Part shown: positions 1 to 64,000 of the stretch, piece after piece
Position numbering within the stretch: position 1 is the stretch's first letter
How the letters are laid out: the number at the start of each line of letters is the position of its first letter
Source: Candidatus Parcubacteria bacterium
Lineage (GTDB): Bacteria > Patescibacteriota > Minisyncoccia > Phycocordibacterales > CAIZLB01
Length of the DNA: 64,000 bases
Assembly: GCA_039795775.1 (NCBI GenBank)
Contig: JBDKLC010000005.1
Span: forward strand, 312,638 to 376,637
Reading direction: 5' to 3'
The notes under the pieces: generated by a model
Told to the model about the DNA's origin: nothing
Database searches by the model: none
What the model saw: the letters and a program-made list of their open reading frames with translations, nothing else
Made by a program: the position numbers and the translations under genes

Positions 1-1602
1 AGCTCCATATGCGTATGAGTACACATAGAAGTATCGTCGGATATGTGACCACTGGGCAAACATATATCCATCAAGTTCCTTAAACTTCATGACAGGACCA
101 ATGTATTGCTGCATGTGCTTGTTGTGCGATTGAGCGATTTCTTCTTTTGACAAAGAGCCCTTTTCTCGAATTTGCTTGTGAAGATTAAGTTCGAAATTGA
201 AACATGCGATTTGTCGGAATACTGTAGAGATATAATCCTGAATTCTGTCGTGCAAAGCAACAATTTTTTCTTTATCTGAAAGCGTTTTGAGCACTTCTTC
301 AAACGCGAGGTTTTCAAAGAATGTACTCGCAACTTCTGCTACTGAAGTAGTGTAGTGCTGATACATAGTCCGTGGCTTTTTAGAAAGCTCTGTATGAATA
401 GCATGACCCATTTCGTGAGCAAGTGTCATCACTGCATCTGTACTTGGTACGTGGTTGAGCATGACCAATGTAGGAACATTACTTCCTCCCCAGCAATATG
501 CTCCACCTTCTTTACCCTTTTTTGGATGCACATCTATCTGTCCATTTTTTACCATTGAATCAAGAATATCTACATATCGAGTACCTGCTCGGGCAAAACC
601 TTGTCGAGTGAGCTGTAGAGCTTCGTCAAAACTTACTTTCTTTTCAGTTTTTCCAATACCAACACCTCGATCTGCATATTCCAATGAAGGAAGCTTAAGA
701 AGTTTCGCCTTTAGTTTGTAGAATTTTTTACTGATAGTAAATCCTTTTGTAACAGTGTCTACAAGGGCCATAATTGCCTTTTCATCGTTTTGATAGCCCT
801 TAATTGTTGCACTATATGGATGTTCGTAGCCTCTGAGTTCGTCGTTTATCTTTTTATTTGTATAAATTGCGTTAATTTCATGTTCAGCAAAGTATGAGAC
901 GTTCTTTAAAGTCTCATTTACTAGATCTTGTAGTTTTCGTCGGTCCTTTGTTGGTAACTGTCCAATACTGTTTGTGGCTTCAGCGAGAGACATGACTTTA
1001 CCCTTGAATGTAACAGTCTGTGCTGAACGAACTTTAGCAAAACCATCTACCCACATATCGAATGCTGGTCTATTCTTGAGGCTCATTATTTTTTCCTCTG
1101 CTTCAGTTAGGTTGTAGCGCGCACCTTCGAATACTGTTTGGAGGTAGTATGTATAATCATTCAAAACTGGGCTTGTAAGAAACTTCTTTTGCTGTTCTTT
1201 TGAAATTTTTCCGAGTTTAATTTCAAAAAACAAAATGAGGTTTGAAGCCTTTGTTAATCGTGGTTCGAGCAATCCCACTTTTGCTGTAAGTGCACTGTTT
1301 TGACTTTCTACACTGAGTCGATTGTAGAGATAAAACATTGGTCGAGATGAACCAACCGTTTCAGTCATTTTTTCTAGGTCGAGGAGAGCTGTATATAATG
1401 CTTGTTCATCAGAAAGATAGTCATCTTTTTTTGCATAAGTATCAGCAAACGTCTTAAACGCGCGCTCAATAGTCTGTATATCAGCTTCAATGTTAGGGTC
1501 TTTTTCGTTTTTGTATAGCAAGGTGAAATCCCATTCTGTTTTATAGTCGGGTTTGCTTGTTTTTGTAGTAGTTGATCGATTTGTGGATGGCGATTTTTTC
1601 AT
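1..1602 (-). CDS. pepF: Oligoendopeptidase F (M3 family metallopeptidase), C-terminus truncated by window edge
   Basis: Long minus-strand ORF starting at 1602 and running off the window. The translation carries the HEXXH zinc motif (LAHEMGHAIH) and overall M3/PepF-like sequence. It is not in the ORF track because it has no in-window stop. Confidence 0.8.
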   Translation of the reverse strand, partial: MKKSPSTNRSTTTKTSKPDYKTEWDFTLLYKNEKDPNIEADIQTIERAFKTFADTYAKKDDYLSDEQALYTALLDLEKMTETVGSSRPMFYLYNRLSVESQNSALTAKVGLLEPRLTKASNLILFFEIKLGKISKEQQKKFLTSPVLNDYTYYLQTVFEGARYNLTEAEEKIMSLKNRPAFDMWVDGFAKVRSAQTVTFKGKVMSLAEATNSIGQLPTKDRRKLQDLVNETLKNVSYFAEHEINAIYTNKKINDELRGYEHPYSATIKGYQNDEKAIMALVDTVTKGFTISKKFYKLKAKLLKLPSLEYADRGVGIGKTEKKVSFDEALQLTRQGFARAGTRYVDILDSMVKNGQIDVHPKKGKEGGAYCWGGSNVPTLVMLNHVPSTDAVMTLAHEMGHAIHTELSKKPRTMYQHYTTSVAEVASTFFENLAFEEVLKTLSDKEKIVALHDRIQDYISTVFRQIACFNFELNLHKQIREKGSLSKEEIAQSHNKHMQQYIGPVMKFKELDGYMFAQWSHIRRYFYVYSYAYGA

Positions 1603-1629
1603 GCCAAAACTATAGCATAGGCTGTGCAC

Positions 1630-2262
1630 CTAGGAAATAATCTTTTTCATAACTTTAAAATCAGCCAAAAGAGTACTTTGCATGCTGCCGTTGTAGAGGG
1701 CTACGGCTGGATGATAGAGAGGTACGATCTGTACAGAGCCGTAGCGGGTCTTTGCGGTGAAGCTTCTGCCATGCATCTGTGAGATTGGTTCTATCTGATT
1801 ATGTAGACCAAATCGCTCCATCACATACACCATCGAAAAACGACCAAGAGTTGCTATCACTTGTGGTTGGATTATATCTATCTGTCGATCAAGAAACACC
1901 CCATATGCAGCAATTTCATCTGGTTTGGGGTCACGATTGTCTGTAGGTCTATCATTTACAATATTTGTAATATAGATGTCCTCACGTTTGAGTTGTACTG
2001 AGTCCAGCAATTTATCCAAAAACTTTCCTGAAGCACCACAAAAAGGCCGCCCTGTAAGCGATTCTTTTTTGCCAGGTGCTTCACCAACAAACATGATTTT
2101 TGCAAAATGACTTCCCTCTCCTATAACTGGAAATGTATTGTTAGCTCGGCGTTCATCTGCGAGTGCTGTATCAATGGCTACAACACCTTCACGAACGAGA
2201 TTGATAGCATCAGCTCGAGCTTGCAATGCGGCTTTGGTAGGTTGTGATGACTTTTTCGCCAT
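1630..2262 (-). CDS. Uracil-DNA glycosylase, family 4
   Basis: Family-4 UDG motifs: GEAPG near the N-terminus, a GRPFCGASG-like segment and a C-terminal HPA(V)ALY region. Confidence 0.85.
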   Translation of the reverse strand: MAKKSSQPTKAALQARADAINLVREGVVAIDTALADERRANNTFPVIGEGSHFAKIMFVGEAPGKKESLTGRPFCGASGKFLDKLLDSVQLKREDIYITNIVNDRPTDNRDPKPDEIAAYGVFLDRQIDIIQPQVIATLGRFSMVYVMERFGLHNQIEPISQMHGRSFTAKTRYGSVQIVPLYHPAVALYNGSMQSTLLADFKVMKKIIS

Positions 2263-2290
2263 AATTTGGCCATTATATCGCAGTGCCGGC

Positions 2291-3799
2291 TTACGCAGAA
2301 GGAGATGTACCGATTGCTACGACTTTCAAGTTCCCCATTCTTTCGATGAAGTATCTATCGTGACTTACAACAATAAGCGTACCCTCATATTCTTTGAGGG
2401 CTTCTTCGAGCGACTCTAATACTTCAAAATCGAGGTGGTTTGATGGTTCATCGAGGATGATGCAATTTACATTTTTGCACATAAGTACTGCCAATATAAA
2501 TCGTGACCGTTCACCAGAACTGAGTTCAGATATTTTTTTATTAACATCTTCTGCAGAAATCTTAAATCGATGAAGAGTTTTTCGAGCAATGCCCTCTTCA
2601 AGCTCAGTGAGTCTTAAGAATTCATCTCGTACTGTAGCGTCAGGAAGGACATCTTCTACTTGTGGCAGGTATCCGATATGAAGTCGTGCACCTTTTACGA
2701 GCATCCCACTCGTCGGAGTGAGCGTTCCGAGGAGCATTTTAATGAGCGTCGTCTTTCCAATGCCATTAGGTCCAGTGAAAAGAACTCTATCTCCATAGTT
2801 GATGGTCAGATTAATTGGTCCAAGTGTGTGGTGTGGAAGTTTCTTTGTCACATCCTTGAGATCAAATACTTTATCTCCACTTCGTTCTTCACTATAAAAC
2901 CGTACATTGAGTGGCAATGGTTCTTTCGGCTTTTCAATTTCTTCCATTCGTTCGAGTCTGTCGCCCAGTCGCTTTGCACCTTGCTGATAGGCAGTTTGAC
3001 CTTGTCGTACTTTGAAGTTGTATAGGTTTTTGTCGTTATCTCTTGGTTCAGCATTTCCAATATCTACAGCCCGTCGTAGTTTTTGGTCGATAATTTCTTC
3101 GATATGTCCACGCTTCTCGACGTCGTCAGAGTAGGCTTCCCAGGCACGCTCAAGTCGGGCTGTACGTTCTTGAATGTACGAACTGTAATTTCCTTCATAT
3201 ACGTGTAGATTTTTTTCAAATTCATCGATTTCAAATATTCTCGATACTGTTGCGTCGAGGAATGCTCGATCATGTGAAATGATTAAAAATGTTTTTGAGC
3301 TTTTCTTAATATAATCTTCAAGAAATGAAAGTGCTGCGATATCAAGGTTGTTTGTTGGTTCATCAAGAAGAAGAATATCCTGCTTGGCCATCATGATCCG
3401 GGTGAGGGCTACTTTTGTTTTTTCACCCCCACTTAGCGTACCAATCTCACGGTTAAGAATACTTGAAGATAAGTTCAACTTTTTGAACACTTTTTCAATC
3501 GCATCTTTTGCAAGTACAGTTCCAATAAAATCTTCTACCGTAGAACTATTCAATTCAGAGAATTCTTGAGGGATATATCCAATAGTGATTTTTGGTGAGA
3601 GAGTTACGATACCTTCATCTTGCTGAAGTTGAGCTGAAAGAATTCTCAAGAGCGTAGACTTCCCAGAGCCGTTTGGACCGACAAGACCAATTTTTTCACC
3701 CTTTTGAATTGAGAGATTAATATTTTTGAGTACAGGAAAAGTCTCGTATGACTTACATACGTTTGTTGAACTTATAATTGGTTTATTTTGAATAGACAT
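2291..3799 (-). CDS. ABC-F family ATPase (two tandem ABC cassettes, no transmembrane domain)
   Basis: Two Walker A motifs (GPNGSGKST, GPNGIGKTT) and two ABC signature motifs (LSGGEKTKV, LSSGERSRF) in one soluble 502-aa protein. Confidence 0.85.
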   Translation of the reverse strand: MSIQNKPIISSTNVCKSYETFPVLKNINLSIQKGEKIGLVGPNGSGKSTLLRILSAQLQQDEGIVTLSPKITIGYIPQEFSELNSSTVEDFIGTVLAKDAIEKVFKKLNLSSSILNREIGTLSGGEKTKVALTRIMMAKQDILLLDEPTNNLDIAALSFLEDYIKKSSKTFLIISHDRAFLDATVSRIFEIDEFEKNLHVYEGNYSSYIQERTARLERAWEAYSDDVEKRGHIEEIIDQKLRRAVDIGNAEPRDNDKNLYNFKVRQGQTAYQQGAKRLGDRLERMEEIEKPKEPLPLNVRFYSEERSGDKVFDLKDVTKKLPHHTLGPINLTINYGDRVLFTGPNGIGKTTLIKMLLGTLTPTSGMLVKGARLHIGYLPQVEDVLPDATVRDEFLRLTELEEGIARKTLHRFKISAEDVNKKISELSSGERSRFILAVLMCKNVNCIILDEPSNHLDFEVLESLEEALKEYEGTLIVVSHDRYFIERMGNLKVVAIGTSPSA

Positions 3800-3968
3800 A
3801 CACGCGACGACCTTTATGGGCCGTAAATTAGCTAATAAGTTGTATTAGTTGCGTGTAATCATGGGTAAAATAGTTAAGTTGTGCTAATTGTAGCAAGTAT
3901 TGTCTGTGTTGCAAAATTCACCTCGAAACTATGCTCGACGTTTGAATATATATAAATATCAACAAAGT

Positions 3969-3995
3969 AAAAAGTAGGAATATTTCCTACTTTTT
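3969..3995. terminator. Palindromic bidirectional intrinsic terminator (A-tract, GTAGGAAT/ATTCCTAC hairpin, T-tract), copy 1 of 5
   Basis: Perfect palindrome AAAAAGTAGGAATATTTCCTACTTTTT, immediately downstream of the minus-strand gene 4042..4860. Confidence 0.7.
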
Positions 3996-4041
3996 ACTTT
4001 ATACTAGTTTGAGGTATTTATTGAATTGAACTGAAAAATTA

Positions 4042-4860
4042 CTATACCTTCTTTTTAGATTTAGTTTCTTTCCCCTCTGCTGCTAATTTTGGTTTATGAC
4101 TCAAAAAATGGTCTTTAAACGCATTGCCTGCATCTGTTCGATATCGGCAGTAGTCACATGTAGCGCTTTCTTTTGGAATAGCATCAGAATCGAGGCATTC
4201 CTTGATTCTGCCAAGCGTATCATCAATCCAGTCTGCATTTCCCTTGTATGGAATGACTTTAATATTAAATTCAAGGCGTGAATCAAAACCGTCTCGGTCT
4301 TTTGTAGCATTTGCGTATACGAAGTATCCAGTATCAGATACATCAAAGCCACGGTTACGTAAAAGCCACTGATATACCTCCATTTGCCGTTTATAGCCGT
4401 CTTGCCACTCTGCATCGAGATTTACCTCACTATCCTTACTTGTCGACTTATAATCGACTACAATCAATTCTCCTTTCTTATTTATCCAAACATCATCTAC
4501 TGCACCAAAGATCAAAAAGTTTGTTGGTTCATGGTAAAACTGAACACCAACAAAGTTTTCTCGCCATGTATCCATTTCGTCATGTGCGAACGGAATAGCA
4601 TCGATTTTGTTTTCTGACATAAGTGGATGGGCCGTAGAGTCAGCACGGTGGACATCAAACTCTTTTTTCAAAAGATGATCTACAGCACTGTTGAGGTTGA
4701 AGGGAAAACTAGCAGGGCGGCCAACACCTAATCGACGGTCAAGATAAAAACACCGTGGACACTCAATAAACATATCGATTTTTGATCGACTGAGTTTGAA
4801 TTGCTCCTTACTTTTAGGGTCGTATTTTTTGACCCATTTTTTGCCAGTTGAAAATGCCAT
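4042..4860 (-). CDS. PD-(D/E)xK nuclease, Cas4/RecB-like, with four Cys (putative Fe-S staple)
   Basis: IVVDYKS and EVYQW (D/ExK) core. N-terminal CPRC and C-terminal CDYC cysteine pairs fit the Cas4/AddB-type Fe-S nuclease architecture. Separated by 2 nt from the upstream gene. Confidence 0.65.
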   Translation of the reverse strand: MAFSTGKKWVKKYDPKSKEQFKLSRSKIDMFIECPRCFYLDRRLGVGRPASFPFNLNSAVDHLLKKEFDVHRADSTAHPLMSENKIDAIPFAHDEMDTWRENFVGVQFYHEPTNFLIFGAVDDVWINKKGELIVVDYKSTSKDSEVNLDAEWQDGYKRQMEVYQWLLRNRGFDVSDTGYFVYANATKDRDGFDSRLEFNIKVIPYKGNADWIDDTLGRIKECLDSDAIPKESATCDYCRYRTDAGNAFKDHFLSHKPKLAAEGKETKSKKKV

Positions 4861-4862
4861 GA

Positions 4863-5732
4863 TTATGAATTCATTATAGACCCAATTTCCTCTAACATAC
4901 TAACTATCTTAGATTCGCTGAATCCGAGATCCTTTAGTTGTTGTGAGCTATTGTACACACTCCTACAGAGTACCATTTTGTGAGTAATGAGAAGCTGTTT
5001 TTCAGCTGGTGTGATTGTTGTGAGAGCTGTCACTGGGTGCAGCTTTGTCTCTTCGATCATATCTCTGAGGTTTCCAACCAGCGGATAATCCCAACTCATC
5101 ATATTGAGTTTGTTACATTCACCATACTTGATAGCTGTTTCTGTGAACTTTGTGTTTGTAATAAGCCATCCTTCTGCAAGTTTTCGAGGCATTTTTCCAT
5201 AGTCGTAAACGTTACTTGCAAGATCTTCATACCGAGCCTTTACATAAAGCGCAACTTTGAGATCGGTCTTACCTGAAGGTTCATTGTGATATTTCACTTC
5301 AGCCATAATGAGTTTATTTTGATTCCAAGCAACAACATCCACTTCGTGAGGAACGCAACTACCAAAGACTACTTGTCCTGTAAGGGCTTCAAAACCTTTT
5401 GCTTTGAACAACTCAGTGACATAAACCTCAAATGGAAAACCAGTTGGACCAAATTCCATAAGAGATCGTCGGAGCGAATATCGGAGCGCCGCGGGTCGAG
5501 CACGTTCTTTGAGCTCATGAAATGCTTTTTTATAAATATCAGACGCTGTTGTATCAATAATCTGATGTTCTGAGATCTGGTGAACAATAGATTTTACGAC
5601 ACTTTCAGCGACATGCTCATCTGCACCTGATTTTATGAGAGAGGTTTTTAATTTGCTTGTCTGAAACTCTTCTTTACTACCGTCTTCTTTTTGGATGTAT
5701 ATCTTTGATTGCATACTACGAAAGTATACCAC
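4863..5732 (-). CDS. ATP-cone domain fused to Mrr-like PD-(D/E)xK restriction-endonuclease domain
   Basis: N-terminal ATP-cone-like segment (KIYIQKEDGSKEEF...KLKTSLIKSG). Downstream HEVDVVAW...AEVKY nuclease core. Overlaps the mnmA 3' end by 17 nt. Confidence 0.6.
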   Translation of the reverse strand: MVYFRSMQSKIYIQKEDGSKEEFQTSKLKTSLIKSGADEHVAESVVKSIVHQISEHQIIDTTASDIYKKAFHELKERARPAALRYSLRRSLMEFGPTGFPFEVYVTELFKAKGFEALTGQVVFGSCVPHEVDVVAWNQNKLIMAEVKYHNEPSGKTDLKVALYVKARYEDLASNVYDYGKMPRKLAEGWLITNTKFTETAIKYGECNKLNMMSWDYPLVGNLRDMIEETKLHPVTALTTITPAEKQLLITHKMVLCRSVYNSSQQLKDLGFSESKIVSMLEEIGSIMNS

Positions 5733-6798
5733 CGCCTATGCACTTCGAACCACTGTAGATAACTATAGATTGTCCTGGTGTAAGGGCCGTCTGCGGTTGA
5801 TCAAAAGAAACTGAATATTGTCCGCTGTTTCCTTTTGAAATACGACATGTTTGTTTTTGCTGTCTGTATCGCGATCGAGCTTCATATGATTTTGTAAGGT
5901 CTGGTTCAGTAATAGTCCAATTTACAGATGTAAGTTCAACTGTTTTTGGCATATAATCTCCTTTTTTAAAAATATCTTGTGGCACTACCGTAATTATGTT
6001 TTTTTCGAGGTCTTTTGCAACAATATAATGAGGTGTGTCATCTGGTCGAGTGATTGTCAGTCGGAAACCATGTCGTTCACCAATTGTATACAAGAGTGAA
6101 CCGTCATGTTCGCCTATGATTGCTCCATGTGCATCAAGTACGGCCCCCTTTTCTGTTTGTATATATTCCTTTAAGAACTCCTTCATATCTACATGCCCGA
6201 GGAAGCAGATTCCCTGACTGTCTTTTTTATCAAATACTGGCAACTTATATTTCTCAGCAAGTTTTCGAACCTCAGGCTTTAGCAAGTGACCAATTGGGAA
6301 CAATGTGTGTTTGAGGTCCTTCTGATTGAGGGTCCATAAGAAATAGCTTTGATCTTTGTTAGGATCTTTTCCTTCGTGCATTTCACTTGCTTCTAGCGTC
6401 ACTATATTTTGAGCATAGTGACCTGTAGCGATAAAATCCGCACCTTGTTTCAGTGCCTCATCAAGAAACGAGCCGAATTTAATCTGCCGATTACACATCA
6501 CATCTGGGTTAGGAGTTCGCCCAAGCTTGTATTCGTTGATCATATAGTCCACTACGTCTTTTTTGTATCGTTCTGCAAAATCAAACGTAAGAAATGTAAT
6601 ATCAAGAGCCGCTGCTACGCGCATTGCATCTCGTCGTTCATCTTTCCATGTGCATTCGCCATTTTCTGGCTGCCATACTTTTATAAAAACACCTGTCACA
6701 TCGTAGCCTGCCAATTTCAAAAGAAGTGCTGATACAGAAGAATCAACACCGCCAGACATACCAACAAATACTTTAGGTTTTTTTGAAATACTCTTCAT
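5716..6798 (-). CDS. mnmA: tRNA-specific 2-thiouridylase MnmA
   Basis: PP-loop SGGVDSS at the N-terminus, MnmA-length protein, conserved catalytic-Cys context. Confidence 0.9.
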   Translation of the reverse strand: MKSISKKPKVFVGMSGGVDSSVSALLLKLAGYDVTGVFIKVWQPENGECTWKDERRDAMRVAAALDITFLTFDFAERYKKDVVDYMINEYKLGRTPNPDVMCNRQIKFGSFLDEALKQGADFIATGHYAQNIVTLEASEMHEGKDPNKDQSYFLWTLNQKDLKHTLFPIGHLLKPEVRKLAEKYKLPVFDKKDSQGICFLGHVDMKEFLKEYIQTEKGAVLDAHGAIIGEHDGSLLYTIGERHGFRLTITRPDDTPHYIVAKDLEKNIITVVPQDIFKKGDYMPKTVELTSVNWTITEPDLTKSYEARSRYRQQKQTCRISKGNSGQYSVSFDQPQTALTPGQSIVIYSGSKCIGGGILS

Positions 6799-6828
6799 AG
6801 AAGATATGCCAGACTGAGCCTATGAAAT

Positions 6829-7821
6829 TTACTTTAGATACTTATTCTTAAGGCGTACATGCTCATCATGAGTCTTAGCAAAATGAGTTATACCATCTTT
6901 ATCCGAAAGAAAGAAGAGGTAGTCGTTTGGAATGGGGCGAAGTGCAGCCTCGATACTTTGAATTCCTGGATTTGAAATCGGTGTTGGAGGAAGACCTTTA
7001 TTTGTGTAGGTGTTATAAGGTGAATTCACTTTGAGGTCATTTAGTGTAAGTTGAGCCGATGTTTTTCCGTTTACATATGTAAATGTGCTATCTACCTGAA
7101 GCGGCATTCCAATTTCTATTCTTCGCCACAAAAGATCTGCAACCATTTTTCTGTCTTGTTCTGTTTGTACCTCACCTTCTAGGATTGAAGCCATAATAAT
7201 AATATCTTTCATACTATGCGATGAACTAGCAATTTCCTGCTCATACGGCTTCAATTGCTTTTTAAAAATACTGCCCATCATAGTAATAATCATTTCAGAC
7301 GATGCTTTGGGCGGAAAGAAATACGTATTTGGAAAGAGATATCCTTCTTTACCCTGTATTGATACTAAGAATGAATCTCGATCAATATCTGGGAACTTCT
7401 CATGGATAACGTCGGCTATCTTAAATACATTTGTACCTTCAGGAATTGTGACTTTTGTTGGAATATATCCATAATCACCATTCACCACACGTCGGGCAAT
7501 ACGAATGACATTCTGAGGTTTATTAAATTCATACATTCCTGCTGATATTTTGTGTTCACCACCGAGGAGAATAATTGCACTTCGAAGTACGATGCTAGAT
7601 TTCACAACCCCTCTGTCTCTCAGTTCATTAGCAATACTAGTAAGACTTTGTCCTGATTCGATTTGGACTGTTGTGCCGGCCACAAAGTTAAATGGAGCAG
7701 CAAATACAAATGTATAAATAATAGAAGCAAATGTAATGATGACGAACGTGAAAACACTAATGAACGCCACTAGTAAGAAACTTAAAGATTTTTTCTTTTT
7801 AGGGATATAGAGATCGTCCAT
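6829..7821 (-). CDS. mltG: Endolytic murein transglycosylase MltG/YceG family
   Basis: N-terminal TM helix and a YceG-like domain with the GLPPTPISNP motif. Start moved to the internal Met (MDDLY) to avoid overlap with the upstream gene. Confidence 0.8.
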   Translation of the reverse strand: MDDLYIPKKKKSLSFLLVAFISVFTFVIITFASIIYTFVFAAPFNFVAGTTVQIESGQSLTSIANELRDRGVVKSSIVLRSAIILLGGEHKISAGMYEFNKPQNVIRIARRVVNGDYGYIPTKVTIPEGTNVFKIADVIHEKFPDIDRDSFLVSIQGKEGYLFPNTYFFPPKASSEMIITMMGSIFKKQLKPYEQEIASSSHSMKDIIIMASILEGEVQTEQDRKMVADLLWRRIEIGMPLQVDSTFTYVNGKTSAQLTLNDLKVNSPYNTYTNKGLPPTPISNPGIQSIEAALRPIPNDYLFFLSDKDGITHFAKTHDEHVRLKNKYLK

Positions 7822-7828
7822 GTAGTGA

Positions 7829-9082
7829 TTAGATAGGTAGGTTTGCTGGAGGTTCTGACTTCTTTGCCTGTACTCGACTGAGAGTTGGAGTTCGAGAGAC
7901 ATCGCCTGGGAAGTGGTAAATAGTAGCTAATTCTTCAATATTCATCACAAATGGATCTGATTTGTAACCAACTGGAATATACTCAGCCACAAAGAATGCT
8001 CGTGCCTTATACTTATCAAACAATTCTTTTTTCATCTTTTGAACCTTCTTGCCTGATCGATCTTGCCATGGATATTTTACGCCTGGAGCTTTATCTGGCT
8101 TAAAGCCGTTGAGATTTGAACTATTGTACTGTCGGAATGCACCTGTAAGTCCAGAGATCATAGAAGACCGATATGCATCTTTTCGCGCAGCATAAATACT
8201 TCGAATACCGCAATCGAATGGTGTCTTCGCCAAACTTTTTTCGATAGCATCCACAGCGTCCTTTTCTCCCTTACTGAGCTGCATTGTATTTGGATTGACT
8301 GGTTTATCTGCTTTAACCTCAACATCTCGCTTCATTCGCTTTTTGAGGTCTTCTGCAGCATCATGTTTCCAGTCTACGAGTTCCCCCCACTTGCCACCAG
8401 GTTTCTGTTTGTGCTTTACATGAGCTCTCACACAAATCTGAATCCATGCTTGCTCGCCTGGTTTGAGAGAACCAAGAAATTCAATCAATGTCGTGATAGG
8501 GTCGATTTTTACTTCTTCTTTTGGATCTTTGTCGAGACCGTAATCTACGTATGTCTTGATAGGAAGATGTGATGGGCCCGTCTTTATAAATTCACAGCCC
8601 CAAAAATCATACTTTTCAGCATTAAATTCAATAGCGTTTGTATAGTCTGCAACTTCTGTTATTTCAATATCAGGAAACTGACCATAGAGCTGAGTTTCAA
8701 TCATGTCTTTAAACTTGTCTCGAGTCCAAATGAAAAATCGAACCACTCCGTCTATAGAAGTAACTTCAAGTGAAAACCATGGTCGAGTAGACCCATTCCA
8801 GTATTTATCAAACCAGTTACCTTCACCTCCTGTCTGATAGAGCGATGTCATGAAGAGCTCCATGGCAAGTGGAGATTTGGTGATACCACGAGGGATCTTG
8901 AGTTCGAGTACTTTATACTTTTGCGCAGCGAAGAATGTTGCACGCACAAAGGCCACCCAGTTTTTCCAAAATGATCTGAGTAATAAGTACGGAAATAAGA
9001 GTACGATAAAGAGCAGCACAAATTGAAATGCTGAGAATATGATAGGTCCAATTGCTTCTCGAAATGTAATAGCTGCGTCCAC
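7829..9082 (-). CDS. Hypothetical membrane-anchored protein (417 aa)
   Basis: Long ORF with an N-terminal hydrophobic segment and no recognisable catalytic motifs. Confidence 0.55.
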   Translation of the reverse strand: MDAAITFREAIGPIIFSAFQFVLLFIVLLFPYLLLRSFWKNWVAFVRATFFAAQKYKVLELKIPRGITKSPLAMELFMTSLYQTGGEGNWFDKYWNGSTRPWFSLEVTSIDGVVRFFIWTRDKFKDMIETQLYGQFPDIEITEVADYTNAIEFNAEKYDFWGCEFIKTGPSHLPIKTYVDYGLDKDPKEEVKIDPITTLIEFLGSLKPGEQAWIQICVRAHVKHKQKPGGKWGELVDWKHDAAEDLKKRMKRDVEVKADKPVNPNTMQLSKGEKDAVDAIEKSLAKTPFDCGIRSIYAARKDAYRSSMISGLTGAFRQYNSSNLNGFKPDKAPGVKYPWQDRSGKKVQKMKKELFDKYKARAFFVAEYIPVGYKSDPFVMNIEELATIYHFPGDVSRTPTLSRVQAKKSEPPANLPI

Positions 9083-9163
9083 GTGTCTATTTTAACTTGT
9101 TATCTGCCAAGACGGAAGAGGAAAAGAAAAGACCTCGATATGCTCGGGGTCTTTTTCTTCAAA

Positions 9164-10207
9164 CTATTTAGTTTCGATGAGGTGATATTTTCCTTCTTTG
9201 TCTTTCTTGAAGAATTTTGTGTTCTGGAGATTGACGAGGATAGTGTTTTCTTTTACGTATCGTTCTTTGAGTACTTTTTCGATAATCTGCTCTTTTGTGA
9301 GTGGACCATTCTTTTCGAGTACTTTCTTGATAACGTCTTTTACGACACCACTGAGGTAACCCCATTCTGTGAGAGCGTATAATCCTCGGCCAACGAGTAC
9401 GAATCGTTTATCTTTGATAAGTTCGTTGTGAGTTGTAGCAATGTGAGCCTTTTTATTGAAAAGCTGGTTGATGAGCTTAGCAATGTCTCGGAAGTGAATT
9501 GGAGATCCGTGTTTTCGCATAGCGAGGAATGCGTAGTCTCGAATACCCTTTGTTCGGATATTTGGAGATACTGATTTACCCCATTCACCAAGAGGGTTCT
9601 TATCGATATGTTTTGAAATTCGGAGCCATCGCTTTGCGACTTCCTCATTCCGATACTTTTCGTTTACATCCTTGAGGTGTTCGAGGAAACTCTTAATCAT
9701 TTCTGATTCTGGTACGAGATCATCGTCATCGAGGCCTTTGTAGAGTTTTCGGAGCGCTTCGTGAATCTTTTTTGAGAGTTCTGTATCTACATGCCATCGG
9801 TGTTTGAATTCACCGTCTTCTTTTTCTTTCTTAAATACGTCACTTACCACGAGCATAAAGTGAATGTGGTTCTGAACTGATTTGTCCTTAGAAAGGTGGT
9901 TGAGGAGGTCGTCTTCTGCAAGTACGGCACCGAGGTCTCGGATTACTACTTCGAGTTCTTCAAAAGCGATTTTTTCACCCTTAAAATGAGCCGATTTCCG
10001 GATATTTGCAAGAGCTGCATTTTCGATCTGTCGTACTCGTTCTCGAGTGATATTATACAACTCACCAATGGCTTCAAGAGTCATTCGTTCGTTGTCTTTA
10101 TCAAGACCGTATCGTTTTGTTACTACAAGACGTGCTCGCTCAGGAAGTGCTGAAAGCAATTTCTTTGTAACATTCTTCGGTTTGTAGGTTAGTCCTATAG
10201 TTGCCAT
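9164..10207 (-). CDS. Sigma-70 region 4-like HTH protein with long C-terminal extension
   Basis: N-terminus resembles RpoD region 4 (LEAIGELYNITRERVRQIENAAL). No regions 1-3. The remaining ~270 aa are uncharacterised. Confidence 0.65.
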   Translation of the reverse strand: MATIGLTYKPKNVTKKLLSALPERARLVVTKRYGLDKDNERMTLEAIGELYNITRERVRQIENAALANIRKSAHFKGEKIAFEELEVVIRDLGAVLAEDDLLNHLSKDKSVQNHIHFMLVVSDVFKKEKEDGEFKHRWHVDTELSKKIHEALRKLYKGLDDDDLVPESEMIKSFLEHLKDVNEKYRNEEVAKRWLRISKHIDKNPLGEWGKSVSPNIRTKGIRDYAFLAMRKHGSPIHFRDIAKLINQLFNKKAHIATTHNELIKDKRFVLVGRGLYALTEWGYLSGVVKDVIKKVLEKNGPLTKEQIIEKVLKERYVKENTILVNLQNTKFFKKDKEGKYHLIETK

Positions 10208-10283
10208 ATAAGTTATACTTTATTTTTAGCACATCCTGTTAAATACGTCAAGTTTTTGTCAATATTTGACTATTGTCTAATAC

Positions 10284-13139
10284 TTACAATCCTGGGACTA
10301 CAATATTCACCAACTTTCCTTTAACGTAGATTACTCTAGCTGGTGTCTTATCCCCTATTCGTGCCTTAATCTTGTCCATTAATAGCACCATTGATTTTAC
10401 TTCTTCCTCATCATCTGTGTGACTTACAAATGTTTCTCGTACTTTGCCGTTAATTTGAACAACAATCTTCCATGTATCTGACTGAAGTTTCTTTGGATCA
10501 AATTCTTGCCATGGCATTGTGTGGATACTCTTCTTATTTCCAAGTTCTGCCCAAATTTCTTCTGTCACATGTGGAGCAATTGGAGCGAGGAGTTGGAGAA
10601 GCACTTCGTATTCGTTTCTGTAAACTGTTTCTTCTTTCTCGAGTGCGTTGAGCAAAATCATAAGAGATGAAACTGCTGTGTTGAATCCCATCGATTCTAT
10701 ATCATCTCCCACCTTCTTGATTGTCTGATTGATGATGAGTTCAAGATGCTTTCGCGAGCCATCTGTAGGTGCTTTTTTCTTTGTAACTACGTTTTCCTCA
10801 AGATTGTAAACTCGTTCGATGAATCGTCGTGAACCAATCATGTTTGAGGTGTTCCACGCGATAGCCTGATCGAATGGTCCCATGAACATTTCGTACACTC
10901 GGAGCGTATCAGCGCCATAGAGAGCAACGAGTTCGTCAGGACTTACCGTATTTCCCTTAGATTTAGACATTTTTTCTCCGCCTTCGGCCAAGATAAGTCC
11001 ATGAGATGTTCGTTTCTGATACGGTTCTTTTGTTGGAACCACACCAATGTCATACAAGAACTTGTGCCAGAATCGAGAATACAATAAGTGGAGCGTTGTG
11101 TGTTCCATTCCTCCATTGTACCAATCGATTGGTGTCCAATACTTAAGATTTTTTTCTGAAGCGAGTGCTTTTTTATTCTTTGAATCTGCATATCGGAGAT
11201 AGTACCAACTTGAACCAGCCCACTGGGGCATAGTGTCAGTTTCTCGTTTTGCAGGTCCCTTACATGTTGGACACTTTGTATTCACCCATTTTGTAAGCGT
11301 CGCAAGTGGAGACTCACCTGTATCAGTTGGAGCAAACTCTTTGATTGTAGGAAGCTTGAGCGGTAATTCTTTTTCAGGAAGAGCTACAATTCCGCACTTT
11401 TCACATGTTACGACTGGAATTGGTTCACCCCAGTATCGCTGCCGAGAGAAAATCCAATCTCGGAGTTTGTACTTTACTACCATCTTGCCACCAACTGCCT
11501 TTGTAATGTCTTTCTTTGCTTGTTCTGATGAAATACCATCAAACTTTTGTGAGTTAAAGAGTGTTCCTTCACCCAAGAATGGCTGCTTATCAATAAACTT
11601 CGCAAACCCATATACGTGAAGTATTTCTTTTACCTCTTTTCGAGCTCGATCTACCGGAAGCCACTCGAGAACAAATTTATTCTTTTCATTTTCTTCGAGG
11701 GCAGTCTCTTTTTGTGTCAGACTATTCAATCTAATATGAACAAATGTTGTTTTTGCTTCAAATGCTTTATTTTTTGAATGAGCAAAATATCGATACGTAA
11801 ATGTTTCCTCACTCACATCAACGATTTTTGCATCTGTATATCCTGTTTCTTCTGCAAGTTCTCGGATAGCTGTCACCTGTGGCAACTCACCCTGTTCAAC
11901 AGTACCTCCAACAAAAAGTCTTCCACCAAGCTCTGGTTTCCAGTTTATTGTGAGAATATTTCCCTTTCCGTCTTCTACAATAGCGACAATTTTGTTTTTG
12001 AGCTCAAATGACTTCACACCGGCCACGTCTGGTCGTTCATGAATAGGATTAAGTACTGGCTTGAAAGGAAGATTGTATTTGAGAGCAAAGACATGGTCTC
12101 GAGCATCGTGAGCAGGTACGGCCATAACTGCTCCAGTACCATATGAAGCCAATACATAGTCTGCAATCCAAACAGGAATTTCTTCTCCGTTTACTGGGTT
12201 GATAGCAACAACGCCTTTGAGTACGACACCAGTTTTTTCTTTTCCTTCTGCAGTTCGTTCGATTTCGGCTACGCCTTTGAGAGACTCAATATATTCTTCT
12301 ACTTCAGAATAATTTGAAATATTCTTTGAAAGTTTTTTAACAAGCTCGTGCTCAGGTGCAAGTACAACATATGTCACGCCAAACAACGTATCCGCTCGTG
12401 TCGTAAATACAGTGATTGTTTCTTCTGTACCTTTTATTTTAAATGAAAGTTCTGCCCCCTCGCTTCGTCCAATCCAGTTTCGTTGCTGAATTTTGATCTT
12501 TTCAAGGTAATCGACATCGTCGAGATCTTTGTCGAGTCGATCGGCATATTTTGTAATAGCGAGGATCCACTGATTCTTGTCTTTCTTAGTTACTTCAGTA
12601 CCACATCGTTCACATTTGCCATCAATAACTTCTTCGTTAGCAAGTACGGTCTTATCTTTTGGACACCAGTTTACATGTGTCATTTTCTTGAAAGCGAGAC
12701 CTTTCTTAAACATTTGCAAAAAGATCCACTGTGTCCACTTGTAGTATTCAGGGTCTGTAGTATTCACTTCTCGTGACCAATCAAAAGAAATACCGAGTGC
12801 CTTGAGCTGTCGTCTGAAGTTATCAGTGTTTGTTTTTGTTACTTTTGCAGGTTGAATGCCTGTCTTGATAGCGTAGTTTTCTGTAGGAAGGCCGAATGCA
12901 TCCCAACCAATTGGATACAACACGTTTTCACCTTGAGCTCGTCTCTTTCGGGCTACGGCATCCATAGCGGCATAACTTCGGATATGCCCAGTGTGAAGAC
13001 CCGCTCCAGATGGGAATGGGAATTCAATGAGGCCGTAAAACTTTTTAGCTTTACTTGTGTCAGAGGCTCGGTACATCTTTTTTGTTTCCCAAACCTTCTG
13101 CCATTTCTTCTCTATTTTCTTGTGGTCGTATTTGTTCAT
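10284..13139 (-). CDS. leuS: Leucyl-tRNA synthetase with an inserted NUDIX hydrolase domain
   Basis: HIGH motif (HTGHIRSY), KMSKS, editing-domain motifs (TTRADT, GTGAVMAVPAHD). A ~150-aa insertion carries a perfect Nudix box, GGTVEQGELPQVTAIRELAEETGY. Confidence 0.9.
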   Translation of the reverse strand: MNKYDHKKIEKKWQKVWETKKMYRASDTSKAKKFYGLIEFPFPSGAGLHTGHIRSYAAMDAVARKRRAQGENVLYPIGWDAFGLPTENYAIKTGIQPAKVTKTNTDNFRRQLKALGISFDWSREVNTTDPEYYKWTQWIFLQMFKKGLAFKKMTHVNWCPKDKTVLANEEVIDGKCERCGTEVTKKDKNQWILAITKYADRLDKDLDDVDYLEKIKIQQRNWIGRSEGAELSFKIKGTEETITVFTTRADTLFGVTYVVLAPEHELVKKLSKNISNYSEVEEYIESLKGVAEIERTAEGKEKTGVVLKGVVAINPVNGEEIPVWIADYVLASYGTGAVMAVPAHDARDHVFALKYNLPFKPVLNPIHERPDVAGVKSFELKNKIVAIVEDGKGNILTINWKPELGGRLFVGGTVEQGELPQVTAIRELAEETGYTDAKIVDVSEETFTYRYFAHSKNKAFEAKTTFVHIRLNSLTQKETALEENEKNKFVLEWLPVDRARKEVKEILHVYGFAKFIDKQPFLGEGTLFNSQKFDGISSEQAKKDITKAVGGKMVVKYKLRDWIFSRQRYWGEPIPVVTCEKCGIVALPEKELPLKLPTIKEFAPTDTGESPLATLTKWVNTKCPTCKGPAKRETDTMPQWAGSSWYYLRYADSKNKKALASEKNLKYWTPIDWYNGGMEHTTLHLLYSRFWHKFLYDIGVVPTKEPYQKRTSHGLILAEGGEKMSKSKGNTVSPDELVALYGADTLRVYEMFMGPFDQAIAWNTSNMIGSRRFIERVYNLEENVVTKKKAPTDGSRKHLELIINQTIKKVGDDIESMGFNTAVSSLMILLNALEKEETVYRNEYEVLLQLLAPIAPHVTEEIWAELGNKKSIHTMPWQEFDPKKLQSDTWKIVVQINGKVRETFVSHTDDEEEVKSMVLLMDKIKARIGDKTPARVIYVKGKLVNIVVPGL

Positions 13140-13145
13140 AAATAA

Positions 13146-14222
13146 TTAGTTTGATGGATAGGGCTTTCTTTTTGTTTTTCTTCCTGCTTTTCTGAAGGCA
13201 CCTTTACCATATGTTGCCTCAATAATTCGAGCTAGTTCCAGAACTCTACCGCTAAAATAAGATTTAGTGAAGAGTCTAAATACATCTCCGGGACTATTAA
13301 ATCTATCTTTATTTTTTTCGTATAATTCCTTGTTCGCTTTTTCCAGTTCACGTCTTTCTTTTTTATACGCTCCACCCTCACGTGTATACACTTCCGCACC
13401 CGAACCAACTTGCTCACCGATGACATTATCTACCACAATTACTGGAGCACCCGCCTGGGTAGAAAATTCAGTTTGGCGTGCTTCGAGTTCTTTTTTGCGT
13501 TCAACAATGTCTTCTTCTAAACCTTTTATTGAAGTGCTTTTTACTCTCATGAACCGCAATGCCAACTCTTCTACAACAGCCTCATTTACATCAGTAAAAT
13601 AAGATTGTAACTGTTTGCCTCCACCACCATCTTCCTCATTCACCATAAACTCAAGACCAATTCTTCGGTCACCGAGTTTGATCTTATTTTTTTCAGCATC
13701 TTTGCCAACTACATGTTTACTTGCAAATCCAAATCCGTGAATGAGTTCGTGCGCTAGTACATGTGCAAATTCTATTTTACTAGTTCTTTTGATGAAATTA
13801 TTATCAATAGCAATATATTGTCCGCCGGCATCCCATATAGCGGGAGTATGTTTAAATCGTTTTCGAATGACCTCCTTTCTTTCTTCAGGATATGATGAAT
13901 TCTCAGCATCAATTATATGAATCTGCTCAGGCTTGAATTGAATTGGATGTTCGGGACCATATTCTTTCAAAAAGTCTGGCAACATATTACATACATCGAC
14001 AATAATCTCGAGTTGTTCCATCGTTTTCATGATTTCACACCCATAAAATGGTTGATGTTCGAAATCACGAGCATACCGAGCAATGACTTGCTCCTCACTT
14101 ACTGGCGCATCTTTAGGGATACCGACAACTCTTTTGATTGCCGTATTGTGATGAACCTGTTCTTGAGGTTCTACAGATACTTCAGGCTCAATTGGATTAG
14201 GAATGGGCGCACCCTCTTTCAT
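13146..14222 (-). CDS. Hypothetical protein with HEXXH zinc-metallopeptidase-like motif
   Basis: AHVLAHELIHGFGF motif with acidic residues downstream, which could make it a gluzincin. No other family signal. Confidence 0.5.
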   Translation of the reverse strand: MKEGAPIPNPIEPEVSVEPQEQVHHNTAIKRVVGIPKDAPVSEEQVIARYARDFEHQPFYGCEIMKTMEQLEIIVDVCNMLPDFLKEYGPEHPIQFKPEQIHIIDAENSSYPEERKEVIRKRFKHTPAIWDAGGQYIAIDNNFIKRTSKIEFAHVLAHELIHGFGFASKHVVGKDAEKNKIKLGDRRIGLEFMVNEEDGGGGKQLQSYFTDVNEAVVEELALRFMRVKSTSIKGLEEDIVERKKELEARQTEFSTQAGAPVIVVDNVIGEQVGSGAEVYTREGGAYKKERRELEKANKELYEKNKDRFNSPGDVFRLFTKSYFSGRVLELARIIEATYGKGAFRKAGRKTKRKPYPSN

Positions 14223-14231
14223 AGATCGGTG

Positions 14232-15242
14232 TTAGTTTTTTATTCCTGGCTGAACAGTCACAGGATATCGAACTGGGTCAATTGTTTTGGTAAAGCATAC
14301 TCGGCCAGCACCGTGCTTCCAGTTATCAGGCGAAGTGAGTTCACGTACGTCTGAAGAAAGTTGATTTTTTGCCTGTTGTCTTGTCTCTCGTGCAAATGTA
14401 GCGCATAGCTGGAATGAAGGACCAGATGTTGCTGTACTAACATTTTGTACAACACTATATTCGTAAGGTAGTTTTGTTACAGGGTCAGTTTGAATTGTAT
14501 AGTCACGGATTGAATCATTAAGATCAGCAAGTGTAGCTGGAAGTTTTCCTGACTGCTGGTATACATTCACAATTTCCCATTTGATAGTAGTCAAATCAGA
14601 AACACGCTGTTCATCCAATCTGTATTCACGCTGTGTTGATGGTGAACCAACAAGAGCAAAGCCTGTAACAATACTCGCAACGATAATAGCAGTCACCACA
14701 CCAAAGAATATCTTTCTCTTTTTTGGTTCTGAGTAGAATGTACCCTTAATGTCTGAGATGTAATACCAGAAGATAAGCCCAGCTGTAAGAAGTACAGCGA
14801 CAACTTTCAATACAAACCGTGTTGTAATTTCTCCATCAAGAAGATAGTTAAGGAGCACAATAACATCAATAGCAATTGCTACACCTGTGATAAAAAGTGT
14901 AAGGTACACCAACCATCGTCGGATAGCGTATTCTCGTTTTTCAGGATTCTGAGTAAGATCCTTGAAAATAAGTCGAGAAAGGTATAACAGCACAGGGTAT
15001 GCAACGATGATGCATGAAAGACCTGTTTTTATAGCAGAAGAAAAGCTATCAGAAGCGTATGTGTCATACAACGCTGTCTCTGGAAAAAGCTGATTGATGA
15101 CAGCAAATACAAACGAAAGGAAACCACCGGCTAGTACATACAGTGCTACAATTGCTCCGAGATTTAGGAAGAAATCTTTCGGAGTTGAATGTGACTTTGG
15201 CTTGATTTGGTTGTTTTGACCTGCCTGTACTGTGGATTCCAT
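14232..15242 (-). CDS. Polytopic membrane protein with C-terminal extracytoplasmic domain, hypothetical
   Basis: Several hydrophobic helices in the N-terminal two-thirds. Sits 9 nt downstream of the HEXXH gene on the same strand. Confidence 0.55.
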   Translation of the reverse strand: MESTVQAGQNNQIKPKSHSTPKDFFLNLGAIVALYVLAGGFLSFVFAVINQLFPETALYDTYASDSFSSAIKTGLSCIIVAYPVLLYLSRLIFKDLTQNPEKREYAIRRWLVYLTLFITGVAIAIDVIVLLNYLLDGEITTRFVLKVVAVLLTAGLIFWYYISDIKGTFYSEPKKRKIFFGVVTAIIVASIVTGFALVGSPSTQREYRLDEQRVSDLTTIKWEIVNVYQQSGKLPATLADLNDSIRDYTIQTDPVTKLPYEYSVVQNVSTATSGPSFQLCATFARETRQQAKNQLSSDVRELTSPDNWKHGAGRVCFTKTIDPVRYPVTVQPGIKN

Positions 15243-15300
15243 ATAATATGTATGTATTGAGTGATAATACCCAAATAATACAATGGAATTGGCTAAATTG

Positions 15301-15873
15301 CTATTTGATGTCTTTTCGAGCTTCTTTCATTTTTTCTGCCCAAAAAGCTACAGTTTTGATCATTGCTTTAGCACTTTCTGCATGTCGTTCATTGAATTGA
15401 TACTCCCCTTTTTCGTTAAGATGTTCCCAGTAATTTGGGAAAAGAATTTGATCGCGGATATCGAACATGTTGAGTTGTCCTGCTACTCCTCGTAAATGTT
15501 CAACGGCTCGAGCTCCACCAGCAAGTGCTCCGTAACTCACAAAGCTGATAGGCTTGAAACTCCATTCAGTATACAAATAATCAAACGCATTTTTGAGAGC
15601 AGCTGGCATAGAGTGGTTGTATTCTGGTGTCACAACTACAAATCCGTCTGCAGAGCCAACAATCTTTGACCACGCTTTTGTGTGATCTTTAGAATACTGG
15701 TTTTGACTTGCTGGTACAGGTTCATCAAGAAGTGGCAAGTTTATATCAGCGAGGTCAACAAGTTCAACTTCAATACCAGGATGGTCTTTTGCAATTGAAT
15801 AAAACCACTGAGCTGGCTGCATATTAAAACGACCTGGTCGTGTAGATCCGGCAATAATTATTATCTTTGTCAT
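15301..15873 (-). CDS. NAD(P)H-dependent FMN reductase / flavodoxin-like fold protein
   Basis: N-terminal IIIIAGSTRPGRFN motif typical of NADPH-dependent FMN reductases. Confidence 0.7.
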   Translation of the reverse strand: MTKIIIIAGSTRPGRFNMQPAQWFYSIAKDHPGIEVELVDLADINLPLLDEPVPASQNQYSKDHTKAWSKIVGSADGFVVVTPEYNHSMPAALKNAFDYLYTEWSFKPISFVSYGALAGGARAVEHLRGVAGQLNMFDIRDQILFPNYWEHLNEKGEYQFNERHAESAKAMIKTVAFWAEKMKEARKDIK

Positions 15874-15965
15874 AGTGACTAAAGTATACGCCTCAAAAAA
15901 AGCTCTGAGCCTGTGGATAAGAAATACTTTGTATCAGGCTACATATGCAAGTTGATGTAAAGAAG

Positions 15966-16571
15966 CTAGCGAGCCTTCTGCTGTGGAGTATAGTCTTGGA
16001 TAGCCACTACTTGCACTTTAAAGAGAAGTGTTGCATTAGGTGGTATAACTGACTTCCCTTTGCCATCCTTCACGCCTTGAGCTCCATAAGCCTTTTCAGG
16101 GGGTATTGTGAGGTCTTTCATTTCCCCTACTTTCATACCCAAAACACCTTCATCCCAACCTTTGATAACCATGCCAGCGCCAAGTAAAAAACCAAACGGC
16201 TTTTGTGGGTCAATATTTGAATCAAACACCGTGCCATCTTCGAGTTTTCCAACATAGTTTACAAACACGGCATCACCGTTTTTTGCTACACGAGCGTTCT
16301 TCTGTGTTGGAGCAGGTGTCGTCCGTGTAGCTGCAGTACCTTTAGCCAACGTATCTAAACGAGTATCAAGAGGGTTTTGATTCGATGCTCCTGCTTTTGC
16401 TGTAGTAGTAGCAGTTGCAGCAAGATCTTTGTTTACGAGCTCATCTACAAACGATGCTTTTTGAGAAGTTTCAACTTTTTTAATTTGAAAATTATTATAA
16501 ACATACACACCACCAATTACTACGAGAATTGCAGCGAGTGCACCTGCGATGTTTGTCATTGTTGAATTCAT
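15966..16571 (-). CDS. FKBP-type peptidyl-prolyl cis-trans isomerase, membrane-anchored
   Basis: N-terminal TM helix, then an FKBP domain (VNYVGKLEDGTVFDSN...GWDEGVLGMKVGE). Confidence 0.8.
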   Translation of the reverse strand: MNSTMTNIAGALAAILVVIGGVYVYNNFQIKKVETSQKASFVDELVNKDLAATATTTAKAGASNQNPLDTRLDTLAKGTAATRTTPAPTQKNARVAKNGDAVFVNYVGKLEDGTVFDSNIDPQKPFGFLLGAGMVIKGWDEGVLGMKVGEMKDLTIPPEKAYGAQGVKDGKGKSVIPPNATLLFKVQVVAIQDYTPQQKAR

Positions 16572-16669
16572 GTTTTGTATGATATCAAATCTAGAGTGTT
16601 TGGTGAAAAGGTGTAGACAAATCTATTTATCAGTGATATCGTATTTTCGGGAAAAGAACACCCACACAC

Positions 16670-16918
16670 ATGACAGAACAAGAACCAGTTAATATAATCA
16701 GACTCGAAAGTCGTCCCGGCGTATGCGTCGGGTATCAGGTAAACGGAGCGAACGGCACACGTTTCGTTCAACCTATCGGGGCGCCAGGATACGTCATCCC
16801 AGCACCAGAACCAGAGCCAGAACCAGTTGCACCACCTTCGCAACTCGGTCGTCCCAGCGATGGTCGCAGCAGGCGTGAAGGCCACGGAGCCCTCCAATTC
16901 CTCGGCATTCGCTATTAA
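16670..16918 (+). CDS. Small GC-rich ORF with PEPEPEP repeat (possibly a foreign islet or structured RNA instead)
   Basis: An 82-aa ORF in a local GC spike, far above the flanking sequence. No SD sequence or family signal. Confidence 0.25.
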   Translation: MTEQEPVNIIRLESRPGVCVGYQVNGANGTRFVQPIGAPGYVIPAPEPEPEPVAPPSQLGRPSDGRSRREGHGALQFLGIRY

Positions 16919-16961
16919 CGCGACTCAACATCAACCCTTAACCAAGGAAATAAATCCAAAA

Positions 16962-17003
16962 GGCGGTCCCGCGAAAACTCGCAGGACCGCCTTTCAACTT
17001 TTT
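16962..17003. terminator. Intrinsic terminator (12-bp GC hairpin + T-run), bidirectional
   Basis: GGCGGTCCCGCG-AAAACT-CGCAGGACCGCC followed by TTTCAACTTTTT. Sits at the 3' end of ychF (minus) and of the small plus-strand ORF. Confidence 0.7.
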
Positions 17004-17008
17004 ATATC

Positions 17009-18118
17009 CTAAATTTTAAACTCCATCACATCCCCATCCTTTACGATATATTCTTTTCCTTCTGTTCGTACAAGGCCTTTTTCTCGTGCTGTAGCGTATG
17101 AGCCAGCATCAATGAGATCTTTCCAGAATACGACTTCTGCTCGAATGAATTTTTCTTTGAAATCTGTGTGAATAGCAGTTCCAGCCATTGGTGCATTCCA
17201 GCCTCGCTGAATTGTCCAAGCTCGGGTTTCTACTTCACCTGTAGTGAAATATGTCTGGAGGTCGAGGAGTTCATATCCTTTTCGGATGAGGTTGTCGATA
17301 CCGTCATCTTTTGCGCCAAGTTCTTTTCGGAACATTTCTTTTTCGTCACCTTCGAGGTCTTTGAGTTCGTGTTCTACACCGGCATCTGCGATAGTCCATT
17401 TGAAGTTATTGTCTTCAAAAAACTTCATGAGTTTTGCATATCGCTCGTCCCCTTTGCCGTCATTCATTTCGTCGAGGTTTGAGCCACCAGCTTTTTTATT
17501 CAAAATATACATGATTGGCTTCATGGTAAGGAGCTGGAGATTTTTGATAGCTTCTTTATCATCGTCAGTGAGATCTGCTTGTTGAGCGAGTTTGCCAGCT
17601 TCAAGCACAGCCGCTACTTTTGTAAGAGCCGCCGCTTCTTTGATAGCCGCTTTATCGCCTCTCTTTGCATCTCGTTCTGCATTACCTAATCGCTTCGATA
17701 CAGTCTGAGCATCTGCAAGAATAAGCTCGAGGTTGATAACTTCAATATCATCTACAGGAGAAATTTTACCTGCAACGTGGATGACATTTTGATCTTCGAA
17801 AATTCGCACCACTTCTGCAATAGCATCCACTTCTCGGATATGAGAAAGGAATTGGTTACCGAGACCTTCACCTTCTGACGCGCCTTTCACAAGACCTGCA
17901 ATATCTACGAATTCGATAACAGCTGGAATTGTTTTTCCAGTATTTGAAAAGGCAGACAATTTCCAGAGTCGTTCATCAGGAACAGGCACTACACCTACAG
18001 ATGGGTCGATAGTACAAAACGGATAGTTTTCCGCTGGAACTGATTTTTTTGTAAGGGCGTTGAAAAGCGTAGACTTACCTACGTTTGGAAGGCCAACGAT
18101 ACCAATAGCGAGTTTCAT
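17009..18118 (-). CDS. ychF: Ribosome-binding ATPase YchF (Obg-like GTPase family)
   Basis: [16 protein letters not shown]-loop, NYPFCTI motif and a C-terminal TGS domain. Confidence 0.9.
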
Positions 18119-18120
18119 AA

Positions 18121-18366
18121 TTATTTTTTATCAGGAGTACCCATGATGTTCTTGAGTTCAGCCTGGTGTTTCTGTACAACTTCCATAGTAGCCTTCATCT
18201 GATCCATTCCACTGTCCATCTTGAGCTTGATTTCAGCTGCGATGTTTTGGAAAAAATCTGGATTCTTTTCTACCATTGCGAATACTTTTTCTTGCTCTTC
18301 AGCTGGCACATCTTTCATTTGCCGCTTGAGCATTTGCTTCATAAGAAAATTTTTGAACATTGACAT
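18121..18366 (-). CDS. Small hypothetical protein (81 aa), immediately upstream of ychF
   Basis: ORF lying 2 nt from the ychF start. Lys- and Glu-rich helical sequence. Confidence 0.45.
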   Translation of the reverse strand: MSMFKNFLMKQMLKRQMKDVPAEEQEKVFAMVEKNPDFFQNIAAEIKLKMDSGMDQMKATMEVVQKHQAELKNIMGTPDKK

Positions 18367-18385
18367 AGGAGTCTATCCTAGCAAA

Positions 18386-19945
18386 TTAGCCTTTTAATGG
18401 CAAAGAGATGTTGAATGATGCACCCTTATTGATGCCGTCTGATTCCACCCAAATGTCGCCGTGATGTTTTGTAATGATATTTTTAGCAATATATAGACCC
18501 AATCCCATGCCTTCAGTGTCAGCTCGACGAGCATTTGATGTTCGATAAAACTTTGAGAACATAAATGGAATTTCTTTTTGTTCAATACCAATACCACTAT
18601 CTTTGAATATTATATAAAGCTTATGGTCATTGTGCTGTACTGAAATAATCACTTTTCCATGTTCAGGTGTATACCCAAGAGCATTTTCAAACAGAATCTG
18701 AAGTGCAAATTGAAGTCGTGTTTTATCCGCTTCGATAACAGGCACATTTTCTCCCACAATCATTTCTACCAAAATATCTTTTCGTTTGATCTGGTCTTGA
18801 TGATTATCTTTGATAAATTGCAGCAATTCTTCTACTTGTACAGGAGTAATTCGATAGAAGTTATCGTCTACTTCATTCTGTGCAACATCCATTACGATGT
18901 TTGTAAGTTCAAATAACCGCATACTTGAATACTGTATCTGGTCTACATACTGATTTCGCTTTTCAGACGCTGTTTCTGTACGAAGTTCTTCAGCAATCCA
19001 ACGAATATGCGTAAGCGGTGTTCTAAATTTGTGACTAATAGTATTAATAAACTCATACTTCACCGCATCGGCTGACTTGAGTTGCATCCATACATAATGT
19101 GCAATCGCTGTAGTCACCAACGCTGATATAAACGGAATGAGCCAGTGTGGAAACCCTACAATACTTTTTACTAAAATATTATTTAAAATATTGATTCCTA
19201 CAATAATGAATCCTAAAAGTGCAGTACCTATGCCATACAAAAAAGCTCTTTTTGCAAAAATATGCATATCCATCAAATCATACTTGAGTACTCCATACGC
19301 AAGCGGAATAGTATACAAACCAAGAAGCACTGACGGCATCAAATCTATATTGAAATGAAATATTGGTAAGAACCCAATTGATCCAAAGATGTACGCCCAT
19401 CCAAAGGCCAGCATAAAATATCCAGCTCGCTTCTTTGTGATTTCGTTTCCTGTCGCGTACTGGTGAGCGACCACAGTGAAAAAATATCCTGACACAACAA
19501 AGAAATATAGTACAAATAACCAATAATACGGGCCCATATTGTAGAAATTGGGCATGTAGTCATACGGTTTTGACGAAAGAACATATCGATAGGTATCTTG
19601 CAAAAAGAACGCAAGCAAAGCTACGGCTCCAGTATATACAGCCACCAATCCCCACTTTTGCTCATTGAGCTTATTGAACAATGAAAAAGCCATTGTAGCG
19701 TTGAAACAAACGGTAAGTATGTTGATCAACGTTATTACCAAATAAAATCGTGAAAGATCATGATTGGATGTATTGATACCAAGCAAATACGACACTGAAA
19801 AAATGACAAAACACATACATGTCAAAAAGAATGCTATATGTGTGAGTTTTTTTGGATCCCTTGCAAGAACAAAAATACCTAGACACGCACTTATGAGTGC
19901 AGACAAACCATATCCAACTGTATAAATAATGAGAGCGGTAGACAC
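18386..19945 (-). CDS. Sensor histidine kinase with multi-TM N-terminal sensor domain
   Basis: About 7 TM helices, an H-box (HKFRTPLTHI) and an HATPase_c G-box (GMGLGLYIAKNI). No response regulator adjacent. Confidence 0.85.
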   Translation of the reverse strand: MSTALIIYTVGYGLSALISACLGIFVLARDPKKLTHIAFFLTCMCFVIFSVSYLLGINTSNHDLSRFYLVITLINILTVCFNATMAFSLFNKLNEQKWGLVAVYTGAVALLAFFLQDTYRYVLSSKPYDYMPNFYNMGPYYWLFVLYFFVVSGYFFTVVAHQYATGNEITKKRAGYFMLAFGWAYIFGSIGFLPIFHFNIDLMPSVLLGLYTIPLAYGVLKYDLMDMHIFAKRAFLYGIGTALLGFIIVGINILNNILVKSIVGFPHWLIPFISALVTTAIAHYVWMQLKSADAVKYEFINTISHKFRTPLTHIRWIAEELRTETASEKRNQYVDQIQYSSMRLFELTNIVMDVAQNEVDDNFYRITPVQVEELLQFIKDNHQDQIKRKDILVEMIVGENVPVIEADKTRLQFALQILFENALGYTPEHGKVIISVQHNDHKLYIIFKDSGIGIEQKEIPFMFSKFYRTSNARRADTEGMGLGLYIAKNIITKHHGDIWVESDGINKGASFNISLPLKG

Positions 19946-19981
19946 GCCATCATTATACCCTGCATCCTATTTCGTATTCAA

Positions 19982-21268
19982 CTATATATTGCTCCCCATC
20001 TTGTAGATAACAAGAGAAGTCTTCCTCTTTTTCCAAACATCATGAAGTTTTTTTACAAATTTCCAACCAGCAACAGCTTCATCCAGGCTAATAAATATTT
20101 TTTTGTTTCCTTGAAGTGCAGACATGAAGATGTGCTCATAGGCATCCATTCTCTGAAGCGGAACAATATGAGGGGCATTTAATTCTAATCTCAGTTTCTT
20201 AACGGGTTTTGTCTTTGAACGAAACGTTATGATGAGAGAAGCTGAGTTATCTTTAAGACATTTACCTGCTGAAATAATCAAGCGTGTTTTTTTCCAATGA
20301 GGCAAAGATGTTTTGAGCTCAGTTTTGAAAAAAGTTTCTGTAGTAGAATCTGCAGCTATACCGGTAGTCTCTGTATACCCCTTGTATTGCCCACGCACAG
20401 TCTTGCTGGCAATAATACTGAGTGAATGCAGTACTTTGGCTCGCTGTTTTGCCACTTCGTCTGCCTCACAGTTAGAAGATGAAAGTACCATAATAGCCGA
20501 AAGCATCTGCAGCAAATGGTTTTGTCCTACGTCTTTGAGTGCGCCCACCTTGTCATAGAATGCTCCCCGAGATCCAATATCTTTCTTCTCATGAATAGTG
20601 GCTTCAATTTGTTCAATATATGTATCATTCCAAAAATGAGAAAAAAGTATATTCTTTTTGTCTTCCTCGAGTCGGTGCAAGACATCTTTTCCTAAATAAT
20701 GATCAATACGATAAATACCTGATTCCTCAATGTATTTTTTGAGAACACTGTCGAGTTCTTTTGCACTCTTATCATTTTCTCCAAATGGTTTTTCGATAAG
20801 TACGTGCGGTTTGTAGATAGGAGTAGCTAGTAAGAGCTGCATCCAGCCAAGCTGATCAATGATTATAGGTTGATATGCCGGTGGCACTGACAAATAAAAA
20901 TATGCTTTAGCAGTCTGATACGACTCGAGCTTTCGCTTGAGCCGCTCATAATCTACACCATGGTCGAATTGGCCTTCAATATAAAAACAGTGTTGTGTAA
21001 ACTCACCAATTAATTCTAATTTGTCTTTGATTAATTCTTCTGGCAAAGCAACGTCCCTCACAATTTCTTCTATGTAAAATCTAAACTCCTCCTGTGTAAA
21101 TGGTTTTCTACCAAAACCTACGAGCAAAAATTGAGGTGAGAGATTTCCACGAACAAAAAGCTTATACAACGATGGTATAAGTTTTTGTCTTGCGAGATCA
21201 CCTGTGACCCCAAATAATATGAAAGCTGTTTTTACTGACACGGCAGTCTCCCCATGCATGGAGACCAT
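19982..21268 (-). CDS. zwf: Glucose-6-phosphate 1-dehydrogenase (short form)
   Basis: N-terminal NADP-binding FGVTGDLARQKLIPSL and the RIDHYLGKD active-site motif. Confidence 0.8.
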   Translation of the reverse strand: MVSMHGETAVSVKTAFILFGVTGDLARQKLIPSLYKLFVRGNLSPQFLLVGFGRKPFTQEEFRFYIEEIVRDVALPEELIKDKLELIGEFTQHCFYIEGQFDHGVDYERLKRKLESYQTAKAYFYLSVPPAYQPIIIDQLGWMQLLLATPIYKPHVLIEKPFGENDKSAKELDSVLKKYIEESGIYRIDHYLGKDVLHRLEEDKKNILFSHFWNDTYIEQIEATIHEKKDIGSRGAFYDKVGALKDVGQNHLLQMLSAIMVLSSSNCEADEVAKQRAKVLHSLSIIASKTVRGQYKGYTETTGIAADSTTETFFKTELKTSLPHWKKTRLIISAGKCLKDNSASLIITFRSKTKPVKKLRLELNAPHIVPLQRMDAYEHIFMSALQGNKKIFISLDEAVAGWKFVKKLHDVWKKRKTSLVIYKMGSNI

Positions 21269-21274
21269 TATAAC

Positions 21275-22531
21275 CTAGAGTCCGAGATCTGTACCACCTA
21301 CCTTTGGAATACTATTCACAACAGGTGTTGTATTAGGAGCAACGTCAGAATTCTGAGTGTTTGGTGTTGTGACAGTTGTTGTTGGAGTGCTTGTAGCATC
21401 TGTAGATGTTGCAGATGTAGATGAAGCTGTATCTGTAGTAGATGCAATAGCAGTAGCAGCTGCACTCGTTGTTGTGGTCTCAATTAGTTTTCGCACAGCA
21501 ATATGTGCATTCTTTTCAGTATCAAGAATACTTTGTGCATCACTTGCCGCTCGGTCTGCTTGCTGTACAACGAGAATTACATCTGAAAACTGTTTATTGA
21601 TTTTGTATGAAATAGCTTTTTCAAGTGCTCGATCCGCTTCTGCAAGCTTCACACCTACAGCTACAACTGTATTGATAGCAGTTTGAGGATGAGCTGCTGC
21701 CAATCGATTCTTTGCATCTTTGAGGTCTCGTACCTTGTCTGATACTTCTTTGATTTTTAATTCTGCCTTAGTTGAACTGTTACCTGCAAGTGCGATCTCT
21801 TTATTCTGGAGATCAACTCGAGCTACGGTACTTGTAGCAAGTTCGTCTTGAATAGTAGCAAGAAGCGCAGTAACACTCGCTTGATCTTCTGGAGTTGAAG
21901 ACGATGTATCTGCAGCATCAGCGATAGCTACTTTTGCAAACAACTCTTCGTGAGCTTTGAGTGATGACTCAAAGTTAAGAGCAATTTCTTGCGCAGCTGC
22001 AATATTATTTTCTGAAATAAGTGACGCCACCTGGTTTTTCACCTGACTCGCCTGTTTTTTAAATTCTTGCTGAACAATAGCTTTTCGTTCAGTTGTAAGT
22101 TTGCCTTGTACTGAAAGTGTAGCCGCTTCTTGGAGTCGTCGTTCACTTACTTCGAGAGCAAGTCGCGCTTTTGCTTCAGCTGAAACTGCAGCAAAACTAA
22201 GCACTTCTTCATTTACCTTCTTGAGGCCGAAGAGTGAATCACCTGGAAGAGCTCGCTCAGCAGCAAGTGATACCCCGCCAGACACAAAGAGAAGCATCGC
22301 TATAACAAATGCCGGTACAAACTTTTTATATTCAATATATGAAACGATTCGGTCAATAAATGGAGACTTGATAGGTCGAGAACTTGTAGGAGAAGAAATA
22401 GACACAGCTTCAATTTTGTCCACAACCAAAAGAACTCTATTCAACACCTCTTCCTTTTCAGTCTGGGAGAGATGAATAGATTTTATTCTTGAAATTAATT
22501 TTTCTAGTCTTTTATCAATCATTTTTTTCAA
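21275..22531 (-). CDS. Putative anti-sigma factor / membrane protein with Thr/Ser-rich C-terminal tail
   Basis: Overlaps the ECF sigma gene upstream. Single TM helix, a coiled alanine-rich extracytoplasmic region and a T/S-rich tail. Confidence 0.55.
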   Translation of the reverse strand: MKKMIDKRLEKLISRIKSIHLSQTEKEEVLNRVLLVVDKIEAVSISSPTSSRPIKSPFIDRIVSYIEYKKFVPAFVIAMLLFVSGGVSLAAERALPGDSLFGLKKVNEEVLSFAAVSAEAKARLALEVSERRLQEAATLSVQGKLTTERKAIVQQEFKKQASQVKNQVASLISENNIAAAQEIALNFESSLKAHEELFAKVAIADAADTSSSTPEDQASVTALLATIQDELATSTVARVDLQNKEIALAGNSSTKAELKIKEVSDKVRDLKDAKNRLAAAHPQTAINTVVAVGVKLAEADRALEKAISYKINKQFSDVILVVQQADRAASDAQSILDTEKNAHIAVRKLIETTTTSAAATAIASTTDTASSTSATSTDATSTPTTTVTTPNTQNSDVAPNTTPVVNSIPKVGGTDLGL

Positions 22532-23042
22532 ACATATCTTTTAGATCTTTCAATGCTCGATGTATTCGCACGGAAACGGTATTCTCACGTTGATCTGTTA
22601 TTTCTGCGATTTCTTTTACAGAAAGACCATCTACGTAGCGAAGCATCAAAAGATGTCGTAAAGGCTCTTCAAGTCGATTGAGAAGTTTCATTGCTAATGC
22701 GCCATCTGCTTGTTCAACAATACGCTCAGCATGTGTATGATCTCCTGGGTCAAACCCGTCTTCGACTAATATATCGAGAGACATTTCTTTATGCTTTCTG
22801 TAATTGTCGATAATTGCGTTTGAGGCAATTCTGAACAAAAGGGCTTTAGGATTTGAAACTTCACCGTCAGCTCTGAGGTACTCCCAGAACTTCACAAATG
22901 CATCTTGGACAATGTCCTTGGCCTTTTCTCGATCGGAAAGCTTATAAAAAGCAAACCGGAAAAGAGCATCTGAGTGTTCGTCGTATGTACCCTGAAACTG
23001 CTTTTTTAGTGTGGCTGTGTGTGTCTTATTCGACATAGACAA
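22515..23042 (-). CDS. ECF-type RNA polymerase sigma factor (sigma-70 regions 2 and 4)
   Basis: Region 2 (DIVQDAFVKFW) and a region-4 HTH (LSVKEIAEITDQRENTVSVRIHRALKDL). Confidence 0.85.
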   Translation of the reverse strand: MSMSNKTHTATLKKQFQGTYDEHSDALFRFAFYKLSDREKAKDIVQDAFVKFWEYLRADGEVSNPKALLFRIASNAIIDNYRKHKEMSLDILVEDGFDPGDHTHAERIVEQADGALAMKLLNRLEEPLRHLLMLRYVDGLSVKEIAEITDQRENTVSVRIHRALKDLKDMFEKND

Positions 23043-23071
23043 TGACGTATAAACGTGTCGTTTATTACAAT

Positions 23072-23105
23072 GTGACTTTTAATACCAGTAGATTAGCCGT
23101 ATAAT
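23072..23105 (+). promoter_or_regulatory. Putative promoter with perfect TATAAT -10 only 9 nt upstream of the ATG (possible leaderless transcript)
   Basis: TATAAT at 23100..23105. The -35 is weak. Confidence 0.3.
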
Positions 23106-23113
23106 AACCTTAC

Positions 23114-23989
23114 ATGCAACCAAGGAAACGAAGAGCTGGCACACCTGCACCAGCCTCAACTATCTGGAAAATATCGGCTCTAGTACTCGTATCTATTTTT
23201 ACCATACTTTTGGTAGGAGGTACAGTTTCGTTGTCTAAGTTGGGGCTTGAACCTTGGAGATTTTATCTCAATGTCGCAAACCCAAATGTCACATTTGTAA
23301 GTATTCAAGCAGGTCTCCGAAAAGAACAAATCGCTGAAATTTTGTCGAAACAGCTGAGCTGGCCTGAATCAGAAAAGGGGGCTTTCATGGCAGCGGCTGC
23401 AAAGCGTGATAAACAAAATCCTGAGGGTGTCTTCCTCCCTGGTAACTACTGGGTCTACAAAACAGCTACAGGCGAGCAGGTAGCCAATCAGATGATCGAT
23501 GCTTTCTACTCTAAGGTTAAGCAAAACATCCTTAACAAAGATCAAACAAATTTTAAAGATAAAATGAATTTGGCTACAGCAGTCAAAATCGCTTCTATCC
23601 TCCAACGAGAAGCGGCTGGTCCTGAAGATATGAAAATTATTTCAGGTGTAATATGGAATCGACTCTTTAGAGGCATGACACTCGATATGGACGCCACACT
23701 TCAGTACAGCAAAGGTGCTCCAGGCGACTGGTGGCCAAAAGTTGCTTCTTCTGACAAGCGACTTGAATCTCAATTTAATACATACAAATTCAAAGGCCTT
23801 CCTCCAACAGCTATTGCAAACCCAAGTCTCGATGCTCTCTATGCCGCGTACAATCCTTCTTCTACAGATTGTATTTTCTACATTCACGATGCAAAACGGA
23901 ATTTTCACTGCTCTGTTACCTACGAAGAACACAAACAAAATATTTCTACATATTTGATTGGTAAGAAGCCAACTCCTTCTAGTTTGTAA
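23114..23989 (+). CDS. MltG/YceG-like endolytic transglycosylase paralog
   Basis: N-terminal TM helix and a YceG-like domain (IASILQREA, GLPPTAIANP). Confidence 0.75.
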   Translation: MQPRKRRAGTPAPASTIWKISALVLVSIFTILLVGGTVSLSKLGLEPWRFYLNVANPNVTFVSIQAGLRKEQIAEILSKQLSWPESEKGAFMAAAAKRDKQNPEGVFLPGNYWVYKTATGEQVANQMIDAFYSKVKQNILNKDQTNFKDKMNLATAVKIASILQREAAGPEDMKIISGVIWNRLFRGMTLDMDATLQYSKGAPGDWWPKVASSDKRLESQFNTYKFKGLPPTAIANPSLDALYAAYNPSSTDCIFYIHDAKRNFHCSVTYEEHKQNISTYLIGKKPTPSSL

Positions 23990-24010
23990 AAATTTGTACA
24001 AATCAGAGAA

Positions 24011-25306
24011 CTACATACACAGAGCAATTCCCACAAACGGAATATTTATTCTGCGTTCTCGAAAACCAACATGCTTTGATTCATAGTCGCTTTTTTGTAA
24101 TGCAGACATGCTCGATCCCAGAAACACTGTATGGCTGCCAAAGGTTTTGTTGAGATCGTCCACGACAGAAAATACTTTATCACTCGATTCAGCTATTTCA
24201 CTTTGTCCAAATAGATCCCTTGTCACCGCTTCTTCTTCGATCAAGCTGCGCAATGTGATGCCAGATGTTCGATAGAGTGTGCGTGCATTGTATACCTGAT
24301 CAAAATACTGCCGAACAACTTTGAGAAGCTCGTTTGGTGATGACGTAGCCAACGGCAGGTTTATTTCGACACTCCGATACCGAAATTCAGACGTCTTGAG
24401 ATAAAACGTAATCGCACGACTAGATACTCCATGAAAGCGGGCTTTTTCACAAGCCATCTCTATATTTTTTGAAAGTTGAGAAAATATGAATTGTCTATCT
24501 GACGTCGCAGGAGTAAAGGTACGAGACTTCATAATAGAACCGATATCACTCGCAGGTGACGCCGCTGTCGATAACTCTTTTACAAAATATCCCTGAAACT
24601 CAAGCCAAATCTCTTTGTATGGTTTCGCTATTTGATTCACTCGCATCCACGCGTCGTCTTTTATTGCAAAGTCGTATGCCGTCTCAATTCCCCTCTGTCT
24701 CAAATACATAGACATAGCGCCACCAATTCCCCACACTTTGTGAATCGGCAATTGTTTTATAAAACTCACTATGTCTTCTTTTTTTATAACAGTAAATCCC
24801 GCAGGCTTCTTGTGCTTTGATGCTACTTTGGCCAGTACTTTGTTTGGAGCAAGCCCCACACCAAATGTAATACCAAGTTTCATTTCAAGATCTTTCTTTA
24901 TATTGAATGCGTACTCAGCGTGGGTCATACCGTGTGGCAATGTCACATCGGTGATATCAGCAAAACATTCATCTATACTGTATTCCTCTACGTGAGGCGT
25001 GTATCGACGCACGATGTTGTACATGCGCCGCGCAAATATGCAGTACATTTCATAATCAGAATCTAAAAGAATTGCTTCGGGACATACTTTTTTTATTTCA
25101 CCAATACGCATACCTCGTGTCACACCTTTGGCTTTTGCCTCATAACTAAAAGCCGCAGCAATACCACGCTCGAGACCCGTAATAACAGGCTTACCTTTGA
25201 GTTTGTGATTCTTGGCTTGTTCTACAGATGCAAAAAAAGCATCACCATCTATGTGAAGAATGTATCGAGACTTATGTGGAATTGATGATAAACGAGGAGA
25301 ATTCAT
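24011..25306 (-). CDS. umuC: Y-family translesion DNA polymerase (UmuC/DinB-like)
   Basis: N-terminal ILHIDGDAFFASVE catalytic motif of Y-family polymerases. Immediately downstream of the S24 peptidase gene. Confidence 0.85.
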   Translation of the reverse strand: MNSPRLSSIPHKSRYILHIDGDAFFASVEQAKNHKLKGKPVITGLERGIAAAFSYEAKAKGVTRGMRIGEIKKVCPEAILLDSDYEMYCIFARRMYNIVRRYTPHVEEYSIDECFADITDVTLPHGMTHAEYAFNIKKDLEMKLGITFGVGLAPNKVLAKVASKHKKPAGFTVIKKEDIVSFIKQLPIHKVWGIGGAMSMYLRQRGIETAYDFAIKDDAWMRVNQIAKPYKEIWLEFQGYFVKELSTAASPASDIGSIMKSRTFTPATSDRQFIFSQLSKNIEMACEKARFHGVSSRAITFYLKTSEFRYRSVEINLPLATSSPNELLKVVRQYFDQVYNARTLYRTSGITLRSLIEEEAVTRDLFGQSEIAESSDKVFSVVDDLNKTFGSHTVFLGSSMSALQKSDYESKHVGFRERRINIPFVGIALCM

Positions 25307-25312
25307 GTTTGA

Positions 25313-25726
25313 TCACTTGTGATACGTACGAAATGTGGATACAACAACACCAACAATCTGCCCATCTCTTGGAAAGATTGGCTCGTAGAGATCATTTGCG
25401 GCCTCAAGATACAGCCGACCATCTGATGTCTTTTGCAAATACTTGAGCGTATAGCCATCTTCTATAAGAGCCACGACAATGTCTCCTGTCTTGCAGTCAG
25501 TGGTACGTTGAAATACAACATAGTCGCCATCAAGTATGCCGGCATCCTGCATTGAATCTCCTTGCACACGCAACAAATACGAAGAATCTTTATCTTGAAT
25601 AAGATACTGCTCAAGGTTGATAGTCTCAGAGAGCTCTTCTTCTCCAGGAGAAGCAAATCCAGCGCGAATATACCCAAGAAACGGAATCTGAATTCCGGAC
25701 GCGTTTTTATTTTTTTTGAAATGCAT
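25313..25726 (-). CDS. umuD: UmuD-like S24 peptidase (LexA C-terminal domain only, no HTH)
   Basis: GDSM Ser nucleophile and a downstream Lys (the ALIEDGYTLKYL segment). About 137 aa with no DNA-binding domain. Confidence 0.75.
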   Translation of the reverse strand: MHFKKNKNASGIQIPFLGYIRAGFASPGEEELSETINLEQYLIQDKDSSYLLRVQGDSMQDAGILDGDYVVFQRTTDCKTGDIVVALIEDGYTLKYLQKTSDGRLYLEAANDLYEPIFPRDGQIVGVVVSTFRTYHK

Positions 25727-26015
25727 GAACACCAGGTTTCATAAACGAATCAGTCATAGACACAAACGCTCGTCGGGCATCAAGCAATGAAATACTTGAT
25801 TCTTGGAGTTCATCACGAGAAATAAATACAGGAAACCAATTGTCGACAAAAAACTCACGGCCCTTGCCATCAAACGTTCTCTGACCTCGTCGCTTTGATT
25901 GCCATGGGAGACGATGAAACCCGACATCATTTGTATTTGTAAAAAATCGCTCATGTTCAGTCTCTTCAGGGTGAACATAGCCTTCTTTATAAATATGCGG
26001 AGTTTGTATAGACAT
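25707..26015 (-). CDS. Hypothetical protein overlapping umuD start
   Basis: A 102-aa ORF co-directional with umuDC and overlapping it by 20 nt. No motif. Confidence 0.35.
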   Translation of the reverse strand: MSIQTPHIYKEGYVHPEETEHERFFTNTNDVGFHRLPWQSKRRGQRTFDGKGREFFVDNWFPVFISRDELQESSISLLDARRAFVSMTDSFMKPGVHAFQKK

Positions 26016-26094
26016 AGATTCTTGGTTTAACTTCTAATGTCTATAGTATAGTGAACAAGTGTTCACCTACGCAAATATGTTATCCCCAGGAGCT

Positions 26095-26694
26095 TTATTC
26101 AGACTTTGATCGAGCTTTTGCTTTTGTTTCTGCTTTTTTAAGCTTTCTGAATTCACTTACAGTCATAAGAGTACGCATATCGTCCATTCTATCTGTATAC
26201 ATAATGCCATCGAGATGATCAATCTCATGCTGAATAATCCGAGCTTCAAGTTGATTAAAATGCTTTGTCACGCGCTCTCCTTCTGCATTTGTATATTCAA
26301 CATCTACTTCAGTTGGCCGAGGTACTTTTCCGAGTACGTCAGGGAGACTAAGACATCCTTCCCAGTCAGCCTTAATTTTATTTGAAAATTGTATGATTTT
26401 AGGATTTATAAATACTTCTTTTACTATTTTTTTAACTTTTCTTGTAGATGTATCGTGTATGTACATCACAAAAACACGCTTATTGTTTCCAAGTTGTGGA
26501 GCAGCAATACCTACACCTTCATATTGCTCGCAAGCCAAAAACATCTTACGGAGAAATTGTTTGAATGGTGCTGAAACCATTTCTTGCTTTGATACAGTTT
26601 TAGATACTGCTCGAAGTATTGGATTACCAAGCATCACGATAGGTGTCTTCTTTTTTTCTCTAGGTGCTGATGATACTTTTTGTGATGAAGCCAT
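26095..26694 (-). CDS. def: Peptide deformylase
   Basis: The three PDF motifs: GVGIAAPQLG, EGCLSLP and HEIDHLDG. Confidence 0.9.
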   Translation of the reverse strand: MASSQKVSSAPREKKKTPIVMLGNPILRAVSKTVSKQEMVSAPFKQFLRKMFLACEQYEGVGIAAPQLGNNKRVFVMYIHDTSTRKVKKIVKEVFINPKIIQFSNKIKADWEGCLSLPDVLGKVPRPTEVDVEYTNAEGERVTKHFNQLEARIIQHEIDHLDGIMYTDRMDDMRTLMTVSEFRKLKKAETKAKARSKSE

Positions 26695-26700
26695 GTGAAT

Positions 26701-27348
26701 TTATTTATTTTTAGAAAATATTTTATTTAGTACTTTTCGAATTGTCTGAATGAGACGGTCTCGACTGTCTTTATCTTTTGCAAAGTGCATGATCGTAGGA
26801 ATAAACGAAAGAATAATAATAAGAACAATGATAGGAATAAGATAGTGATCAATATTTGGTACTACAGAGCCAAGGAAATATCCAAGAAGCGTGAGGCCCA
26901 CAGCCCACAACAACCCTCCAATAATGTTGTATGCGAGAAACACACGATAATTCATTGTGCCTACACCAGCTAGTATTGGTGTGAATGTTCGTACGACAGG
27001 AAGAAATCGAGCAAGAATGATGGACTTCTTTCCATGAATAGCAAAAAATTCATTTGCTTTATGAAGATTATCTTTGTGAAAAAAGAGTGAGTCTTCTTTT
27101 GTAAAAATCTTAGGACCAACTTTTTTACCAAACCAGTACCCCACACTGTCTCCCACTACCGCTGCTATAAATGTTCCGATACAAAGAACCCAAATATTAA
27201 GAAGTCCTTGAGAAGCCAAAAAACCCGCTGTAAAGAGCAAACTATCTCCTGGCAAAAAGAAGCCGACGAGAAGGCCGGACTCAGCAAATATTATAGAAAA
27301 CACGCCAATATAGCCGACGGTCTTGATGATTGTGACGAGGTCAAACAT
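26701..27348 (-). CDS. DedA/SNARE-associated family membrane protein
   Basis: Typical DedA N-terminal amphipathic region (GVFSIIFAESGLLVGFFLPGDSLL) and several TM helices. Confidence 0.8.
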   Translation of the reverse strand: MFDLVTIIKTVGYIGVFSIIFAESGLLVGFFLPGDSLLFTAGFLASQGLLNIWVLCIGTFIAAVVGDSVGYWFGKKVGPKIFTKEDSLFFHKDNLHKANEFFAIHGKKSIILARFLPVVRTFTPILAGVGTMNYRVFLAYNIIGGLLWAVGLTLLGYFLGSVVPNIDHYLIPIIVLIIILSFIPTIMHFAKDKDSRDRLIQTIRKVLNKIFSKNK

Positions 27349-27380
27349 ATCACCAGCTTACACTATTGCTCTAAATTGGT

Positions 27381-27434
27381 CCAAAACAAAAAACGCGTCA
27401 TGGACGACCCTAATTCGAGTTGTCCCTGACACGT
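27381..27434 (-). terminator. Intrinsic terminator downstream of the 2OG oxygenase gene
   Basis: Imperfect 16-bp hairpin followed on the minus strand by TTTTTGTTTTGG. Confidence 0.55.
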
Positions 27435-27489
27435 TTTGATTTGTATGAATTATTTCTACTTTTTCGAAGTGTGATCAGCCATGGAGTAT

Positions 27490-28335
27490 TTACTCCTTAA
27501 AAAACTGACGAAACTCTTCATGAGGCATACCGTAGTTGAAGCCGAGGTTTTCTTTGTGTAAATCCTGAAGGCGTCCCTTGAGCTTGTCATACACAGGCCC
27601 GGCGAGCTGCACAAAGACCACAGCAGAAAGACGACCTCCCCGTTCGCCCTTTTGAGCAGTCTCACCATTTGAGATCACACGGTGCACAGTAGCGGTCAAA
27701 CGCCCCTCAGATCGCAATTGAAGCTGCATAGAAGGAATAATGACTGTCTCACCCTCAGATACAGGCATATCACGCCATGTCTTCTGTGGATCGAGATACT
27801 GAAGCCCAGGAGCGCTCTCAAAGAGATGGAGTGTGAATCCACTTTGATCCGTGTGAGCTTCCGCGGTTTCGATGCCTACGGGCACATCGTCAAAGTAGTG
27901 AATGAACCGAATGAAGTATGCATCTTCACGCTCTGAGACTTCCTTTTCAAATCCATTCAAACCAAACTCATGCTCGGCTTGTCTGGCAAATCCAAGGACC
28001 ATCACTTTGATATCGCTAATAAGCGCCGTAGCAGCTTGGACGAACGCGGTGGCAGTTGGGTCGCTGATCTTTGCTGCTTCATTCATGAGCCACGCAAGAC
28101 CCGCCAAGGCCAAATCAAAGTTTTCTTTCTTGTCTTTACTCGGACCTGTCTGACCTTTTTTCTCATACCCCACGCCAGCGCTGCCGTTGCTATAGCCAAA
28201 CTTCACCTTCACCTCGTCTGGTAATGAACAAAACTGTTTCCACAATTTCATCACCTCTTTTACTCGTGCCCGAATTTCAGGTGGATATGCAAGTGCAACA
28301 TATCCTTCTTTTTCCAATTGTTGAATTGATTTCAT
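27490..28335 (-). CDS. 2-oxoglutarate/Fe(II)-dependent oxygenase (IPNS-like DIOX_N + 2OG-FeII_Oxy)
   Basis: HxD...H facial triad (EAHTDQSGFTLH ... TVHRV). Start placed at the internal MKSIQQ, because the upstream part of the ORF is a terminator hairpin. Confidence 0.7.
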   Translation of the reverse strand: MKSIQQLEKEGYVALAYPPEIRARVKEVMKLWKQFCSLPDEVKVKFGYSNGSAGVGYEKKGQTGPSKDKKENFDLALAGLAWLMNEAAKISDPTATAFVQAATALISDIKVMVLGFARQAEHEFGLNGFEKEVSEREDAYFIRFIHYFDDVPVGIETAEAHTDQSGFTLHLFESAPGLQYLDPQKTWRDMPVSEGETVIIPSMQLQLRSEGRLTATVHRVISNGETAQKGERGGRLSAVVFVQLAGPVYDKLKGRLQDLHKENLGFNYGMPHEEFRQFFKE

Positions 28336-28400
28336 AAATAGTAGTTGTTTGTGTTGAATGTGGTCACAGATGTAACCGTTATCAATTGTAGAAAGTCCTG

Positions 28401-28441
28401 AAAACAAAAAAAGCGAGGATGTCCTCGGTGAAGACATCCTC
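28401..28441 (-). terminator. Intrinsic terminator after the wHTH-NUDIX gene
   Basis: 9-bp stem GAGGATGTC/GACATCCTC followed on the minus strand by TTTTTTTGTTTT. Confidence 0.7.
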
Positions 28442-28448
28442 GGCACTA

Positions 28449-29177
28449 TTATGGTCGCTTATCTCCGCGCTTTATTTGCTCCGTAAAAAAGTATGGCAAT
28501 GAGTCTATTTTCCCATCTTTGATAGCTTTGAGAACCGTAGTAATTGCAGCAATAGAATCAAACGGATCTGACTCATTCTGAATAGCTTCGTCTATTGGTA
28601 CCCAAAAGTTTTCTCCGTAATCAGATTCTCGAATCAATGTCCCAGATGAAGTTGTGGCATATGCAACTGGAAATAATACATCTGAAAATAATTCATTCTG
28701 TACGTACATCATTCGTCGTTCCATACCTATAGTCCTAAACGAAGCATCAAGACCAGTTTCCTCTTTGAGCTTTCGAGTGGCCGCTGCATCGATCGTCTCA
28801 CCTTTGAGCACAACGCCTCCCATTACACCTACTTTTCCATACGAAGGATTACTTTTTCGTCGTTGGTTCAAAATTTGCAATTCACCACCAACAACTCGAG
28901 ACACAATTGTAATTACATTTATTTTATACAAACTGACAATCTTTTGTGAGTCAGTAATTGGCAAAAAGTCAGCCACATGATGAACACCTATTTCTGATAA
29001 GGCGTAGCCATCATCGCTTTTCGTTAGATATCCTTTTTTAACTAAAAACTGCAAATGATAATTAAACAAATCATTAGGAATTTTTTCTTCAGGTTGAAGT
29101 TCGCTATATCGAAGAGACTTGGCGTTTTTAAGCTTACTGAGAATGTGATTTTGAATTGGAGAAAAATTTTGATGCAT
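28449..29177 (-). CDS. Winged-HTH + NUDIX hydrolase fusion protein
   Basis: N-terminal wHTH-like segment. Nudix box GGVVLKGETIDAAATRKLKEETGL. Confidence 0.75.
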   Translation of the reverse strand: MHQNFSPIQNHILSKLKNAKSLRYSELQPEEKIPNDLFNYHLQFLVKKGYLTKSDDGYALSEIGVHHVADFLPITDSQKIVSLYKINVITIVSRVVGGELQILNQRRKSNPSYGKVGVMGGVVLKGETIDAAATRKLKEETGLDASFRTIGMERRMMYVQNELFSDVLFPVAYATTSSGTLIRESDYGENFWVPIDEAIQNESDPFDSIAAITTVLKAIKDGKIDSLPYFFTEQIKRGDKRP

Positions 29178-29284
29178 ACGCGTTTCCGTTTGATCCTCGT
29201 GAACAGCTATTCAGCGAGTATCTCTTCGGCAATGACGCAATTCTACATATATTTGAAAAAGACGCTACCGAGGAATGCCTCGGC

Positions 29285-30145
29285 TTACAACACCCGTCCA
29301 AAGAAGCCCGCAAACACCTCGTTGAAGGCTAATATAATGGCGATCACAAGAATCATTAAAAGTCCGATAGTTAAAGATGAGTTTTTTCTGAGTTTTCCCC
29401 AAATAGACATCCCCAAGAGCACGAGCGTAATAACAAACGCTAAGAGCGTAAAAAGTATAGAAATAACAGTACGTGGAGCTCCCGCTACAGCACCGAAAAC
29501 GCTTGCACTTTGTGTTGCCGACACAGTCGACGCATCTTTCGACGCATCTCCTACTTTGTCTACAGTTCCAGAAGCAGCCACAACCTTTGGTGTTCCGAAA
29601 AATTCAACAATAAATATCGCTCGATAGCCGTTATACCGACCCTCAGCTGTGGCAATACCAATTTCAGTAAAGTTTTTATTTAAAATATTTTCACGATGCG
29701 TCTGTGAATTCATCCATGCATTTACCACATCTTTTGAATCGAAAAAGTTGATAGCGAGATTCTCGCCTGCATATTTGTAGTCGTATCCAGCTTTTTCAAA
29801 CCAAGACCATGGCGATGTACCATCAGGGCCGGTATGAGAAAAATATTGCTTTGAGGCCATATCATTTGCTTTGGCTTGAGCTGCCTGTTGGAGTACGGCA
29901 TTTGGAGTAAGGTCACGAAGCTTGTCTCGTGATCGCTCGATGTTTGTAAAATCAACGACACGTAGTGACAGTACCTGAGCAAACATGCCATTTCGCGGCA
30001 GTAAGATAAGTGAGTGCGACAAAAATACAACTTCAATAATAAGCACAGCACCAAGCAAGACAGATGCTACCGACTCGCGTAAGAGATGCGGATGGTGATG
30101 GTTTGAATCGTGCGATACGAAGTATTTAATAAAGAAGTTTTTCAT
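29285..30145 (-). CDS. CAP (SCP/PR-1/YkwD-like) domain protein, membrane-anchored
   Basis: CAP-domain signature segments (FSHTGPDGTSPWSW, YKYAGENLA, VVNAWMNSQTHRENIL). TM helices at both ends. Start set at MKNFF. Confidence 0.7.
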   Translation of the reverse strand: MKNFFIKYFVSHDSNHHHPHLLRESVASVLLGAVLIIEVVFLSHSLILLPRNGMFAQVLSLRVVDFTNIERSRDKLRDLTPNAVLQQAAQAKANDMASKQYFSHTGPDGTSPWSWFEKAGYDYKYAGENLAINFFDSKDVVNAWMNSQTHRENILNKNFTEIGIATAEGRYNGYRAIFIVEFFGTPKVVAASGTVDKVGDASKDASTVSATQSASVFGAVAGAPRTVISILFTLLAFVITLVLLGMSIWGKLRKNSSLTIGLLMILVIAIILAFNEVFAGFFGRVL

Positions 30146-30426
30146 AGCCAGATTGAAATGATTGCATACACATAAAAACTCAATAGTACAAGCAAAAATA
30201 CTGAAATCAATTTTACCCAGAAATACTGATAATATTTTAATAGTATTGCTACAACAATAAGTGATATCACAACCAGTGGCCACATTCGACTAAATATGTA
30301 GTTCATCGACAAAACACCACCTTCGATTCGGAAGCCAATAAATGGAATATTTAAAAGTAAAATGGCCGCAGCCAGAAGATACTTAATCATTGTCCTATAG
30401 TAACAGGCTATGCTGCACTTTTCCAC
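30142..30426 (-). CDS. Small hydrophobic membrane protein
   Basis: A 94-aa ORF with three predicted helices, abutting the CAP gene. Confidence 0.4.
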   Translation of the reverse strand: MEKCSIACYYRTMIKYLLAAAILLLNIPFIGFRIEGGVLSMNYIFSRMWPLVVISLIVVAILLKYYQYFWVKLISVFLLVLLSFYVYAIISIWL

Positions 30427-30448
30427 TATTCATTCTCTACCATATTGA

Positions 30449-30964
30449 CTAGTTATTTACAAAATCAACAATCAATTCTTTACCCACACCTCCCTCTCCA
30501 AAGGAAATTCGCTCATGTGGAATATATACAGACTTTAATTCGAAACTTTTTTTATCACTTGATACATTGTAAAGTACTTTATATTTTTGGATATAAACCC
30601 AGTAACTCTCGTCTGTAGCATCAGGACAAATTTTCTGTACGTTACAAGAATCTTGAACACCCTGCGCCATGCGAGTAAATTTTGTATGAGCAATAGTATC
30701 TAAAGACGCAACAATATTTTGTTGAAAAATAAAAAGCAATATAACACACAGTGAATATGTAGCAGACTTATTGTATTCATTAAACTTAATTTCATCATGC
30801 TTGAACTTCCAATAGAACAATTTTATTACTCGTATCAAGAATGCAACCGCATGACCTGCAACGAGAACCATTAAGATCATGGCTACAAAATTACTTACTG
30901 ACCGCTCAAATAAGAACAATGTGCCTATTGCAAAAAGTCCAAAATATCTAGTTATTATTTTCAT
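30449..30964 (-). CDS. Hypothetical membrane protein
   Basis: A 171-aa ORF with N-terminal TM helices. Confidence 0.45.
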   Translation of the reverse strand: MKIITRYFGLFAIGTLFLFERSVSNFVAMILMVLVAGHAVAFLIRVIKLFYWKFKHDEIKFNEYNKSATYSLCVILLFIFQQNIVASLDTIAHTKFTRMAQGVQDSCNVQKICPDATDESYWVYIQKYKVLYNVSSDKKSFELKSVYIPHERISFGEGGVGKELIVDFVNN

Positions 30965-31002
30965 AAATATAAATTAACTATAACACACACATCGTTGTAG
31001 GT

Positions 31003-31049
31003 TCATGTATACAAATTCAAATAGCGCAGAGGTGTGTCCTGTGCGCTAT
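31003..31049 (-). terminator. Intrinsic terminator after GC-rich membrane protein gene
   Basis: 8-bp stem ATAGCGCA/TGCGCTAT followed on the minus strand by TTTGAATTTGTAT. Confidence 0.5.
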
Positions 31050-31107
31050 CATAGTCTTCGCTATTGCATGGTGACCTAACCATATATTGATTCATCGTTG
31101 CGCGATG

Positions 31108-31680
31108 CTATTCGCGGTTGTCGGGATGCCCTTCGCCTGGGCCTTCTCCTGGGCGCGCCGCATTGAGCAAGTCGTCGGCAGTGACTGAGGTATTTCCGAC
31201 ATCTCGAACTCCCTGGATGTAAGGCCCCTGTTCGCGAGGACCATCAGGAGTCATCACATGTGAATCCGCAAGGATCACGACAACTTCTACGGTTTCACCT
31301 GAATACTGTGATTCCTGCGAGCCGCCTTTTGGGACAGGCATATAGAGGAACGTATAGTAGGCATACATGATGCAGATGCCGGCGATGATGCTGCCCACCA
31401 TCCAGTTGTAGGAGATGAAGGACAGCAACGGCAGAAGCACCACGGGCCAGTAGACCACGTTTGCTTTGGTGAAGCCATCGGCACTGACGGTGCGGAACTG
31501 GCCGAACAGGAACACTGGTGAGAACACCAGGAAGAAGTCCAGCCAGAGTGCGGCCGTAACCGAACTTGTGACTTTGTAGGCAGCGCCTCCCGCCAAGATT
31601 TGGGCGAAAAGCAGAACGAGCAGAGCCCGAACTGGCATGCGATGCTTTTGAACGATGTGTGACGCGATTTGCGATTTCAT
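31108..31680 (-). CDS. Hypothetical 4-TM membrane protein in GC-rich islet
   Basis: ORF with strongly elevated GC relative to its flanks and 4 hydrophobic helices. Confidence 0.55.
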   Translation of the reverse strand: MKSQIASHIVQKHRMPVRALLVLLFAQILAGGAAYKVTSSVTAALWLDFFLVFSPVFLFGQFRTVSADGFTKANVVYWPVVLLPLLSFISYNWMVGSIIAGICIMYAYYTFLYMPVPKGGSQESQYSGETVEVVVILADSHVMTPDGPREQGPYIQGVRDVGNTSVTADDLLNAARPGEGPGEGHPDNRE

Positions 31681-31908
31681 GGGTTTGTTGTGGTATGTGG
31701 GTTAGACAAATGCTTACCAGAGACCTTCTCCTTCAGCAGAGAACATCCATGTATGTAAAATACGTACACAACACTATCTACAGCATGGATACTTTCTGCT
31801 AAAGGAGGACAAACCCTGTCACGAGAATCAATATGTGAAGGAACTTAGTTCGATGTATATAATAGCATGAAATAGTATAAAAGTCAATGCATACATAATG
31901 CAAAAGAT

Positions 31909-31939
31909 GCAAAAGAAAAGGCCCCAACCGGAGTTGGGG
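31909..31939 (-). terminator. Intrinsic terminator after the second GC-rich islet gene
   Basis: Hairpin CCCCAAC/GTTGGGG with a CGGA loop, followed on the minus strand by TTTTCTTTTGC. Confidence 0.6.
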
Positions 31940-31988
31940 ACCTTGAGAAGTTGTGCGCAAGTCTTCTTAGTAGTGCGCGTGGGCGGGA

Positions 31989-32327
31989 CTAGTCCGTGTC
32001 CCACATCCAGGTGCCGTCATCGCCCTGGTGAGCGCTGCCGGCGTCGGTGCGCATGGAGCCTTCGTCAATGGGGCGAGCCCCTCCGACGCACTTCATCAGA
32101 TGAGTTCCCTCATAGCGGACGTGCAGGCACCCCTTGTGCAAGCACAAGATGATCCATTGGGCGGCCAGCGAGTCGGTCGCGTTGGCGTAGTCGGCCTGAT
32201 ATCGGCCGGGGACAATCAGGTATTCTCCAGCTTTTTCGGTGGAACCGATTTGCTTGGCGAGAATGGCGCGAGCGCCTTTTTCACCTTGGTCGGCGATGAT
32301 TGCTTTAACTTCAGCAAGTGTTTGCAT
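31989..32327 (-). CDS. Hypothetical protein in GC-rich islet
   Basis: A 112-aa ORF with GC near 60%. No motif. Confidence 0.5.
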   Translation of the reverse strand: MQTLAEVKAIIADQGEKGARAILAKQIGSTEKAGEYLIVPGRYQADYANATDSLAAQWIILCLHKGCLHVRYEGTHLMKCVGGARPIDEGSMRTDAGSAHQGDDGTWMWDTD

Positions 32328-32385
32328 GGTTTGTTTCTTTCTATCAGTTGAATGTTGAATTTAGGTTTATGAAACAGCCACATGG

Positions 32386-32437
32386 TGACTGCATCTTGGA
32401 ATGCCCCTCCGTAGAGAGGCGCTTAAAGATGCAGTCA
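32386..32437. repeat. 12-bp perfect inverted repeat with 28-nt spacer
   Basis: TGACTGCATCTT ... AAGATGCAGTCA, upstream of the islet gene. Confidence 0.6.
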
Positions 32438-32559
32438 GACACTCATTGAAACTTTAAATGTGCTTACAAGTACAATAATAGCATATTTAATGCTATTTGT
32501 CAACATACCCTAAGCCCCTATCCTACTAGCAAAATATGGCTTTTTTTAAGCTTATTGGA

Positions 32560-33033
32560 CTACTCTACCTGACTCTTTATCTCTTCAAGTGCTGTAGATA
32601 ATGTTTGTTCTATTTCAATTTTTTCAGCATCAGAAATTTGTCTACCTGGCGATTTTGTAAATACAAAATAAAGCGGACTATCATCTGACAAGTCAAAAGT
32701 CATACCGAAATTTTTTCTAAAAGGTCTCTTTAGTTGTGCTACGAGCTGCGCAGCAATTTTTTGCTCTTCTACGTCTACACTGAGAAATTCAGAATCAACA
32801 CTTACCATGGCAGTCGTGCTTGTAAACTTTAGTCCTAACTTAAACTTACTCATATCTTTCTTTTCTGCGCTTGATTCAGCTGCTACTACTTCTGGATTGG
32901 TTTGACCGAAATTTGCTTCGTGTGATGGCATATTGTTTGGTGTTATGAGTAAATTGTAGCATATATAAAAAATAGAAAACCCCCACGTCCATGTAACGTG
33001 AGGGGTAGAATTTTGATTGACACTTCCAAGCAC
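32560..33033 (-). CDS. Hypothetical protein (the true start may be the internal Met at MPSHEANFG)
   Basis: ORF only. Acidic, with no motif. Confidence 0.45.
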   Translation of the reverse strand: MLGSVNQNSTPHVTWTWGFSIFYICYNLLITPNNMPSHEANFGQTNPEVVAAESSAEKKDMSKFKLGLKFTSTTAMVSVDSEFLSVDVEEQKIAAQLVAQLKRPFRKNFGMTFDLSDDSPLYFVFTKSPGRQISDAEKIEIEQTLSTALEEIKSQVE

Positions 33034-33043
33034 CGTGCGTGCA

Positions 33044-33544
33044 TTAATCGCTTGGTTTACATTTTGGCTTCATGAAAAGCCAGCGTGTAGCGCTTGCAAA
33101 GACAGCGTTGAGATCAATCAACCCGCTGCTGCTATGCGTGCTGCTCACGTATTGGATGTAGCTGGCATGACTAGCTTCAGGGTTGAAAGGCTCGTTGATT
33201 CTGATGAAACCTTTGTCTTGCTCTTGTGAAGCAATTAACGGGTAGTCATCAAGACACGGAACCAATCCAATTTGACTCGCTCGGTCACATATCTCACCAG
33301 CTGTCACTTGGCCATTGGCAAAACCAAGACTGGCAGCGGTGACGACTACTAAAGTAAAGTCTGGTAACTCTGTTTTTGTATACCAGAAACGTGCAGGACG
33401 CACTATCCGCGCTGGGTTTAAGGCTCTCTTTAGAAGCCGCCTTACTTGATCTGGATTTTCGATGAGTTCCTGCATGCGGCCTTGGCTCATGCGAGGAAGT
33501 GATGTTGCTATTGTTGCTAGTAGTTTTGCCGTTTGTGGGCACAT
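33044..33544 (-). CDS. Hypothetical protein
   Basis: A 166-aa ORF with no recognisable motif. Confidence 0.45.
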   Translation of the reverse strand: MCPQTAKLLATIATSLPRMSQGRMQELIENPDQVRRLLKRALNPARIVRPARFWYTKTELPDFTLVVVTAASLGFANGQVTAGEICDRASQIGLVPCLDDYPLIASQEQDKGFIRINEPFNPEASHASYIQYVSSTHSSSGLIDLNAVFASATRWLFMKPKCKPSD

Positions 33545-33604
33545 TGCGTTTTTTCCTTTCGGTGTTCGCTTTGAATGCTAGAGGACATCCACTCCATGTG
33601 GGTA

Positions 33605-33658
33605 GTCATAGCTCGCATATTTCAATTTTAATTACAGTTCAAACATGCGAGCTATGAC
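33605..33658. repeat. 14-bp perfect inverted repeat with 26-nt AT-rich spacer
   Basis: GTCATAGCTCGCAT ... ATGCGAGCTATGAC, in the 5' region of gene 33044..33544. Confidence 0.6.
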
Positions 33659-33776
33659 CAACCTGTGCTTGCAACATAAAGAACTACTGGAGTGTAGTTA
33701 TACAACTTTTTGTAAATAAGTCAACGCAGGTATTCACTGCTGCTTTATCATCCGCAGTCTCCTATCAAATAAAATA

Positions 33777-33809
33777 ACAGCCCCCGAAATGGAGGCTGTT
33801 CTTTTATTT
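33777..33809. terminator. Hairpin + T-run (AACAGCC/GGCTGTT), forming with the next 19 nt a diverged copy of the tRNA-Ala 3' end-plus-terminator unit
   Basis: 7-bp stem with an 11-nt loop, followed by CTTTTATTTG and then the 19-nt tRNA 3'-end copy. Confidence 0.5.
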
Positions 33810-33821
33810 GTGGACCCTACA

Positions 33822-33925
33822 GGATTCGGTCACAGGTCTCGCCGACATGCGGCTCGCCCGCGACCCCGCCTCCCTCGTCTCGGTTCGCCTTGCTCACAAC
33901 GAGACTTCAGTCCGGCTTTCTCATC
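33822..33925. repeat. GC-rich ~100-nt tRNA-associated structured element, copy 1 (candidate ncRNA or mini-insertion)
   Basis: Shares a 52-nt identical 5' module and a 19-nt 3' module with the copy at 60009..60109. The variable centre forms a hairpin in both copies. Flanked by a 19-nt direct repeat of the tRNA-Ala 3' end. Confidence 0.6.
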
Positions 33926-33943
33926 AAGTAGCTCAGGAAATAG

Positions 33944-33980
33944 AAAACACCAGATATATCGTCTGGTGTTTTCTATTTCT
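33944..33980. terminator. Bidirectional intrinsic terminator between element copy 1 and tRNA-Ala
   Basis: 8-bp stem ACACCAGA/TCTGGTGT flanked by an A-run and a T-run. Confidence 0.65.
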
Positions 33981-33981
33981 G

Positions 33982-34054
33982 TGGACCCTACAGGATTCGA
34001 ACCTGCCACCCCCTCAGTGCAAATGAGGTGCTCTACCAAATGAGCTAAGGGCCC
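33982..34054 (-). tRNA. tRNA-Ala (anticodon TGC)
   Basis: Manual cloverleaf: acceptor GGGCCCT/AGGGTCC with the G3:U70 Ala identity pair, D arm GCTC...GAGC, anticodon loop TTTGCAC, T-loop TTCGAAT. CCA is not encoded. Confidence 0.9.
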
Positions 34055-34512
34055 GTTTTGTTGTGAGAATATAATAGCCTAAATTTTTAAAATAGCCAAG
34101 CCCTGCCCTCTTTCTATCCACAGGCAACACATAAAGGCGACATCTGAGAAATGAAAAAGCCATCCTGTGTGGATGACCTTGTGTAAAAAATTTTAGACGG
34201 AGTCTAAAGAGTGGGCCGAAGCCCACAGAACATATACTGACGACTCTGAGGTGGCCAAGGACATTCGGTGGCACTGGTACACGAATATTGACGAGAGCTG
34301 TTTTGCTCAGTGGCCTACATTGCGGCCTAGCCATGTATGATTCGAGCGATCGGTTCGCAACGCTTTGACGGGCAAGCGCTAAACATCGTTGGTCTCATAG
34401 CGTCCGAGAGACCTCATACACCTTGGCCACCTTCTCTAGTCATTAGTGGCCTGTCCAACACTTTACTACATTTATCTAAAAAATCAACCCATTTACACTG
34501 ACATACTCTGAC

Positions 34513-35550
34513 CTAAACAGTTCGTCGTCGCATAGCGAGATTGAGCATGTGTTTGAGGAATTCGTGTGCTTTTACACCTGCAGCTTCGAGAGATTTGAGG
34601 AATGGTGAGTGCTCACCAAGACCAGGCTGTGTGTTTATTTCAATAAGATAAACGCCTCGAGTCGGAGATACGATGAAATCGGCTGATGAATAGTGGTCGA
34701 TACCCATGCCTGTGTGTACTCGTCGAAGAATGTCATTGATCTGTGCTTTTTCTTCAGATGTTAGCTGCGCAGGTACTTGATGATGAAAAAGACCTGACTG
34801 CTTTGTGGCGTAGTCGAAGATATGATCTTTCTTGCCTTTTTGTCGGCCTTCTTTGTGTTCGCCTTGTGGGTCGAGATGATGCTTCACTTCTACAGGCATA
34901 AGTGTGTAGATGTCGTTGCCACGAAAATCTTCGAGTGTTCCTGAGATGATTTCCTTTCCACTAATAAATTCTTCTACTACTATTTCTGGAGAAAATTGTC
35001 GAGCGTGGTCGATGGCTTCGAGGAGCTCTTGGAAGTTTGTGGCGTGTGTGACACCAATAGATGAGCCAAGTCCTCGGGGCTTTACCACAACAGGCATTGG
35101 GAATGACCGGAAAAGGTCGTGTGCAAGAGGTTCGAGGTTGTCTGTCTTATTCACAAACAAATCTTTGTAGTAGGGAGTCTTGATACCATGCGCTTTGAAC
35201 TGCTCTTTTGCCATAGACTTGTTCATAGCCACAGCAGATGTAAGTGAGTTTGATCCAGTAAACGGAATTGAAAACGCTTGGAGGATTTTTTGGATTTTGC
35301 CGTCTTCGCCATTTTCTCCGTGAAGCGCATTAAAAATAACATCTACTTTTTTGAGAGCTGCTTCTGGTTTGAGTGGAATACCATCAATGTGCCACTCGCC
35401 TTTTTTATCAATAAAAATATCTACAGGAGTGTAGAGTTGAGACATATCAGAAGATCGAAGAAGGTCGATGATCCGTTTGCCTGTTTTGAGAGACACTTCA
35501 TATTCTGATGAATTGCCACCTCGGAGAATGCCTACTTTAATAATTGCCAT
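34513..35550 (-). CDS. ddl: D-alanine--D-alanine ligase
   Basis: ATP-grasp Ddl N-terminus (IIKVGILRGGNSSEYEVSL). Start set at the internal MAIIK. Confidence 0.85.
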   Translation of the reverse strand: MAIIKVGILRGGNSSEYEVSLKTGKRIIDLLRSSDMSQLYTPVDIFIDKKGEWHIDGIPLKPEAALKKVDVIFNALHGENGEDGKIQKILQAFSIPFTGSNSLTSAVAMNKSMAKEQFKAHGIKTPYYKDLFVNKTDNLEPLAHDLFRSFPMPVVVKPRGLGSSIGVTHATNFQELLEAIDHARQFSPEIVVEEFISGKEIISGTLEDFRGNDIYTLMPVEVKHHLDPQGEHKEGRQKGKKDHIFDYATKQSGLFHHQVPAQLTSEEKAQINDILRRVHTGMGIDHYSSADFIVSPTRGVYLIEINTQPGLGEHSPFLKSLEAAGVKAHEFLKHMLNLAMRRRTV

Positions 35551-36043
35551 TCCTAAAGTATATCCTAAGAATAAAAAAACTCCCTGTGTATTACTTGTTA
35601 CAGAGAGGTCATTACTATCCAAATAAAAGTTCGGGGCACCTACGCGATTGCGCAGATGCCCCTTATGCCCGACCAATTGATATGGGGGGTGTAAATGTAC
35701 GTCCGTAGGACTGATGTCGTGGAGCGAAACCCTCGCCTAATTGAAGTACTGGCATAAACCCAATAGCCGTAAAGGAGTCAGACCCCTTTTGTACTCCTGT
35801 AACTAACACAGGTGGGAATAGAGAGCTACAAAAGACACGCTCCCGCTCGAGATTCCGTTTCGCGCCGGCAAACACCTGCGTTACCACATTAGTGAGTATT
35901 GGCCCCACTCCACGATATCAATCGTCTATGAACATACTGAAAGATCTACTGACTGACCGAATCACATAGTATCCTTCTTTTCGAACAATGTCAAGTATTT
36001 TATAAAAATGTGTGTACAACCCAAAATATCTGCTCCTTCTACG

Positions 36044-37363
36044 CTATCGAGGTAAAAATCCTTGATTGTCACTTCTCTTCTTTTTGTGGAAGGTAATAGC
36101 AAACCGGTGAGCCTCAGCATTGAGCCGAATAATATCGTCTTGGAGTTGTTCTGACATCTGATTCAATGTATTCAAAGCTTCTTTATTGAGAATTTCTCGT
36201 GCTTTGTGGCGGTCATCTTTTACAACAGAAATAATAGTCGGCCATGTGATGTCCACATCTCCGAGTTCTTCTTGTCGCTTCTTTACTTGATCGAGCACCT
36301 TCTGTACAGCGTTTATTTGCCCCTTTCCTCCGTCAATGAGCATGACGTCTGGCATTGGCCATTCAGGATGATTGAATCGTCGCTTGAGCACTTCTTGGAG
36401 TGCAGCAGTATCGTTTGAACGATCTACAGAACGAATAATAAATTTTCGATACATGTTTTTGTCGAATTCACCATTGGCCATAGCGACCATGACACCCACC
36501 ATGTTTTTTCCTGACATATGTGCAATGTCGTACGCTTCCATTCGAAATGGTTTCGCGGGTTGATGAGTTTGAGTGTCGGCATCATTCTTTTGATACGCAG
36601 TAATAGACTTCTCTTTTTTGATCATTGAAATATCCTGAATATGCGTAAGAGCCTGAAGTGTTCGTTTCACTTCGTGTGCTTTCTCGAATTCCATTGTCTT
36701 TGCGTATGCTGTCATCTGTTTTTTGAGCAAACCTACGACTCGGCTCTTTTTTCCCTCAAAGAAGAGTTTGATATGTTCGATCTGTGTTTTGTATTCTTTC
36801 TGATTCATTTCGCCTGTACATACACCTGGACAAAGGCCTATAGACCGATTGAAACACGGCTTCCCTTGAAGTGGTGTACATGTATTGTCTCGATATGGAA
36901 AAATCCGACGAATGAGTTTCATCGCTTCTTTGAGTTCGTTGCCGAGTGGGTATGGTCCGAATATATATTTGTATGAAAAATCTACCGCCTCTTGTTCGAG
37001 GTTTCGGCCACGCACTACAAGCACACGAGGAAAGGCTTCGTCGGTCATCACAACGTAGTTGAAACTCTTATTATCTTTTTCTTTTGTGTTGTATCGGGGG
37101 AGATGCTTTTTAATAAGCTCTGATTCGAGGATAAAGGCCTCGAGTACAGAGTCAGTTTGTTCAAAGGTAATCTCATCAGCGAGTGTGACCATGTCTACAA
37201 GGAGTCGTCCACGGGTTTTTATGAGGTCATTTGAGAAGTAACTTCGAACACGATCTCGGAGGCTGGTTGCCTTACCGATGTACAAAATATCCTTATTCTT
37301 CCTGAAGAAATAGACTCCAGGAGCGTCAGGTAACTTCTTCTTTTGTATGTATTGACTATCCAT
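36044..37363 (-). CDS. uvrC: Excinuclease ABC subunit C
   Basis: GIY-YIG N-terminal domain (PGVYFFRKNKDILYIGKATSLRDRVRSY) and UvrC length. Confidence 0.9.
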   Translation of the reverse strand: MDSQYIQKKKLPDAPGVYFFRKNKDILYIGKATSLRDRVRSYFSNDLIKTRGRLLVDMVTLADEITFEQTDSVLEAFILESELIKKHLPRYNTKEKDNKSFNYVVMTDEAFPRVLVVRGRNLEQEAVDFSYKYIFGPYPLGNELKEAMKLIRRIFPYRDNTCTPLQGKPCFNRSIGLCPGVCTGEMNQKEYKTQIEHIKLFFEGKKSRVVGLLKKQMTAYAKTMEFEKAHEVKRTLQALTHIQDISMIKKEKSITAYQKNDADTQTHQPAKPFRMEAYDIAHMSGKNMVGVMVAMANGEFDKNMYRKFIIRSVDRSNDTAALQEVLKRRFNHPEWPMPDVMLIDGGKGQINAVQKVLDQVKKRQEELGDVDITWPTIISVVKDDRHKAREILNKEALNTLNQMSEQLQDDIIRLNAEAHRFAITFHKKKRSDNQGFLPR

Positions 37364-37393
37364 ATCAAGTATTATATAATATATTTCGGAAAC

Positions 37394-37846
37394 ATGAAAG
37401 ATAAACATTCTCTCGCCGCCGTGCTGGCAACCTCAGGGTCGTCAGCTTCACCATTCACATCAATCCCAACCATTACAAGTGTGAGTCTCTCGTCGCACAT
37501 ACCATGGCTAAGTGAACTGCATGCAGTTCTCAATCCACCCGACACTTCTCGCAAGGAAGCATACGTCCTCGGACTTGCAATTGAAGTCCTCAAAGAACGC
37601 ATCGCGGTTCTCAATCGATATGCAAACCGCACAACTGTCGCAACCATCAGTGCCTTCGAAATCGCTCAACTGGAACAAATCTTTTGTATTCCAGTTGAAC
37701 ATGACAGGGCTCCCGCAAGGATCAATACCATCAACGAGCATGCTCGTGCAATGGTGGTCTGTCTCCAAGAGGCAGTCGATCGGCTCACACAGAAGGCCGA
37801 ACGATTAATCCCAGCAGAACCATTCCCAACTGGTTCATCAAACTAG
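37394..37846 (+). CDS. Hypothetical protein, GC-richer gene between convergent uvrC and uvrA
   Basis: A 150-aa ORF with elevated GC and its own strong terminator downstream. Confidence 0.5.
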   Translation: MKDKHSLAAVLATSGSSASPFTSIPTITSVSLSSHIPWLSELHAVLNPPDTSRKEAYVLGLAIEVLKERIAVLNRYANRTTVATISAFEIAQLEQIFCIPVEHDRAPARINTINEHARAMVVCLQEAVDRLTQKAERLIPAEPFPTGSSN

Positions 37847-37870
37847 CTCGAGCTTTAGCTCCGGCAAACA

Positions 37871-37920
37871 CAGTCCCCCGTCCGATCACTCGGACAGGGG
37901 CTGTTTCTTTTATTTTATTT
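37871..37920 (+). terminator. Intrinsic terminator (GC hairpin + TTTCTTTTATTTTATTTTT)
   Basis: CAGTCCCCCGTCCGA-TCAC-TCGGACAGGGGCTG followed by a long T-rich tract. It also abuts the uvrA stop. Confidence 0.75.
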
Positions 37921-40566
37921 TTATCTTTTCTTAAGGACCTTTCTGAGATACTGACCTGTGTAGCTTTTTGCATTGTTCGCAATCTCTTCTGGCGTACCTT
38001 TTGCAATAAGCTGCCCGCCATGAGTTCCACCTTCTGGACCAATATCGAGGATATAGTCTGCAGACTTGATAACATCCATACTGTGTTCAATCACGAGTAC
38101 TGTATTTCCCTTTAACACGAGTCGTTGGAGAATCTCAATGAGTTTCTTCACGTCTTCGTAATGAAGACCGATTGTTGGTTCATCGAGAATATAGATAGTT
38201 TTCTGGAGATGAGATCGGTAGAGCTCAGCTGAGATTTTTACTCGCTGTGCTTCTCCACCTGAAAGTGTTGTGGCTGACTGACCGAGTTCGAGATATCCAA
38301 GACCTACTTCATTCAATGTATAGAGACGATCGTAAATAGCTGGAACATCTTCAAAGAATGTAAGGGCTTCTTCAACTGTCATTCGAAGTACTTCATAAAT
38401 ATTCTTTTTCTTGTACTTCACTTCAAGTGTTTCTTTCATGAATCGCTTGCCGTTGCAGACATCACATGTCACGTACACGGTTGGAAGGAAGTGCATTTCT
38501 ACTTCGATCATTCCATTCCCCTGACATGTTTCGCATCGTCCACCTTTTACGTTGAAAGAGAATCGGTTTGCTTTCCATCCTCGCGCTCGAGCTTCTGATG
38601 ATTCAGCGAACATATCTCGGATATGTGTAAATGCCCCTGTGTATGTAGCTGGGTTTGATCGTGGTGTTCGTCCGATTGGTGATTGGTCGATGAGGATTGA
38701 GCGGCCGAGGTATTCTGAACCGGAGAAGCTTGTACAGTTATAAATGTTTGAACTTCGGTGGTCTTTGTCGAGACGAGCTTGGAGGTTTTTGTGGAGAATT
38801 TCATATACGAATGAAGATTTTCCTGAACCTGACACACCAGTCACGCAGACAAGTCGTCCAAGTGGTACTTCAACATTCATATTTACAATGTTGTTTACTT
38901 TTCCTCCTGTAACTTTGAGTGAACCTTTGTTGTCATCTCGTCTCTTTTCTGGAATAGGAATAACTTTGTCGCCTCGAAGATAATCGAGTGTTACTGAACC
39001 ACTCTTGTTTGTCTTGGCAGTAAGGAGTTCATCGAGATAACCAGAAGCTACTACATGTCCGCCGTGTACTCCAGCACCTGGACCAATGTCGATAAGATAG
39101 TCAGCTGCGTAGATAGTATCTTCGTCGTGTTCTACCACTACTACAGTGTTACCAAGGTCTCGAAGCTGTACGAGTGTTTCGATAAGGCGATCATTGTCTC
39201 GTTGGTGAAGACCAATTGTTGGTTCGTCGAGTACGTACATTGCACCCACAAGTCCAGAACCAAGCTGTGAAGCGAGTCGGATTCGCTGCGCTTCTCCACC
39301 AGAGAGTGTGTTGGCTTTTCGGTTAAGTGAAAGATAATCGAGACCTACGTTGTCCATGAAGACGATTCGAGCTGTGATTTCCTTGATGATAACTTTAGAA
39401 ATTTCTTTCTCTTTTTCTGTGAGAGTGAGATTATTGAAGAAGTCCAATGACTCTTTGATAGTCATGTCTGTAATTTGCACGATGTTCACTTTCTTTTTGT
39501 CATTTAATAAAAATACATTGAGTGCTTCTGGTCGAAGTCGATCTCCTTTACACACAGGACATGGATCGTTGATGAAGAAATGTCGTGTACCGAGACCGTT
39601 ACATTCAGGACATGCACCGTATGGTGAGTTGAACGAGAATAGTCGTGGCTCTACCTCTGGGAATGAGAAACCGTCGTATGGACACATGAACTTAGAAGAA
39701 ATGAGTTTGTCTGCGTCTGCAGTAACAATTCGGATGAGACCTTCTGTTTCTTGAAGAGCACGTTCAACGGCTTCGTTGAGTCGCTCCTTGAAGTCGGGAG
39801 TATTTTCTTTTATTTCTGAAATATAAAACTGATCGACAAGAACATCGATGTCGTGTTTCTTTGTCTTTGAGAGAATGATTTGTTCTCGAAGCTTTTTAAC
39901 TTCGCCGTCTACTCGCACTTCTTCGTATCCTTTACTCAAGAGATCGTAGAGAAGCTGGTAGTATTCTCCTTTTCGCCCAACAACGAGAGGCGCGTACACT
40001 TTGAACATTTCTCCGCTCACTTCTACACCCATGACTTTCTTTGCACTCTTCGCTTTTGTTTTCTCAGAATCAATTGCTTGTACTGTATTGAAAATAGTTT
40101 CCAAAATTTCTTCCTTTGAAAGTTTTTTGATTTCACGTCCGCATTCGAGACAATGTGGCTTTCCTACTCGTGCATAGAGAATTCGAAGGTAGTCGTAAAT
40201 TTCGGTGATAGTAGCAACTGTAGATCGTGGATTGTTTGATCGAGACTTTTGGTCAATAGAAATAGCTGGCGAAAGTCCTGAGATTTCATCAACATCTGGC
40301 TTTTGCATTTGTCGGAGGAATTGTCGCGCGTATGCAGAAAGAGATTCGACATATCGTCGTTGGCCTTCAGCAAAAATAGTATCGAACGCTAGAGATGATT
40401 TACCAGATCCTGAGAGACCAGTAATAACCACGAGTTTATTTCGTGGCATTTCAACGTTGATGTTTTTGAGATTGTGGGTTCGAGCACCCTTCACCACAAT
40501 CATTTCATCGCTGCCGGATTCTTTAGCCGACTCCTTTCCAGATTCTTTTTTGTTTGTTTTACTCAT
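37921..40566 (-). CDS. uvrA: Excinuclease ABC subunit A
   Basis: Two ABC ATPase modules with zinc-finger insertions (CxxC pairs) and a [10 protein letters not shown] Walker A. Confidence 0.95.
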
Positions 40567-40743
40567 AAATATTATTTAAAAATTGTCTCAATTTCTTTCT
40601 ATTCCCTCCACATGTTCGTCCGCTCATTTACCACACTAACACGCAAAATCAGCCCGGTCCTGGCCATAGGGGCTGTATATGTCTATCTATATGACTCAAG
40701 TATAGTCCCAGCGTTACAAAATGCAATAGATGTAAAAGGTTCG

Positions 40744-40770
40744 AGCGCCGGCACAGATTGTGCCGGCGCT
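40744..40770. terminator. 11-bp GC hairpin, putative terminator downstream of 40824..41444
   Basis: AGCGCCGGCAC-AGAT-TGTGCCGGCGCT with only modest T-runs on either side. Confidence 0.45.
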
Positions 40771-40823
40771 CTTTGTTAGGTTGTATGGCTATTGCAGCCA
40801 AATGGTGACCGAAGCATGAATGC

Positions 40824-41444
40824 TTAGGGTATTGGTGTAGTCCGAAACGGAATGTGATTCAGGTAGTGAAGCGCTAGGGCATAATTGTCTGCCCAATCCA
40901 TCATTTGCATTCCGTTGACTGGAATTACTTTGATTGGAAATTGCGAGGACAATCCACTCAGCGCTTGAAGTGCAGGCACCGTGTCTCGAACGTAATCTTC
41001 GAGTCTTCTGTCGATGTCTTCATCATCCTTACGTCCCCGGTCGATAGCACGTTGACGACACTCTTCGATAGGTGTATCCACCCATACTAGTGTGATGTTA
41101 TCCAGGCCCAACTCAGACATGAGCGAGATAGCGAGCGGAACCTGATCCCCTAGACGAACGAATCCGTCGAGTAGAATGTTTGACGCCGCCTCTCGAACTT
41201 TTCTGAGCTCTGCTCTGAGCGGATCAATGAGCATTTCCGTAGGTGCAAGCGTGTGCTTTGTCCTTTGCTTATACTCCTTCATCCTGATGCCGATAGGTGT
41301 GTTACCTTCTTCTTCCTTCCGGCAAACATCTCCGCAGCCTATCATGGCTACTTCGAGCTTCGTGTGAATCGCTTTGACAAGAGTTCCTTTTCCTCCATTC
41401 GGTGGCCCAGCAACTAGTATCAAACCGCTTTCTATTTTCTCCAT
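40824..41444 (-). CDS. Adenylate kinase-like P-loop nucleoside monophosphate kinase (divergent)
   Basis: GPPNGGKGT Walker A and an LLDGF motif, both as in Adk. Start set at MEKIESG. Confidence 0.55.
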   Translation of the reverse strand: MEKIESGLILVAGPPNGGKGTLVKAIHTKLEVAMIGCGDVCRKEEEGNTPIGIRMKEYKQRTKHTLAPTEMLIDPLRAELRKVREAASNILLDGFVRLGDQVPLAISLMSELGLDNITLVWVDTPIEECRQRAIDRGRKDDEDIDRRLEDYVRDTVPALQALSGLSSQFPIKVIPVNGMQMMDWADNYALALHYLNHIPFRTTPIP

Positions 41445-41660
41445 TTTAATCCTCCAAGGTTGAATGTTCAAATCTAGCCCCTCTTTCCAGGGTTTAGGAA
41501 AGTAGCCAGACCAAAATCCTACCACACGATTTTACTTTCATCAAGGTCGTTGAGACACTTATAATTAATGAATTCTGATATATAAATTTAATATATACAG
41601 CTTCGTATATATTCGTATATAAAGATAAAGAAGATAAAATATGTATAAAAACATCTCCTA

Positions 41661-41691
41661 GTAAAAAGTAGGAATAATTCCTACTTTTTAC
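41661..41691. terminator. Palindromic bidirectional terminator, copy 2 of 5
   Basis: GTAAAAAGTAGGAATAATTCCTACTTTTTAC. Confidence 0.7.
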
Positions 41692-42080
41692 TTTGATAGA
41701 AATTATATATATCAGATATATACGACACCTCTTCAAATTGCTAAAAAAGACTGACACTCTATATTCACACTCTCCCCCTTGAAATCATAAAAAAACAGCG
41801 TATAGTATATTTCCAGAGGGAACGCTGCCAACGTTCAAAGGCATTCTTTAGTCGTTTCGCAAGAAATGGCAACCCAAAGAGTGTATGAGGTCACGGCATA
41901 ACCCAAGTAGAAACCAAGCACGAATGCAAACGCATCCAAGCACAGCAGATAGCGAAAACATGGTCCATCCACAAGGAGGCCAATATACGCTATCCTACAA
42001 GGCGGGTAACTATATCCGCCACCTCGGTCCCGGCCGTTTTCCGCGCATCCTGCTCGGCGACTAACCTCGCCATCATCGGT

Positions 42081-42128
42081 TTACCCCGATACAAATCAGG
42101 CCAGACTCCACCACGGAGCCTGGCCTGA
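42081..42128 (-). terminator. Intrinsic terminator of uvrB
   Basis: 9-bp stem TCAGGCCAG/CTGGCCTGA followed on the minus strand by TTTGTAT. Confidence 0.6.
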
Positions 42129-42143
42129 ATCATTTCTACTTTA

Positions 42144-44216
42144 CTATTTTCCTTTACGACCGCCTTTTCCCTTCTTTCCTTTCAAACCATCTCGCTCCAC
42201 TCGTTCAGCGAGTTCTTTTATTTCATCTCGCAAGATAGCTGCTGTTTCGAAATCGAGAATCTTTACCGCGTCTTCCATCTGCTTTTCTTTCTGTTTAATA
42301 AATCCGTGAGGGTCGTTGTTGAATGCTGATGCATCGAGTACGAGAAGATTGGCAACTGTCTTTTGATGTTCTGACTGAATACCATCTGTAATATCCTGAA
42401 TCTTTTTGGCAATTGTCTTTGGAGTGATGCCGTGCTCTTTGTTGTATGCGAGCTGTACGTTTCGTCGTCGAGTTGTTTCGGCGATTGCTCGTTCCATTGA
42501 GCCAGTCATGTTGTCTGCGTAGAGCACTACTCGTCCTTCAACATTTCGAGCCGCTCGTCCAATAGTCTGGATGAGAGCAGTTTCTGATCGCAAAAAGCCT
42601 TCTTTGTCAGCATCGAGAATGCCGATGAGCGACACTTCAGGTAAGTCGAGACCTTCTCGGAGCAAGTTTACACCGACGAGAATATCGAATTCTCCTTTTC
42701 GTAAATCTGTTAGAATCTGAATTCGCTCCAGTGTCTCAATATCACTGTGCAAATATTTAGTTTTTATTTGTCTTTCCTTCAGGAACTCTGTGAGGTCCTC
42801 GGCCATCTTTTTTGTAAGTGTTGTAGCGATAGCGCGAAAACCCTTTTTGATCACAGCTTCAGCTTCTTCGATAAAATCAAAAATCTGGCCTTTATATGCA
42901 GTATCTCCTGTACCTTTTGAAATAATTGGCTTGATGACAAGCTCAGGATCAACGAGACCTGTTGGTCGAATGATCTGCTCTACTACTTGCTCACTGTGTT
43001 CTTTTTCGTATTTTGCTGGAGTTGCGGATGTATAAATAGCCTGACCAATTCGTTTTTCGAATTCATCAAATTTGAGCGGTCGGTTATCCATAGCACTTGG
43101 CAATCGGAATCCGAAATCAACGAGATTCTTTTTTCGTGATTGATCGCCGGCAAACATACCGCCAATCTGCGGAATACTTACGTGTGATTCGTCGATAATT
43201 GTGAGGAAATCTGGAGTGCCGTCTGCTTTGTGAGGAAAATATGAAAGCAATGTATCAGGAGCTTCGCCTGGAGCTTTACCAGAAAAATGTCGAGAGTAGT
43301 TTTCGATACCGTTGCAGTAGCCCACTTCTCGAATCAATGCGAGGTCGTATGTAGTACGTCGCTTGAGTCGTTCTGCTTCTATTTCTTTTCCTGCTGCTTT
43401 GAGTTCGAGGAGTCGTGCATCGAGTTCGTTTTTGATATCAATAATAGCTCGTTCTCGCTCGTTCTCTGGTGTCACGAAGTGTTTTGCTGGGAATAGGAAG
43501 AATGCATCTACTTCTTTGATGATCACACGAGTTACGGCATCTATTTCGATGAGTTCGCCAATAGTAGATCCTTCGAATACAACTTTATAAACGATTCGTT
43601 CGTTTACTGGCATTACTTCAATAGTATTTCCGAGAGCTCGGAATGTTCCAGGAGTGAGGTCAGCTGTTGTACGAGTGAAATACATAGCAATGAGTCGTCG
43701 AATCATTTCACCTCTATCTGCAGACATGCCTTTTGTCACTTTCATGTTTACTTTTTCGTACTCAATAGGTGAACCCAAACCGTAAATACAAGACACCGAC
43801 GCAACGATAATCACATCTTTTCGTGTGAGCAATGCTTGTGTTGAGGCATGTCGAAGTCGCTCGATTTCTTCGTTGATCTGAGCTTCTTTTTCAATATATG
43901 TATCTGAATGTGAAATGTATGCTTCAGGCTGATAGTAGTCGTAATACGATACGAAATAGTGCACCGCATTATCAGGAAAAAATTCTCGGTACTCTTGAGC
44001 GAGCTGTGCAGCAAGCGTTTTGTTGTGCGCAATCACGAGCGTTGGCTTGCCTATCTGGGCAATAACGTTGGCCGCAGTAAAGGTTTTACCGGTACCTGTG
44101 GCACCAAGTAGTGTCTGATGGCGCATGCCCTTTTTAAGGCCTTCTAGGAGCTTTTTGATGGCTGTAGGCTGGTCTCCAGCGGGCTTGAAATCGTTTTTAA
44201 AGTTGAAGAGTGACAT
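42144..44216 (-). CDS. uvrB: Excinuclease ABC subunit B
   Basis: SF2 helicase motifs (GATGTGKT), a beta-hairpin region and a C-terminal UvrB/UvrC interaction domain. Confidence 0.95.
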   Translation of the reverse strand: MSLFNFKNDFKPAGDQPTAIKKLLEGLKKGMRHQTLLGATGTGKTFTAANVIAQIGKPTLVIAHNKTLAAQLAQEYREFFPDNAVHYFVSYYDYYQPEAYISHSDTYIEKEAQINEEIERLRHASTQALLTRKDVIIVASVSCIYGLGSPIEYEKVNMKVTKGMSADRGEMIRRLIAMYFTRTTADLTPGTFRALGNTIEVMPVNERIVYKVVFEGSTIGELIEIDAVTRVIIKEVDAFFLFPAKHFVTPENERERAIIDIKNELDARLLELKAAGKEIEAERLKRRTTYDLALIREVGYCNGIENYSRHFSGKAPGEAPDTLLSYFPHKADGTPDFLTIIDESHVSIPQIGGMFAGDQSRKKNLVDFGFRLPSAMDNRPLKFDEFEKRIGQAIYTSATPAKYEKEHSEQVVEQIIRPTGLVDPELVIKPIISKGTGDTAYKGQIFDFIEEAEAVIKKGFRAIATTLTKKMAEDLTEFLKERQIKTKYLHSDIETLERIQILTDLRKGEFDILVGVNLLREGLDLPEVSLIGILDADKEGFLRSETALIQTIGRAARNVEGRVVLYADNMTGSMERAIAETTRRRNVQLAYNKEHGITPKTIAKKIQDITDGIQSEHQKTVANLLVLDASAFNNDPHGFIKQKEKQMEDAVKILDFETAAILRDEIKELAERVERDGLKGKKGKGGRKGK

Positions 44217-44381
44217 ATATGTGTATGTATGAGTATGAGCGCAAAAATGCGTGATTACCTAGACTATATCATAGAGGGTCATACGCACGAAAGATGTGTT
44301 TAATTTGCTGCGCAAATAACGTTTGAATACGTGCTGAAAACTGTTAAAAAAAGATCAACTATAGTGCAAAAGGTACAAAAT

Positions 44382-44408
44382 AAAAAGTAGGAATAATTCC
44401 TACTTTTT
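44382..44408. terminator. Palindromic bidirectional terminator, copy 3 of 5
   Basis: AAAAAGTAGGAATAATTCCTACTTTTT downstream of tgt. Degenerate half-copies follow at 44440..44475. Confidence 0.7.
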
Positions 44409-44513
44409 ACTTATATAGTTTTCTATATATATTTATATGAATTAATATAAATGTATCCCTACTTTTATTCCTACTTTTGTCTCTACTTTATATCTGCCTT
44501 TATATTTACATTC

Positions 44514-45845
44514 TTATTCGCGATCTTTCTTGTACAACTGCAAAAATGCAGTTTTGAATTCATCAAACTTTCCTGGACCTTCTACAAGCGCAGCTCGCAT
44601 GTTTTTTACGAGGTTGATAGTGAAATATAAGTTGTGAATTGTGGCCAATGTACCACCAAGCATTTCTTTTGCACGGAAAAGATGTGCGAGATACGCACGT
44701 GTGTAATGGGTACATGTATAACAACCGCATCCTTCCTCTGGCGCAGTGAAGTCATCGCCATATTTTGCATTGGTCATGTTGAGCTTACCGATTTTTGTGA
44801 GAAGCGTTCCGTTGCGAGCATTTCGTGTTGGCATCACACAATCAAAGAGGTCACAGCCGTTTTCTACAGCACCAAACAAATCTTCTGGTTCACCGATACC
44901 GAGTAAGTGTCGCGGTTTATCTTCAGGCAAAATTGAATTCACCCATGACACCGCCGTGATCATGTCTTCTTTTGCAAATGACCCACCAATACCGAAACCG
45001 TCGAATGAGTGAGTTGCGACAACTTCTTTCATTTCTTTTGAGCCGTCGGCTTGCACCACTTCTTGCATAGACTTCACATCGACAGTCATATCAGCGAGAA
45101 TTTGTGCTGATTCTTTGCGCAGTTCTTCGTGACGACCGCCTTGTACGATACCAAAGAGGGCTTGTTTTGAAGCTTGCTCTGCATTGTCTTTATGAAATTG
45201 CAGACTTCGTTTTGCCCAACGATGTGTACGATCGAGCGCTTCGCGTTGATAATTGAACGGCTCGTTGGGTGACGTACATTCATCAAATGCAAAAATCATA
45301 TCTGCACCAATGTTGTGTTGAATTTCGATCGACTTTTCAGGAGTGAAATAATGCACAGAGCCATCGATGATAGATTTGAACATCACACCGTTGGCATCAA
45401 TCTTTGCTGCGTGCATTGCAGGATTTTCTTCACCGTGAAGACTCTTTGCTTGTGGCAACTCAAGAGGGTCAGTTCCCGACTTTGTGAGCTTCGAAATATT
45501 TTTGCCGTAGGCCGCCCCAAGAGAAAACGCTTGGAATCCACCTGAGTCGGTCATTGTTGGTCCATGCCAATTCATGAATTTGTGCAGACCTCCAGCTTTC
45601 TTGATGACATCGTCACCTGGTTGGAGATAGAGATGGTATGTATTGGCAAGACACACCTGCGCACCGAGCGTGGCAAGCATTTCAGGAGTGATGGCTTTGA
45701 TGGTTGCTTTTGTACCCACAGACACAAAGGCCGGTGTAAGAATCGTACCGTGTGGTGTCACAAGTTCCCCTGCCCGCCCGAGCTTTTGCTCTCCGGCCGC
45801 CGTGGTCAGCTTGTGTGTGATAGTAAATTTGAGGGGTGATGACAT
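44514..45845 (-). CDS. tgt: Queuine tRNA-ribosyltransferase
   Basis: TDSGGFQ catalytic motif and a CxCxxC...H zinc site (CGCYTCTHY). Longer than typical Tgt. Confidence 0.9.
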   Translation of the reverse strand: MSSPLKFTITHKLTTAAGEQKLGRAGELVTPHGTILTPAFVSVGTKATIKAITPEMLATLGAQVCLANTYHLYLQPGDDVIKKAGGLHKFMNWHGPTMTDSGGFQAFSLGAAYGKNISKLTKSGTDPLELPQAKSLHGEENPAMHAAKIDANGVMFKSIIDGSVHYFTPEKSIEIQHNIGADMIFAFDECTSPNEPFNYQREALDRTHRWAKRSLQFHKDNAEQASKQALFGIVQGGRHEELRKESAQILADMTVDVKSMQEVVQADGSKEMKEVVATHSFDGFGIGGSFAKEDMITAVSWVNSILPEDKPRHLLGIGEPEDLFGAVENGCDLFDCVMPTRNARNGTLLTKIGKLNMTNAKYGDDFTAPEEGCGCYTCTHYTRAYLAHLFRAKEMLGGTLATIHNLYFTINLVKNMRAALVEGPGKFDEFKTAFLQLYKKDRE

Positions 45846-45976
45846 GAAAGATTTATAACATAATTTAAATAAATATACCTAATGTCGTCCCGTACAAAAG
45901 TTCAGCCAGGTCGTCAACGGACGCCTGGCTGTGTGAACTTTATGTTCCCCCTTTCGGTTGGGTTGTTGAGTTGTAG

Positions 45977-46522
45977 TTATTTGTGCTTTTTTCCATCGTG
46001 CAGACGCTTCTTACCAGTAGCTACCTGCAAACGGAATAGGTCATCGACGGGTAGCCAGACTGTGTTGAAGTCTGCGACTATCTGTGCGAGGTTTTTGATC
46101 ACTCGTGACTTCGGATGAACGAACAGTCTCTCGACGAAGGGCAGAATCAAATTGATGAATCGAGCAATGTGCTGAGTAGTCACACGCTCAATCGGTATAC
46201 CAGCGCAGCGCGCCGCCATACCGACAAGTTGATTGTATGCTTCGTGGGAGCGTTCATCTATCCAGACCAGGTTGTAATGCTCGTTCGAACCGTTTTGACA
46301 TCGGGGTTGCCGATGATGACGGTTGAACTTTGCCTGTTCTCCTGGACTCAGATAGATGGTGATCTTTTCGTTGCGTTTCTTTTTTTCTTTTTTTAGCTGG
46401 GTTTGGGTTACCTCAGCTACGTGCTTTGGCCCTTTTTTTCTAGTTTTTATGGGTTTATCCTCCTTCCGAAATGCAGTATACAAAAAGCCGCGTCCAAATG
46501 GAAGCGGCTGTGGCAAAGGCAC
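45977..46522 (-). CDS. Putative HNH/His-Me finger nuclease-like protein in GC-rich segment
   Basis: RHH...N...NLVWIDERSH pattern resembling an HNH core. No Cys zinc ligands, so the call is weak. Confidence 0.35.
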   Translation of the reverse strand: MPLPQPLPFGRGFLYTAFRKEDKPIKTRKKGPKHVAEVTQTQLKKEKKKRNEKITIYLSPGEQAKFNRHHRQPRCQNGSNEHYNLVWIDERSHEAYNQLVGMAARCAGIPIERVTTQHIARFINLILPFVERLFVHPKSRVIKNLAQIVADFNTVWLPVDDLFRLQVATGKKRLHDGKKHK

Positions 46523-46908
46523 CGAAGTGCCAAATGTGTCTCTGAGCGAAAGCTTGTGGCTATCGCATTACAGAGTTGTACGGAGCTGGCTGTGGAATAT
46601 ATGTATATCCCGAAGTGTTTGTACCGAGTGCTGTCGGTACTGATCCTTGCAAGTTATGAACGTCGCGTTCGATCTGCGTTGCGATGTCCATCGGCATGCT
46701 CAGAGCTCCAAAGAACTGTTTGAGGGCAATTCCAAGCGCAAGTGATGCACTCAGAAAAAAAATCCCGGCAGCGACGCCGAGTACGAACAACATGGTATTT
46801 CCTTTTACCATAATGTTAATGATTAAAGGGGGCTTTCGAAAAGCCGACATGCTGTTCGTATTGGCGTGTGCCAATCTTCCCCCTCTTTCGAGGCAATCGT
46901 GAGGTCGC

Positions 46909-46955
46909 ATGCAAGCGAGGATGTACAACTGTATTCTATGCAGACGTCGCTTGCA
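46909..46955. repeat. 10-bp inverted repeat with 28-nt spacer
   Basis: ATGCAAGCGA ... TCGCTTGCAT. Confidence 0.55.
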
Positions 46956-46957
46956 TA

Positions 46958-46988
46958 TAAAAAGGCGACCATTTGAGCGGTCGCCTTT
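46958..46988. terminator. Bidirectional intrinsic terminator (AAGGCGACC/GGTCGCCTT)
   Basis: 9-bp stem with an 8-nt loop, flanked by AAAAA and TTTT. Confidence 0.65.
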
Positions 46989-47176
46989 TCCTCACTAGCT
47001 AGAAACCTTGCGATCGCTCCCGAAAGAGGGGGACGATGTAAAGGTGCTTCAGTAGTAGTATAACGTCTTATAGGGGTTTTGCAAGCCGAATTTAGCCAAT
47101 TATATAGAGGGTTAAATTGATATATTGTGGCATGGGAGAATTGATATATAGGATATATGTATAGTTTGTAACCATA

Positions 47177-47205
47177 GTAAAAGTAGGAATGTTTCTTACT
47201 TTTAC
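47177..47205. terminator. Palindromic terminator family, degenerate copy 4 of 5
   Basis: GTAAAAGTAGGAATGTTTCTTACTTTTAC, with one mismatch in the arm. Confidence 0.5.
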
Positions 47206-47345
47206 AAACAGTGAGTTGTATATGTTTGTTGGGAAAAGCCATCGAATTCCCTATTTTTAAAATTTAAAAACAAAAGACCCACCCGAAAGTGAGAATTTTG
47301 TGAAATTCCCAATCGGGTGGGTCGCGTGGATATTCGAAACGAATC

Positions 47346-47744
47346 TTATAGTTTGTTCCAAACAGCTCTTGGGAGCCTCCTGCGATCCAGCAAGTGGTCC
47401 GCCATCAAGAAACTGGCAGTGAACTGGCCCTCATCGCTTTCAATGGAGCCCTCAAAGACCACACCGGCAACGCCACCAAGTCGTGCGCGTTGCCCTTCTG
47501 TGGTGACAAGGCCCTCCATGGTTTCTGAACCGATATTTTGCGATGTTTTACGCTTTCGGAACATTTCATGGGCAGTTTGCACAAGCAGCGTGCGATCTGC
47601 ATCGCTAAGTGGCCTTCCAGACGTTGTGAAGCAGTAGAATGACTGTGACATAAGTGTATAATCTCGACGTATTTGGTTGTAGGTTGACGTACCCGGGTTT
47701 GGGTACGGAACGTGTTCTAGTAGTTCAGCAATATTAAAGCACAA
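47346..47744 (-). CDS. Hypothetical protein, GC-rich
   Basis: A 132-aa ORF with elevated GC. No motif. Confidence 0.45.
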   Translation of the reverse strand: MCFNIAELLEHVPYPNPGTSTYNQIRRDYTLMSQSFYCFTTSGRPLSDADRTLLVQTAHEMFRKRKTSQNIGSETMEGLVTTEGQRARLGGVAGVVFEGSIESDEGQFTASFLMADHLLDRRRLPRAVWNKL

Positions 47745-47772
47745 ATATAGAAAAAGTAAACCACTCTGCAGA

Positions 47773-49035
47773 TTACTGAGGATTTGAATCGAGAGCGTTC
47801 ACGTCGATAGTCTCTGTCACTTCTGGGCTGTAGTAGCCATTCTTTTTGAGGAAGGTGATGATCTTCTGGGCATCTGATGTTCTGTCTTCACTCTTCAAAA
47901 TAACAATCATGATAGGTCGTGTTCCCCCTTTTGCCAAAGGAATGTTGAAAATAGAAACAGTAGTCTGTTTTGCTTCATCGATAAATCCGTTCTTGCCACC
48001 AATAAATGTTTTTTCGAGAAGGAGTCTATTTTTGTTTACCCATGTGTGTCCGAGAATTGCGAACTGCTTCACTCGTGTCATGTCATAGAGCACTGGAGCT
48101 TTTTTATAAATATATCGTCCAAGCGTAAAGAGATCGCCGATACTTGAAACGTTCTGAGGTGAGAGCCCGCTTGGGTCTTCATAATATGTGTCTGTCATTC
48201 CAAGAGCTGCTGCTTTCTTGTTCATTTCTTCAAGAAATTTCACATGACCTTCAGGATACGCATCAGCAATCACTTCGGCGCCGTCGTTGCTTGATTCGAT
48301 GAGAAGTGGGTACATCAAATCTACAAGCTTAATCTTTTCTCCAAGAAGTAGTCCTCCTTCACTTCCATATGCATTGTATGAATCTCGAGATACGATAGCC
48401 ACTGTCTTTGAATCCATTTTTTCGTGAGCAATAAGAGCTGTCATCAGCTTTGAGACAGAAGCCATTGGAGAAATATATCCTGGGTTTTGTTCATAAATAA
48501 TTTCACCTGTCTCTGCATCCCCTACCAAAAACGCTCGTGCAAGAAGTTTTGGAAACTTGTCTTGATTAGCAAGTTTATATTGATTCATTGAAGTAGATGT
48601 TGAAAAAGCGTCATCAGAACCTCGAGGCTCAGCCGGTGTAGTAGTTTGTGTAGACTGCTGAGTATTTTGAACTTTGTTCTGTGATGGTTGAGACGTAGTT
48701 GTTCCTGCTACTTTTCCCTTTTGATTCAAACCATTAATTGAGATAGTCGGACCGTTTGCATCTGTGATGTAGTCCCGTACCACAAGCACTGCCTGTGTAA
48801 TAAATGAAGCAATAGCCATTCCAATGAAGAGCGCAAGAACACCCCAACCTACATATTCTGTCGTTGTATGATCACGTGTATACCATTCTTTGATGAGACG
48901 GAAATGAATTTTTGGCTTCACAACTGGCTTTTCAGGATGTACGTCGCCATTTGAATGACGTTTGCCACCAAAGTCACCAAACTTCACATCTTCGAGTTCA
49001 TCTAAATAATTTTGCTGTGCTTCTTTTGGATCCAT
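47773..49035 (-). CDS. D-alanyl-D-alanine carboxypeptidase (S11, PBP5/DacA-like), membrane-anchored
   Basis: SxxK (ASVSKLMT), SxN (SSNDG) and a KTG-like (GKNGF) motif. N-terminal TM helix. Confidence 0.8.
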   Translation of the reverse strand: MDPKEAQQNYLDELEDVKFGDFGGKRHSNGDVHPEKPVVKPKIHFRLIKEWYTRDHTTTEYVGWGVLALFIGMAIASFITQAVLVVRDYITDANGPTISINGLNQKGKVAGTTTSQPSQNKVQNTQQSTQTTTPAEPRGSDDAFSTSTSMNQYKLANQDKFPKLLARAFLVGDAETGEIIYEQNPGYISPMASVSKLMTALIAHEKMDSKTVAIVSRDSYNAYGSEGGLLLGEKIKLVDLMYPLLIESSNDGAEVIADAYPEGHVKFLEEMNKKAAALGMTDTYYEDPSGLSPQNVSSIGDLFTLGRYIYKKAPVLYDMTRVKQFAILGHTWVNKNRLLLEKTFIGGKNGFIDEAKQTTVSIFNIPLAKGGTRPIMIVILKSEDRTSDAQKIITFLKKNGYYSPEVTETIDVNALDSNPQ

Positions 49036-49091
49036 ATTTGCACTTAGTATACTACAATTGTATGAAATTTCTCTAACTTTTTCCTCAAGAT

Positions 49092-50081
49092 TTATTGAAG
49101 AGTAGTTGTAGCAGGCGTTGTTGTAGAGGCTTGTCCTTTGAGCTTGAAAAACACTTTATTTCCAAAACGCATATCAATATAAACAAACTGCGCCAATGAT
49201 CGTGGCTGTGTTGATGATCCAACGCTCGCCTTACCCTGCTTTCCTACAAAAACTTCACTACCGAGAGCTGCAATCAAATTGTTGAGCGAGTCTTCGAGCG
49301 ACTTTTGATCTGAAAAATATATCTCGCCATTTCCAAGGAGTTTTATATTAAATGTATGCGCGTCTTTTACTGTAATGTATGAAATTTTTAATCCTTGTGC
49401 ATCCAATGCATCTGCGAGATTTATAATCTGAGCGTATGTTGTTGAACTCATAAGCGCCTGGCCGATAGGTTGAGGCCCGATAGATCCACCAAAAAACTTT
49501 GTATATGCATTTCCTTGGAAGTTTGGAGCTAAAGAAAAGATAAAACCTTGTGAGTCAATAAAGTAACATTGTTGACCAGTCTCTATTGTCTCTGGTGCAT
49601 ATGGTGATGTAGCTGTAGCAGCATTTACTTCTGACTGATCCATAGAGATAGTTGCTGCAATATCACTCGGACTTGTGGCCTTACACCAAAGTGATTTTGG
49701 TTTTCGTTCAGAAATAAGAACTTCAATTTTTGTTGGAGTAACGGCATGCACTACGACAGTCGCAAACCGAGGATATGCCTCCATTAAATTTCTCTCAATT
49801 TTTCCTGAAGGATAAAATAGAATATTTTTACGTGAAAAAATAACACCTTTAGAAGCACCAAGCATGTCTTGTACTTTTGCGGTGATTTGAGCTGTAGGTA
49901 CTACTTGGTTGCCTTGAACTTCAACAGTTTGAATTGTTACCGCATCGAGATGAGACGCTCCAGCGAGTGCAGCAAACAAGAGAATAATAAGAAAACCATA
50001 CACTGCTGTACGTCGTACGGTTTGCTTTCGTCTCCTTCGAACTACTTTTTGAGAACGGAGGTAATCTCTCGAGTTCTTCAT
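49092..50081 (-). CDS. ftsQ: Cell division protein FtsQ/DivIB-like (POTRA domain)
   Basis: N-terminal TM helix, then a POTRA-like segment (IQTVEVQGNQVVPTAQI). Thr-rich C-terminus. Confidence 0.65.
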   Translation of the reverse strand: MKNSRDYLRSQKVVRRRRKQTVRRTAVYGFLIILLFAALAGASHLDAVTIQTVEVQGNQVVPTAQITAKVQDMLGASKGVIFSRKNILFYPSGKIERNLMEAYPRFATVVVHAVTPTKIEVLISERKPKSLWCKATSPSDIAATISMDQSEVNAATATSPYAPETIETGQQCYFIDSQGFIFSLAPNFQGNAYTKFFGGSIGPQPIGQALMSSTTYAQIINLADALDAQGLKISYITVKDAHTFNIKLLGNGEIYFSDQKSLEDSLNNLIAALGSEVFVGKQGKASVGSSTQPRSLAQFVYIDMRFGNKVFFKLKGQASTTTPATTTLQ

Positions 50082-50086
50082 AGGAA

Positions 50087-51361
50087 CTAAGACTGCTTCT
50101 TAATAATGTCTCGTCCGCCCATGTAAGGTCTGAGTACTTCTGGAATGATGATAGAGCCGTCAGCTTGCTGATAATTTTCAATAATTGAAATAAGAAGTCG
50201 TGGAGTTGCCGCAGCTGTGTTGTTCAATGAGTGAACGAATCGGAGTTTGCCTTCTTCGTCTCTGTATCGAATGTTGAGTCGTCGTGTCTGGAAATCGTGG
50301 AAGTAAGAAGCAGAATGTGTTTCACCGTATTTACCTTCACCTGGTCTCCATGCTTCGATGTCGTATTTTTTTACTTGTCCAAGACCAAGGTCGGCGCCAC
50401 AGTTTACTACGACATGATATGGCACTTTGAGCGCCTGGAGGAGTCTTTCTGCGTTAGCTGTAATCTGTTCGTGAAGTTCTACTGATGTCTGGTGATTTGC
50501 TTCACAAAGTACAACTTGTTCAAATTTATAAAATTCGTGAACTCGGTACAACCCTTTTACATCTTTACCATGACTACCTGCTTCTCGTCGGAAACATGGA
50601 GAAAACGCGAGCATTTTTATTGGAAGCTGTGATTTGTCGATTACTTCGTCTGAATAGTATGCCATTGTTGCTACTTCACCTGTTCCTGCGAGGTAGTCGT
50701 TGTCCTGAGTTTTATAGAGGTCATCTTCTCCTTGTGGAAGATATCCAGATCCGAGAAGAGTTTCTCGTCGTACAAGAGAAGGCACCATCATAGGTGTGAA
50801 TCCTTCTTTTACCATCATATCGAGCACAAACTGCCATACGGCAAAGTGAAGAAGTGCTCCGTCATTTTTGAGGAAGTATCCTCGGAAGCCAGCAACTTTT
50901 GCACCTCGTTCAAAATCCACCATATCGAGTGCTTCCATGAGTTCGTGATGTTTTTTTGGTTCAAAAGAGAACTGTGGAATATCTCCCCACTGTCGTACTT
51001 CTTGGTTGTCTGCATCTGATTCACCTTCTGGTACAGAAATATCTGGAATGTTTGGTACTGCGACCATGAGCATCTGCCATTCTTTCATCACTTCAGCGAG
51101 TTGGTCTTCTTCGATCTTTGATGCTTCTTTTACGACTCGCATCTGGTCGATGAGTGTCTGTCGCTCTGCCTGATCTTGTGTAGATGTGATTTGCTGACTT
51201 ACTTTGTTTTGTTCAGTCTTCTTTGCTTCAACAGAAGCGATGAGTTCTCGTCGCTTTGTATCTACTTCTATGAGTTTTTCTACGTCGAAATCAAGTCGCT
51301 TTTTCTGGGCGCCGGCTTTGATGAGGTCTTTGTTTTCTCGGATAAATTTGATGTCGAGCAT
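50087..51361 (-). CDS. serS: Seryl-tRNA synthetase
   Basis: N-terminal coiled-coil arm and a class II core. Motif 2 and 3 context (FRRE, GSGYLP...), SerS length. Confidence 0.9.
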   Translation of the reverse strand: MLDIKFIRENKDLIKAGAQKKRLDFDVEKLIEVDTKRRELIASVEAKKTEQNKVSQQITSTQDQAERQTLIDQMRVVKEASKIEEDQLAEVMKEWQMLMVAVPNIPDISVPEGESDADNQEVRQWGDIPQFSFEPKKHHELMEALDMVDFERGAKVAGFRGYFLKNDGALLHFAVWQFVLDMMVKEGFTPMMVPSLVRRETLLGSGYLPQGEDDLYKTQDNDYLAGTGEVATMAYYSDEVIDKSQLPIKMLAFSPCFRREAGSHGKDVKGLYRVHEFYKFEQVVLCEANHQTSVELHEQITANAERLLQALKVPYHVVVNCGADLGLGQVKKYDIEAWRPGEGKYGETHSASYFHDFQTRRLNIRYRDEEGKLRFVHSLNNTAAATPRLLISIIENYQQADGSIIIPEVLRPYMGGRDIIKKQS

Positions 51362-51425
51362 ATGTTCAGCTTATTTTTAGCTATTTTTTATGAATTCATC
51401 ATACCAAATGGCTTAGATTGAGACA

Positions 51426-52424
51426 ATGAAGACAAAAAACGACCCTCATGGGACAAATGACCGCACCAGTTCCGGTAGCGGAACTCTCGTACAACCACAT
51501 ACTATATATATGAGGGAATACGGTCCTCTCCTCAGCCAGATTTCTGACCCTCCCAAGCAGCTCTTTACCGCTGGAGACCACACACTCATATCATCGGCGT
51601 TGCTTGATCAGACGTTTGATGTACCAGGCTACGAGCCAGCTAATATCAAGTTTCTTTGTGTAATTGGTTCACGTAAATTTACAGACTACGGCAAAACAAT
51701 TTGTGAGTCGCTGATCAAGAGTCTCGAAGGCTTGCCAGTCATTATTGTTTCGGGTCTGGCACTTGGTATAGATAGCATTGCCCACCGCTCGGCAATCCTC
51801 CATGGACTTAAAACCATTGCGGTACCAGGATCCGGACTTCATCCCTCTGTCCTCTACCCCCGTTCCCATTTCAATTTAGCAAATGAAATCATCGAAAAAG
51901 GCGGACTCATTCTTTCCGAATATGCACCGAATACACCAGCCAGTCCGTGGAGCTTTCCTATTCGAAACAGAATTATGGCAGGTTTATCACATTCAATACT
52001 TATTATTGAAGCTGAAGAAGATTCAGGTACCCTCATAACTGCTCGTCTTGCTCTTGAATACAACAGAGATGTGGGCGTTATACCGGGCTCAGTTTTTTCC
52101 TCTACTTCAAAAGGTCCTCATGGTCTTCTGACGAAAGGAGCTGCACCTATTACATCTGGAGATGATCTCATCAAACACCTTGGATTCAAAAAGCTAGAAA
52201 ATGCTTCCTCCTATCAACCGTCACTCTTTTCACAGTGCTCTTCTGACGAAAAAAGAATCCTCGCATTGCTCACCGAACCGCGTACTCGTGATGAACTCGT
52301 AAAGCAATCAAACATGTCAGTGAGCCATGTACAAATACTTCTCTCAATGCTTGAAATCCGCAAACTTATAAAAGAAGAATATGGAAATATTTATCTCATT
52401 CATCCGTTTATACAAGAGAAGTAA
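51426..52424 (+). CDS. dprA: DNA processing protein DprA (Smf)
   Basis: Rossmann-like DprA core (IVSGLALGIDSIAHRSAIL..GLKTIAVPGSGL). Conserved synteny with topA. Confidence 0.85.
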   Translation: MKTKNDPHGTNDRTSSGSGTLVQPHTIYMREYGPLLSQISDPPKQLFTAGDHTLISSALLDQTFDVPGYEPANIKFLCVIGSRKFTDYGKTICESLIKSLEGLPVIIVSGLALGIDSIAHRSAILHGLKTIAVPGSGLHPSVLYPRSHFNLANEIIEKGGLILSEYAPNTPASPWSFPIRNRIMAGLSHSILIIEAEEDSGTLITARLALEYNRDVGVIPGSVFSSTSKGPHGLLTKGAAPITSGDDLIKHLGFKKLENASSYQPSLFSQCSSDEKRILALLTEPRTRDELVKQSNMSVSHVQILLSMLEIRKLIKEEYGNIYLIHPFIQEK

Positions 52425-52449
52425 TTGTGACGGGTAAAACACCACATAT

Positions 52450-54786
52450 TTGTCAAAATTAGAAAACCTGTGCAATACTACGCTTATGGCAACAGCCTCA
52501 CATTCAAATTCATCAGCAAAAAAACTCGTCATTGTAGAGTCACCTGCAAAAGCAAAAACAGTTGCTAAGTATCTTGGAAGTGATTACAAAGTGGTAGCTT
52601 CTGTAGGTCACGTACGAGATCTCCCTAAGAGTAATAAAAAAGCTATTGATATTGCAAAAGGGTTTGTTCCTCACTATGAAGTTTCTCCAGGAAAAGAAAA
52701 AGTTATTGCTGAAATCAAAGCAATGGCGAAAGATGCAAAAGAAGTACTCATCGCTACCGACCCCGACCGAGAAGGAGAAGCTATTGCATGGCACATCAAA
52801 GAAGTACTTGGCCTCAAACATCCAAAGCGAGTTGTGTTCCGAGAAATTACAGAAAATGTGGTGCGTGAAGCGGTTCTTAATCCTCGAGAAATTGACGACA
52901 ACCTCAAACAGGCACAAGAAGCCCGACGAGTGCTCGACCGACTTGTAGGATACGACCTCTCTGGTCTCATTTGGAAAAAAGTTCGATACGGTCTTTCTGC
53001 TGGCCGAGTACAATCTCCGGCTCTCCGAATAATTATGGAACGAGAACGAGAAATTCGCGCGTTCATTCCTGAAAAATTCTATGTGATCAAAGCTGATACA
53101 AAGACAAAAGGCAGCGAGGCACTTTCTCTCTACTGTACAGACGAACCTCGAGACAAAAAGATTGCTGATCATATTATCGAACAAGGTAAGTCTCACGACT
53201 GGAATGTCATCGATGTACAAGAATCAGAAGTAAAACGATCTCCAAAGGCACCATTTATCACGTCTACTCTTCAGCAAGCAGCAAGTACACGTCTTGGGTT
53301 CGCGCCATCACGAACAATGGGTCTCGCACAAAAGCTGTACGAAGCTGGCCATATTTCATACATGCGAACTGACAGTACCAACTTGAGTAAAGTAGCTGTA
53401 GAGCAAGCAGTAAAAGTGATCGAATCAGAATTCGGGAAAGATTATGTTATGACTCGAGTATATGCTTCAAAGAGTAAGAATGCTCAAGAAGCGCACGAAG
53501 CTATTCGACCTACACACCTTGGTGTAGTAGATGCTGGTGCAAACGATGACGAAAAGAAACTCTACCGACTCATCCGTGCTCGAACTCTCGCCTCTCAAAT
53601 GGCTGACGCACGAACAGCACGAACAAAAATTATCGCAAACATTGTTGGTGTATCATCAAATAGCAAAGATGCTATTCCTGATTTCTCAGCAACTGGCTCA
53701 CGTGTTATCTACGATGGTTGGCTCAAGGCTGATCCTGCAGCACGTGGCGAAGATGTAGAACTTCCTAAAGTAGCACCTGGTGAACCACTCAAGCTTCTTG
53801 ATATTGCAGCCGAAGAAAAAACAACAGAACCTCCATCTCGATATACAGAAGCGGGTCTCATCAAAGAACTCGAAAAACGAGGTATTGGCCGACCGTCTAC
53901 ATTCGCAAGTATTATTCGAACACTCGAAGAACGAGCATATGTAGAAAAAGTAAACAAAGCGCTTGTGCCAACTGACACCGGTGATGTAGTAAGTTCATTC
54001 CTCGAACAAAACTTCGAATCATATATCAGTGACAACTTCACTGCTGAAATGGAAGACAAACTCGACGATATTGCTATCGGCAAAGGAAAATATCTTCAAA
54101 CTCTCAAAGATTTCTATGGTCCATTTACAAAAGAAGTAAAAGCAAAAGAAAGTATCGACAAACTCACAACACTCGGTGATGCTGATGCAAAATTCGTTTG
54201 TCCAAAGTGCGCCAGCTCAATGGTTGTGAAGCTTTCACGAGCCGGCAAGTTTTTGAGTTGTTCTCGATATCCAGATTGCGACGGCGCGCTCACCATAGAC
54301 GGAAAAGAAATTCAGAAGGATGCACCTCTCGGTGTTGATCCTGAGACTTCCCTTCCTATCTTCGTAAAAGTTGGACGATATGGTCCGTATGTACAGCTCG
54401 GTGAAAAGACAAAAGAAAACAAAAAGCCACGTATGGCGAGTATTCCAAAAACATTTGATCCTGAGAATATTACTGTAGAAAATGCTTTGAAGTTCTTGTC
54501 GCTTCCTCGAAAGTTAGGACCTCACCCAGAGACTGGCGATACTATTTCTGCCAATGTTGGAATGTTTGGGCCGTATGTAGTACACCAAAAAGATTTCAGA
54601 TCACTCAAAACTGACGATGTATACACCATCACCCTCGACCGAGCTATCGAAATCTTCAAGGAACCAAAGAAAATCGGCCGTCGTGGTGGCTTCAAGAAAA
54701 AGACTGATGCAGAAAAAACGACTGACACCGCAACAACTACCGCTCCCGACGAAAAACTAGCACCAAAGAAGAAGTCTAAAAAATAG
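52450..54786 (+). CDS. topA: DNA topoisomerase I
   Basis: TOPRIM N-terminus (LVIVESPAKAKTV), active-site Tyr region and C-terminal Zn-ribbon Cys (CPKC ... CSRYPDC). Confidence 0.95.
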   Translation: MSKLENLCNTTLMATASHSNSSAKKLVIVESPAKAKTVAKYLGSDYKVVASVGHVRDLPKSNKKAIDIAKGFVPHYEVSPGKEKVIAEIKAMAKDAKEVLIATDPDREGEAIAWHIKEVLGLKHPKRVVFREITENVVREAVLNPREIDDNLKQAQEARRVLDRLVGYDLSGLIWKKVRYGLSAGRVQSPALRIIMEREREIRAFIPEKFYVIKADTKTKGSEALSLYCTDEPRDKKIADHIIEQGKSHDWNVIDVQESEVKRSPKAPFITSTLQQAASTRLGFAPSRTMGLAQKLYEAGHISYMRTDSTNLSKVAVEQAVKVIESEFGKDYVMTRVYASKSKNAQEAHEAIRPTHLGVVDAGANDDEKKLYRLIRARTLASQMADARTARTKIIANIVGVSSNSKDAIPDFSATGSRVIYDGWLKADPAARGEDVELPKVAPGEPLKLLDIAAEEKTTEPPSRYTEAGLIKELEKRGIGRPSTFASIIRTLEERAYVEKVNKALVPTDTGDVVSSFLEQNFESYISDNFTAEMEDKLDDIAIGKGKYLQTLKDFYGPFTKEVKAKESIDKLTTLGDADAKFVCPKCASSMVVKLSRAGKFLSCSRYPDCDGALTIDGKEIQKDAPLGVDPETSLPIFVKVGRYGPYVQLGEKTKENKKPRMASIPKTFDPENITVENALKFLSLPRKLGPHPETGDTISANVGMFGPYVVHQKDFRSLKTDDVYTITLDRAIEIFKEPKKIGRRGGFKKKTDAEKTTDTATTTAPDEKLAPKKKSKK

Positions 54787-54853
54787 TTTTTGCTTTTGCT
54801 ATTGCTGTTGCTATAGTGCGATGTAACAATACTATAAGCTAGTGCGTATATAG

Positions 54854-54880
54854 AAAAAGTAGGAATAATTCCTACTTTTT
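54854..54880. terminator. Palindromic bidirectional terminator, copy 5 of 5 (between convergent topA and parB)
   Basis: AAAAAGTAGGAATAATTCCTACTTTTT. Confidence 0.75.
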
Positions 54881-54955
54881 CTATATATACCCGAAGATAT
54901 ATATTTGACCTATTTGATCTATAGATAGACCAGCTCCTGATATTTACTCTGATAC

Positions 54956-56053
54956 TTACAAAGAAAAATTCTTGATTGAATAGATATCTTCGTCTGATTC
55001 TGGCACTGCTGGAGTTTCAAATTCAAGTCCGTCTACAGGCACATTTTCTACTGGGATACCGTCTACGGTGATAACACCAGCGTCGTTTGTTTCAACAACT
55101 TCAAGTGGCGTTGCAGCTGAGATTGCAGCGAGTGTTTCTGCGTCTGCCATTGCATCAGCAGCCATAGCTCCAGCACCTACCTGTGCAGCTATATGTCGGT
55201 TGAGCATTGAGTTTGAACCCTTGATCTGGTTTGTCTCAAGAAGAGTCAAAATCTGTCGCAAGTCATCGTGCGTAAAGAAATCAATCATGATTTTGCCACC
55301 GTTTTCTCGTCGTTCGATCTGCACTCGAGTACCGAGCGCCTCGTTGAGTTTTGATTCGAGCTCGATGAGTTCTGGATCTGGTCGGAAGTCCTTCTTTCGA
55401 ACTCGATCAACAGCAACTTTTCGCGCAAGGGCTTCAGCTTCTCGCACTGTAATCTTTTTGAAAACAATTTCTTTGAAAAGAGTGTCTTGTTCTTCTGGCT
55501 TATCTACCAACATAAGGAGCGGTCGTGTGTGACCTTCACTGATCCGCTTTTCTGAAAGGGCCGTGAGCATGTGTTCTGGGAGCGACAACAAACGAATACT
55601 GTTTGTTACGTATTCTCGACTCTTTCCCATCTTTTCAGCAATCTGAACATGCTTGAAATTGAATTCGTTTGCTAGTTTGTCGAAAGCTCGTGCTCGGTCT
55701 ACAGGGTTGAGATCTTCTCGCTGGAGGTTTTCAATAATAGCGAGTTCGAGTTTTACTCGAGCATCTTCTTCACCGGCTCGAATAATTGCTGGAATAGCCT
55801 GAAGACCTGCGAGCTTTGATGCTCGAAGTCGTCGTTCACCGGCAATGAGTTCGTATTCTACTGCGATGCCACCGTCTTCTTTGATCACTTCTTTTCGAGT
55901 CACAGTAAGTGGCTGGAGAAGTCCGTACATTCGAATAGACTCAGATAAATCTTTGAGCGCATTCTGGTCGAAGTCTCTTCGTGGCTGATATGGGTTTGGT
56001 TTGATTTTTTCTGTTTCTATCCAGAAGATCGAGTTGTTGAAATATTGTGACAT
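54956..56053 (-). CDS. parB: ParB/Spo0J-family partition protein with long Ala-rich C-terminal extension
   Basis: ParB box (KIKPNPYQPRRDF), GERRLRASKLAG and an HTH. No parA adjacent. Confidence 0.8.
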   Translation of the reverse strand: MSQYFNNSIFWIETEKIKPNPYQPRRDFDQNALKDLSESIRMYGLLQPLTVTRKEVIKEDGGIAVEYELIAGERRLRASKLAGLQAIPAIIRAGEEDARVKLELAIIENLQREDLNPVDRARAFDKLANEFNFKHVQIAEKMGKSREYVTNSIRLLSLPEHMLTALSEKRISEGHTRPLLMLVDKPEEQDTLFKEIVFKKITVREAEALARKVAVDRVRKKDFRPDPELIELESKLNEALGTRVQIERRENGGKIMIDFFTHDDLRQILTLLETNQIKGSNSMLNRHIAAQVGAGAMAADAMADAETLAAISAATPLEVVETNDAGVITVDGIPVENVPVDGLEFETPAVPESDEDIYSIKNFSL

Positions 56054-56127
56054 AACGTGTGCTTAATGAGTGCATTCTATCATTCAACGAAGGAGTTACG
56101 CAAAGTTTATATATTATTCATATTTCT

Positions 56128-56155
56128 TTGATTTTTTATTAATTTTTAGTACACT
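56128..56155 (+). promoter_or_regulatory. Sigma-70-type promoter for tRNA-Leu (TTGATT-16-TACACT)
   Basis: The -35 TTGATT and -10 TACACT are separated by a 16-nt AT-rich spacer. The tRNA 5' end lies 9 nt downstream. Confidence 0.55.
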
Positions 56156-56164
56156 GTCTGACAT

Positions 56165-56247
56165 GCCGTGGTGGCGGAATGGTAGACGCAATCGACTCAA
56201 AATCGATCGGGGGCAACCCCGTGAGAGTTCAACTCTCTCCCGCGGCA
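56165..56247 (+). tRNA. tRNA-Leu (anticodon CAA), long variable arm
   Basis: Manual fold: acceptor GCCGTGG/CCGCGGC, anticodon stem ATCGA/TCGAT with loop CTCAAAA, variable arm CGGGGGCAACCCCGTG, T-loop TTCAACT. Confidence 0.85.
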
Positions 56248-56319
56248 CACATACAAAAGATCTATATAGACTTGCGAAACTTGCCCTTTGGGGCTTTTTT
56301 CGTATAGTAAAAGCACAAC

Positions 56320-57243
56320 ATGACCCTGCATACGTCTAGATCAGACCATACAAAGCCAAAACTCCTTGTTGTCCTTGGACCTACAGCCGTGGGCAAAAGT
56401 GACTTGGCGGTAGAGCTTGCACTTCGTTTCAATGGCGAGGTTATTTCTGCCGACTCACGACAGGTGTACAAGCAGCTCGATATTGGAACAGGGAAAATCA
56501 CAAAAAAAGAAATGAAAAAAGTGCCTCATCATCTTCTCGATGTTGTATCAGCAAAAAAAGTATTCAGCGTGTCTGATTTTCAAAAAAAAGCGATGAGTGC
56601 GGCGGACGATATCATCAGTCGAGGAAAGCTTCCTATTCTCTGTGGAGGTACTGGGTTTTATATTCAATCACTCGTTGACGGGGTTGTACTTCCCGAAGTA
56701 CCACCAAATGAAGCCCTCCGAAAGAAACTCTCAAAAAAATCTGCAGAAAAGCTCTATGACATGCTTCTCAAAATAGACCAAGAACGAGCAGCAGATATCG
56801 ATAAACATAACCCAGTTCGTCTTATACGAGCCATAGAGATAGCAAAAGCGCTCGGACGAGTCCCTAAGGCGGTATACAATTCCCCTTTCTCTACGCTTCA
56901 AATTGGGCTTGATATATCAGATGAACTATTGAAGGCCAAAATTCACAAACGACTTCTCGCTCGACTCAAAAAAGGCATGCTCAAAGAAGCACAGAACTTG
57001 CATGCTGCTGGTCTCTCATGGAAACGTATGGAAATGCTCGGACTCGAATACAGATATATGGCGCTCTTTTTGCAAAAAAAGATTTCCAAACAAGAAATGA
57101 TAGAGCGACTGACGTTTGATATTTGGCATTATGCAAAACGACAGCGAACATGGTTCAAAAGAGATGCTCGCATCAAATGGTTTTCTCCTACACCAAAAGA
57201 CCTTAAAAAGATATCAAAAGAAGTTAAAGATTTTCTGAAATAA
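56320..57243 (+). CDS. miaA: tRNA dimethylallyltransferase
   Basis: P-loop GPTAVGKS and DSRQVYKQLDIGTGK motif. Confidence 0.9.
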   Translation: MTLHTSRSDHTKPKLLVVLGPTAVGKSDLAVELALRFNGEVISADSRQVYKQLDIGTGKITKKEMKKVPHHLLDVVSAKKVFSVSDFQKKAMSAADDIISRGKLPILCGGTGFYIQSLVDGVVLPEVPPNEALRKKLSKKSAEKLYDMLLKIDQERAADIDKHNPVRLIRAIEIAKALGRVPKAVYNSPFSTLQIGLDISDELLKAKIHKRLLARLKKGMLKEAQNLHAAGLSWKRMEMLGLEYRYMALFLQKKISKQEMIERLTFDIWHYAKRQRTWFKRDARIKWFSPTPKDLKKISKEVKDFLK

Positions 57244-57256
57244 AACTGATATCATA

Positions 57257-58132
57257 GTGACTATGGAACAACCACATAGTACTCACAAAATATCATTAAA
57301 AATGTCTGCCGCCCTACTGCTCATTACAGGAGCTGTATTCTTATTTATAGGTACGAGAGATACATATTCACTCCGTGAAGACGATGTTTTTTCTACAACT
57401 ACACCCGCTGATACAGTTGTCGCTACATCTTCTGCTACCACAACTCTCGCAGATGCAAGAACAAGTACACATGTATATCCAAAAACTATTGAGTATCCTT
57501 TTGAAACGTTTACAAAAAAGCTCACTTTTCCTCAACTTCGAAATATTCCTCTTAAGTCAGTTGAGACAGCAATTTTAGAAGAAATTGATATACCTGCCGT
57601 TACACATTCTGAAATAAACGATATACAGTCAGAAGAACACGGTATTGTAGAGATGGATTACAGTGTGAACTATGACAAGAACAACATACTGAGTCTTTCG
57701 ATTGGCGTAGATACTATGGGCGCGTATCCAGACTACTTTACTTCAAATTTCAACTTCGATGTACGAACTGGTAAACAGATCAAGCTTGAAGATATCATTG
57801 CTCCAAGAAAGATTGATGCTCTCATTTCCCTTCTCAACACAAAGCTTGCAGCAAATGTTGAAGATGCCTACAAATTTGCACGAGTGAACAATCCTGATAA
57901 CAGAGAGGGTGAATGTACTGTAGATACTATCAAGGAACAGCTCCCTGATTCTGTGAAGTTTGATAAAAATGCTATTGATATGAGTATTACATCAGAAGGA
58001 ATCGCGTTCTATTTTGAATATGGATTCGCTCATGTAGTACGAGCATGTCAGCCTGAGCAAGTTGCACGTATGACATACAAAGAGTTGAAAGAATATTTGA
58101 AAGCAGATGGGTTGCTTGGTGCTGAACTTTAA
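57257..58132 (+). CDS. Membrane-anchored DUF3298/DUF4163 (RsiV-like) domain protein
   Basis: N-terminal TM helix. Extracytoplasmic region with a GAYPDYFTSNFNFDVRTGKQIKLEDI motif resembling the DUF3298 family. Confidence 0.5.
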   Translation: MTMEQPHSTHKISLKMSAALLLITGAVFLFIGTRDTYSLREDDVFSTTTPADTVVATSSATTTLADARTSTHVYPKTIEYPFETFTKKLTFPQLRNIPLKSVETAILEEIDIPAVTHSEINDIQSEEHGIVEMDYSVNYDKNNILSLSIGVDTMGAYPDYFTSNFNFDVRTGKQIKLEDIIAPRKIDALISLLNTKLAANVEDAYKFARVNNPDNREGECTVDTIKEQLPDSVKFDKNAIDMSITSEGIAFYFEYGFAHVVRACQPEQVARMTYKELKEYLKADGLLGAEL

Positions 58133-58150
58133 TTTACATCCAGCGACAGA

Positions 58151-58777
58151 TTAAATATAGTTCTCTTTAACATCATACAGACCCACTCTTGTTGTTTCTA
58201 TACATTCACACCCTCGCAGTATAGCTGCTGCTATTCGATGTGAATCACCTCCTCCATTAGAAAAATATACTTTACCATCAGGCTGTCGATACATATTCAC
58301 TCGAGTCACTCTTGGTATATCGGTAGATAAACCAGCGTAGTGTTTAATAGCATCAACACTTTTTGAACCTTCACTTATACCGAATTCTGAAACCCACACT
58401 TTGCCAACATTTTCACCGCGGCCTCTCCAATCTTTAAATCCTGCGGCATGAACAACAAGATCAAGTGGTATCTGAATACATTCTTCCCCAGCTGAAATAT
58501 CTATTTCTCCAAGACTCACTTTTTCTTCATATGGAATATCATTTGTATCAAAGAAAAACTTTTCTCCTAGATACTGATCAACTTCTTCTGGCGTTACATA
58601 TTGCCATGACTTTTTTGTATTTTGTGAATAGTCTTTAAATGGTGCTTTTGAGCGGTCCACTGGAGACACCGCTGGAGCGTGTGCAATAAAATCTTTAAAC
58701 TCTCTCAATCGATCTTCTTTTTTTTGTTCAAATGATGTGTCGCTTGTATCAGGTTGTAGGTGTGGTGATTCTTGCAT
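58151..58777 (-). CDS. Hypothetical protein with ParB/sulfiredoxin-like GxxHR(I)AAA motif
   Basis: C-terminal SNGGGDSHRIAAAIL resembles the ParB/Srx-fold DGHHR.AA signature. Confidence 0.4.
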   Translation of the reverse strand: MQESPHLQPDTSDTSFEQKKEDRLREFKDFIAHAPAVSPVDRSKAPFKDYSQNTKKSWQYVTPEEVDQYLGEKFFFDTNDIPYEEKVSLGEIDISAGEECIQIPLDLVVHAAGFKDWRGRGENVGKVWVSEFGISEGSKSVDAIKHYAGLSTDIPRVTRVNMYRQPDGKVYFSNGGGDSHRIAAAILRGCECIETTRVGLYDVKENYI

Positions 58778-58815
58778 TTTATTTGGCGATATTTTTGTTT
58801 ATTTAGTAAGAAAAA

Positions 58816-59430
58816 CTAAGCATTTACACCGAAATCTTTAAGACGTTCAGTTAAAGAGCTTACATCTGTATATACATGACCCTGAATGCCCAACCTCTCT
58901 GCGGCTTCGACATTTAGAACATTATCATCAATAAAAATAGATTCTGATGGTTCCCCATTGATCTTTTGCAAAGTGTGTAAGTATATCTCAGACTCTGGTT
59001 TTACCATTTTTATATGGCTTGAAATAATTATGTGGTCAAATAAATTTTTGAACTCAGGAAAATCTACAAATATTTTTCTATCAAAAAAGCTATGGTTTGC
59101 ATTCGATAGCAGCACTATCTGATATCCGCTAGCGCGTAATTTGCTTATTAAATCAATCAACTCATTATTTAATTTCAAATACGAATCAGCCTGACTTCTT
59201 ATTTCCTGTTTAGTGGCCGTTATGCCTTCATACTTTGAGAAGCGATCAAATATATCATCCTCCGATAACTCACCGAGGTCGAATCGTTTGAGAATATCCT
59301 GAAGCTCAGAATCGACAAAGCCGCGATTTAGATAATTATCCTTGTACCACAAACTCAGCACTGGATCGATAAGTACACCAAAACAATCGAATATTATAGT
59401 TTTAATATTTTTATTAGCAGTAATCATCAT
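58816..59430 (-). CDS. HAD-superfamily hydrolase
   Basis: Motif I (IIFDCFGVL) and a C-terminal motif III/IV (IFIDDNVLNVEAA). Confidence 0.8.
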   Translation of the reverse strand: MMITANKNIKTIIFDCFGVLIDPVLSLWYKDNYLNRGFVDSELQDILKRFDLGELSEDDIFDRFSKYEGITATKQEIRSQADSYLKLNNELIDLISKLRASGYQIVLLSNANHSFFDRKIFVDFPEFKNLFDHIIISSHIKMVKPESEIYLHTLQKINGEPSESIFIDDNVLNVEAAERLGIQGHVYTDVSSLTERLKDFGVNA

Positions 59431-59500
59431 GTATATGTGTCGTGAATCTGAATGGGATATCGCGCTTCGCCGTTTAATTTATGTAATTAATCGTATCACA

Positions 59501-59540
59501 GAAGCCGGCTCACTGCGCGACTGCGTCCGGCTTTCTCGTC
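59501..59540. repeat. Partial (3' module) copy of the tRNA-associated GC-rich element
   Basis: CGACTGCGTCCGGCTTTCTCGTC matches the element 3' module CGACTGCAGTCCGGCTTTCTCATC and is preceded by a hairpin. It holds the same position relative to the terminator and tRNA-Trp as the other two copies. Confidence 0.5.
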
Positions 59541-59556
59541 CATCGTATAGAACCGT

Positions 59557-59596
59557 CAATATAAAAGACCGCAGTGATAAGCGGTCTTTTATATTG
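59557..59596. terminator. Bidirectional intrinsic terminator / 40-bp palindrome downstream of tRNA-Trp
   Basis: CAATATAAAAGACCGC-AGTGATAA-GCGGTCTTTTATATTG. Confidence 0.7.
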
Positions 59597-59599
59597 ATG

Positions 59600-59671
59600 C
59601 GGGCCCACCAGGACTCGAACCTGGAACTGCGGTTTTGGAGACCGTCGTTTTACCATTGAAACTATAAGCCC
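59600..59671 (-). tRNA. tRNA-Trp (anticodon CCA)
   Basis: Manual fold: acceptor GGGCTTA/TGGGCCC (two G:U pairs), D arm GTTT...AAAC, anticodon loop CTCCAAA, T arm CCAGG-TTCGAGT-CCTGG. 72 nt. Confidence 0.85.
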
Positions 59672-59770
59672 ATATTGTTGCGAATCGTCGAGACTGGCCA
59701 CCGAAGACGACTCAACCAGGCCAGTATACACTATTTTTGGCCATTTTGAAGCGTCACTTCCCGAGCAAAA

Positions 59771-59796
59771 GAAAAACCCCAGATGGGGCTTTTTCT
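59771..59796 (-). terminator. Intrinsic terminator of rpmG
   Basis: On the minus strand, AAAAAGCCCCATCTGGGGTTTTTCTTTT. Confidence 0.65.
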
Positions 59797-59949
59797 TTAT
59801 TTCTTAGCTTCTGTGAAAACTACTCGCTTTCGAAGCTTCTTACTGTATTTCTTGAGAGCAATCTTAGGATTTTTCTTCTTATTCTTAGTAGTATAAAGCT
59901 CCTCTCCTGTCTGCTTGTTTCTCAATTTGATTAATCGGTCTTGTGACAT
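59797..59949 (-). CDS. rpmG: 50S ribosomal protein L33
   Basis: A 50-aa ORF below the track threshold. MSQDRLIKLRNKQTGEELYTTKNKKKNPKIALKKYSKKLRKRVVFTEAKK fits the L33 pattern (YTT.KNK...KL.LKK...R.H/R..F.E.K). Classic tRNA-Tyr/rpmG/tRNA-Trp neighbourhood. Confidence 0.8.
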   Translation of the reverse strand: MSQDRLIKLRNKQTGEELYTTKNKKKNPKIALKKYSKKLRKRVVFTEAKK

Positions 59950-59960
59950 ATGTGGTTAAG

Positions 59961-59988
59961 ATAATAACAGATATTGAAGAAAAAGCAA
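59961..59988 (-). promoter_or_regulatory. Promoter of rpmG (TTGCTT-16-TGnTATTAT extended -10)
   Basis: The minus strand reads TTGCTTTGCTTTTTCTTCAATATCTGTTATTAT. The start codon is 11 nt downstream of the -10. Confidence 0.55.
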
Positions 59989-60008
59989 AGCAAACGCCCA
60001 AATATTGG

Positions 60009-60109
60009 GGATTCGGTCACAGGTCTCGCCGACATGCGGCTCGCCCGCGACCCCGCCTCCTTTGTCGCCATCGCAAGCGATATGGCGACTGCAGTCCGGC
60101 TTTCTCATC
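60009..60109. repeat. GC-rich ~100-nt tRNA-associated structured element, copy 2
   Basis: Identical to copy 1 over GGATTCGGTCACAGGTCTCGCCGACATGCGGCTCGCCCGCGACCCCGCCTCC and over CAGTCCGGCTTTCTCATC. The central hairpin has a different sequence (GTCGCCAT...ATGGCGAC) but the same geometry. Confidence 0.6.
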
Positions 60110-60127
60110 TACCCCATCATTGGAAAT

Positions 60128-60159
60128 AAAAAATACCCCTCAAATGAGGGGTATTTTTT
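60128..60159. terminator. Bidirectional intrinsic terminator between element copy 2 and tRNA-Tyr
   Basis: AAAAAATACCCCTC-AAAT-GAGGGGTATTTTTT. Confidence 0.75.
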
Positions 60160-60166
60160 ATTTCTG

Positions 60167-60250
60167 TGCGTGGGGAGGGATTCGAACCCCCGTAGCCCAA
60201 TGGGCGATAGATTTACAGTCTACTGCGATTGACCACTCCGCCACCCACGC
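60167..60250 (-). tRNA. tRNA-Tyr (anticodon GTA), long variable arm
   Basis: Manual fold: acceptor GCGTGGG/CCCACGC, D arm GCGG..TCGC, anticodon stem GTAGA/TCTAT with loop CTGTAAA, long variable arm, T arm GGGGG-TTCGAAT-CCCTC. Confidence 0.85.
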
Positions 60251-60357
60251 AAGTCATATTGGTCTGCGATACACCGCTATAAATAGTGATGTATCGCAAA
60301 AGGATTCTAACAGACTAAAGCCTTTAAATCAATATGACTCTGGGCGAGCAACCATCG

Positions 60358-63075
60358 CTATGCGACGTTTGTTGGAGTTGCAATCATGCTTTCTTTGATG
60401 AGTGCACCTTTTTTACCCTTCTTTACTTCGAAACTAAATTCTGGAGCTTCTGATGCTGTCTTTGGATGACCCTTTGTACCTACAGTGATAGTGCCTCCCT
60501 TCATTACCCCTTCTGAAATAATGAGAGATGCAACTGGAGTGAGGATCTTATTTTGAATAAGTCTTTTTAATGGTCGAGCACCGTACTGTGGGTTGTAGCC
60601 TTCTTTTGAAAGATAATCGAGAACCTCAGGTTTGAGATCGAGAATAATTTCTTTTTCGAGAAGTCGTTCTTTCACCTTTGATACTTCTATCTCTACAATC
60701 TTCTTGATTGATTCCTGACTCAAGATATCGAAGAGAACAATTTCGTCGAGTCGGTTGATGAATTCTGGTCGGAAATGATCCTTAAGAGCAGACATCACTT
60801 TGTCTTTCACTTCTACGTAGTTTGACTGGTCACTCTTTGCAGATGAGAAGCCAATCTTTTGCATTCGATCAATATACTGAGCACCAATGTTTGATGTCAT
60901 GATAATGATTGTATTTTTGAAGTTCACAGTTCGTCCTTTTGAGTCAGTGAGTCGACCATTGTCGAGCACCTGAAGAAGAATGTTGAAGATTTCAGGATGA
61001 GCTTTTTCAATTTCATCAAACAAAATCACTGAGTATGGTCGGTGTCGGATTGTATCTACAAGTGTACTGTTTTCGTCGTGGCCAACATAGCCTGGTGGCG
61101 CACCAATAATCTTTGATACAGCATGTTTTTCCATGAATTCAGACATATCCACTCGGATAAGTGCCTTTTCATCATCAAACATAAATTTAGCGAGAGACTT
61201 TGTGAGTTCTGTTTTACCTACACCAGTTGGACCGAGGAAAATAAATGAACCAATCGGTCGATGAGGGTCGTTGATACCAGCTCGTGATCGCTTGATTGTG
61301 TCTGCAACCTTTTGCACGGCTTCGTTCTGCCCCACTACAGACTTTGTAAGTTCTTCTTCGAGTCGGTTGAGCTTTCGAGCTTCTTCTTCGAGCATTCGTG
61401 ATACTGGAATACCTGTCCATCGAGAAACAACGTCTGCAATTTCGTGTTCTGTGATTTCTTCTTTGAGAATTCGTCGAGAACTCTGAAGCTTTTTGAGTCG
61501 TTTTGTTTTTGTTTCGAGATCTTTTTCGAGGCCAGGAATCTTTCCATATCGAATTTCAGCAGCTTTAGAGAGGTCTGCGTGAGCTTCAGCTCGTTCTGCT
61601 TCTTGTCGAAGTGTTTCAAGACTCTTTTTGATAGCCTTAATATCACTCAATGTTTCTTTTTCATTAATCCATTTAGCTTCTACTTCTGAAGTCTTGTCTT
61701 TGAGGTCAGCAATTTCACTTTCGATGTCCTTGATTCGAAGTTTTGTATCTTTTTCTTTTGAAACTTCGTGTTCTCGTCTGAGTGCTTCTCGTTCAATTTC
61801 GAGTCGCATGATCTTTCGGTGAGCATCTTCGAGTACAGGAGGTTTGTTTTCGAGAGAAATCTTGAGACTTGAGGCAGCTTCATCGATGAGGTCTACAGCT
61901 TTGTCTGGGAGGAATCGATCACTGATGTATCGTGTAGAAAGTTGTACAGATGAAATGAGAGCATCATCTGTAATTCGTACGCCGTGATAGAGCTCATATT
62001 TTTCTTTGAGCCCTCGCATGATAGCAATGGCGTCTTCTATAGATGGCTCATTTACGTACACAGGCTGGAATCGTCGCTGGAGAGCTGGATCCTTTTCGAT
62101 ATGCTTCTGGTATTCCTTGAGTGTTGTAGCTCCAATAGCTCGCAATTCGCCTCGAGCGAGAGCTGGTTTGAGCATGTTTGAAGCATCAAGAGAGCCTTCT
62201 GCTGCTCCTGCTCCTACAATTGTATGAATTTCATCGATGAATAAGATGATCTTACCATCTGACTTCTCAATTTCTTTTAAAATATTCTTCAAACGTTCTT
62301 CAAATTCTCCTCGGTACTTTGTACCAGCAACGAGAATTCCAAGATCAAGAGAAACAAGCTCCTTATCTTTCAAAGATTCAGGAACATCTCCCATAGCAAT
62401 TCTGTTTGCGAGACCTTCTGCAATAGCTGTCTTACCTACTCCGGCTTCACCAATGAGGATTGGATTGTTTTTTGTTCGTCGAGAAAGAATCTGAATCACT
62501 CGGCCAATTTCTGAATCTCGTCCGATCACAGGATCAAGCTTGTGTTCTCGAGCAAGAGATGTGAGGTTTCGAGTGTACTTAATAAGCGCCTTCATCTTTT
62601 TTGGATGAGACGATTCTGTAGGTTTTGAATTTTTGAGAGATTCGAGAGCTGAAATAACTGTCTCTTTTTCAAGTTTGAATTTGTTGAGGAGGTCACGAGC
62701 TGAACTTGCAACATCAAACATTGCGATAAAGATGTGTTCTACAGATACGAATTCATCTTTGAGCTGTGTCGCTACTCTGGCAGAACCTTCGATAATAGAA
62801 GCGAGCTCAGGAGTGAGATAGAGCTGATATGAAGGAGAAATAGTAGAAGAAGCCTCTCCAGTCTCTATAGACTCAAGAATATTGTCTGTCAGAAGCACAG
62901 TATCTACTTCAAGCTTTTCAAGCACTGAAAGCACCAAACTATCTTCTTGCACCATAAGTGCAGTCAAAAGATGTAACGGATTTACATTGTTCTGTCCCCG
63001 TTCGATGGCCAATTCATGGGCTTTTCGAATCGCTTCTTTTGCTTTTGTTGTGAAATGATTGAATGGAGGCATCAT
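60358..63075 (-). CDS. clpB: ClpB-type AAA+ chaperone (two NBDs, long coiled-coil M-domain)
   Basis: Clp_N repeats, Walker [10 protein letters not shown] (NBD1) and GPTGVGKTE (NBD2), and a long coiled-coil between the NBDs typical of ClpB. Confidence 0.85.
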
Positions 63076-63192
63076 ATATTTAAATGTTTATTGACCAGTA
63101 AGATTATAGCATGCACGTCAAGCTGTCGAGACGTGGACAACTGCTACATAACAAAATTCATATTTTTCAAAATATATGAAAATTGTTGAGAA

Positions 63193-64000
63193 TTATTTGA
63201 TAACTTCTTTAAGTGCGTTGAGTAAGATTGGGAGGTCGGATGTTCGAGTATACCGACCAAGAGTAATTCGGAGAGAACTTTTCGCGCAGTGTGGCTTTCC
63301 AATGGCTTCTATAACATAAGACGATGAATCTTCAGAAAGATTTCGACAACTTGTGACAGACGACACGGCAATTCCACGAACATCGAGTTTCAGGACAAGG
63401 AATTCACCATCGGCCTCAGGAATACAGACATTTATATTGTTTGGCAATCGTTTTTCGAGATCGCCATTAGGTACAACGTGTGGGTGAGCTTTTTGTATCT
63501 CAGAAAGGAGCCAGTCTCGCATCTCTGCTACTCGTGCTGATTCCTGTTCTTTTTCCTTTTCAGAAAGAGACAATGCAAGAGCAAATCCTGTGATTCCTGG
63601 GAGATTTTCTGTACCGGCTCGTCGGTCAGACTCTTGGCTTCCACCAATCATTTGAGATTGTATCTGTACCCCTCGTCGAACAAAGAGCATGCCTGTTCCT
63701 CGTGGACCGTATATTTTTGAGCCATCGAGTGTGAGGAGGTCTACATTGAGAGCTGGAATTCGTAGAGAGCAATATGCAGCAGCCTGACTTGCATCTGTGT
63801 GGAGGTACGGATATCCGTGACTGCCAATTCCCTTTTCTTTCTTGAAAGCTCGAATAGCTTTTGCAGTTTCAGCGATAGGTTGGATTGTTCCAATTTCGTT
63901 GTTGGCATACATCACTGATACTAGGACAGTCTCAGGTCGAAGTGCTTGTTTGATTTCTTTTGGATCCACAATACCGTTTTCCATTACAGGTACCACAGTG
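63193..64000 (-). CDS. Cysteine desulfurase (class V aminotransferase, IscS/NifS-like), N-terminus beyond window
   Basis: The C-terminal half of a fold-type I PLP enzyme, with the catalytic Cys loop context (SSVTSCRNLSEDSSS) and an LRITLGRYT tail. The ORF continues past position 64000. Confidence 0.75.
   Translation of the reverse strand, partial: TVVPVMENGIVDPKEIKQALRPETVLVSVMYANNEIGTIQPIAETAKAIRAFKKEKGIGSHGYPYLHTDASQAAAYCSLRIPALNVDLLTLDGSKIYGPRGTGMLFVRRGVQIQSQMIGGSQESDRRAGTENLPGITGFALALSLSEKEKEQESARVAEMRDWLLSEIQKAHPHVVPNGDLEKRLPNNINVCIPEADGEFLVLKLDVRGIAVSSVTSCRNLSEDSSSYVIEAIGKPHCAKSSLRITLGRYTRTSDLPILLNALKEVIK

Follow-up and report, generated by a model that had tools for sequence, protein, structure and literature searches.

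The window, the whole 64-kb stretch of DNA that was analysed, comes from an uncultured, ultrasmall, Paceibacteria-like CPR bacterium (Patescibacteria) and is 90.1% coding. Its largest repeat family is a short palindrome. We recognized four exact matches to AAAAAGTAGGAATAWTTCCTACTTTTT, at 3969-3995 (copy 1), 41663-41689 (copy 2), 44382-44408 (copy 3) and 54854-54880 (copy 5), and none in 100 dinucleotide-preserving shuffles of the window. With two decayed copies, at 47178 and 27443, the total is 4-6 copies in 64 kb. An earlier note on this DNA had described five copies of a 27-bp perfect palindrome. Four exact copies bear it out, the real palindromes being longer (29-41 bp), and the fifth, at 47177, turned out to be decayed.

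The exact 27-mer has two 13-nt arms and one central base, and copy 1 differs from the other exact copies in the loop alone, with TAT instead of TAA. The full palindromes measured 37 bp in copy 1 (3964-4000, 17-bp arms), 33 bp in copy 2 (41660-41692), 29 bp in copy 3 (44381-44409) and 41 bp in copy 5 (54847-54887, 20-bp arms). The repeat unit is ~27-33 bp and reads (AGT)AAAAA-GTAGGAA-loop-TTCCTAC-TTTTT(ACT). Similarity between copies stops within 38 nt and the flanks beyond are unrelated, indicating that a small unit was copied. With similarity confined to ≤38 nt, unrelated flanks and no consistent direct duplications, a MITE is not supported. The outer stems vary by copy (e.g., AAAGT/ACTTT in copy 1, TATATAG/CTATATA in copy 5), with complementarity kept. 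The surroundings are strongly associated with TATATA motifs and the flanks are 72% A+T; TATATA, itself self-complementary, was found on both sides of copy 5 only.

Copy 1 lies 41 nt past the stop of a PD-(D/E)XK/Cas4-like gene (4042-4860, - strand) and 164 nt ahead of the start of an ABC-F gene (3799, - strand). Copy 2 follows the uvrB stop by 451 nt, beyond uvrB's own strong hairpin (42096-42128), and is 134 nt ahead of the annotated start of an adenylate-kinase-like gene. Between the uvrB hairpin and copy 2 there is a ~330-nt structured non-coding stretch. Copy 3, 104 nt past the tgt stop and 164 nt ahead of the uvrB start, shares 32 identical nt with copy 2. The half-site remnants reported earlier beside it are real: three tandem half-sites on the - strand (AAAGTAGAGAC, AAAAGTAGGAAT and AAAAGTAGGGAT; 44455-44489), with 12-nt spacing, in the interval separating copy 3 from the tgt stop. 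Their appearance is that of debris or incomplete copies. Copy 5 lies between the convergent topA (ends at 54786, + strand) and parB (ends at 54956, - strand), 60 nt and 68 nt from the two stops, and its outer stem is unlike those of copies 1-3.

The decayed copy 4 (47174-47207, GTAAAAGTAGGAATGTTTCTTACTTTTAC) was recovered with a profile of the intact copies (E=1e-4). Its central part, TAAAAGTAGGAATGTTTCTTACTTTTA (47178-47204), has four mismatches to the 27-mer, not the single one claimed before, and was missed by a search allowing ≤3 mismatches; in the 17-nt core there are two, and folding of the core is lost on the - strand. It follows a stop by 138 nt and a strong GC-rich private terminator (about 47278-47325) by ~70 nt. 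An ORF overlapping it (46823-47242, 139 aa) is not credible as a real gene, having no family match and spanning both a terminator-like hairpin and a leader that relatives also conserve. A marginal sixth copy, also decayed (27443-27467, GTATGAATTATTTCTACTTTTT; E=0.04 in the profile search), abuts a strong private terminator in the intergenic region 27349-27489. Around copies 2 and 4, Rfam at permissive thresholds gave only noise matches on the hairpin itself.

All copies are intergenic, as the earlier note had stated, and none overlaps a plausible ORF in the window. For four independent sites, the chance of all being intergenic is P about 9e-5. Copies 1, 3 and 5 do follow a gene end directly (41-104 nt past stops), but not copies 2 and 4 (451 and 138 nt), which lie behind other terminators.

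The geometry of a bidirectional terminator was read correctly in the earlier note. The stem lies between A5 and T5 in each of the four intact copies and closes on a 3-nt loop, and hairpins fold on both strands (-13 to -25 kcal/mol, z = -3.6 to -9.4). The RNA hairpin of copy 1 reaches -21.8 kcal/mol on the - strand and -19.7 on the + strand, and those of copy 5 reach -25.1 and -24.3 kcal/mol on the two strands. The G+C-containing core stem has only 7 bp with three G-C pairs (-6.3 kcal/mol), and -11.5 kcal/mol is attained only with the A and U tracts paired. This core is the weakest among the ~20 terminator-like hairpins of the window (the others range from -8 to -30 kcal/mol), so that efficient termination is not assured. 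Roughly a fifth to a quarter of these hairpins are copies of the palindrome; others, e.g., after tRNA-Ala and tRNA-Tyr, have the same A-tract/stem/T-tract form.

Copies 1, 3 and 5 are the sole terminator-like hairpins 3' of their genes (the PD-(D/E)XK nuclease gene, tgt and topA/parB, respectively). Because copy 5 sits between convergent genes, termination or 3'-end functions alone are expected there. Both decayed copies adjoin strong private terminators, and copy 2 is intact despite lying behind the strong hairpin of uvrB. To act as a terminator, copy 2 would need another transcript, perhaps one from the structured 41760-42130 region. The proposal of a terminator used five times is partly supported, by copies 1, 3 and 5 as sole candidates. 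It is weakened by the poor core stem and by two of the five copies lying behind strong private terminators, one of them decayed.

Outer stems that differ in sequence and remain complementary suggest a hairpin, not a site bound as duplex DNA. Selection on structure only leaves the identical 13-nt arms in four copies unaccounted for. Invariant arms would suit the site of a sequence-specific dimeric DNA-binding protein, be it the operator of a global regulator, a site for a nucleoid or segregation protein, or a non-canonical parS. The tandem half-sites at 12-nt spacing by copy 3 and the position of copies 1-3, 134-164 nt upstream of the next gene, are consistent with such a site, as is parB adjoining copy 5 in a window without a canonical parS. 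However, at copy 5 there is no promoter that could be regulated, the genes that follow the copies (ABC-F, the kinase-like gene, uvrB) have no common regulon logic, and no regulator gene lies beside any copy. Complementarity of outer stems that differ in sequence would not be needed on duplex DNA, no copy lies ahead of uvrA or the umuD-like/Y-family polymerase pair, and the motif is absent from syntenic relatives. We consider a binding site of this kind distinctly unlikely, and the operator of a dimeric HTH regulator, offered as an alternative in the earlier note, is not supported in view of the missing promoter at copy 5, the lack of regulon logic and the outer stems.

Two specific sites were rejected. 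The palindrome is unrelated in sequence to the conserved parS (TGTTNCACGTGAAACA), for which we detected one chance-level match with three mismatches elsewhere in the window. The recognition residues of ParB are canonical, with R/S/S/G at the four specificity positions (residue mapping inferred from an alignment), placing it in the parS-specific RXXG class (PMC7383237). A LexA/SOS operator does not fit a copy upstream of uvrB alone, with none at uvrA (start at 40566) or the umuD-like/Y-family polymerase pair (24011-25732).

The closest relatives have UvrB proteins 84% and 81% identical and share synteny from parB to ddl; the genes next to the copies are intact and in synteny with these relatives. 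In these relatives we found neither the motif, nor half-site enrichment, nor a repeated palindrome family of their own. A relative (L019) has a different, private hairpin just after tgt, a putative functional replacement, and at the positions of copies 3 and 5 relatives have additional small genes. The comparison of orthologous regions proposed in the earlier note did reveal absence of the motif, in relatives too distant to prove mobility.

In public collections the 23-mer occurred sporadically. With any loop, there were 17 singletons in the genome collection, as terminator-like hairpins of unrelated A+T-rich genomes, and two in the viral collection; with the observed loops, there were three in metagenomes. 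No locus with two copies was found among 185,579 species genomes. The genome, metagenome and viral collections scanned do not include the source genome, and the motif family is likewise not present in them. The sporadic single hairpins are what chance similarity of A+T-rich terminators would produce, and an assembly artefact could also be considered. Four exact 27-mers in 64 kb against none in the shuffles, together with the lack of any two-copy locus among the species genomes, effectively refute this, and an artefact is at odds with the unique flanks and the intact, syntenic genes. The probability left to chance or artefact is negligible.

A selfish, REP/REPIN-like hairpin would explain the copies as non-autonomous mobile units, spread by an enzyme encoded elsewhere in the genome (Y1/HUH-type or other), with any terminator activity incidental. 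In this direction point the short identical units with unrelated flanks, their extragenic position at 3' ends, the half-site debris and decayed copies, and a presence that differs from syntenic relatives. Target-site duplications are lacking, as expected of IS200/IS605-type chemistry, and a GTAG tetranucleotide is present (PMC3479197). REPs, though, are imperfect, G+C-rich hairpins with a conserved single-stranded 5' GTAG and a bulge needed for binding, and their clusters surround a RAYT gene (PMC3479197). The present palindrome is perfect, with its GTAG base-paired to CTAC in the stem. Among the ~60 window proteins scanned there was no Y1 (RAYT) or other transposase, nor a neighbouring regulator. 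With only 4-6 copies in 64 kb, and relatives at 81-84% UvrB identity being too distant for presence/absence to prove mobility, such an element is possible though unlikely. The REP/BIME alternative of the earlier note matches the behaviour of the palindrome (extragenic, at 3' ends, identical short units, debris), but not the anatomy that defines REPs.

The share of terminator-like hairpins formed by the palindrome also recalls the paired DNA uptake sequences of Neisseria and Pasteurellaceae; a CPR bacterium with natural competence might have recruited such sequences as terminators. In those taxa uptake sequences form 17-55% of terminator hairpins (PMC1852404), dprA is present in the window, and natural competence is possible in Patescibacteria (PMC10633639). 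Outside the palindromes, however, every half-site 7- and 8-mer occurred in the 64 kb as often as a third-order Markov model predicts. Uptake sequences occur chiefly as singletons, many within genes, whereas we found no singletons in coding DNA, and a density of ~1 per 7 kb compares with ~1 per kb. We rejected a DUS/USS, as its half-site k-mers should be over-represented outside palindromes, and regard this origin as highly improbable.

Our preferred interpretation, which we hold to be somewhat probable, is that of a lineage-private, recently copied palindromic repeat that works as an intrinsic terminator, weak and bidirectional, or as a 3' hairpin, and that behaves like a REP without belonging to the REPs. 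Transcribed from either strand, the unit would yield a hairpin followed by U5, matching the A5 upstream. It may act as a weak, probably factor-assisted, bidirectional intrinsic terminator and as a protective hairpin at 3' ends, at operon ends that otherwise lack a terminator (copies 1, 3 and 5). That the copies match letter for letter would stem from recent copying of one sequence rather than independent terminator evolution, and the route could be REP-like mobilisation or short-tract gene conversion. Copies landing by a strong private terminator would be redundant and decay, as copy 4 and the 27443 remnant may have done. Both the termination activity and the mode of spread we infer from the copies, their placement, fold, privacy to this genome and decay pattern. 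There are precedents for a single sequence reused in terminator hairpins, in the uptake sequences (PMC1852404), and for dual terminator and mRNA-stabiliser roles, documented for REPs of E. coli (bioRxiv 10.64898/2026.03.23.713779).

The palindrome and its A+T-rich, TATATA-dense surroundings could also constitute the hairpin recognised by a copying or binding system of Patescibacteria that has yet to be described. This might be a non-RAYT REP-like replicator, or a hairpin-specific protein marking operon boundaries or sites of gene-cassette turnover. We consider such a system quite unlikely; if real, it would give the candidate phyla radiation its first described repeat family of this type. In the literature searched we found no description of repeat families or terminators in Patescibacteria. 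We regard the palindrome as a minor peculiarity of one lineage and not as a novel type of system; its biological significance is modest unless an enzyme or binding protein dedicated to it comes to light. If the reading as a copied terminator is correct, even a streamlined CPR genome can put up with a self-copied palindrome and probably employs it as a general signal of operon ends. The palindrome would then be a marker of recent intragenomic copying and supply the developing genetics of Patescibacteria with a compact candidate bidirectional terminator.

Among known systems, short intergenic inverted repeats where gene content varies between relatives are also found in Neisseria, as dRS3/NIME. 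In dRS3 an 8-nt spacer separates two 6-bp arms, and the element flanks RS cassettes and is a target for prophage integration; this layout, the cassettes and the prophage-target role were not seen here. With bidirectional intrinsic (Rho-independent) terminators the palindrome shares an A-tract/hairpin/T-tract readable on both strands, after stops and between convergent genes. It differs from them in its unusually weak core (7 bp, three G-C pairs, -6.3 kcal/mol), in a sequence reused at several operons, and in a perfect complementarity that extends through and past the A/T tracts. In uptake-sequence pairs, too, one short inverted-pair sequence forms the stems of a sizeable share of terminators (PMC1852404), but those sequences are mostly singletons, abundant in coding DNA at ~1 per kb, whereas the half-site here is at chance level. 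Compared with REP/BIME and REPIN-RAYT of Enterobacteria and Pseudomonas, the palindrome is perfect and A+T-rich, with GTAG within the stem and no RAYT in 64 kb. Like them, it is a short (20-40 nt) extragenic palindrome at 3' ends of genes, lineage-specific and identical at many places, with singlets and decayed copies. If our preferred reading is correct, the palindrome is a parallel in the CPR to the REPs and uptake-sequence terminators of well-studied bacteria.

Of the repeat families in the window, that of the palindrome was the largest. Exact matches to the 27-mer AAAAAGTAGGAATAWTTCCTACTTTTT were found at 3969, 41663, 44382 and 54854 (copies 1, 2, 3 and 5), against none in 100 dinucleotide-preserving shuffles. 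The 9-mer AGTAGGAAT occurred nine times in the window (0.45 expected), always inside or adjoining a palindrome site. The earlier note had counted five uses, with one mismatch in the copy at 47177. Four are exact, and the fifth (copy 4, 47178–47204) is decayed, with four mismatches to the 27-mer and two in its 17-nt core. A profile of the four intact copies recovered copy 4 (E = 1e-4) and a marginal sixth remnant at 27443–27467 (E = 0.04). The half-site remnants described after copy 3 were present, on the minus strand at 44455–44489, as AAAGTAGAGAC-AAAAGTAGGAAT-AAAAGTAGGGAT. The palindromes were perfect, as claimed, but exceeded 27 bp and differed in their flanks: 37 bp for copy 1 (3964–4000, outer flanks AAAGT/ACTTT), 33 bp for copy 2 (41660–41692, AGT/ACT), 29 bp for copy 3 (44381–44409) and 41 bp for copy 5 (54847–54887, TATATAG/CTATATA). 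In pairwise BLAST of the 800-bp neighbourhoods of the copies, similarity stopped within 38 nt.

The window carries ordinary chromosomal sequence from a member of the Patescibacteria (CPR). The best database relatives of its UvrB were 84% and 81% identical, and the named matches belonged to Paceibacterota, Taylorbacteria or “Patescibacteria group”. With 90.1% of the window coding, every copy was intergenic, as previously noted (P ~9e-5 that four independent sites all fall intergenic), and no credible ORF in the window overlapped any copy. The placement immediately downstream of a gene end or between convergent genes held for three copies: copy 1 lies 41 nt after a PD-(D/E)XK/Cas4-like gene and 164 nt before an ABC-F gene, copy 3 lies 104 nt after tgt and 164 nt before uvrB, and copy 5 is flanked by the convergent genes topA, at 60 nt, and parB, at 68 nt. 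It did not hold for the other two, which sit behind other strong hairpins. Copy 2 is 451 nt after uvrB, past uvrB’s own strong hairpin (42096–42128) and a 330-nt structured non-coding stretch, and copy 4 follows a strong, GC-rich terminator by ~70 nt.

Several neighbouring features were recorded. Just upstream of copy 1, a gene pair encoding an ATP-cone plus Mrr-type restriction-endonuclease-like protein (4863–5732, −) and the PD-(D/E)XK/Cas4-like nuclease (4042–4860, −) may form a module for defence or repair. The region from the uvrB terminator to copy 2 (41760–42130, −; 330 nt non-coding) was strongly structured (MFE −150 kcal/mol, z = −5.5), had no Rfam match or credible ORF, and was absent in the relatives, whose uvrB-adk gap measured 98–204 bp. 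Between uvrB and uvrA lies an adenylate-kinase-like gene (40824–41525, −) with no tblastn-detectable similarity to ADK-family genes at the syntenic position in two relatives; it would be either greatly diverged or a non-orthologous replacement. A leader-like non-coding element (46812–47090, −) preceded the gene of a small membrane protein (about 46569–46811, −). It combined a site resembling a promoter, CCCCCTCTTTCG/CGAAAGAGGGGG pairing over a long range and, at about 46965–46992, a terminator hairpin within the element. Parts of it were kept in two relatives at 79–91% identity (L018 1–65; L019 7603–7659). Rfam gave no match to this element, a possible riboswitch or attenuator. Elsewhere, the leucyl-tRNA synthetase (951 aa; 10284–13139, −) carried a NUDIX domain at residues 384–502 (E = 2e-13) directly after the editing domain, an unusual insertion.

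On either strand, each intact copy was predicted to form one hairpin (−13 to −25 kcal/mol, z −3.6 to −9.4). The G-C-containing part comprised only GUAGGAA/UUCCUAC with a 3-nt loop (−6.3 kcal/mol), and in the core of copy 4 the fold was lost on the transcribed strand. About 20 other terminator-like hairpins in the window ranged from −8 to −30 kcal/mol, the A-tract/stem/T-tract style being common to the window’s other terminators. The outer stems of the copies differ in sequence yet are complementary, as would be expected of a hairpin and not of a duplex site. The reading best supported by these sequence features, and one we modestly favour, is a weak bidirectional intrinsic terminator and 3′-end hairpin that would have been copied within the genome. 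The geometry matches a bidirectional terminator, all copies are intergenic and lie 3′ of genes, and copies 1, 3 and 5 are the sole terminator candidates after their genes; the two decayed copies (copy 4 and the 27443 remnant) are exactly those beside a strong terminator that makes them redundant. To this extent the proposal of a bidirectional terminator stood, but the weakness of the core and the position of copies 2 and 4 behind strong hairpins weakened the claim of five uses. Judging by weak terminators in general, a core this weak may need NusA or NusG to terminate transcription.

Selection on structure only cannot explain the identical 13-nt arms in four copies, which imply recent copying or a sequence-specific constraint. 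The hairpins 3′ of tRNA-Ala and tRNA-Tyr showed the opposite pattern. They lie within a repeated ~150-nt module with conserved flanks, and their inner stems differ by compensating changes, which is ordinary terminator divergence, whereas in the palindrome family the hairpin is identical and the flanks are unrelated. After these tRNA hairpins we noted a conserved structured RNA candidate of ~110 nt (33805–33935 and 59995–60120, both −; L018, from a relative, 21945–22075, −). Its 5′ GAUGAGAAAGCCGGA was conserved, its variable stem showed compensatory changes (seven covarying pairs among three sequences), and its GC-rich 66-nt 3′ part was 94–97% conserved with the relative included; Rfam gave no match. 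The tRNA-Ala copy is followed by a repeat of 20 nt from the tRNA 3′ end (33809–33828 = 33980–33999), as is found at integration sites.

A protein-binding site, either the operator of a dimeric HTH regulator suggested in the earlier note or a parS-like site, seems improbable. Copy 5 has no promoter, the genes downstream of the copies have no logic in common, and the motif is missing from the relatives as well as from uvrA and the umuD-like/Y-family polymerase pair. In ParB, the four specificity residues are R/S/S/G (mapping inferred), the parS-specific RXXG class (PMC7383237). By the same mapping, parB (54956–56053, −) has recognition residues of the canonical parS type. No canonical parS with at most three mismatches was found above chance in the 64-kb window, nor any at ≤4 mismatches beyond chance-like matches in the 22-kb loci of two relatives.

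The loci around uvrB fetched from two relatives both shared the window’s gene order between parB and ddl. They contained no palindrome copy, no half-site enrichment and no repeated palindrome family of their own; one had a different, private hairpin directly 3′ of tgt. Extra small genes occupied the sites of copy 3 (a 163-aa ORF) and copy 5 (ASCH and a 135-aa ORF), none with a homologue in the window. The proposed comparison of orthologous intergenic regions thus gave absence in both relatives, but this does not prove mobility, because intergenic DNA is unalignable at 81–84% protein identity. A 23-mer scan gave 17 matches in 185,579 species genomes, three in metagenomes and two in viral contigs, all isolated, with unrelated flanks and mostly in A+T-rich genomes. 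Since public matches were isolated and the relatives had none, the family is private to this lineage; it is real and lineage-specific.

The surroundings of the copies were rich in TATATA, with 18 of 21 intergenic hexamers ≤110 bp from a palindrome centre, a zone that accounts for 16% of the intergenic sequence (p = 3e-12 by a binomial test, in which overlapping matches are not independent). The flanks were 72% A+T, against 59% in other intergenic DNA. Both enrichments were seen at every copy, including copy 5, where a promoter is not expected, and may reflect a target preference.

Uptake sequences occur in 17–55% of terminators in some taxa (Kingsford et al., PMC1852404), and the palindrome could be read as paired DNA uptake sequences. 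We consider this very unlikely: the model predicts many singletons, whereas 7- and 8-mers of the half-site, counted away from the palindromes, were as frequent in the window as expected by chance. A REP/REPIN-like mobile element, also raised previously, is a possible but doubtful reading. The behaviour of the family fits it, and E. coli REPs have been described as dual terminator-stabilisers (bioRxiv 10.64898/2026.03.23.713779). However, a REP hairpin is imperfect and bulged, with an unpaired 5′ GTAG that its RAYT enzyme requires (PMC3479197). The present palindrome has no imperfections, its GTAG is base-paired, and a scan of ~60 window proteins found no transposase. Reused palindromic terminator-like repeats are a known kind, of which this family is an additional, lineage-specific case.

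Follow-up and report, generated by a model that had tools for sequence, protein, structure and literature searches.

An ATP-cone nuclease gene placed between mnmA and a Cas4-like nuclease gene in a conserved housekeeping gene string of Patescibacteria

In ribonucleotide reductases and the repressor NrdR, ATP-cones serve as the allosteric switch, and they carry the phosphate-binding K-R...K motif KRDG (E. coli NrdA). The function of AF1548 from Archaeoglobus fulgidus is given as a prediction only, 'restriction endonuclease' (PMC1821046). The literature searched contained no publication on the family of ATP-cone / AF1548-type nucleases and no characterised nuclease under ATP-cone control, nor did we find there any nuclease assigned to the AMP phosphorylase/pentose-bisphosphate pathway. 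That pathway is also present in some CPR genomes, namely those encoding RubisCO (PMC5113843), and de novo synthesis of nucleotides is missing from most CPR bacteria, for which DNA scavenging is expected (PMC6744442).

Here we analyse a gene for such a nuclease in a 64-kb stretch of Patescibacteria DNA, hereafter the window. The gene is the middle one of three, preceded by mnmA and followed by a gene for a Cas4/RecB-like nuclease; all three open reading frames lie head to tail on the same strand, as described in the initial annotation (Table 1). The mnmA product scores 411 bits on the MnmA equivalog model NF001138 of NCBIfam (cutoff 284) and matches the tRNA_Me_trans, M and C domains of Pfam. 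The 17-nt overlap proposed between mnmA and the middle gene holds only with a GTG start at 5732; because homologues begin about four residues ahead of the cone, translation more likely starts at the ATG at 5714, leaving a TAG-T-ATG junction with a spacer of 1 nt. The 2-nt gap ahead of the third gene had been correctly reported, and so had the presence of a terminator hairpin after it, whose extent is that of Table 1 and not 3969..3995. The RNA from 3950 to 4045 folds at -24 kcal/mol (z = -5.8 against shuffles, 0 of 200 of which fold as well), and this is the only strong minus-strand hairpin, which places a predicted terminator after the last gene only. A promoter-like site with an extended TG, serving the next gene, is found at 3915..3887. 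Given the short spacers and the single strong hairpin in the window, the operon claimed earlier is plausible: mnmA and both nuclease genes are predicted to be, and probably are, co-transcribed and translationally coupled. Since the gaps from mnmA back to the LeuRS gene are at most 81 nt and all these genes are on the minus strand, the predicted transcription unit may begin further upstream than mnmA.

Table 1. Coordinates of the genes, domains and signals at the locus, as positions in the window.
Feature	Coordinates	Strand	Basis or remark
LeuRS	10284..13139	-	Pfam; upstream, co-directional
Sigma-70 region 4 + HARE-HTH protein	9164..10207	-	Pfam; upstream, co-directional
DUF8128 protein	7829..9082	-	Pfam; upstream, co-directional
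MltG/YceG	6829..7902	-	Pfam; upstream, co-directional
mnmA, tRNA 2-thiouridine(34) synthase	5716..6798	-	360 aa; NCBIfam NF001138, Pfam
ATP-cone / AF1548-type PD-(D/E)xK nuclease (middle gene)	4863..5714	-	283 aa from ATG at 5714
ATP-cone domain, residues ~5-79	5478..5702	-	PF03477
PD-(D/E)xK nuclease core, residues ~92-205	5100..5441	-	Mrr_cat, 1Y88 match
Predicted catalytic residues E96, D126, E139, K141	D126 5337..5339; E139 5298..5300; K141 5292..5294	-	
AF1548-like C-terminal helical domain, residues ~227-278	4881..5036	-	PF22357
Cas4/RecB-family nuclease (third gene)	4042..4860	-	272 aa; solo, not CRISPR-associated; PDDEXK_1, PADLOC Cas4 models
Intrinsic-terminator-like hairpin ending the transcription unit	3962..4002	-	19-bp stem, then T-rich tail
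ABC-F ATPase gene	2291..3799		Between the hairpin-ended genes and UDG
Family-4 uracil-DNA glycosylase (UDG)	1630..2262	-	NCBIfam UDG_fam4, 179 bits (cutoff 125)

Profile searches agreed with the earlier reading of the middle gene as an ATP-cone joined to an Mrr-type PD-(D/E)xK core. The ATP-cone model of Pfam matches residues 11-85 of the 289-aa open reading frame (27.4 bits, cutoff 25.8), Mrr_cat passes marginally (21.5 bits, cutoff 21), and the AF1548-like C-terminal domain falls just below its threshold (23.8 bits, cutoff 23.9) and was aligned to residues 117-193 of 1Y88. A phmmer search against the sequence of that structure gave E = 1e-23 over residues 105-284. The AlphaFold model (pLDDT 91.5) matches 1y88 with a Foldseek E value of 5e-15 and a TM score of 0.77 on the target, and its cone, with the fold of a beta-hairpin plus four helices, superimposes with an rmsd of about 2.1 A on the cones of NrdR from E. 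coli and S. coelicolor (some 81 columns aligned). With the Pfam score above cutoff and this fold match, the cone domain is real. Its K9 and K21 are conserved and a basic residue is retained in the last helix, with E, A or Y at position 10 in place of the canonical KRDG Arg; because this Arg is lost, binding of ATP or dATP is not assured, and gating of the nuclease by nucleotides through the putative sensor is plausible. The motifs HEVDVVAW and AEVKY, which had been singled out by eye, are indeed present and contain the invariant D126, E139 and K141; together with E96 these residues are unchanged in 24 of 24 Patescibacteria homologues and also in those of Bacteroidota and Chlamydiota, and D126/E139/K141 correspond in the alignment to D38/E51/K53, the predicted triad of AF1548 (PMC1821046). 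Because these four residues are invariant, the protein is likely to be an active nuclease. Its C-terminal helical domain probably binds nucleic acid.

Clustering at 90% identity divides the family to which this protein belongs into at least 4,337 clusters; at 50% identity and E <= 1e-30 there are 380, almost all with proteins of about 280 aa. It is well conserved and found in Patescibacteria, Bacteroidota, Chlamydiota and many archaea, with a constant architecture: an ATP-cone, an AF1548-type core with an intact E...D...ExK, and a helical C-terminal domain. The cone is also present in true AF1548, as seen in a full-length archaeal protein of 265 aa (P0391) that is 99% identical to it. Homologues are named 'Holliday junction resolvase' in some sources, and Pfam's Hjc model matches two of them.

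The third gene codes for a PD-(D/E)xK nuclease as annotated (PDDEXK_1, 52.6 bits; Cas_Cas4, 24.2 bits), in which the RecB-type motifs D122/D123, D136-Y-K138 and Q159..Y163 are invariant. The CPRC and CDYC motifs taken as a Cas4-like four-cysteine arrangement are present; the invariant cysteines are five, however (C34, C37, C222, C235 and C238), and their pattern, CxxC...Cx12CxxC, differs from the C...CxxCx5C Fe-S pattern of Cas4. The structural model (pLDDT 84.7) matches Cas4, AdnAB, MGME1, RecE, SSO0001 and EXO5. A CRISPR-associated Cas4 was rejected, as the protein scores 31.8 bits on TIGR00372 (NCBIfam cas4, cutoff 65), no CRISPR-like direct-repeat array is present in the 64 kb, and the neighbouring genes are housekeeping genes.

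Within the window's Patescibacteria lineage a long string of co-directional housekeeping genes is conserved, and the three genes are its 3' end. Across 80 related genomes it reads LeuRS, sigma4/HARE-HTH, DUF8128, MltG, MnmA, ATP-cone nuclease, then optionally the Cas4-like nuclease and MGMT, then UDG; because these loci are the query's nearest relatives, common descent alone may account for the conserved order. The order recurs in most of the loci L001-L080 and in L081, L082, L084, L169 and L170, with full strings in L081, L082, L169 and L170, and since it is recurrent in related genomes the three-gene arrangement is more than chance. Of 75 related loci, 69 have mnmA on the same strand upstream of the ATP-cone nuclease (adjacent in 53); of 72 related loci, 31 have a Cas4-like gene downstream of it (directly adjacent in 24) and 35 have UDG downstream. 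The two nucleases are not obligate partners, and each occurs without the other: the Cas4-like gene is missing from 57% of related loci, an Uhrbacteria locus (L168) has the Cas4-like gene only, and L084 has MnmA, the Cas4-like gene and UDG without the ATP-cone gene. With median identities to the window protein of 61% for the Cas4-like nuclease and 46% for the ATP-cone nuclease, as compared to 53% for MnmA and 41% for MltG, the conservation of both nucleases is roughly that of the neighbouring housekeeping proteins (MnmA, MltG, UDG) or higher. Co-transcription with mnmA had been called unexpected, which is true only in isolation, given its conservation in the lineage. Outside Patescibacteria mnmA stands beside the ATP-cone nuclease in 0 of 80 loci, and the association is likewise absent from seven archaeal loci. 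The link is therefore conserved and lineage-confined, and indicates inherited gene order rather than shared function.

In other bacterial phyla the ATP-cone nuclease is found in operon with a beta-CASP hydrolase, an AMP-phosphorylase-like enzyme of the TP family and a PRPP synthase. The beta-CASP gene lies directly downstream of it in 38 of 64 metagenome loci, and genes for the TP-family protein and the PRPP synthase are present in 16 and 15 of 44, respectively. Pontibacter and Criblamydia have the same operon, with phosphoketolase, glgP and acetate kinase as flanking genes in Criblamydia. Against the AMP phosphorylase model (cutoff 535) the TP-family protein reaches 480-506 bits, and the beta-CASP partner carries an RMMBL 'RNA specificity' domain. 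In a Bathyarchaeia locus (L173), genes for a ribose-1,5-bisphosphate (R15P) isomerase (419 bits, cutoff 314) and an AMP phosphorylase (617 bits, cutoff 535) precede the ATP-cone nuclease gene, which overlaps the latter by 11 nt; an adjacent salvage gene is absent from six of the seven archaeal contexts examined. Genes for AMP phosphorylase, beta-CASP hydrolase and PRPP synthase were not found in the 64-kb window. The immediate neighbours in Patescibacteria loci are the DNA-repair genes UDG and MGMT, not salvage enzymes, and the only hint of salvage there is an occasional gene for a YfbR-like HD 5'-deoxynucleotidase.

From these contexts we infer, at slightly less than even confidence, an adenine-nucleotide-sensing endonuclease that would feed the breakdown and salvage of nucleic acids; the Cas4-like exonuclease would be an optional partner. 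An adenine nucleotide (ATP, dATP or a related ligand) bound to the cone would set the activity or oligomeric state of the endonuclease, which would open nucleic acid so that it can be degraded to mononucleotides. The beta-CASP hydrolase encoded immediately downstream in other phyla would complete the degradation there, and the products would be consumed by an AMP-phosphorylase-type enzyme and PRPP synthase or by AMP phosphorylase and R15P isomerase. The place of the exonuclease partner would be taken in nucleotide-auxotrophic Patescibacteria by the Cas4/RecB-like nuclease, with the products passing to salvage, and mnmA would be a neighbour through inherited gene order and not through function. 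A broader proposal, which we consider doubtful, is that the ATP-cone nuclease is the missing, allosterically gated entry enzyme of nucleic-acid catabolism, sensing adenine nucleotides and releasing oligo- or mononucleotides from DNA or RNA into AMP phosphorylase/pentose-bisphosphate metabolism in archaea and several bacterial phyla and into salvage in Patescibacteria, where a putative Fe-S Cas4-like exonuclease would replace beta-CASP.

The initial annotation had read the nuclease pair as a defence or DNA-processing module. In an anti-phage system, a nucleotide-sensing Mrr-like effector and a second nuclease would restrict DNA or abort infection upon a change in the nucleotide pool; the layout of sensor and PD-(D/E)xK core resembles Can2, Card1 and Cdn1, the core itself resembles MspJI, AspBHI and SduA, PADLOC gives weak matches to CARF-PDDEXK models (E = 1e-4 to 5e-3), and two homologues are plasmid-borne. 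Both plasmid copies, however, sit in metabolic operons, and length and architecture are near-uniform across bacteria and archaea. In PADLOC-DB v2 the middle gene had no significant model (Csx1 only, E = 0.005), the third gene matched Cas4 (adaptation) models only (E = 3e-10), and mnmA showed a weak QueC match only. Searches of 50,697 phage records and of 2.9 million viral contigs (IMG/VR) gave no match to the ATP-cone nuclease, and in none of roughly 180 inspected loci do defence genes adjoin it. R-M, CRISPR and cas genes are absent from the vicinity of the three genes, cas1 and cas2 are not among the neighbours, and the earlier remark that a methyltransferase is lacking holds for about 10 kb around the locus. 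Together with the fixed place in a housekeeping string and conservation at housekeeping level, these results make a defence role very improbable. The locus is not a defence island; the defence half of the earlier reading is unsupported and the DNA-processing half remains viable. An Mrr-type type IV restriction enzyme was rejected on the same synteny, on the lack of phage and IMG/VR copies, and on the N-terminus, where Pfam finds an ATP-cone and no Mrr_N, the winged-helix domain for modified-DNA recognition. More generally, a sensor-plus-nuclease layout with a second nuclease nearby does not make a defence system, and here the conserved position and level of conservation argue for housekeeping.

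Among housekeeping roles, a module for DNA repair or recombination is the alternative to which we give some weight, while thinking it unlikely. The ATP-cone nuclease would then be a structure-specific endonuclease (an Hjc-like resolvase or a flap/nick nuclease), the putative Fe-S Cas4-like enzyme would resect ends alongside UDG and MGMT, and activity would be tied through the cone to the supply of dNTPs or ATP. The succession of both nucleases, MGMT and UDG in the Patescibacteria string is consistent with this, as are the likeness of the Cas4-like model to the end-resection nucleases AdnAB, AddB, RecE, EXO5 and MGME1, the occurrence of its close homologues beside a PIF1/RecD-like helicase on phage-like contigs, the resolvase labels and Hjc matches of some ATP-cone homologues, and a weak Foldseek match to Hjc (2wiw, E = 0.04). 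Yet the string lacks a helicase or recombinase, the partners in other bacterial phyla and Bathyarchaeia are enzymes of nucleotide catabolism and not repair genes, and the RMMBL domain of the beta-CASP partner also speaks against it. That the three genes serve unrelated processes and share nothing except the compact inherited order of small genomes appears still less probable: the separate occurrence of each nuclease, the unrelated small MgtC-like, DUF7282 and HD genes inserted between the two nuclease genes in relatives, and the loss of the mnmA link outside the lineage agree with it, whereas the minimal spacers and single terminator imply co-expression, the Cas4-like gene is directly adjacent in 24 of 72 related loci, and the ATP-cone nuclease is followed in two unrelated contexts by a gene of exonuclease type (Cas4-like here, beta-CASP elsewhere). 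Least credible of all is a tRNA-directed nuclease tied to MnmA, for example one cleaving or checking tRNAs with s2U34; the frequent adjacency of mnmA and its 1-nt spacer in the window would fit, but the association vanishes in the non-Patescibacteria and archaeal loci and L084 retains mnmA without the ATP-cone nuclease. Should the broader proposal of a gated entry enzyme be correct, its cone would be the first ATP-cone controlling a nuclease. Gating of nucleic-acid breakdown by nucleotide status, if it occurs, would explain how DNA-scavenging, nucleotide-auxotrophic Patescibacteria avoid both starvation and self-digestion and would supply an upstream step of the AMP phosphorylase pathway.

As for known systems, the archaeal AMP phosphorylase/R15P isomerase/type III RubisCO pathway of nucleotide degradation is linked to the ATP-cone nuclease by gene context only: family members share an operon with AMP phosphorylase and R15P isomerase in Bathyarchaeia, while those of Bacteroidota and Chlamydiota share one with PRPP synthase and an AMP-phosphorylase-like enzyme, and the link is absent from the window itself. 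AF1548 (1Y88) shares the core, the C-terminal helical domain and the predicted D/E/K triad; its archaeal genomic contexts differ from that of the window. Unlike the window protein, the crystallised chain lacks the cone, and hence the full cone-nuclease architecture has never been seen in a structure. NrdR and the activity site of ribonucleotide reductase have the same cone fold, with K9 and K21 kept, whereas the window protein replaces the KRDG Arg and its output domain is a nuclease and not a zinc-ribbon DNA binder or a reductase; it reaches 16.9 bits on the NCBIfam NrdR model (cutoff 125). With Cas4, AddB, AdnAB, EXO5 and MGME1 the third gene shares the RecB motifs (D, DxK, QxxxY) and cysteines at both ends of the domain, its best structural matches including Cas4 of 7mi4; it departs from them in its five-cysteine pattern and in having neither cas1/cas2, an array nor a fused helicase. 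The type IV enzymes Mrr, MspJI and AspBHI belong to the same catalytic-core superfamily (Foldseek to MspJI, E = 1e-4), and differ from the highly conserved window protein, which sits in a housekeeping block, by their Mrr_N or SRA-like modules. Finally, Can2, Card1 and Cdn1 of type III CRISPR systems also fuse a small nucleotide sensor to an Mrr-like core (Foldseek E = 1e-4 to 1e-2); the sensor of the window protein is an ATP-cone and not a CARF domain, and its context is neither CRISPR nor defence; the likeness is one of possible mode of action rather than of family membership.

ORF calls and profile searches recovered the three genes and the domains ascribed to them in the initial annotation; all three ORFs abut on the minus strand of the window, and the predicted identity of mnmA is unambiguous. 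The mnmA/ATP-cone nuclease junction reads TAG-T-ATG, with a 1-nt spacer and the ATG at 5714. As homologues of the ATP-cone nuclease begin only about four residues ahead of the cone in their alignment, this ATG is a likelier start than the GTG at 5732, and the 1-nt spacer is likelier than the 17-nt overlap originally described, while the 2-nt gap ahead of the Cas4-like gene had been read correctly. RNA folding of 3950..4045, around the hairpin that follows the Cas4-like gene, gave -24 kcal/mol (z = -5.8), and a site resembling a promoter of the next gene lies just past the hairpin. The start of the unit could not be placed by a promoter scan, in which sigma-70-like matches were rarer than in shuffled sequence, and Rfam and tRNA searches of positions 1..14000 returned no RNA gene or riboswitch. 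The genes from LeuRS through the Cas4-like nuclease all run in one direction and are separated by 81 nt at most, so that the 'three-gene operon' may form the last part of a longer unit. Proteins identical to those of the window (RL094_534 and RL094_533) are encoded on a 509-kb contig of a Candidatus Parcubacteria MAG.

Features of the window, with the median identity of homologues to the window protein across the related loci
Feature	Position	Strand	Description	Median identity
mnmA	5716..6798	minus	360 aa; NCBIfam MnmA equivalog 411 bits, cutoff 284	53%
ATP-cone nuclease	4863..5714	minus	283 aa; 289 aa if GTG start at 5732	46%
Cas4-like nuclease	4042..4860	minus	272 aa; Pfam PDDEXK_1 52.6 bits, Cas_Cas4 24.2 bits	61%
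Hairpin	3962..4002	minus	19-bp stem and T-rich tail, 3' of the Cas4-like gene	
DUF8128 protein	7829..9082	minus	417 aa	
Sigma-like protein	9164..10207	minus	sigma-70 region 4 and HARE-HTH	66%
LeuRS	10284..13139	minus	NUDIX hydrolase domain inserted at residues 384-502 (PF00293, 50.9 bits), just past the editing domain	
UDG				55%
MltG				41%
ORF-free stretch	1..1630		about 1.6 kb in which both strands are free of ORFs of at least 90 aa; tRNA genes and credible Rfam matches are also absent	
Second YceG/MltG paralogue	23114..23989	plus	about 17 kb from the locus	
Y-family (ImpB/MucB/SamB) DNA polymerase gene	24011..25306	minus	about 17 kb from the locus	

Elsewhere in the window, the ORF-free stretch is unusual in a compact Patescibacteria genome and could be a decayed gene or a non-coding element.

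The middle protein matched the Pfam families ATP-cone (27.4 bits, cutoff 25.8) and Mrr_cat (21.5 bits, cutoff 21), with AF1548-like_C just under its cutoff (23.8 against 23.9 bits), and its residues 105-284 aligned with Archaeoglobus fulgidus AF1548 (PDB 1Y88, E = 1e-23). Its AlphaFold model (pLDDT 91.5) has two parts, an N-terminal cone and a C-terminal nuclease part, and the cone fits those of E. coli and S. coelicolor NrdR, with about 81 aligned columns superposing at about 2.1 A. The initial domain interpretation is borne out by the Pfam and 1Y88 matches and the NrdR-type cone fold. The cone keeps K9 and K21, which we take to be the counterparts of phosphate ligands in E. coli NrdA, and E, A or Y stands in place of the Arg of the KRDG motif; the predicted binding of a nucleotide is plausible, with the ligand uncertain. 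In the nuclease part, E96, D126, E139 and K141 are invariant across 24 Patescibacteria homologues and those from Bacteroidota and Chlamydiota, and they align with D38/E51/K53, the predicted catalytic triad of AF1548 (PMC1821046), so that the protein is likely an active enzyme. Clustered at 50% identity, the family comprises 380 clusters with E <= 1e-30, nearly all of 275-290 aa and matching end to end; the fusion of cone and nuclease is an ancestral, constant architecture. No description of this family was found in the literature searched, with the sole exception of the 2007 GOS study, in which AF1548 was predicted to be a restriction endonuclease (PMC1821046).

One genome per GTDB species was scanned for related loci and the closest 80 were kept, all titled Patescibacteria/CPR or unclassified except for one Schleiferiaceae MAG (Bacteroidota). 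Tblastn with the window proteins revealed a recurrent string of LeuRS, the sigma-like protein, DUF8128, MltG, MnmA, the ATP-cone nuclease, in some loci the Cas4-like nuclease, and UDG, which gene tables of four further loci (L081, L082, L169 and L170) confirmed, with MGMT, peptidase M3 and AlaRS further downstream. mnmA lies upstream on the same strand in 69 of 75 loci, directly adjacent in 53, these loci being the query's nearest relatives, among which conserved order may be phylogenetic inertia. UDG is found downstream of the ATP-cone nuclease in 35 of 72 loci and the Cas4-like gene in 31 (adjacent in 24), the latter thus not being nearby in more than half. One locus (L084) has MnmA, Cas4-like and UDG genes without the ATP-cone gene, and in an Uhrbacteria locus the Cas4-like gene stands by itself, with pilus ATPase genes on one side and TyrRS on the other; in some relatives small MgtC-like, DUF7282 and YfbR-like HD 5'-deoxynucleotidase genes are inserted between the two nucleases. 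The two nuclease genes vary independently, and both evolve like their housekeeping neighbours. The locus combines a conserved position among housekeeping genes across the lineage with tight packing and a terminator.

Several other features of the string were observed. Its most constant part is a pair, the sigma-like protein and the DUF8128 protein that always comes after it. Where an adjacent Cas4-like gene is missing, a small MgtC/SapB-like membrane protein of about 145 aa usually lies between the ATP-cone nuclease and UDG instead (L014, L017, L027, L030, L037, L038, L065). The LeuRS of L084 shares the NUDIX insert of the window enzyme; in L169 and L170 the LeuRS has no such insert and is shorter by about 100 aa.

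The RecB motifs (D122/D123, D136-x-K138, Q159..Y163) are retained in the third protein, and in place of the four cysteines initially proposed it has five invariant ones (C34, C37, C222, C235, C238). The structures closest to its model (pLDDT 84.7) are Cas4, AdnAB, MGME1, RecE, SSO0001 and EXO5; it scores under the cutoff of NCBIfam cas4 (31.8 against 65 bits). No CRISPR repeat array was found in the 64-kb window, and a CRISPR association was rejected; the protein is a predicted solo Cas4/RecB-like nuclease. Relatives occur on 14 of the 2.9 million IMG/VR contigs, some of them truly phage-like, with methylase, ResIII helicase, PIF1-like helicase and terminase genes beside the Cas4-like gene. 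We took this to point to a general DNA-end nuclease family that phages share, and did not count it as evidence of defence. On one phage-like IMG/VR contig (L177, 48-8870), the nuclease is 68% identical to that of the window and lies among genes for a DNA methylase, a ResIII/TnsA-like protein, a PIF1/RecD-like helicase and a terminase, which suggests exchange between Patescibacteria and their phages.

Outside the lineage the ATP-cone nuclease has other neighbours. In Pontibacter actiniarum and Criblamydia sequanensis (both plasmid matches) it is the first gene of a four-gene operon, followed by a beta-CASP MBL hydrolase, a thymidine-phosphorylase (TP)-family protein of about 500 aa (matching TIGR02645/PRK04350, and scoring 480-506 bits on the AMP phosphorylase model, cutoff 535) and ribose-phosphate diphosphokinase (PRPP synthase); phosphoketolase, glycogen phosphorylase and acetate kinase genes flank the Criblamydia operon. 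With this clade as seed, a metagenome scan yielded 80 loci, where a beta-CASP gene lies directly downstream in 38 of the 64 with enough flank, a TP-family gene occurs in 16 of 44 and a PRPP synthase gene in 15 of 44; none of the 80 has mnmA, Cas4-like, UDG or MltG genes. The operon (L085 1972-6597, L086 6995-11602, L088-L167) is conserved and was seen in Bacteroidota, Chlamydiota and numerous marine metagenome contigs, often with a 2-hydroxyacid dehydrogenase gene upstream, and we did not find it described in the literature searched. In a Schleiferiaceae MAG, the nuclease is followed by a beta-CASP gene with an RMMBL domain.

Among archaea, an AF1548 search retrieved the full-length protein P0391 (L172 6001-6798, 265 aa), which is 99% identical to AF1548 of 1Y88 and carries an ATP-cone, as do homologues from Archaeoglobi, Korarchaeota, Bathyarchaeia, Aenigmarchaeota and Nanoarchaeota. 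In contrast, the crystallised 1Y88 chain is N-terminally short and lacks the cone, so that the AF1548-type protein is under-described by the structure as well as by the name of the Pfam family. Of seven archaeal contexts inspected, only that from Bathyarchaeia has a directly adjacent salvage gene, in the order ribose-1,5-bisphosphate isomerase (TIGR00511, 419 bits, cutoff 314), AMP phosphorylase (TIGR03327, 617 bits, cutoff 535) and ATP-cone nuclease, the last two genes overlapping by 11 nt. The other six resemble ordinary housekeeping regions, with CorA, MscS, adenylosuccinate lyase, a Bmp nucleoside-binding protein and a DHH phosphoesterase among the neighbours, and no defence island was found among the contexts inspected. 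In at least two unrelated lineages, the ATP-cone family is recurrently tied to genes of nucleotide catabolism.

The locus had been read as a 'defence or DNA-processing module'. Run on the three window proteins, PADLOC returned no significant model for the middle gene and Cas4 adaptation models only for the third; with the Pontibacter operon proteins included, all else was weak, chance-level matches, and a defence-system identity was rejected. No methyltransferase lies near the locus, as already pointed out in the initial annotation, and the analysis showed the same for cas and other defence genes. A phage association was rejected as well, with no tblastn match for either nuclease in 50,697 phage records and no ATP-cone nuclease relative in IMG/VR, as was a plasmid association, 72,556 plasmids yielding two matches to the ATP-cone nuclease, both within metabolic operons, and one to the Cas4-like gene, among hypothetical, nucleotide-kinase and helicase-related genes. 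With no PADLOC or phage signal for the middle gene and a fixed place among housekeeping genes, defence is unsupported; nucleic-acid processing is a viable role, and the predicted role of the ATP-cone nuclease is most likely regulated turnover or salvage. The main rival is a role in DNA repair or recombination, to which the neighbouring UDG and MGMT genes point, along with the kinship of the Cas4-like protein to resection-type nucleases. The second YceG/MltG paralogue and the Y-family polymerase gene were noted farther along the window.

Under turnover or salvage, an adenine nucleotide bound at the cone would gate the endonuclease activity of the ATP-cone nuclease, which would start the breakdown of nucleic acids towards mononucleotides. 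An exonuclease-type partner would finish it, which in many Patescibacteria would be the Cas4-like enzyme and in other lineages beta-CASP, and the products would enter AMP phosphorylase metabolism or salvage. We infer the salvage link from gene neighbourhoods outside the lineage; the window itself does not show it. It fits the background of these organisms, mostly unable to synthesise nucleotides and expected to scavenge DNA (PMC6744442), some of which run the AMP phosphorylase pathway (PMC5113843). Co-transcription with mnmA had been called unexpected; the tight packing holds, and the link is best explained by inherited gene order and translational coupling, vanishing outside the lineage.

Among known structures, 1Y88 superposes on the C-terminal part of the middle-protein model (E = 5e-15), and the nuclease cores of MspJI, AspBHI, SduA, Can2 and Cdn1 resemble that part more weakly. 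The ATP-cone nuclease family would add a new variant among ligand-gated PD-(D/E)xK nucleases.

Follow-up and report, generated by a model that had tools for sequence, protein, structure and literature searches.

A predicted Nudix hydrolase nested in the CP1 editing domain of leucyl-tRNA synthetase from Patescibacteria

Related synthetases and Nudix enzymes

Aminoacyl-tRNA synthetases with additional catalytic domains are seen chiefly as a eukaryotic theme. Two NCBIfam families offer precedents for the architecture described here: NF040702 ('isoleucine--tRNA ligase, N-acetyltransferase domain-containing'), in which a class I synthetase bears an enzyme domain of unrelated kind, and NF003787 ('bifunctional nicotinamide-nucleotide adenylyltransferase/Nudix hydroxylase', in NCBIfam wording), in which an adenylyl-transfer enzyme is joined to a Nudix domain. 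The NCBIfam scan matched both weakly, and their partners and domain positions are unlike those of a leucyl-tRNA synthetase (LeuRS) carrying a Nudix domain. Full-text literature searches turned up no paper on a characterised LeuRS-Nudix fusion, in agreement with the original prediction, which was aware of none, and as far as these searches show the design has never been studied.

The protein in question is encoded in the window, a 64,000-nucleotide stretch of a Candidatus Parcubacteria contig (JBDKLC010000005.1). LeuRS of T. thermophilus (1H3N/2BTE) is homologous to it over the full length (E 2.6e-217) with an identical domain order, and the bacterial LeuRS structures (1H3N/2BTE, 4AQ7) share its HIGH, KMSKS and CP1 editing motifs. 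The T. thermophilus enzyme has a 16-residue CP1 loop where the window's LeuRS has a 159-residue Nudix domain. Conversely, Thermus and E. coli LeuRS carry a leucine-specific domain of ~57 residues before KMSKS, which the window's LeuRS lacks. This domain is known from E. coli and Thermus but is not universal.

The nearest relatives of the insert, by weak sequence and fold similarity, are ApnA-hydrolase, RppH and decapping Nudix enzymes. The members compared were lupin Ap4A hydrolase (1F3Y), which is the top PDB profile match of the insert, Aquifex Ap4A hydrolase (3I7U), T. thermophilus Ndx1, M. tuberculosis Rv2985, flax-rust AvrM14 and E. coli RppH, to which the uncharacterised E. faecalis 2AZW was added. 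These share 14–24% identity with the insert and are free-standing, whereas the insert is nested in a domain of another enzyme. Several Nudix subfamilies have a marker downstream of the Nudix box: a proline 16 residues past it in ADP-ribose pyrophosphatases, an SQPWPFPxS motif in NADH pyrophosphatases (NudC), and a tyrosine in ApnA hydrolases, a Bessman-group signature given without a position (PMC6856373).

The insert and its predicted activity

The features of the synthetase are as follows.

10284..13139, minus strand: leuS, bacterial-type leucyl-tRNA synthetase of 951 aa, one uninterrupted open reading frame
12984..12995, minus strand: HIGH-type signature HTGH, residues 49–52, from the translated sequence
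12048..12482, minus strand: N-terminal three quarters of the CP1 editing domain, residues 220–364, PF13603 positions 1–150 of 185
12387..12404, minus strand: TTRADT, residues 246–251, CP1 threonine-rich motif
12096..12140, minus strand: GTGAVMAVPAHDARD, residues 334–348, CP1 editing motif including AHDARD
11571..12047, minus strand: inserted Nudix module, residues 365–523 (159 aa), replacing the 16-residue loop 364–379 of T. thermophilus (Tth) LeuRS
11496..11570, minus strand: C-terminal remainder of the CP1 editing domain, residues 524–548, matched by PF13603 once the insert is removed
10959..10973, minus strand: KMSKS loop, residues 723–727, in the local sequence EGGEKMSKS

The gene apparently encodes a functional LeuRS of the housekeeping type, judging from its motifs and profile matches. 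Against TIGR00396 (leuS_bact) it scores 999.1 bits, where the equivalog cut-off is 548.4 bits, in a match split into two stretches by the insert. The canonical motifs predicted for this 951-aa protein (HTGH, KMSKS, TTRADT and AHDARD) are all found. Across 114 LeuRS homologs both the HIGH signature (H49, G51, H52) and KMSKS are invariant, as are T246, T247, R248, D250, T251, H344, D345, R347 and D348 in CP1 and G525 in its remainder. An AF2 model of the full-length protein reaches a pLDDT of 90.8; its TM-score to E. coli LeuRS 4AQ7 is 0.77 (query-normalised) or 0.85 (target-normalised).

In the original prediction, the insert followed the editing domain and preceded the return to the catalytic core. 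The alignments contradict this. Residues 1–364 of the window's LeuRS pair with Tth 1–363 and residues 524–718 with Tth 380–579, which puts the insertion point near position 150 in the PF13603 model of CP1, a model that has 185 positions and scores 219.8 bits on this LeuRS. When residues 365–523 are deleted in silico, PF13603 gives one continuous match over positions 1–183 of 185, and the insert thus lies within CP1 rather than after it. Crystal constructs of isolated CP1 run 45–55 residues beyond the insertion point, and the model predicts a β-strand at either end of the insert (363–368 and 525–527). On this comparison the Nudix domain is nested within the editing domain, in a surface loop. 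Of the predicted span (11582–12047), the start at 12047 is exact in the T. thermophilus alignment, while the end at 11582 falls ~4 codons short.

Within the insert, the following can be assigned.

11634..11990, minus strand: Pfam NUDIX match PF00293, residues 384–502 (E 2e-13, 50.9 bits for the whole protein)
11838..11906, minus strand: Nudix box GTVEQGELPQVTAIRELAEETGY, G412-x5-E418-x7-R426-E427-L-A-E430-E431-T-G433-Y434, from the translation
11661..11774, minus strand: conserved family-specific residues outside the box, K456 (11772..11774), E485 (11685..11687) and W493 (11661..11663)

The proposed PF00293 scan of the excised insert alone gives 55.5 bits (E 7.9e-15) against a gathering cut-off of 21.1 bits, and the insert has the α/β/α sandwich fold of the Nudix superfamily. 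The box fits G-x5-E-x7-R-E-U-x-E-E-x-G-U exactly, its final hydrophobic position being occupied by Y; it is unique in the six frames of the window and occurs in 0 of 200 amino-acid shuffles of the six-frame translation. Among 112 inserts, G412, E427 and E430 are conserved in 100%, E431 and G433 in 99%, and E418 and R426 in at least 80%, which bears out the claim of a textbook box with intact catalytic glutamates. K456 and E485 are likewise invariant or 99% conserved, and a single copy (P0073) is degenerate. Mean identity to the window's insert is ~29%, versus 67% for the LeuRS body. That catalytic residues are near-invariant at such low identity suggests that the insert is probably catalytic. 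The window's copy departs from its family at three positions conserved in at least 93% of members, R381K, G413T and R460F (position 460 being R in 93%), and these changes may give it a different specificity or lower its activity.

The insert does not fall into a named subfamily, with no NCBIfam subfamily model near its cut-off (the best reaches 27 bits versus 103). A MutT-type 8-oxo-dGTPase is rejected on scores of 19.1 versus 97.9 bits (TIGR00586) and 24.2 versus 148 bits (NF008044), and the RppH equivalogs give at most 23.3 bits where the cut-offs are 116–259. Assignments to NudB, YtkD, RppH, NudE, ADPRase and NudC fail alike, with scores far under the cut-offs or marker motifs missing. The residue at +16 is R450 and the family alignment has no conserved proline there, contrary to an ADP-ribose pyrophosphatase, and the insert sequence lacks the SQPWPFPxS motif of NudC. 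Aromatic residues follow the box at Y449 (+15), Y451 (+17) and F452 (+18), and most family members have an aromatic residue at position 451, although many Nudix enzymes have aromatics in this region. These positions, 15–18 residues past the box, presumably correspond to about the register reported for the ApnA-hydrolase marker tyrosine (Dunn et al. 1999). Local hydrolysis of Ap4A by the insert would be plausible, and its weak likeness in sequence and fold to ApnA hydrolases, RppH and decapping enzymes is compatible with such a role.

Distribution and exchange of the module

LeuRS-Nudix is not peculiar to the window's genome. PF00293 is present in ~110 of the best 120 LeuRS matches, and in a single-sequence scan seven species-representative genomes carry the architecture in a single frame, so the survey of related genomes that had been proposed does recover the same insertion. 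Nine close relatives lack it. An exhaustive profile search of 1.84 billion sequences returned 192 cluster representatives at E<1e-30 and 703 at E<1e-10. On these profile matches it is a clade-wide trait of Patescibacteria LeuRS, with hundreds of uncultured members. The architecture already sits unremarked in public databases. No curated model for LeuRS with Nudix was found in NCBIfam, and NCBI names these proteins just 'class I tRNA ligase family protein', a vagueness that follows from the Nudix-bearing design.

The genes around one ortholog, P0002, follow the order seen in the window: YchF, FKBP, DUF5671, an unannotated ORF of 358/372 aa, LeuS, sigma70_r4, DUF8128, YceG and MnmA. Identity between it and the window's LeuRS falls steeply at residues ~361 and ~540, and the inserts of close orthologs share just 20–30%. 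In a tree of LeuRS bodies the window's protein groups with P0002, while in a tree of inserts it groups with P0008, P0106 and P0010. As the two trees conflict with 100% bootstrap each, the Nudix module must have been swapped. By this phylogenetic reading, one or more close relatives carry a replacement module from another lineage of this Nudix family.

The family also includes free-standing homologs of ~160 aa with their own termini, encoded on contigs as long as 640 kb. Representatives from Patescibacteria and related MAGs (P0149, P0183, P0252, P0302) match the insert's family at profile E of ~1e-35 to 1e-50, and most keep K456, R460, E485, W493 and the N-terminal extension as in the insert family. 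They differ in standing alone and are uncharacterised, bearing the JGI automatic name '8-oxo-dGTP pyrophosphatase MutT (NUDIX family)'. Their weak NCBIfam matches are mostly to RppH, at no more than 42 bits. Other free-standing versions consist of a CP1 remnant plus Nudix, one of them in a closed 875-kb genome. The short 'CP1+Nudix' proteins cannot be treated as one class of free-standing editing factors, as at least one comes from a frameshifted long-read assembly; others are real.

Among the best 150 profile matches, the proteins with several domains are nearly all LeuRS, with the module always in or adjoining CP1. In related LeuRS this Nudix domain sits at a different site or is present in 2–3 copies, and other loops can hold Ham1, HAD or α/β-hydrolase (serine-hydrolase) domains. 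Ham1, HAD and Nudix are families known to clear unwanted nucleotides. Since modules swap and free-standing homologs exist, the pattern argues against a tight integration of the Nudix domain into LeuRS chemistry.

Possible roles of the module

The favoured account, more likely than not, is that this LeuRS has a complete Nudix pyrophosphohydrolase in a CP1 surface loop, acting as an autonomous hydrolase for which the synthetase is mainly a scaffold or tether. The module would fold autonomously and cleave a free nucleotide-type substrate at a pyrophosphate linkage. The likeliest substrate class would be polyphosphate-linked, namely dinucleoside polyphosphates of the Ap4A kind, RNA ends with an Np4 cap or a 5'-polyphosphate, or non-canonical NTPs. 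LeuRS would keep its normal aminoacylation and editing and, being constitutively expressed, would mainly offer a scaffold and tether, taking no part in the Nudix chemistry. What this scaffold-only model leaves unexplained is the specific link to LeuRS, seen in the near-exclusive pairing among multi-domain matches, the location at CP1 and the CP1 remnants on free-standing proteins. The same three observations, together with copy numbers of 2–3, sites at the CP1 hinge and the closed 875-kb genome encoding a remnant protein, suggest a mechanistic coupling, which is rather unlikely but is the most serious competitor. A coupled module would remove a by-product or intermediate on site, such as Ap4A/ApnA from Leu-AMP and ATP or a misactivated adenylate, or would act on the acceptor end of CP1-bound tRNA-Leu, at a 5'-polyphosphate or cap. 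The ApnA-hydrolase, RppH and decapping affinities and the aromatics Y449, Y451 and F452, 15–18 residues past the box, fit such targets. Against coupling, the insert is swapped with little regard to the LeuRS body, and 20–30% identity is not expected of a co-adapted interface; nine close relatives do without it, genuine free-standing members exist, and unrelated Ham1, HAD and α/β hydrolases occupy other LeuRS loops. LeuRS is also not known to be among the strong Ap4A producers. A broader version, slightly less likely still, treats the Nudix domain as a so far overlooked extra activity of the proofreading domain of Patescibacteria LeuRS, working with CP1, and LeuRS in these minimal-genome bacteria as a hub recruiting small-molecule hydrolases (Nudix, Ham1, HAD and α/β domains). 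It would, for example, clear Np4A or adenylated by-products, or trim or decap the 5' end of CP1-held tRNA-Leu, and duplication and cassette-like replacement would then reflect diversifying pressure, for instance from conflict with phages or with hosts, or from shifting substrate pools.

That the fold is instead non-catalytic, as a nucleotide-sensing regulator or an extra tRNA- or protein-binding surface, is improbable. The loss of the family-conserved R460 in the window's subtype is consistent with it, as is the missing leucine-specific domain (Q718–723 stands in place of Tth 580–636), whose absence such a surface might offset. Yet 111 of 112 inserts retain the triad E427/E430/E431, along with R426 and E418, at ~29% identity, and the lone degenerate copy, P0073, shows how decay looks. 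Compensation is itself rejected: the leucine-specific domain was found in 0 of 121 clade members examined, and as it is equally absent with and without the insert, the two are not linked. Least probable by far is an artefact or selfish element, whether a chimeric assembly, a fusion created by a frameshift, or a mobile insertion of intein-like type that is useless to the cell. The GC content of the insert (0.37–0.40) is slightly under that of most of the flanking gene (~0.39–0.44), movement of the module between genes is evident, and one or more database 'CP1+Nudix' proteins do stem from a frameshifted long-read assembly. A chimera, named beforehand as a possible refutation, is nonetheless contradicted by a single continuous frame here, in the seven reference genomes and in >100 independent assemblies, by the synteny of P0002, by the Nudix fold, and by strong purifying selection on the catalytic residues. 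Inteins are recognised by a Hint fold, an N-junction residue that is Cys, Ser or Thr, and a C-junction with His-Asn plus Cys, Ser or Thr, whereas the junctions LN|PIHERP and QPFLG|EGT lack this signature and the fold is Nudix. Repeat matches in the DNA at the insert borders are short and attributable to chance, with no inverted repeats among them, and give no hint that the module arose like a transposon.

A major group of ultra-small bacteria thus carries a second, apparently active (predicted) enzyme within the editing domain of an essential synthetase, with its catalytic residues under strong selection and the domain multiplied and swapped between lineages. The insert and its homologs define an unstudied Nudix family that is easily tested by biochemistry, and the finding points to a correction of the NCBI annotation. 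If the hydrolase is autonomous, it would be a clear natural case of domain-in-domain-in-domain engineering and would show how reduced genomes package nucleotide-pool cleaning enzymes. If its activity is linked to LeuRS, it would represent a new kind of translation-tied quality control or nucleotide signalling.

Nesting of a Nudix domain in the LeuRS editing domain

The 951-codon leuS gene encodes a protein, here termed Q, that scores 999 bits against the bacterial LeuRS model TIGR00396 in an NCBIfam scan (cut-off 548). A Pfam scan recovers PF00293 NUDIX alongside the standard complement of class I, editing, and anticodon-binding domains. The canonical motifs named in the original prediction are all present, and the synthetic and editing residues are all invariant in the homolog alignment.

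Features of leuS and its product Q
10284..13139, minus strand: leuS (bacterial LeuRS), single ORF, 951 codons
Q residues 49-52: HTGH
Q residues 246-251: TTRADT
Q residues 334-348: GTGAVMAVPAHDARD
Q residues 365-523, window 11571..12047: insert, 159 residues in place of a 16-residue loop of T. thermophilus LeuRS
Q residues 384-502: PF00293 NUDIX match, 50.9 bits in the whole protein
11838..11906: Nudix box GTVEQGELPQVTAIRELAEETGY, exact fit to GX5EX7REUXEEXGU
Q residues ~718-727, window 10959..10990: site of the missing leucine-specific domain, reads ILAEGGEKMSKS
Q residues 723-727: KMSKS

Insert limits were set by alignment to T. thermophilus LeuRS (1H3N), in which Q1-364 corresponds to Tth 1-363, Q524-718 to Tth 380-579, and Q723-950 to Tth 637-878. 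The extra segment had been predicted as ~150 residues from ~365 to 520; its start stands, while its extent is corrected to 365-523. That interval as originally delimited scores 55.5 bits against PF00293 on its own (cut-off 21.1), and the textbook Nudix box ascribed to it is exact. Neither the six-frame translation of the window nor amino-acid-shuffled translations contain a further box.

The insert had also been placed between the editing domain (CP1) and the return to the catalytic core, which does not hold. The Pfam editing-domain match is broken by the insert at position ~150 of 185, isolated CP1 crystal constructs run 45–55 residues past the insertion point, and in silico removal of 365-523 restores one unbroken match (positions 1-183 of 185). 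By these sequence comparisons, the Nudix domain therefore sits inside CP1, which in turn sits inside the Rossmann fold. AlphaFold2 models built from family alignments reached a pLDDT of 90.8 and pTM of 0.81 for whole Q, whose body aligns structurally with LeuRS-tRNA complexes of E. coli (TM 0.85 to 4AQ7), and a pLDDT of 94.9 for the insert. The latter adopts a textbook Nudix fold, with Foldseek TM values reaching 0.80–0.81 (target-length normalised), and is flanked by β-strands at 363-368 and 525-527.

In LeuRS of Thermus and E. coli, KMSKS is preceded by a ~57-residue leucine-specific domain, which matters for aminoacylation by the E. coli enzyme; Q lacks it. As this domain is missing from all 120 relatives examined, with or without Nudix, the insert is not its replacement.

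Distribution and replacement of the module

PF00293 occurs at the same place in ~110 of the 120 best LeuRS homologs (55–71% identity, best local alignment), from Paceibacterota, Parcubacteria, Minisyncoccia, Taylorbacteria, and the ‘Patescibacteria group’; nine close relatives lack the insert, and in P0073 the box is degenerate. An exhaustive profile search against 1.84 billion cluster representatives gave 192 proteins with E-values below 1e-30 and 703 below 1e-10. Full LeuRS and Nudix share one frame in seven species-representative genomes, and the locus of the closest relative, P0002, has the gene order of the window. By this distribution the insert is neither an assembly artefact nor unique to this genome. 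No repeats were detected at the insert borders and no intein signature at its junctions.

The module has been replaced at least once, judging from conflicting body and insert phylogenies and the identity pattern. Q and P0002 are ~80% identical in the body and ~30% precisely across residues ~361 to ~540, below all seven neighbouring genes compared (42–91%), and the inserts most like that of Q (57–60%) belong to bodies just 59–65% identical. In bootstrapped NJ trees, Q and P0002 group at 100% by body and 0% by insert, where Q instead joins P0008, P0106, and P0010 (100%). Body similarity hardly follows insert type, with a mean identity of 0.687 inside insert clusters versus 0.676 between them.

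The same Nudix also uses a second site just before CP1 (around Q207-235), which is the sole site in P0181 and P0230. Other LeuRS carry two or three copies, some in tandem (three in P0122, P0123, and P0132), and P0124 and P0130 likewise have extra copies or the pre-CP1 site. Further hydrolases occupy other surface loops of same-clade LeuRS (P0087, P0094, P0137, P0158, P0214, P0264): a serine α/β-hydrolase before CP1 or past the zinc knuckle near Q583, Ham1/ITPase before CP1 or the anticodon-binding domain, and a HAD phosphatase. Free-standing members of the Nudix family (~160 residues) have their own termini and are encoded on contigs as long as 640 kb.

Among the neighbouring genes, a 358-residue ORF directly upstream of leuS (13146..14222, minus strand) has no Pfam match and a HELIH (HExxH) motif; at 42% identity to its ortholog in the syntenic P0002 locus (L008) it is the fastest-evolving neighbour. 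The best conserved (91%) is the downstream 347-residue protein (9164..10207, minus strand), with sigma-70 region 4 and HARE-HTH. Elsewhere, the 443-residue queuine tRNA-ribosyltransferase Tgt (44514..45845, minus strand) matches PF01702 in two stretches; its N-terminal part appears to hold ~50 extra residues, which may be a further case of a domain or loop inserted into a tRNA enzyme.

Conservation and candidate activity

Conservation across an alignment of 112 inserts is complete for G412, E427, and E430, 99% for E431 and G433, and at least 80% for E418 and R426, so that the catalytic glutamates are intact as predicted. Beyond the box, there is no variation at K456 or E485, and W493 is kept in 99%. 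Given the invariant residues in both domains, the Nudix and LeuRS enzymes both appear to be maintained. The Nudix residues are kept although mean identity to the query insert is only 29%, versus 67% for the LeuRS body. As a caveat, the subtype shared by Q, P0008, P0010, and P0106 carries three deviations from the family pattern, R381K, G413T, and R460F. Insert GC is 0.37–0.40 versus ~0.39–0.44 in most flanking leuS (insert at 11571..12047), a slight drop that fits weaker constraint or a foreign origin.

The insert could be placed in no Nudix subfamily: NCBIfam subfamily models gave at best 19–27 bits for it (NudB, YtkD, MutT, RppH; cut-offs 98–154). ADP-ribose pyrophosphatase was rejected as the marker Pro at +16 is missing, and NudC as its motif is missing. 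The top PDB profile match is lupin Ap4A hydrolase, free-standing homologs most often match RppH, and aromatic residues lie at +15 to +18 past the box; these faint signals point in one direction. The module most likely acts as a pyrophosphohydrolase on a polyphosphate-linked nucleotide substrate, be it ApnA/Np4N, RNA with a cap or a 5'-polyphosphate, or an aberrant NTP.

An autonomous Nudix activity with LeuRS as its tether is the somewhat probable arrangement, favoured by the swappable module, its free-standing forms, and the other nucleotide-cleaning enzymes in sister LeuRS. True coupling to LeuRS, which would cover the earlier idea of local Ap4A hydrolysis, seems rather unlikely, although the association of this Nudix is nearly exclusive to LeuRS and to CP1. 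Coupling would also suit free-standing ~280-residue proteins consisting of a shortened bacterial-type CP1 with nested Nudix (L009, P0204, P0210, P0228, and others), many of which retain the box but no longer TTRxDT and the editing Asp, leaving a degenerate shell around an intact Nudix. One lies in a closed 874,869-bp genome labelled Ca. Aenigmatarchaeota (CP066684.1, L009 6001-6864), an archaeal (DPANN) genome, where it adjoins topA with fibrillarin nearby. However, at least one other such protein, P0314, is a frameshift artefact: on its long-read MAG contig (L012 4906-8838), leuS, mnmA, and a sigma70_r4 gene are each broken into short ORFs. The LeuRS there also has a HAD insert.

Full-text literature searches yielded no description of a LeuRS-Nudix fusion, in agreement with the original prediction. 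Precomputed Pfam annotations show the architecture in many database entries, neither named nor curated; NCBI lists these proteins simply as ‘class I tRNA ligase family protein’, and NCBIfam covers IleRS+GNAT with an exception model but offers none for LeuRS+Nudix. Q is a canonical LeuRS whose nested enzymatic domain is undescribed, an arrangement that is unexpected for synthetase specialists, common, and simple to assay. The Nudix may be an ordinary cleaning enzyme for which LeuRS serves as the carrier.

Follow-up and report, generated by a model that had tools for sequence, protein, structure and literature searches.

CPR genomes are tiny, and the route by which they gain accessory genes is poorly understood. 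Several described systems offer points of comparison for the locus analysed here, an islet of two adjacent genes in a 64,000-nt stretch (hereafter the window) of a Parcubacteria (CPR) genome. Prophage morons are independent transcription units that are spread horizontally (PMC3594210). The islet resembles them in that each of its genes has a predicted promoter and terminator and is sited between unrelated genes, and in that its composition and codon usage differ from those of the surroundings. In contrast to morons, however, no prophage is present: five ORFs of the islet region gave no phage-family (PHROG) match, the family of the 112-aa protein encoded by one of the two genes was not found on viral contigs, and the islet units are chromosomal, lying among housekeeping genes. 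With tRNA-linked genomic islands the islet shares an atypical composition, accessory genes without assigned function and a location 1.65 kb downstream of a tRNA-Ala gene with a duplicated 3' end, but it differs from them in that no integrase was found in the region, the islet, at only 1.2 kb, is not enclosed by the duplicated tRNA end, and the neighbour ORFs vary from 32% to 59% GC.

As in integron cassette arrays, the islet region contains co-oriented small ORFs of mixed composition, with imperfect palindromes between them. In contrast to integron cassettes, no IntI-type integrase was found, each islet gene has its own promoter-like site, and the palindromes lack RYYYAAC/GTTRRRY cores as judged by eye, the hairpin belonging to the leader of the downstream gene. 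The hairpins were thus rejected as attC sites, given the absence of an integrase and of R''/R' cores and the presence of promoter-like sites. A toxin-antitoxin or defence pair, in the sense of two co-transcribed small genes with known-family homology, was also considered and does not describe the islet. A further setting is given by a survey of aquifer Patescibacteria, in which the islands and transferred genes of CPR genomes number in the hundreds, most of the inferred gene transfers taking place within the phylum (PMC12455944). Such predominantly Patescibacteria-to-Patescibacteria transfer fits a CPR-internal source of the islet; the islands of that survey differ in having been predicted automatically, and, as far as consulted, it covers neither the 112-aa family nor its leader hairpin nor the ddl-tRNA-Ala site.

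Features of the islet and the neighbouring tRNA gene (positions within the window)
Feature	Position	Strand	Description
tRNA-Ala(UGC)	33981..34054	-	ARAGORN and Rfam; anchors the plastic region that holds the islet
Promoter-like site, 112-aa gene	32475..32503	-	TTGACA-17-TATTAT with upstream TG; 11/12 consensus positions
52-nt leader hairpin, 112-aa gene	32386..32437	-	the 12-bp inverted repeat of the preliminary description
112-aa protein-coding gene (NCBI RL094_563)	31989..32327	-	rare, unnamed family of 102-118 aa in CPR-type genomes
Intrinsic terminator, 112-aa gene	31912..31939	-	CCCCAACTCCGGTTGGGG followed by a T-tract; 7-bp stem with 5 G-C pairs, tail CCTTTTCTTT
Promoter-like site, 190-aa gene	31859..31887	-	TTGACT-17-TATTAT with upstream TG; 10/12 consensus positions
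80-nt leader hairpin, 190-aa gene	31728..31807	-	stable fold
190-aa gene	31108..31680	-	about 4 transmembrane helices and an acidic, Gly/Pro-rich C-terminal tail
Terminator-like hairpin, 190-aa gene	31020..31050	-	9-bp outer stem and inner 3-bp stem, followed by TTGAATTTG

The GC content of the window is 41.5%, with a standard deviation of 4.4% among 300-nt windows. The highest 300-nt peak lies at 31976..32275 (63.0%, z 4.9) and the second at 31376..31675 (56.7%, z 3.4; equalled by 16701..17000), so that the two top peaks fall inside the islet. The top-scoring GC-rich segment is 31096..32295 (1200 nt, 53.7% GC), with a score of 56 as against 25.8 for the runner-up and a maximum of 25 in 200 base shuffles. 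The GC anomaly reported in the preliminary description is therefore real and the strongest of the window, but the figure of about 60% GC was overstated: the region 31080..32330 as a whole contains 52.8% GC, and the excess is confined to the coding sequences (55.3% in the 190-aa gene and 59.0% in the 112-aa gene), the spacer at 31681..31988 having 42.2% and the two flanks 34.2% and 40.5%. The islet is thus composed of two GC-rich coding sequences around a spacer of host-like GC, and there is no single 60% block. The leaders and the spacer are AT-rich and host-like, so that either only the coding sequences are foreign, or constraint or past drift towards host composition has shaped the non-coding parts. 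Elsewhere in the window there are GC-rich spots that do not code for protein. The same junctions were found at 100% identity in the JGI and Logan assemblies, and these proteins also appear in the annotation of the NCBI MAG; the identical junctions rule out an assembler artefact, to the extent that these assemblies, possibly made from one sample, are independent.

Both predicted ORFs were found, on the minus strand, with the order GC3 > GC1 > GC2 expected of coding sequences. This periodicity is unlike that of two spurious GC-rich ORFs of the window, 16568..16897 and 37512..37808. GC3 is 0.64 in the 190-aa gene and 0.69 in the 112-aa gene, compared with 0.365 (sd 0.10) on average in native genes, and third-position C is 0.47 and 0.39 in the islet genes as against 0.20 in native genes. 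Amino-acid content accounts for only about half of the GC excess. In synonymous codon usage the two genes correlate poorly with 12 native genes (r = 0.09 and 0.30), while native genes give r = 0.77-0.97 against this 12-gene pool, which contains the genes compared; between the 112-aa and 190-aa genes the correlation is 0.61. The codon usage of the islet genes is foreign to the genome, C-ending and alike in both, and it supports the lateral origin that had been proposed from composition.

An exhaustive HMMER search of 1.84 billion representative proteins detected about eight small homologues of the 112-aa protein, with 35-42% identity and phmmer E-values from 1e-12 to 2e-4, the closest homologue being 41% identical; this gene, at first regarded as an orphan, is not one. 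Five residues, G97, Q101, G105, W107 and D112, are invariant in the family (alignment A1), and the 112-aa protein shows full-length similarity together with the GGAR, G-x-A-H-Q and C-terminal W-x-W-D-x-D motifs; the motif pattern matches the window and nine family loci. The family is rare: in 185,579 species genomes (GTDB) a degenerate DNA motif gave 47 matches, only two of which are true members, both already in the homologue set; the other 45, in high-GC genomes, are chance, non-homologous matches. The word-indexed search of 5.8 billion proteins returned only the protein itself, a profile search of PDB sequences gave nothing, and neither tblastn against phage records nor peptide-pattern scans of viral contigs detected a relative, a single viral-contig motif match being due to chance. 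In the searches run, no homologue came from any high-GC phylum, phage or viral contig. Where a host could be identified, it is a CPR genome (Paceibacterota or Saccharibacteria-labelled), and the remaining loci are contigs with housekeeping genes; all family loci have 39-52% GC. Since the family has so far been seen only in CPR-type genomes, the islet would most likely stem from other CPR bacteria and not from a high-GC host.

The GC content of the family is independent of that of the host. GC3 of the gene stays between 0.43 and 0.69 at any host GC (39-52%), and at 8 of the 9 loci the gene is richer in GC than its surroundings. In low-GC hosts the excess is 17.5 points (window), 12 (L012 and L066), 10 (L065) and 9.5 (L010), and in hosts near 50% GC the gene is inconspicuous. 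The structure model of the 112-aa protein (pLDDT 86) matched no known fold. The product, by prediction cytoplasmic and of the alpha+beta type, would have three N-terminal helices followed by a small beta-barrel, and its conserved motif cluster probably forms a ligand- or nucleic-acid-binding pocket. Neither islet protein nor the neighbours matched Pfam, PHROGs, PADLOC or NCBIfam, in agreement with the initial statement that both proteins lack recognisable motifs. A 107-aa antisense ORF (32028..32351) overlaps the 112-aa gene; dual coding was rejected, the open -1 frame being the usual shadow-ORF effect of GC-rich genes and not kept in all homologues. Elsewhere within the window there is no paralogue of the islet.

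Based on consensus scans and folding, each gene is predicted to form a separate transcription unit, in which a sigma-70-type promoter, close to consensus and with an extended -10 element, would be followed by a leader of about 140-180 nt with a long stable hairpin, a GC-rich coding sequence with C-ending codons and a terminator. A similar TTGACA / TGnTAT-type arrangement was seen by eye upstream of the homologues in L010, L003, L005, L009 and L066. The 12-bp perfect inverted repeat, confirmed at the position first given, extends to 24-nt arms with 79% complementarity and 4 nt between the arms, and for the leader of the 112-aa gene the folding energy is -43.6 kcal/mol (z -4.35; 0 of 200 shuffles equally stable). 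L010 carries the closest homologue, and in the leader of that gene (2443..2501) the 5' arm is kept at 19 of 20 positions, the 3' arm is kept too, and the distances of the hairpin to promoter and ATG match those in the window. Because of this conservation the hairpin was assigned to the leader of the downstream gene, and its interpretation as an island boundary was rejected. Since it carries no U-tract, it probably acts after transcription start, e.g. as an mRNA-stabilising stem or a feedback operator, and not as a terminator. RNAalifold found no leader structure common to five family loci; leader hairpins are shared only pairwise, by the window and L010 and, separately, by L003 and L005. The preliminary description assigned each gene its own hairpin terminator: such a signal is clear after the 112-aa gene (31939..31922) and less convincing after the 190-aa gene, where the T-tract is weak, the 96-nt stretch with the hairpin has a z of -2.43 and the terminator scan missed it.

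The 190-aa gene has GC1/2/3 of 0.60/0.41/0.64, and its N-terminal 113 codons, the membrane-helix part, have a GC3 of 0.74 and a third-position C of 0.46. Hydrophobic segments at about residues 15-38, 40-62, 80-104 and 94-116 of the product bear out the earlier reading as a 4-TM membrane protein. Word-indexed, phage and viral searches detected no homologue, and within these searches we propose a four-helix membrane protein restricted to this lineage. A single-sequence AF2 model (pLDDT 56) was too poor for use. The leader of this gene folds at -55.1 kcal/mol (z -4.69; 0 of 200 shuffles equally stable), and the -10 region of its promoter-like site resembles a stretch just upstream of tRNA-Ala (31 nt, 74% identity, repeat family D3). 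Only tRNAs exceeded the gathering threshold in Rfam 15, with no family for the leader hairpins or the coding blocks; sub-threshold matches in E-value mode were to MIR399 (32 bits, cut-off 57) and osmY (25 bits, cut-off 47). The microRNA-precursor-like matches among them, at 31727..31808, simply reflect the long hairpin.

The islet is located in a stretch filled with orphan genes between ddl-tRNA-Ala(UGC) and a CAP-domain gene, 1.65-2.9 kb downstream of the tRNA, in a run of five ORFs without family matches (32-59% GC). An exact 20-nt duplicate of the tRNA-Ala 3' end lies 171 nt downstream (33809..33828 / 33980..33999). Pfam, PHROGs and NCBIfam gave no integrase or recombinase for the tested ORFs of 28449..35676, there is none in the JGI gene table covering 25989..38327, and no integrase, transposase or flanking direct repeats were detected around the islet in the window. 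In a second low-GC genome, L012, a GC-rich family homologue occupies the same position, in the order ddl, tRNA-Ala(UGC), family member, and the L012 Ddl is 51% identical to that of the window. These three genes are all that the two loci have in common. Beside the L012 family member are GC-rich ORFs of 138 and 147 aa, with third-position C of 0.42 and 0.28 against 0.12-0.15 in native genes; these ORFs and a 166-aa ORF of the window were compared as possible distant family members or mutual homologues, and this was rejected. The nearest Ddl proteins are 38-51% identical, and the relatives obtained by a ddl-based metagenome scan are all distant (38-43% identity) and lack both the islet and the genes that flank it. 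The equivalent region of L012 also has a RhuM/Fic gene. The shared position speaks for long residence, or else for an insertion hotspot common to both genomes, as opposed to a one-off event; residence could be old and vertical, and the GC bias would then need selection to persist.

Altogether, the islet most likely represents laterally circulating accessory cassettes of the CPR gene pool. In its full form, that two accessory genes with foreign codons, each an independent predicted unit, were acquired laterally from the CPR accessory pool and not from a high-GC host, we give this reading about an even chance. The islet would then consist of two adjacent accessory genes, independently transcribed by prediction, in a plastic stretch of a Parcubacteria genome, and the units would have arrived laterally from another Patescibacteria genome or from an element of roughly 50-60% GC. 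Further support comes from the leader hairpin and promoter layout common to the window and L010, from the raised third-position C of the GC-rich ORFs beside the L012 family member, and from a 41-nt duplicated terminator in L010 that flanks a 564-nt unit of promoter, leader and gene, an arrangement that looks like an insertion footprint. It is possible, but unlikely, that both genes are instead long-resident and vertically inherited, with GC-rich C-ending codons kept by selection, e.g. for expression level or mRNA properties. The GC-richness of the family at nearly all loci, strong in most low-GC hosts, the identical position in L012, the leader conserved with L010 and the near-consensus promoters, which may suggest high expression, agree with such inheritance. 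Third-position C is, however, also high in unrelated neighbours (the 190-aa gene and the 138-aa and 147-aa ORFs of L012), which points away from selection on a single gene and towards a regional or donor effect; moreover, the window and L012 have no further gene in common, and in other genomes the family occurs at unrelated places (UvrB-iPGM, LysRS, DsbA). The gene for ribosomal protein L33, the one gene inspected, its identity read from the translation, is AT-rich by eye, so that high expression alone does not seem to yield C-ending codons here. A decayed genomic island that integrated at tRNA-Ala and has since lost its integrase and outer attachment site has still less to recommend it, and we regard it as improbable. 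The duplicated tRNA 3' end records an integration-type event at this gene, the islet lies downstream among ORFs of mixed GC without family matches, and the RhuM/Fic gene of L012 is in keeping with an island; but what the direct repeat encloses is a 171-nt non-coding element alone, with the islet outside, a search of the window allowing up to 3 mismatches gave no further copy of the tRNA end, neither an integrase nor a phage family was matched by the eight ORFs examined between NUDIX and ddl, and the mixed GC of the neighbours fits piecemeal gain better than a single island.

Recent copying from a high-GC (about 60%) non-CPR host to which the bacterium attaches, the donor suggested in the preliminary description, now appears very unlikely. 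The foreign codons, with a GC3 that would suit a donor of 55-60% GC, agree with it, and the 190-aa gene, without relatives in the searches run, leaves room for such a donor; yet the identifiable hosts of the 112-aa relatives are all CPR-type, none belonging to a high-GC phylum, the pattern matches in high-GC genomes proved to be chance, and the promoter-leader architecture recurs in CPR homologues. Hardly credible is the view that the ORFs are spurious, whether as non-coding RNA of high GC, as shadow ORFs or through an assembly chimera. GC-rich DNA does yield long chance ORFs, as the antisense ORF over the 112-aa gene illustrates, GC-rich spots elsewhere in the window do not code, and NCBI called only 77 aa of the 190-aa ORF. 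Against this stand the full-length conservation and confident structure model of the 112-aa protein, for which the spurious reading is largely refuted, as well as the coding periodicity of both ORFs, the high GC3 of the membrane-helix part, the agreement of the JGI, Logan and NCBI records and the absence of an Rfam family match.

The preferred reading, lateral acquisition from the CPR accessory pool, makes the islet a clean small example of foreign-codon genes with detectable relatives only in other CPR genomes, which points to gene flow within the CPR radiation rather than capture from hosts. The islet alone reveals no new biological mechanism; what it defines is a rare family of proteins, whose confident structure model matches none of the known folds, and its conserved structured leader. 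As a bolder and rather doubtful proposal, the 112-aa gene with its promoter, leader hairpin and terminator may be a self-contained cassette that moves between CPR genomes, keeps its own C-ending codons at any host GC, inserts at terminators or at the ddl-tRNA-Ala hotspot and encodes an unseen fold, a chromosomal counterpart of phage morons. If so, a CPR-specific vector or insertion mechanism would remain to be found, and the small structured tRNA-linked element next door might be part of the same mobility system. Finally, the gene calls for the neighbouring membrane protein differ, JGI giving 190 aa and NCBI and Logan only the last 77 aa, and its public annotation is hereby corrected from 77 to 190 aa.

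The GC anomaly of the islet is real and statistically extreme. With a window mean of 41.5% GC (s.d. 4.4% across 300-nt windows), sliding-window analysis placed the two top peaks within the islet, 31976..32275 (63.0%, z 4.9) and 31376..31675 (56.7%, z 3.4, tied with 16701..17000), and the maximal-segment scan gave 31096..32295 (1200 nt, 53.7% GC) as the best GC-rich segment, scoring 56 as compared with 25.8 for the runner-up and a maximum of 25 in 200 base shuffles. The excess is not uniform, being confined to the ORFs of a 112-aa protein (59.0% GC) and a 190-aa membrane protein (55.3%), with 42.2% in the 308-nt spacer and 34.2% and 40.5% in the flanks; the anomaly noted in the preliminary description is thus present, but its figure of about 60% GC fits the 112-aa ORF alone.

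Elsewhere in the window, the second strongest GC-rich segment (58% GC) lies between FKBP-like and YchF-like genes; its ORFs show a non-coding GC pattern, its fold has z -2.9, and no Rfam match was found even at E <= 1. A stretch of 52% GC, without a match in the Rfam search, lies between genes named UvrC and UvrA by JGI, whose gene table has a 150-aa gene here on the strand opposite to all neighbours; a 98-aa ORF therein (GC1 < GC2 < GC3) is not of coding type. Three small ORFs beside the TGT gene gave no Pfam match, one of them (181 aa) matching the HNH region of IscB weakly and far below the cut-off (E 0.002). Two of the three have a moderately raised GC of 0.48 and 0.50 with GC3 of about 0.50, indicating smaller fluctuations in small accessory genes elsewhere in the window.

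Of the 57 non-overlapping ORFs in the window with 90 aa or more (mean GC3 0.365, s.d. 0.10), four exceeded the mean by more than 2 s.d., the two islet ORFs together with 16568..16897 and 37512..37808. The latter two show a non-coding pattern (GC1 < GC2 < GC3), and coding-type periodicity was detected in the 190-aa (GC1/2/3, 0.60/0.41/0.64) and 112-aa (0.62/0.46/0.69) ORFs. At the level of sequence, the 112-aa ORF is confirmed as a gene through homology. The 190-aa ORF is annotated in full by JGI, while NCBI (RL094_562, MEN9649595.1) and likewise Logan retain only the C-terminal 77 aa, omitting the membrane part, for which about four hydrophobic helices are predicted, as first described. This omitted half (codons 1-113; GC3 0.74, GC2 0.38) carries the strongest coding signal, and the 190-aa call is better supported. 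A 107-aa antisense ORF (32028..32351) was rejected as a shadow frame of the kind usual in GC-rich genes.

Each gene is preceded by a promoter-like site and a leader dominated by one long hairpin, both leaders being far more stable on folding than shuffled sequences. The assignment of an own hairpin terminator to each gene holds for the 112-aa gene, but for the 190-aa gene only a weaker hairpin is seen. The inverted repeat described upstream of the 112-aa gene is its 52-nt leader hairpin. This is kept in the leader of the closest homologue (locus L010), with 19 of 20 positions of the 5' arm identical and matching distances to promoter and ATG, in diverged surrounding DNA; the hairpin therefore belongs to the gene unit and not to an island edge. 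As it lacks a U-tract, we infer that it acts post-transcriptionally. Another long leader hairpin is common to homologue loci L003 and L005 (z -4.9 and -3.6), the leaders in L012 and L009 gave no significantly stable fold, and no consensus leader structure was found across all family loci.

Coordinates of features in the window and, where stated, in homologue locus L010
Feature	Position	Strand	Remarks
Promoter-like site, 112-aa gene	32503..32475	-	TTGACA-17-TATTAT + TG, 11/12 positions
Leader hairpin, 112-aa gene	32386..32437	-	52 nt, z -4.35
112-aa gene	31989..32327	-
Terminator, 112-aa gene	31939..31922	-	clean
Promoter-like site, 190-aa gene	31887..31859	-	TTGACT-17-TATTAT + TG, 10/12 positions
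Leader hairpin, 190-aa gene	31728..31807	-	80 nt, z -4.69
190-aa ORF	31108..31680	-
NCBI 77-aa call	31108..31341	-
Hairpin after 190-aa gene	31050..31020	-	weaker
171-aa membrane-protein ORF	30449..30964	-	32.4% GC, GC3 0.27
tRNA-Ala 3' end and its copy	33980..33999, 33809..33828		20 nt, exact
~130-nt module at tRNA-Ala	33805..33945	-
~130-nt module at tRNA-Tyr	59995..60125	-
Intergenic stretch with multi-branch fold	34170..34450	-	z -3.58
GC-rich segment, FKBP-like/YchF-like	16710..16991		282 nt
GC-rich stretch, UvrC/UvrA	37410..37903
ORFs beside TGT gene	45977..46522, 46823..47242, 47346..47744	-
L010 leader hairpin	2443..2501
L010 terminator hairpins	2338..2378, 2902..2942		41 nt, 93% identity

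Neither islet protein matched a curated library (Pfam, PHROGs, PADLOC, NCBIfam), in agreement with the reported lack of recognisable motifs, and the word-indexed protein search gave a self-match at most. An exhaustive HMMER search with the 112-aa protein, however, detected about eight small relatives (102-118 aa, 35-42% identity, E 1e-12 to 2e-4); three long matches were treated as spurious, since they are annotated with ankyrin or surface-protein repeats. Of the supposed two orphans, then, only the 190-aa protein remained without a relative in the searches run, the word-indexed, phage and viral-contig searches among them, and its single-sequence model was too poor for use. The family alignment shows the motifs GGAR, G-x-A-H-Q and C-terminal W-x-W-D-x-D, with G97, Q101, G105, W107 and D112 invariant. 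AlphaFold2 with this alignment (pLDDT 86, pTM 0.80) predicted three N-terminal helices and, after them, a small beta-barrel, on which a conserved His/Gln/Asp/Trp cluster would form a binding pocket; no Pfam or PDB sequence match to the family was found. Hosts with a name are Candidatus Paceibacterota (P0005), this Parcubacteria MAG and, for P0010, a contig of 696 kb bearing the label Candidatus Saccharibacteria; on the remaining homologue contigs lie housekeeping genes of the kind usual in small genomes. The family is rare: in 185,579 species genomes scanned with a degenerate motif, only two of the 47 matches were true members, both known beforehand; no member was found in viral contigs. The 112-aa gene is thus a member of a rare family without known fold in genomes of the candidate phyla radiation (CPR) type.

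Codon usage set both islet genes apart as foreign. Their synonymous codons correlated with a 12-gene native pool at r = 0.09 and 0.30 and with each other at r = 0.61, as compared with 0.77-0.97 for single native genes against the same pool, which includes these native genes. Third-position C was 0.47 and 0.39 (native genes, 0.20). Re-encoded with native codon usage, the two proteins gave 48.8% and 46.2% GC, indicating that about half of the excess comes from amino-acid content and the remainder from synonymous choice. High expression by itself seems insufficient to give C-ending codons in this genome, since one ribosomal-protein gene, L33, located between tRNA-Tyr and tRNA-Trp and identified from its translation as read, looks AT-rich by eye.

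In low-GC hosts, the excess of GC belongs to the family. The GC3 of its genes does not vary with host GC; the genes are conspicuous in low-GC hosts and inconspicuous where GC is about 50%. C at third positions was likewise raised, to 0.37 for the member in L012 (native, 0.12-0.15) and 0.33 in L065 (native, 0.09), and was also raised in unrelated 138-aa and 147-aa ORFs beside the L012 member (0.42 and 0.28).

Loci carrying members of the 112-aa family
Locus	Locus GC (%)	Gene GC3	Context
L065	39.2	0.55	after LysRS
L010	40.1	0.49
L064	41.0	0.43
Window	41.5	0.69
L012	41.9	0.63	ddl, tRNA-Ala(UGC), 147 aa, 87 aa, RhuM/Fic, family member, 138 aa, M10 peptidase
L066	44.7	0.67	overlaps start of GNAT acetyltransferase gene
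L009	47.9	0.60	after DsbA
L005	50.2	0.51	between UvrB and iPGM
L003	51.6	0.55	between UvrB and iPGM

The contexts differ, with the sole exception of the ddl-tRNA-Ala neighbourhood common to the window and L012 (Ddl, 51% identical); beyond ddl, tRNA-Ala and the family member, no gene is common to the two loci. In this second low-GC genome (L012 1..6050), GC-rich small ORFs (147 aa, 51%; family member, 54%; 138 aa, 52%) alternate with AT-rich genes for RhuM/Fic and M10 peptidase after ddl and tRNA-Ala(UGC), a mosaic parallel to that of the window.

In our reading, the GC3 pattern reflects such genes having moved repeatedly between CPR genomes that differ in GC, the main rival being that selection keeps the GC bias of the family. 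For the islet itself, we consider it about an even chance that two self-contained accessory units with foreign codon usage were gained from the pool of CPR accessory genes into the plastic region by tRNA-Ala; vertical inheritance, with the GC bias maintained by selection, appears rather unlikely. A study on aquifer Patescibacteria gives intra-phylum transfer as the commonest inferred mode (PMC12455944). Conceptually, the nearest parallel is the phage moron, a horizontally spread transcription unit that is independent (PMC3594210); the islet likewise consists of predicted self-contained units, whereas the phage context is absent. A possible insertion footprint for such a cassette is the duplicated terminator hairpin flanking the 564-nt promoter-leader-gene unit of L010; the repeat search of the window detected no flanking repeat of this type.

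Horizontal acquisition from a high-GC donor, as proposed in the preliminary description, agrees with the foreign codons, but the homologues with an identifiable host reside in CPR-type genomes; a high-GC host as donor is not supported, and capture from one is very improbable. An island integrated at tRNA-Ala, of which the islet would be a remnant, is suggested by an exact 20-nt repeat of the tRNA-Ala 3' end (CGAATCCTGTAGGGTCCACA), which recurs 171 nt downstream of the tRNA end and resembles an attL/attR pair or target duplication. This pair, however, encloses a small non-coding element alone and leaves the islet outside, the window has no further copy, and neither local ORF family searches nor the JGI gene table gave an integrase near the islet, so that a remnant is improbable. 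The islet sequence is present at 100% identity in the JGI and Logan assemblies and its proteins are annotated in the NCBI MAG as well, in data that may share one sample; an assembler-specific chimera is therefore unlikely, and the chance that the islet is an artefact is slight indeed. The Logan contig breaks at 33851, inside the tRNA-Ala repeat region.

The islet belongs to a group of five ORFs that gave no family match (166, 123/157, 112, 190 and 171 aa) between tRNA-Ala and a CAP-domain gene, with GC from 32% to 59%. The AT-rich 171-aa ORF is directly downstream of the islet, so that the plastic region has outliers in both directions.

A module of about 130 nt is repeated directly downstream of tRNA-Ala and tRNA-Tyr. 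It starts with a terminator-like hairpin, whose stem varies between copies by compensatory changes, followed by a three-way-junction fold; a 52-nt core is identical in both copies, and two further stems covary (GUCUCG/CGAGAC versus GUCGCCAU/AUGGCGAC; CUAC/GUAG versus GGGG/CCCC). The copy at tRNA-Ala is the element bracketed by the 20-nt repeat. Searches of Rfam, the other fetched loci and viral contigs gave no match to the module, which may be a novel small RNA or else a miniature integrative element targeting tRNA genes. Between ddl and the promoter of tRNA-Ala, a GC-rich intergenic region without an Rfam family forms a closed multi-branch fold of about 200 nt (closing stem of about 12 bp, GGUGGCCAAGG... 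/ ...CCUUGGCCACC), then two hairpins and a U-tract; none of 200 shuffles was as stable, and it may represent an unclassified structured sRNA.
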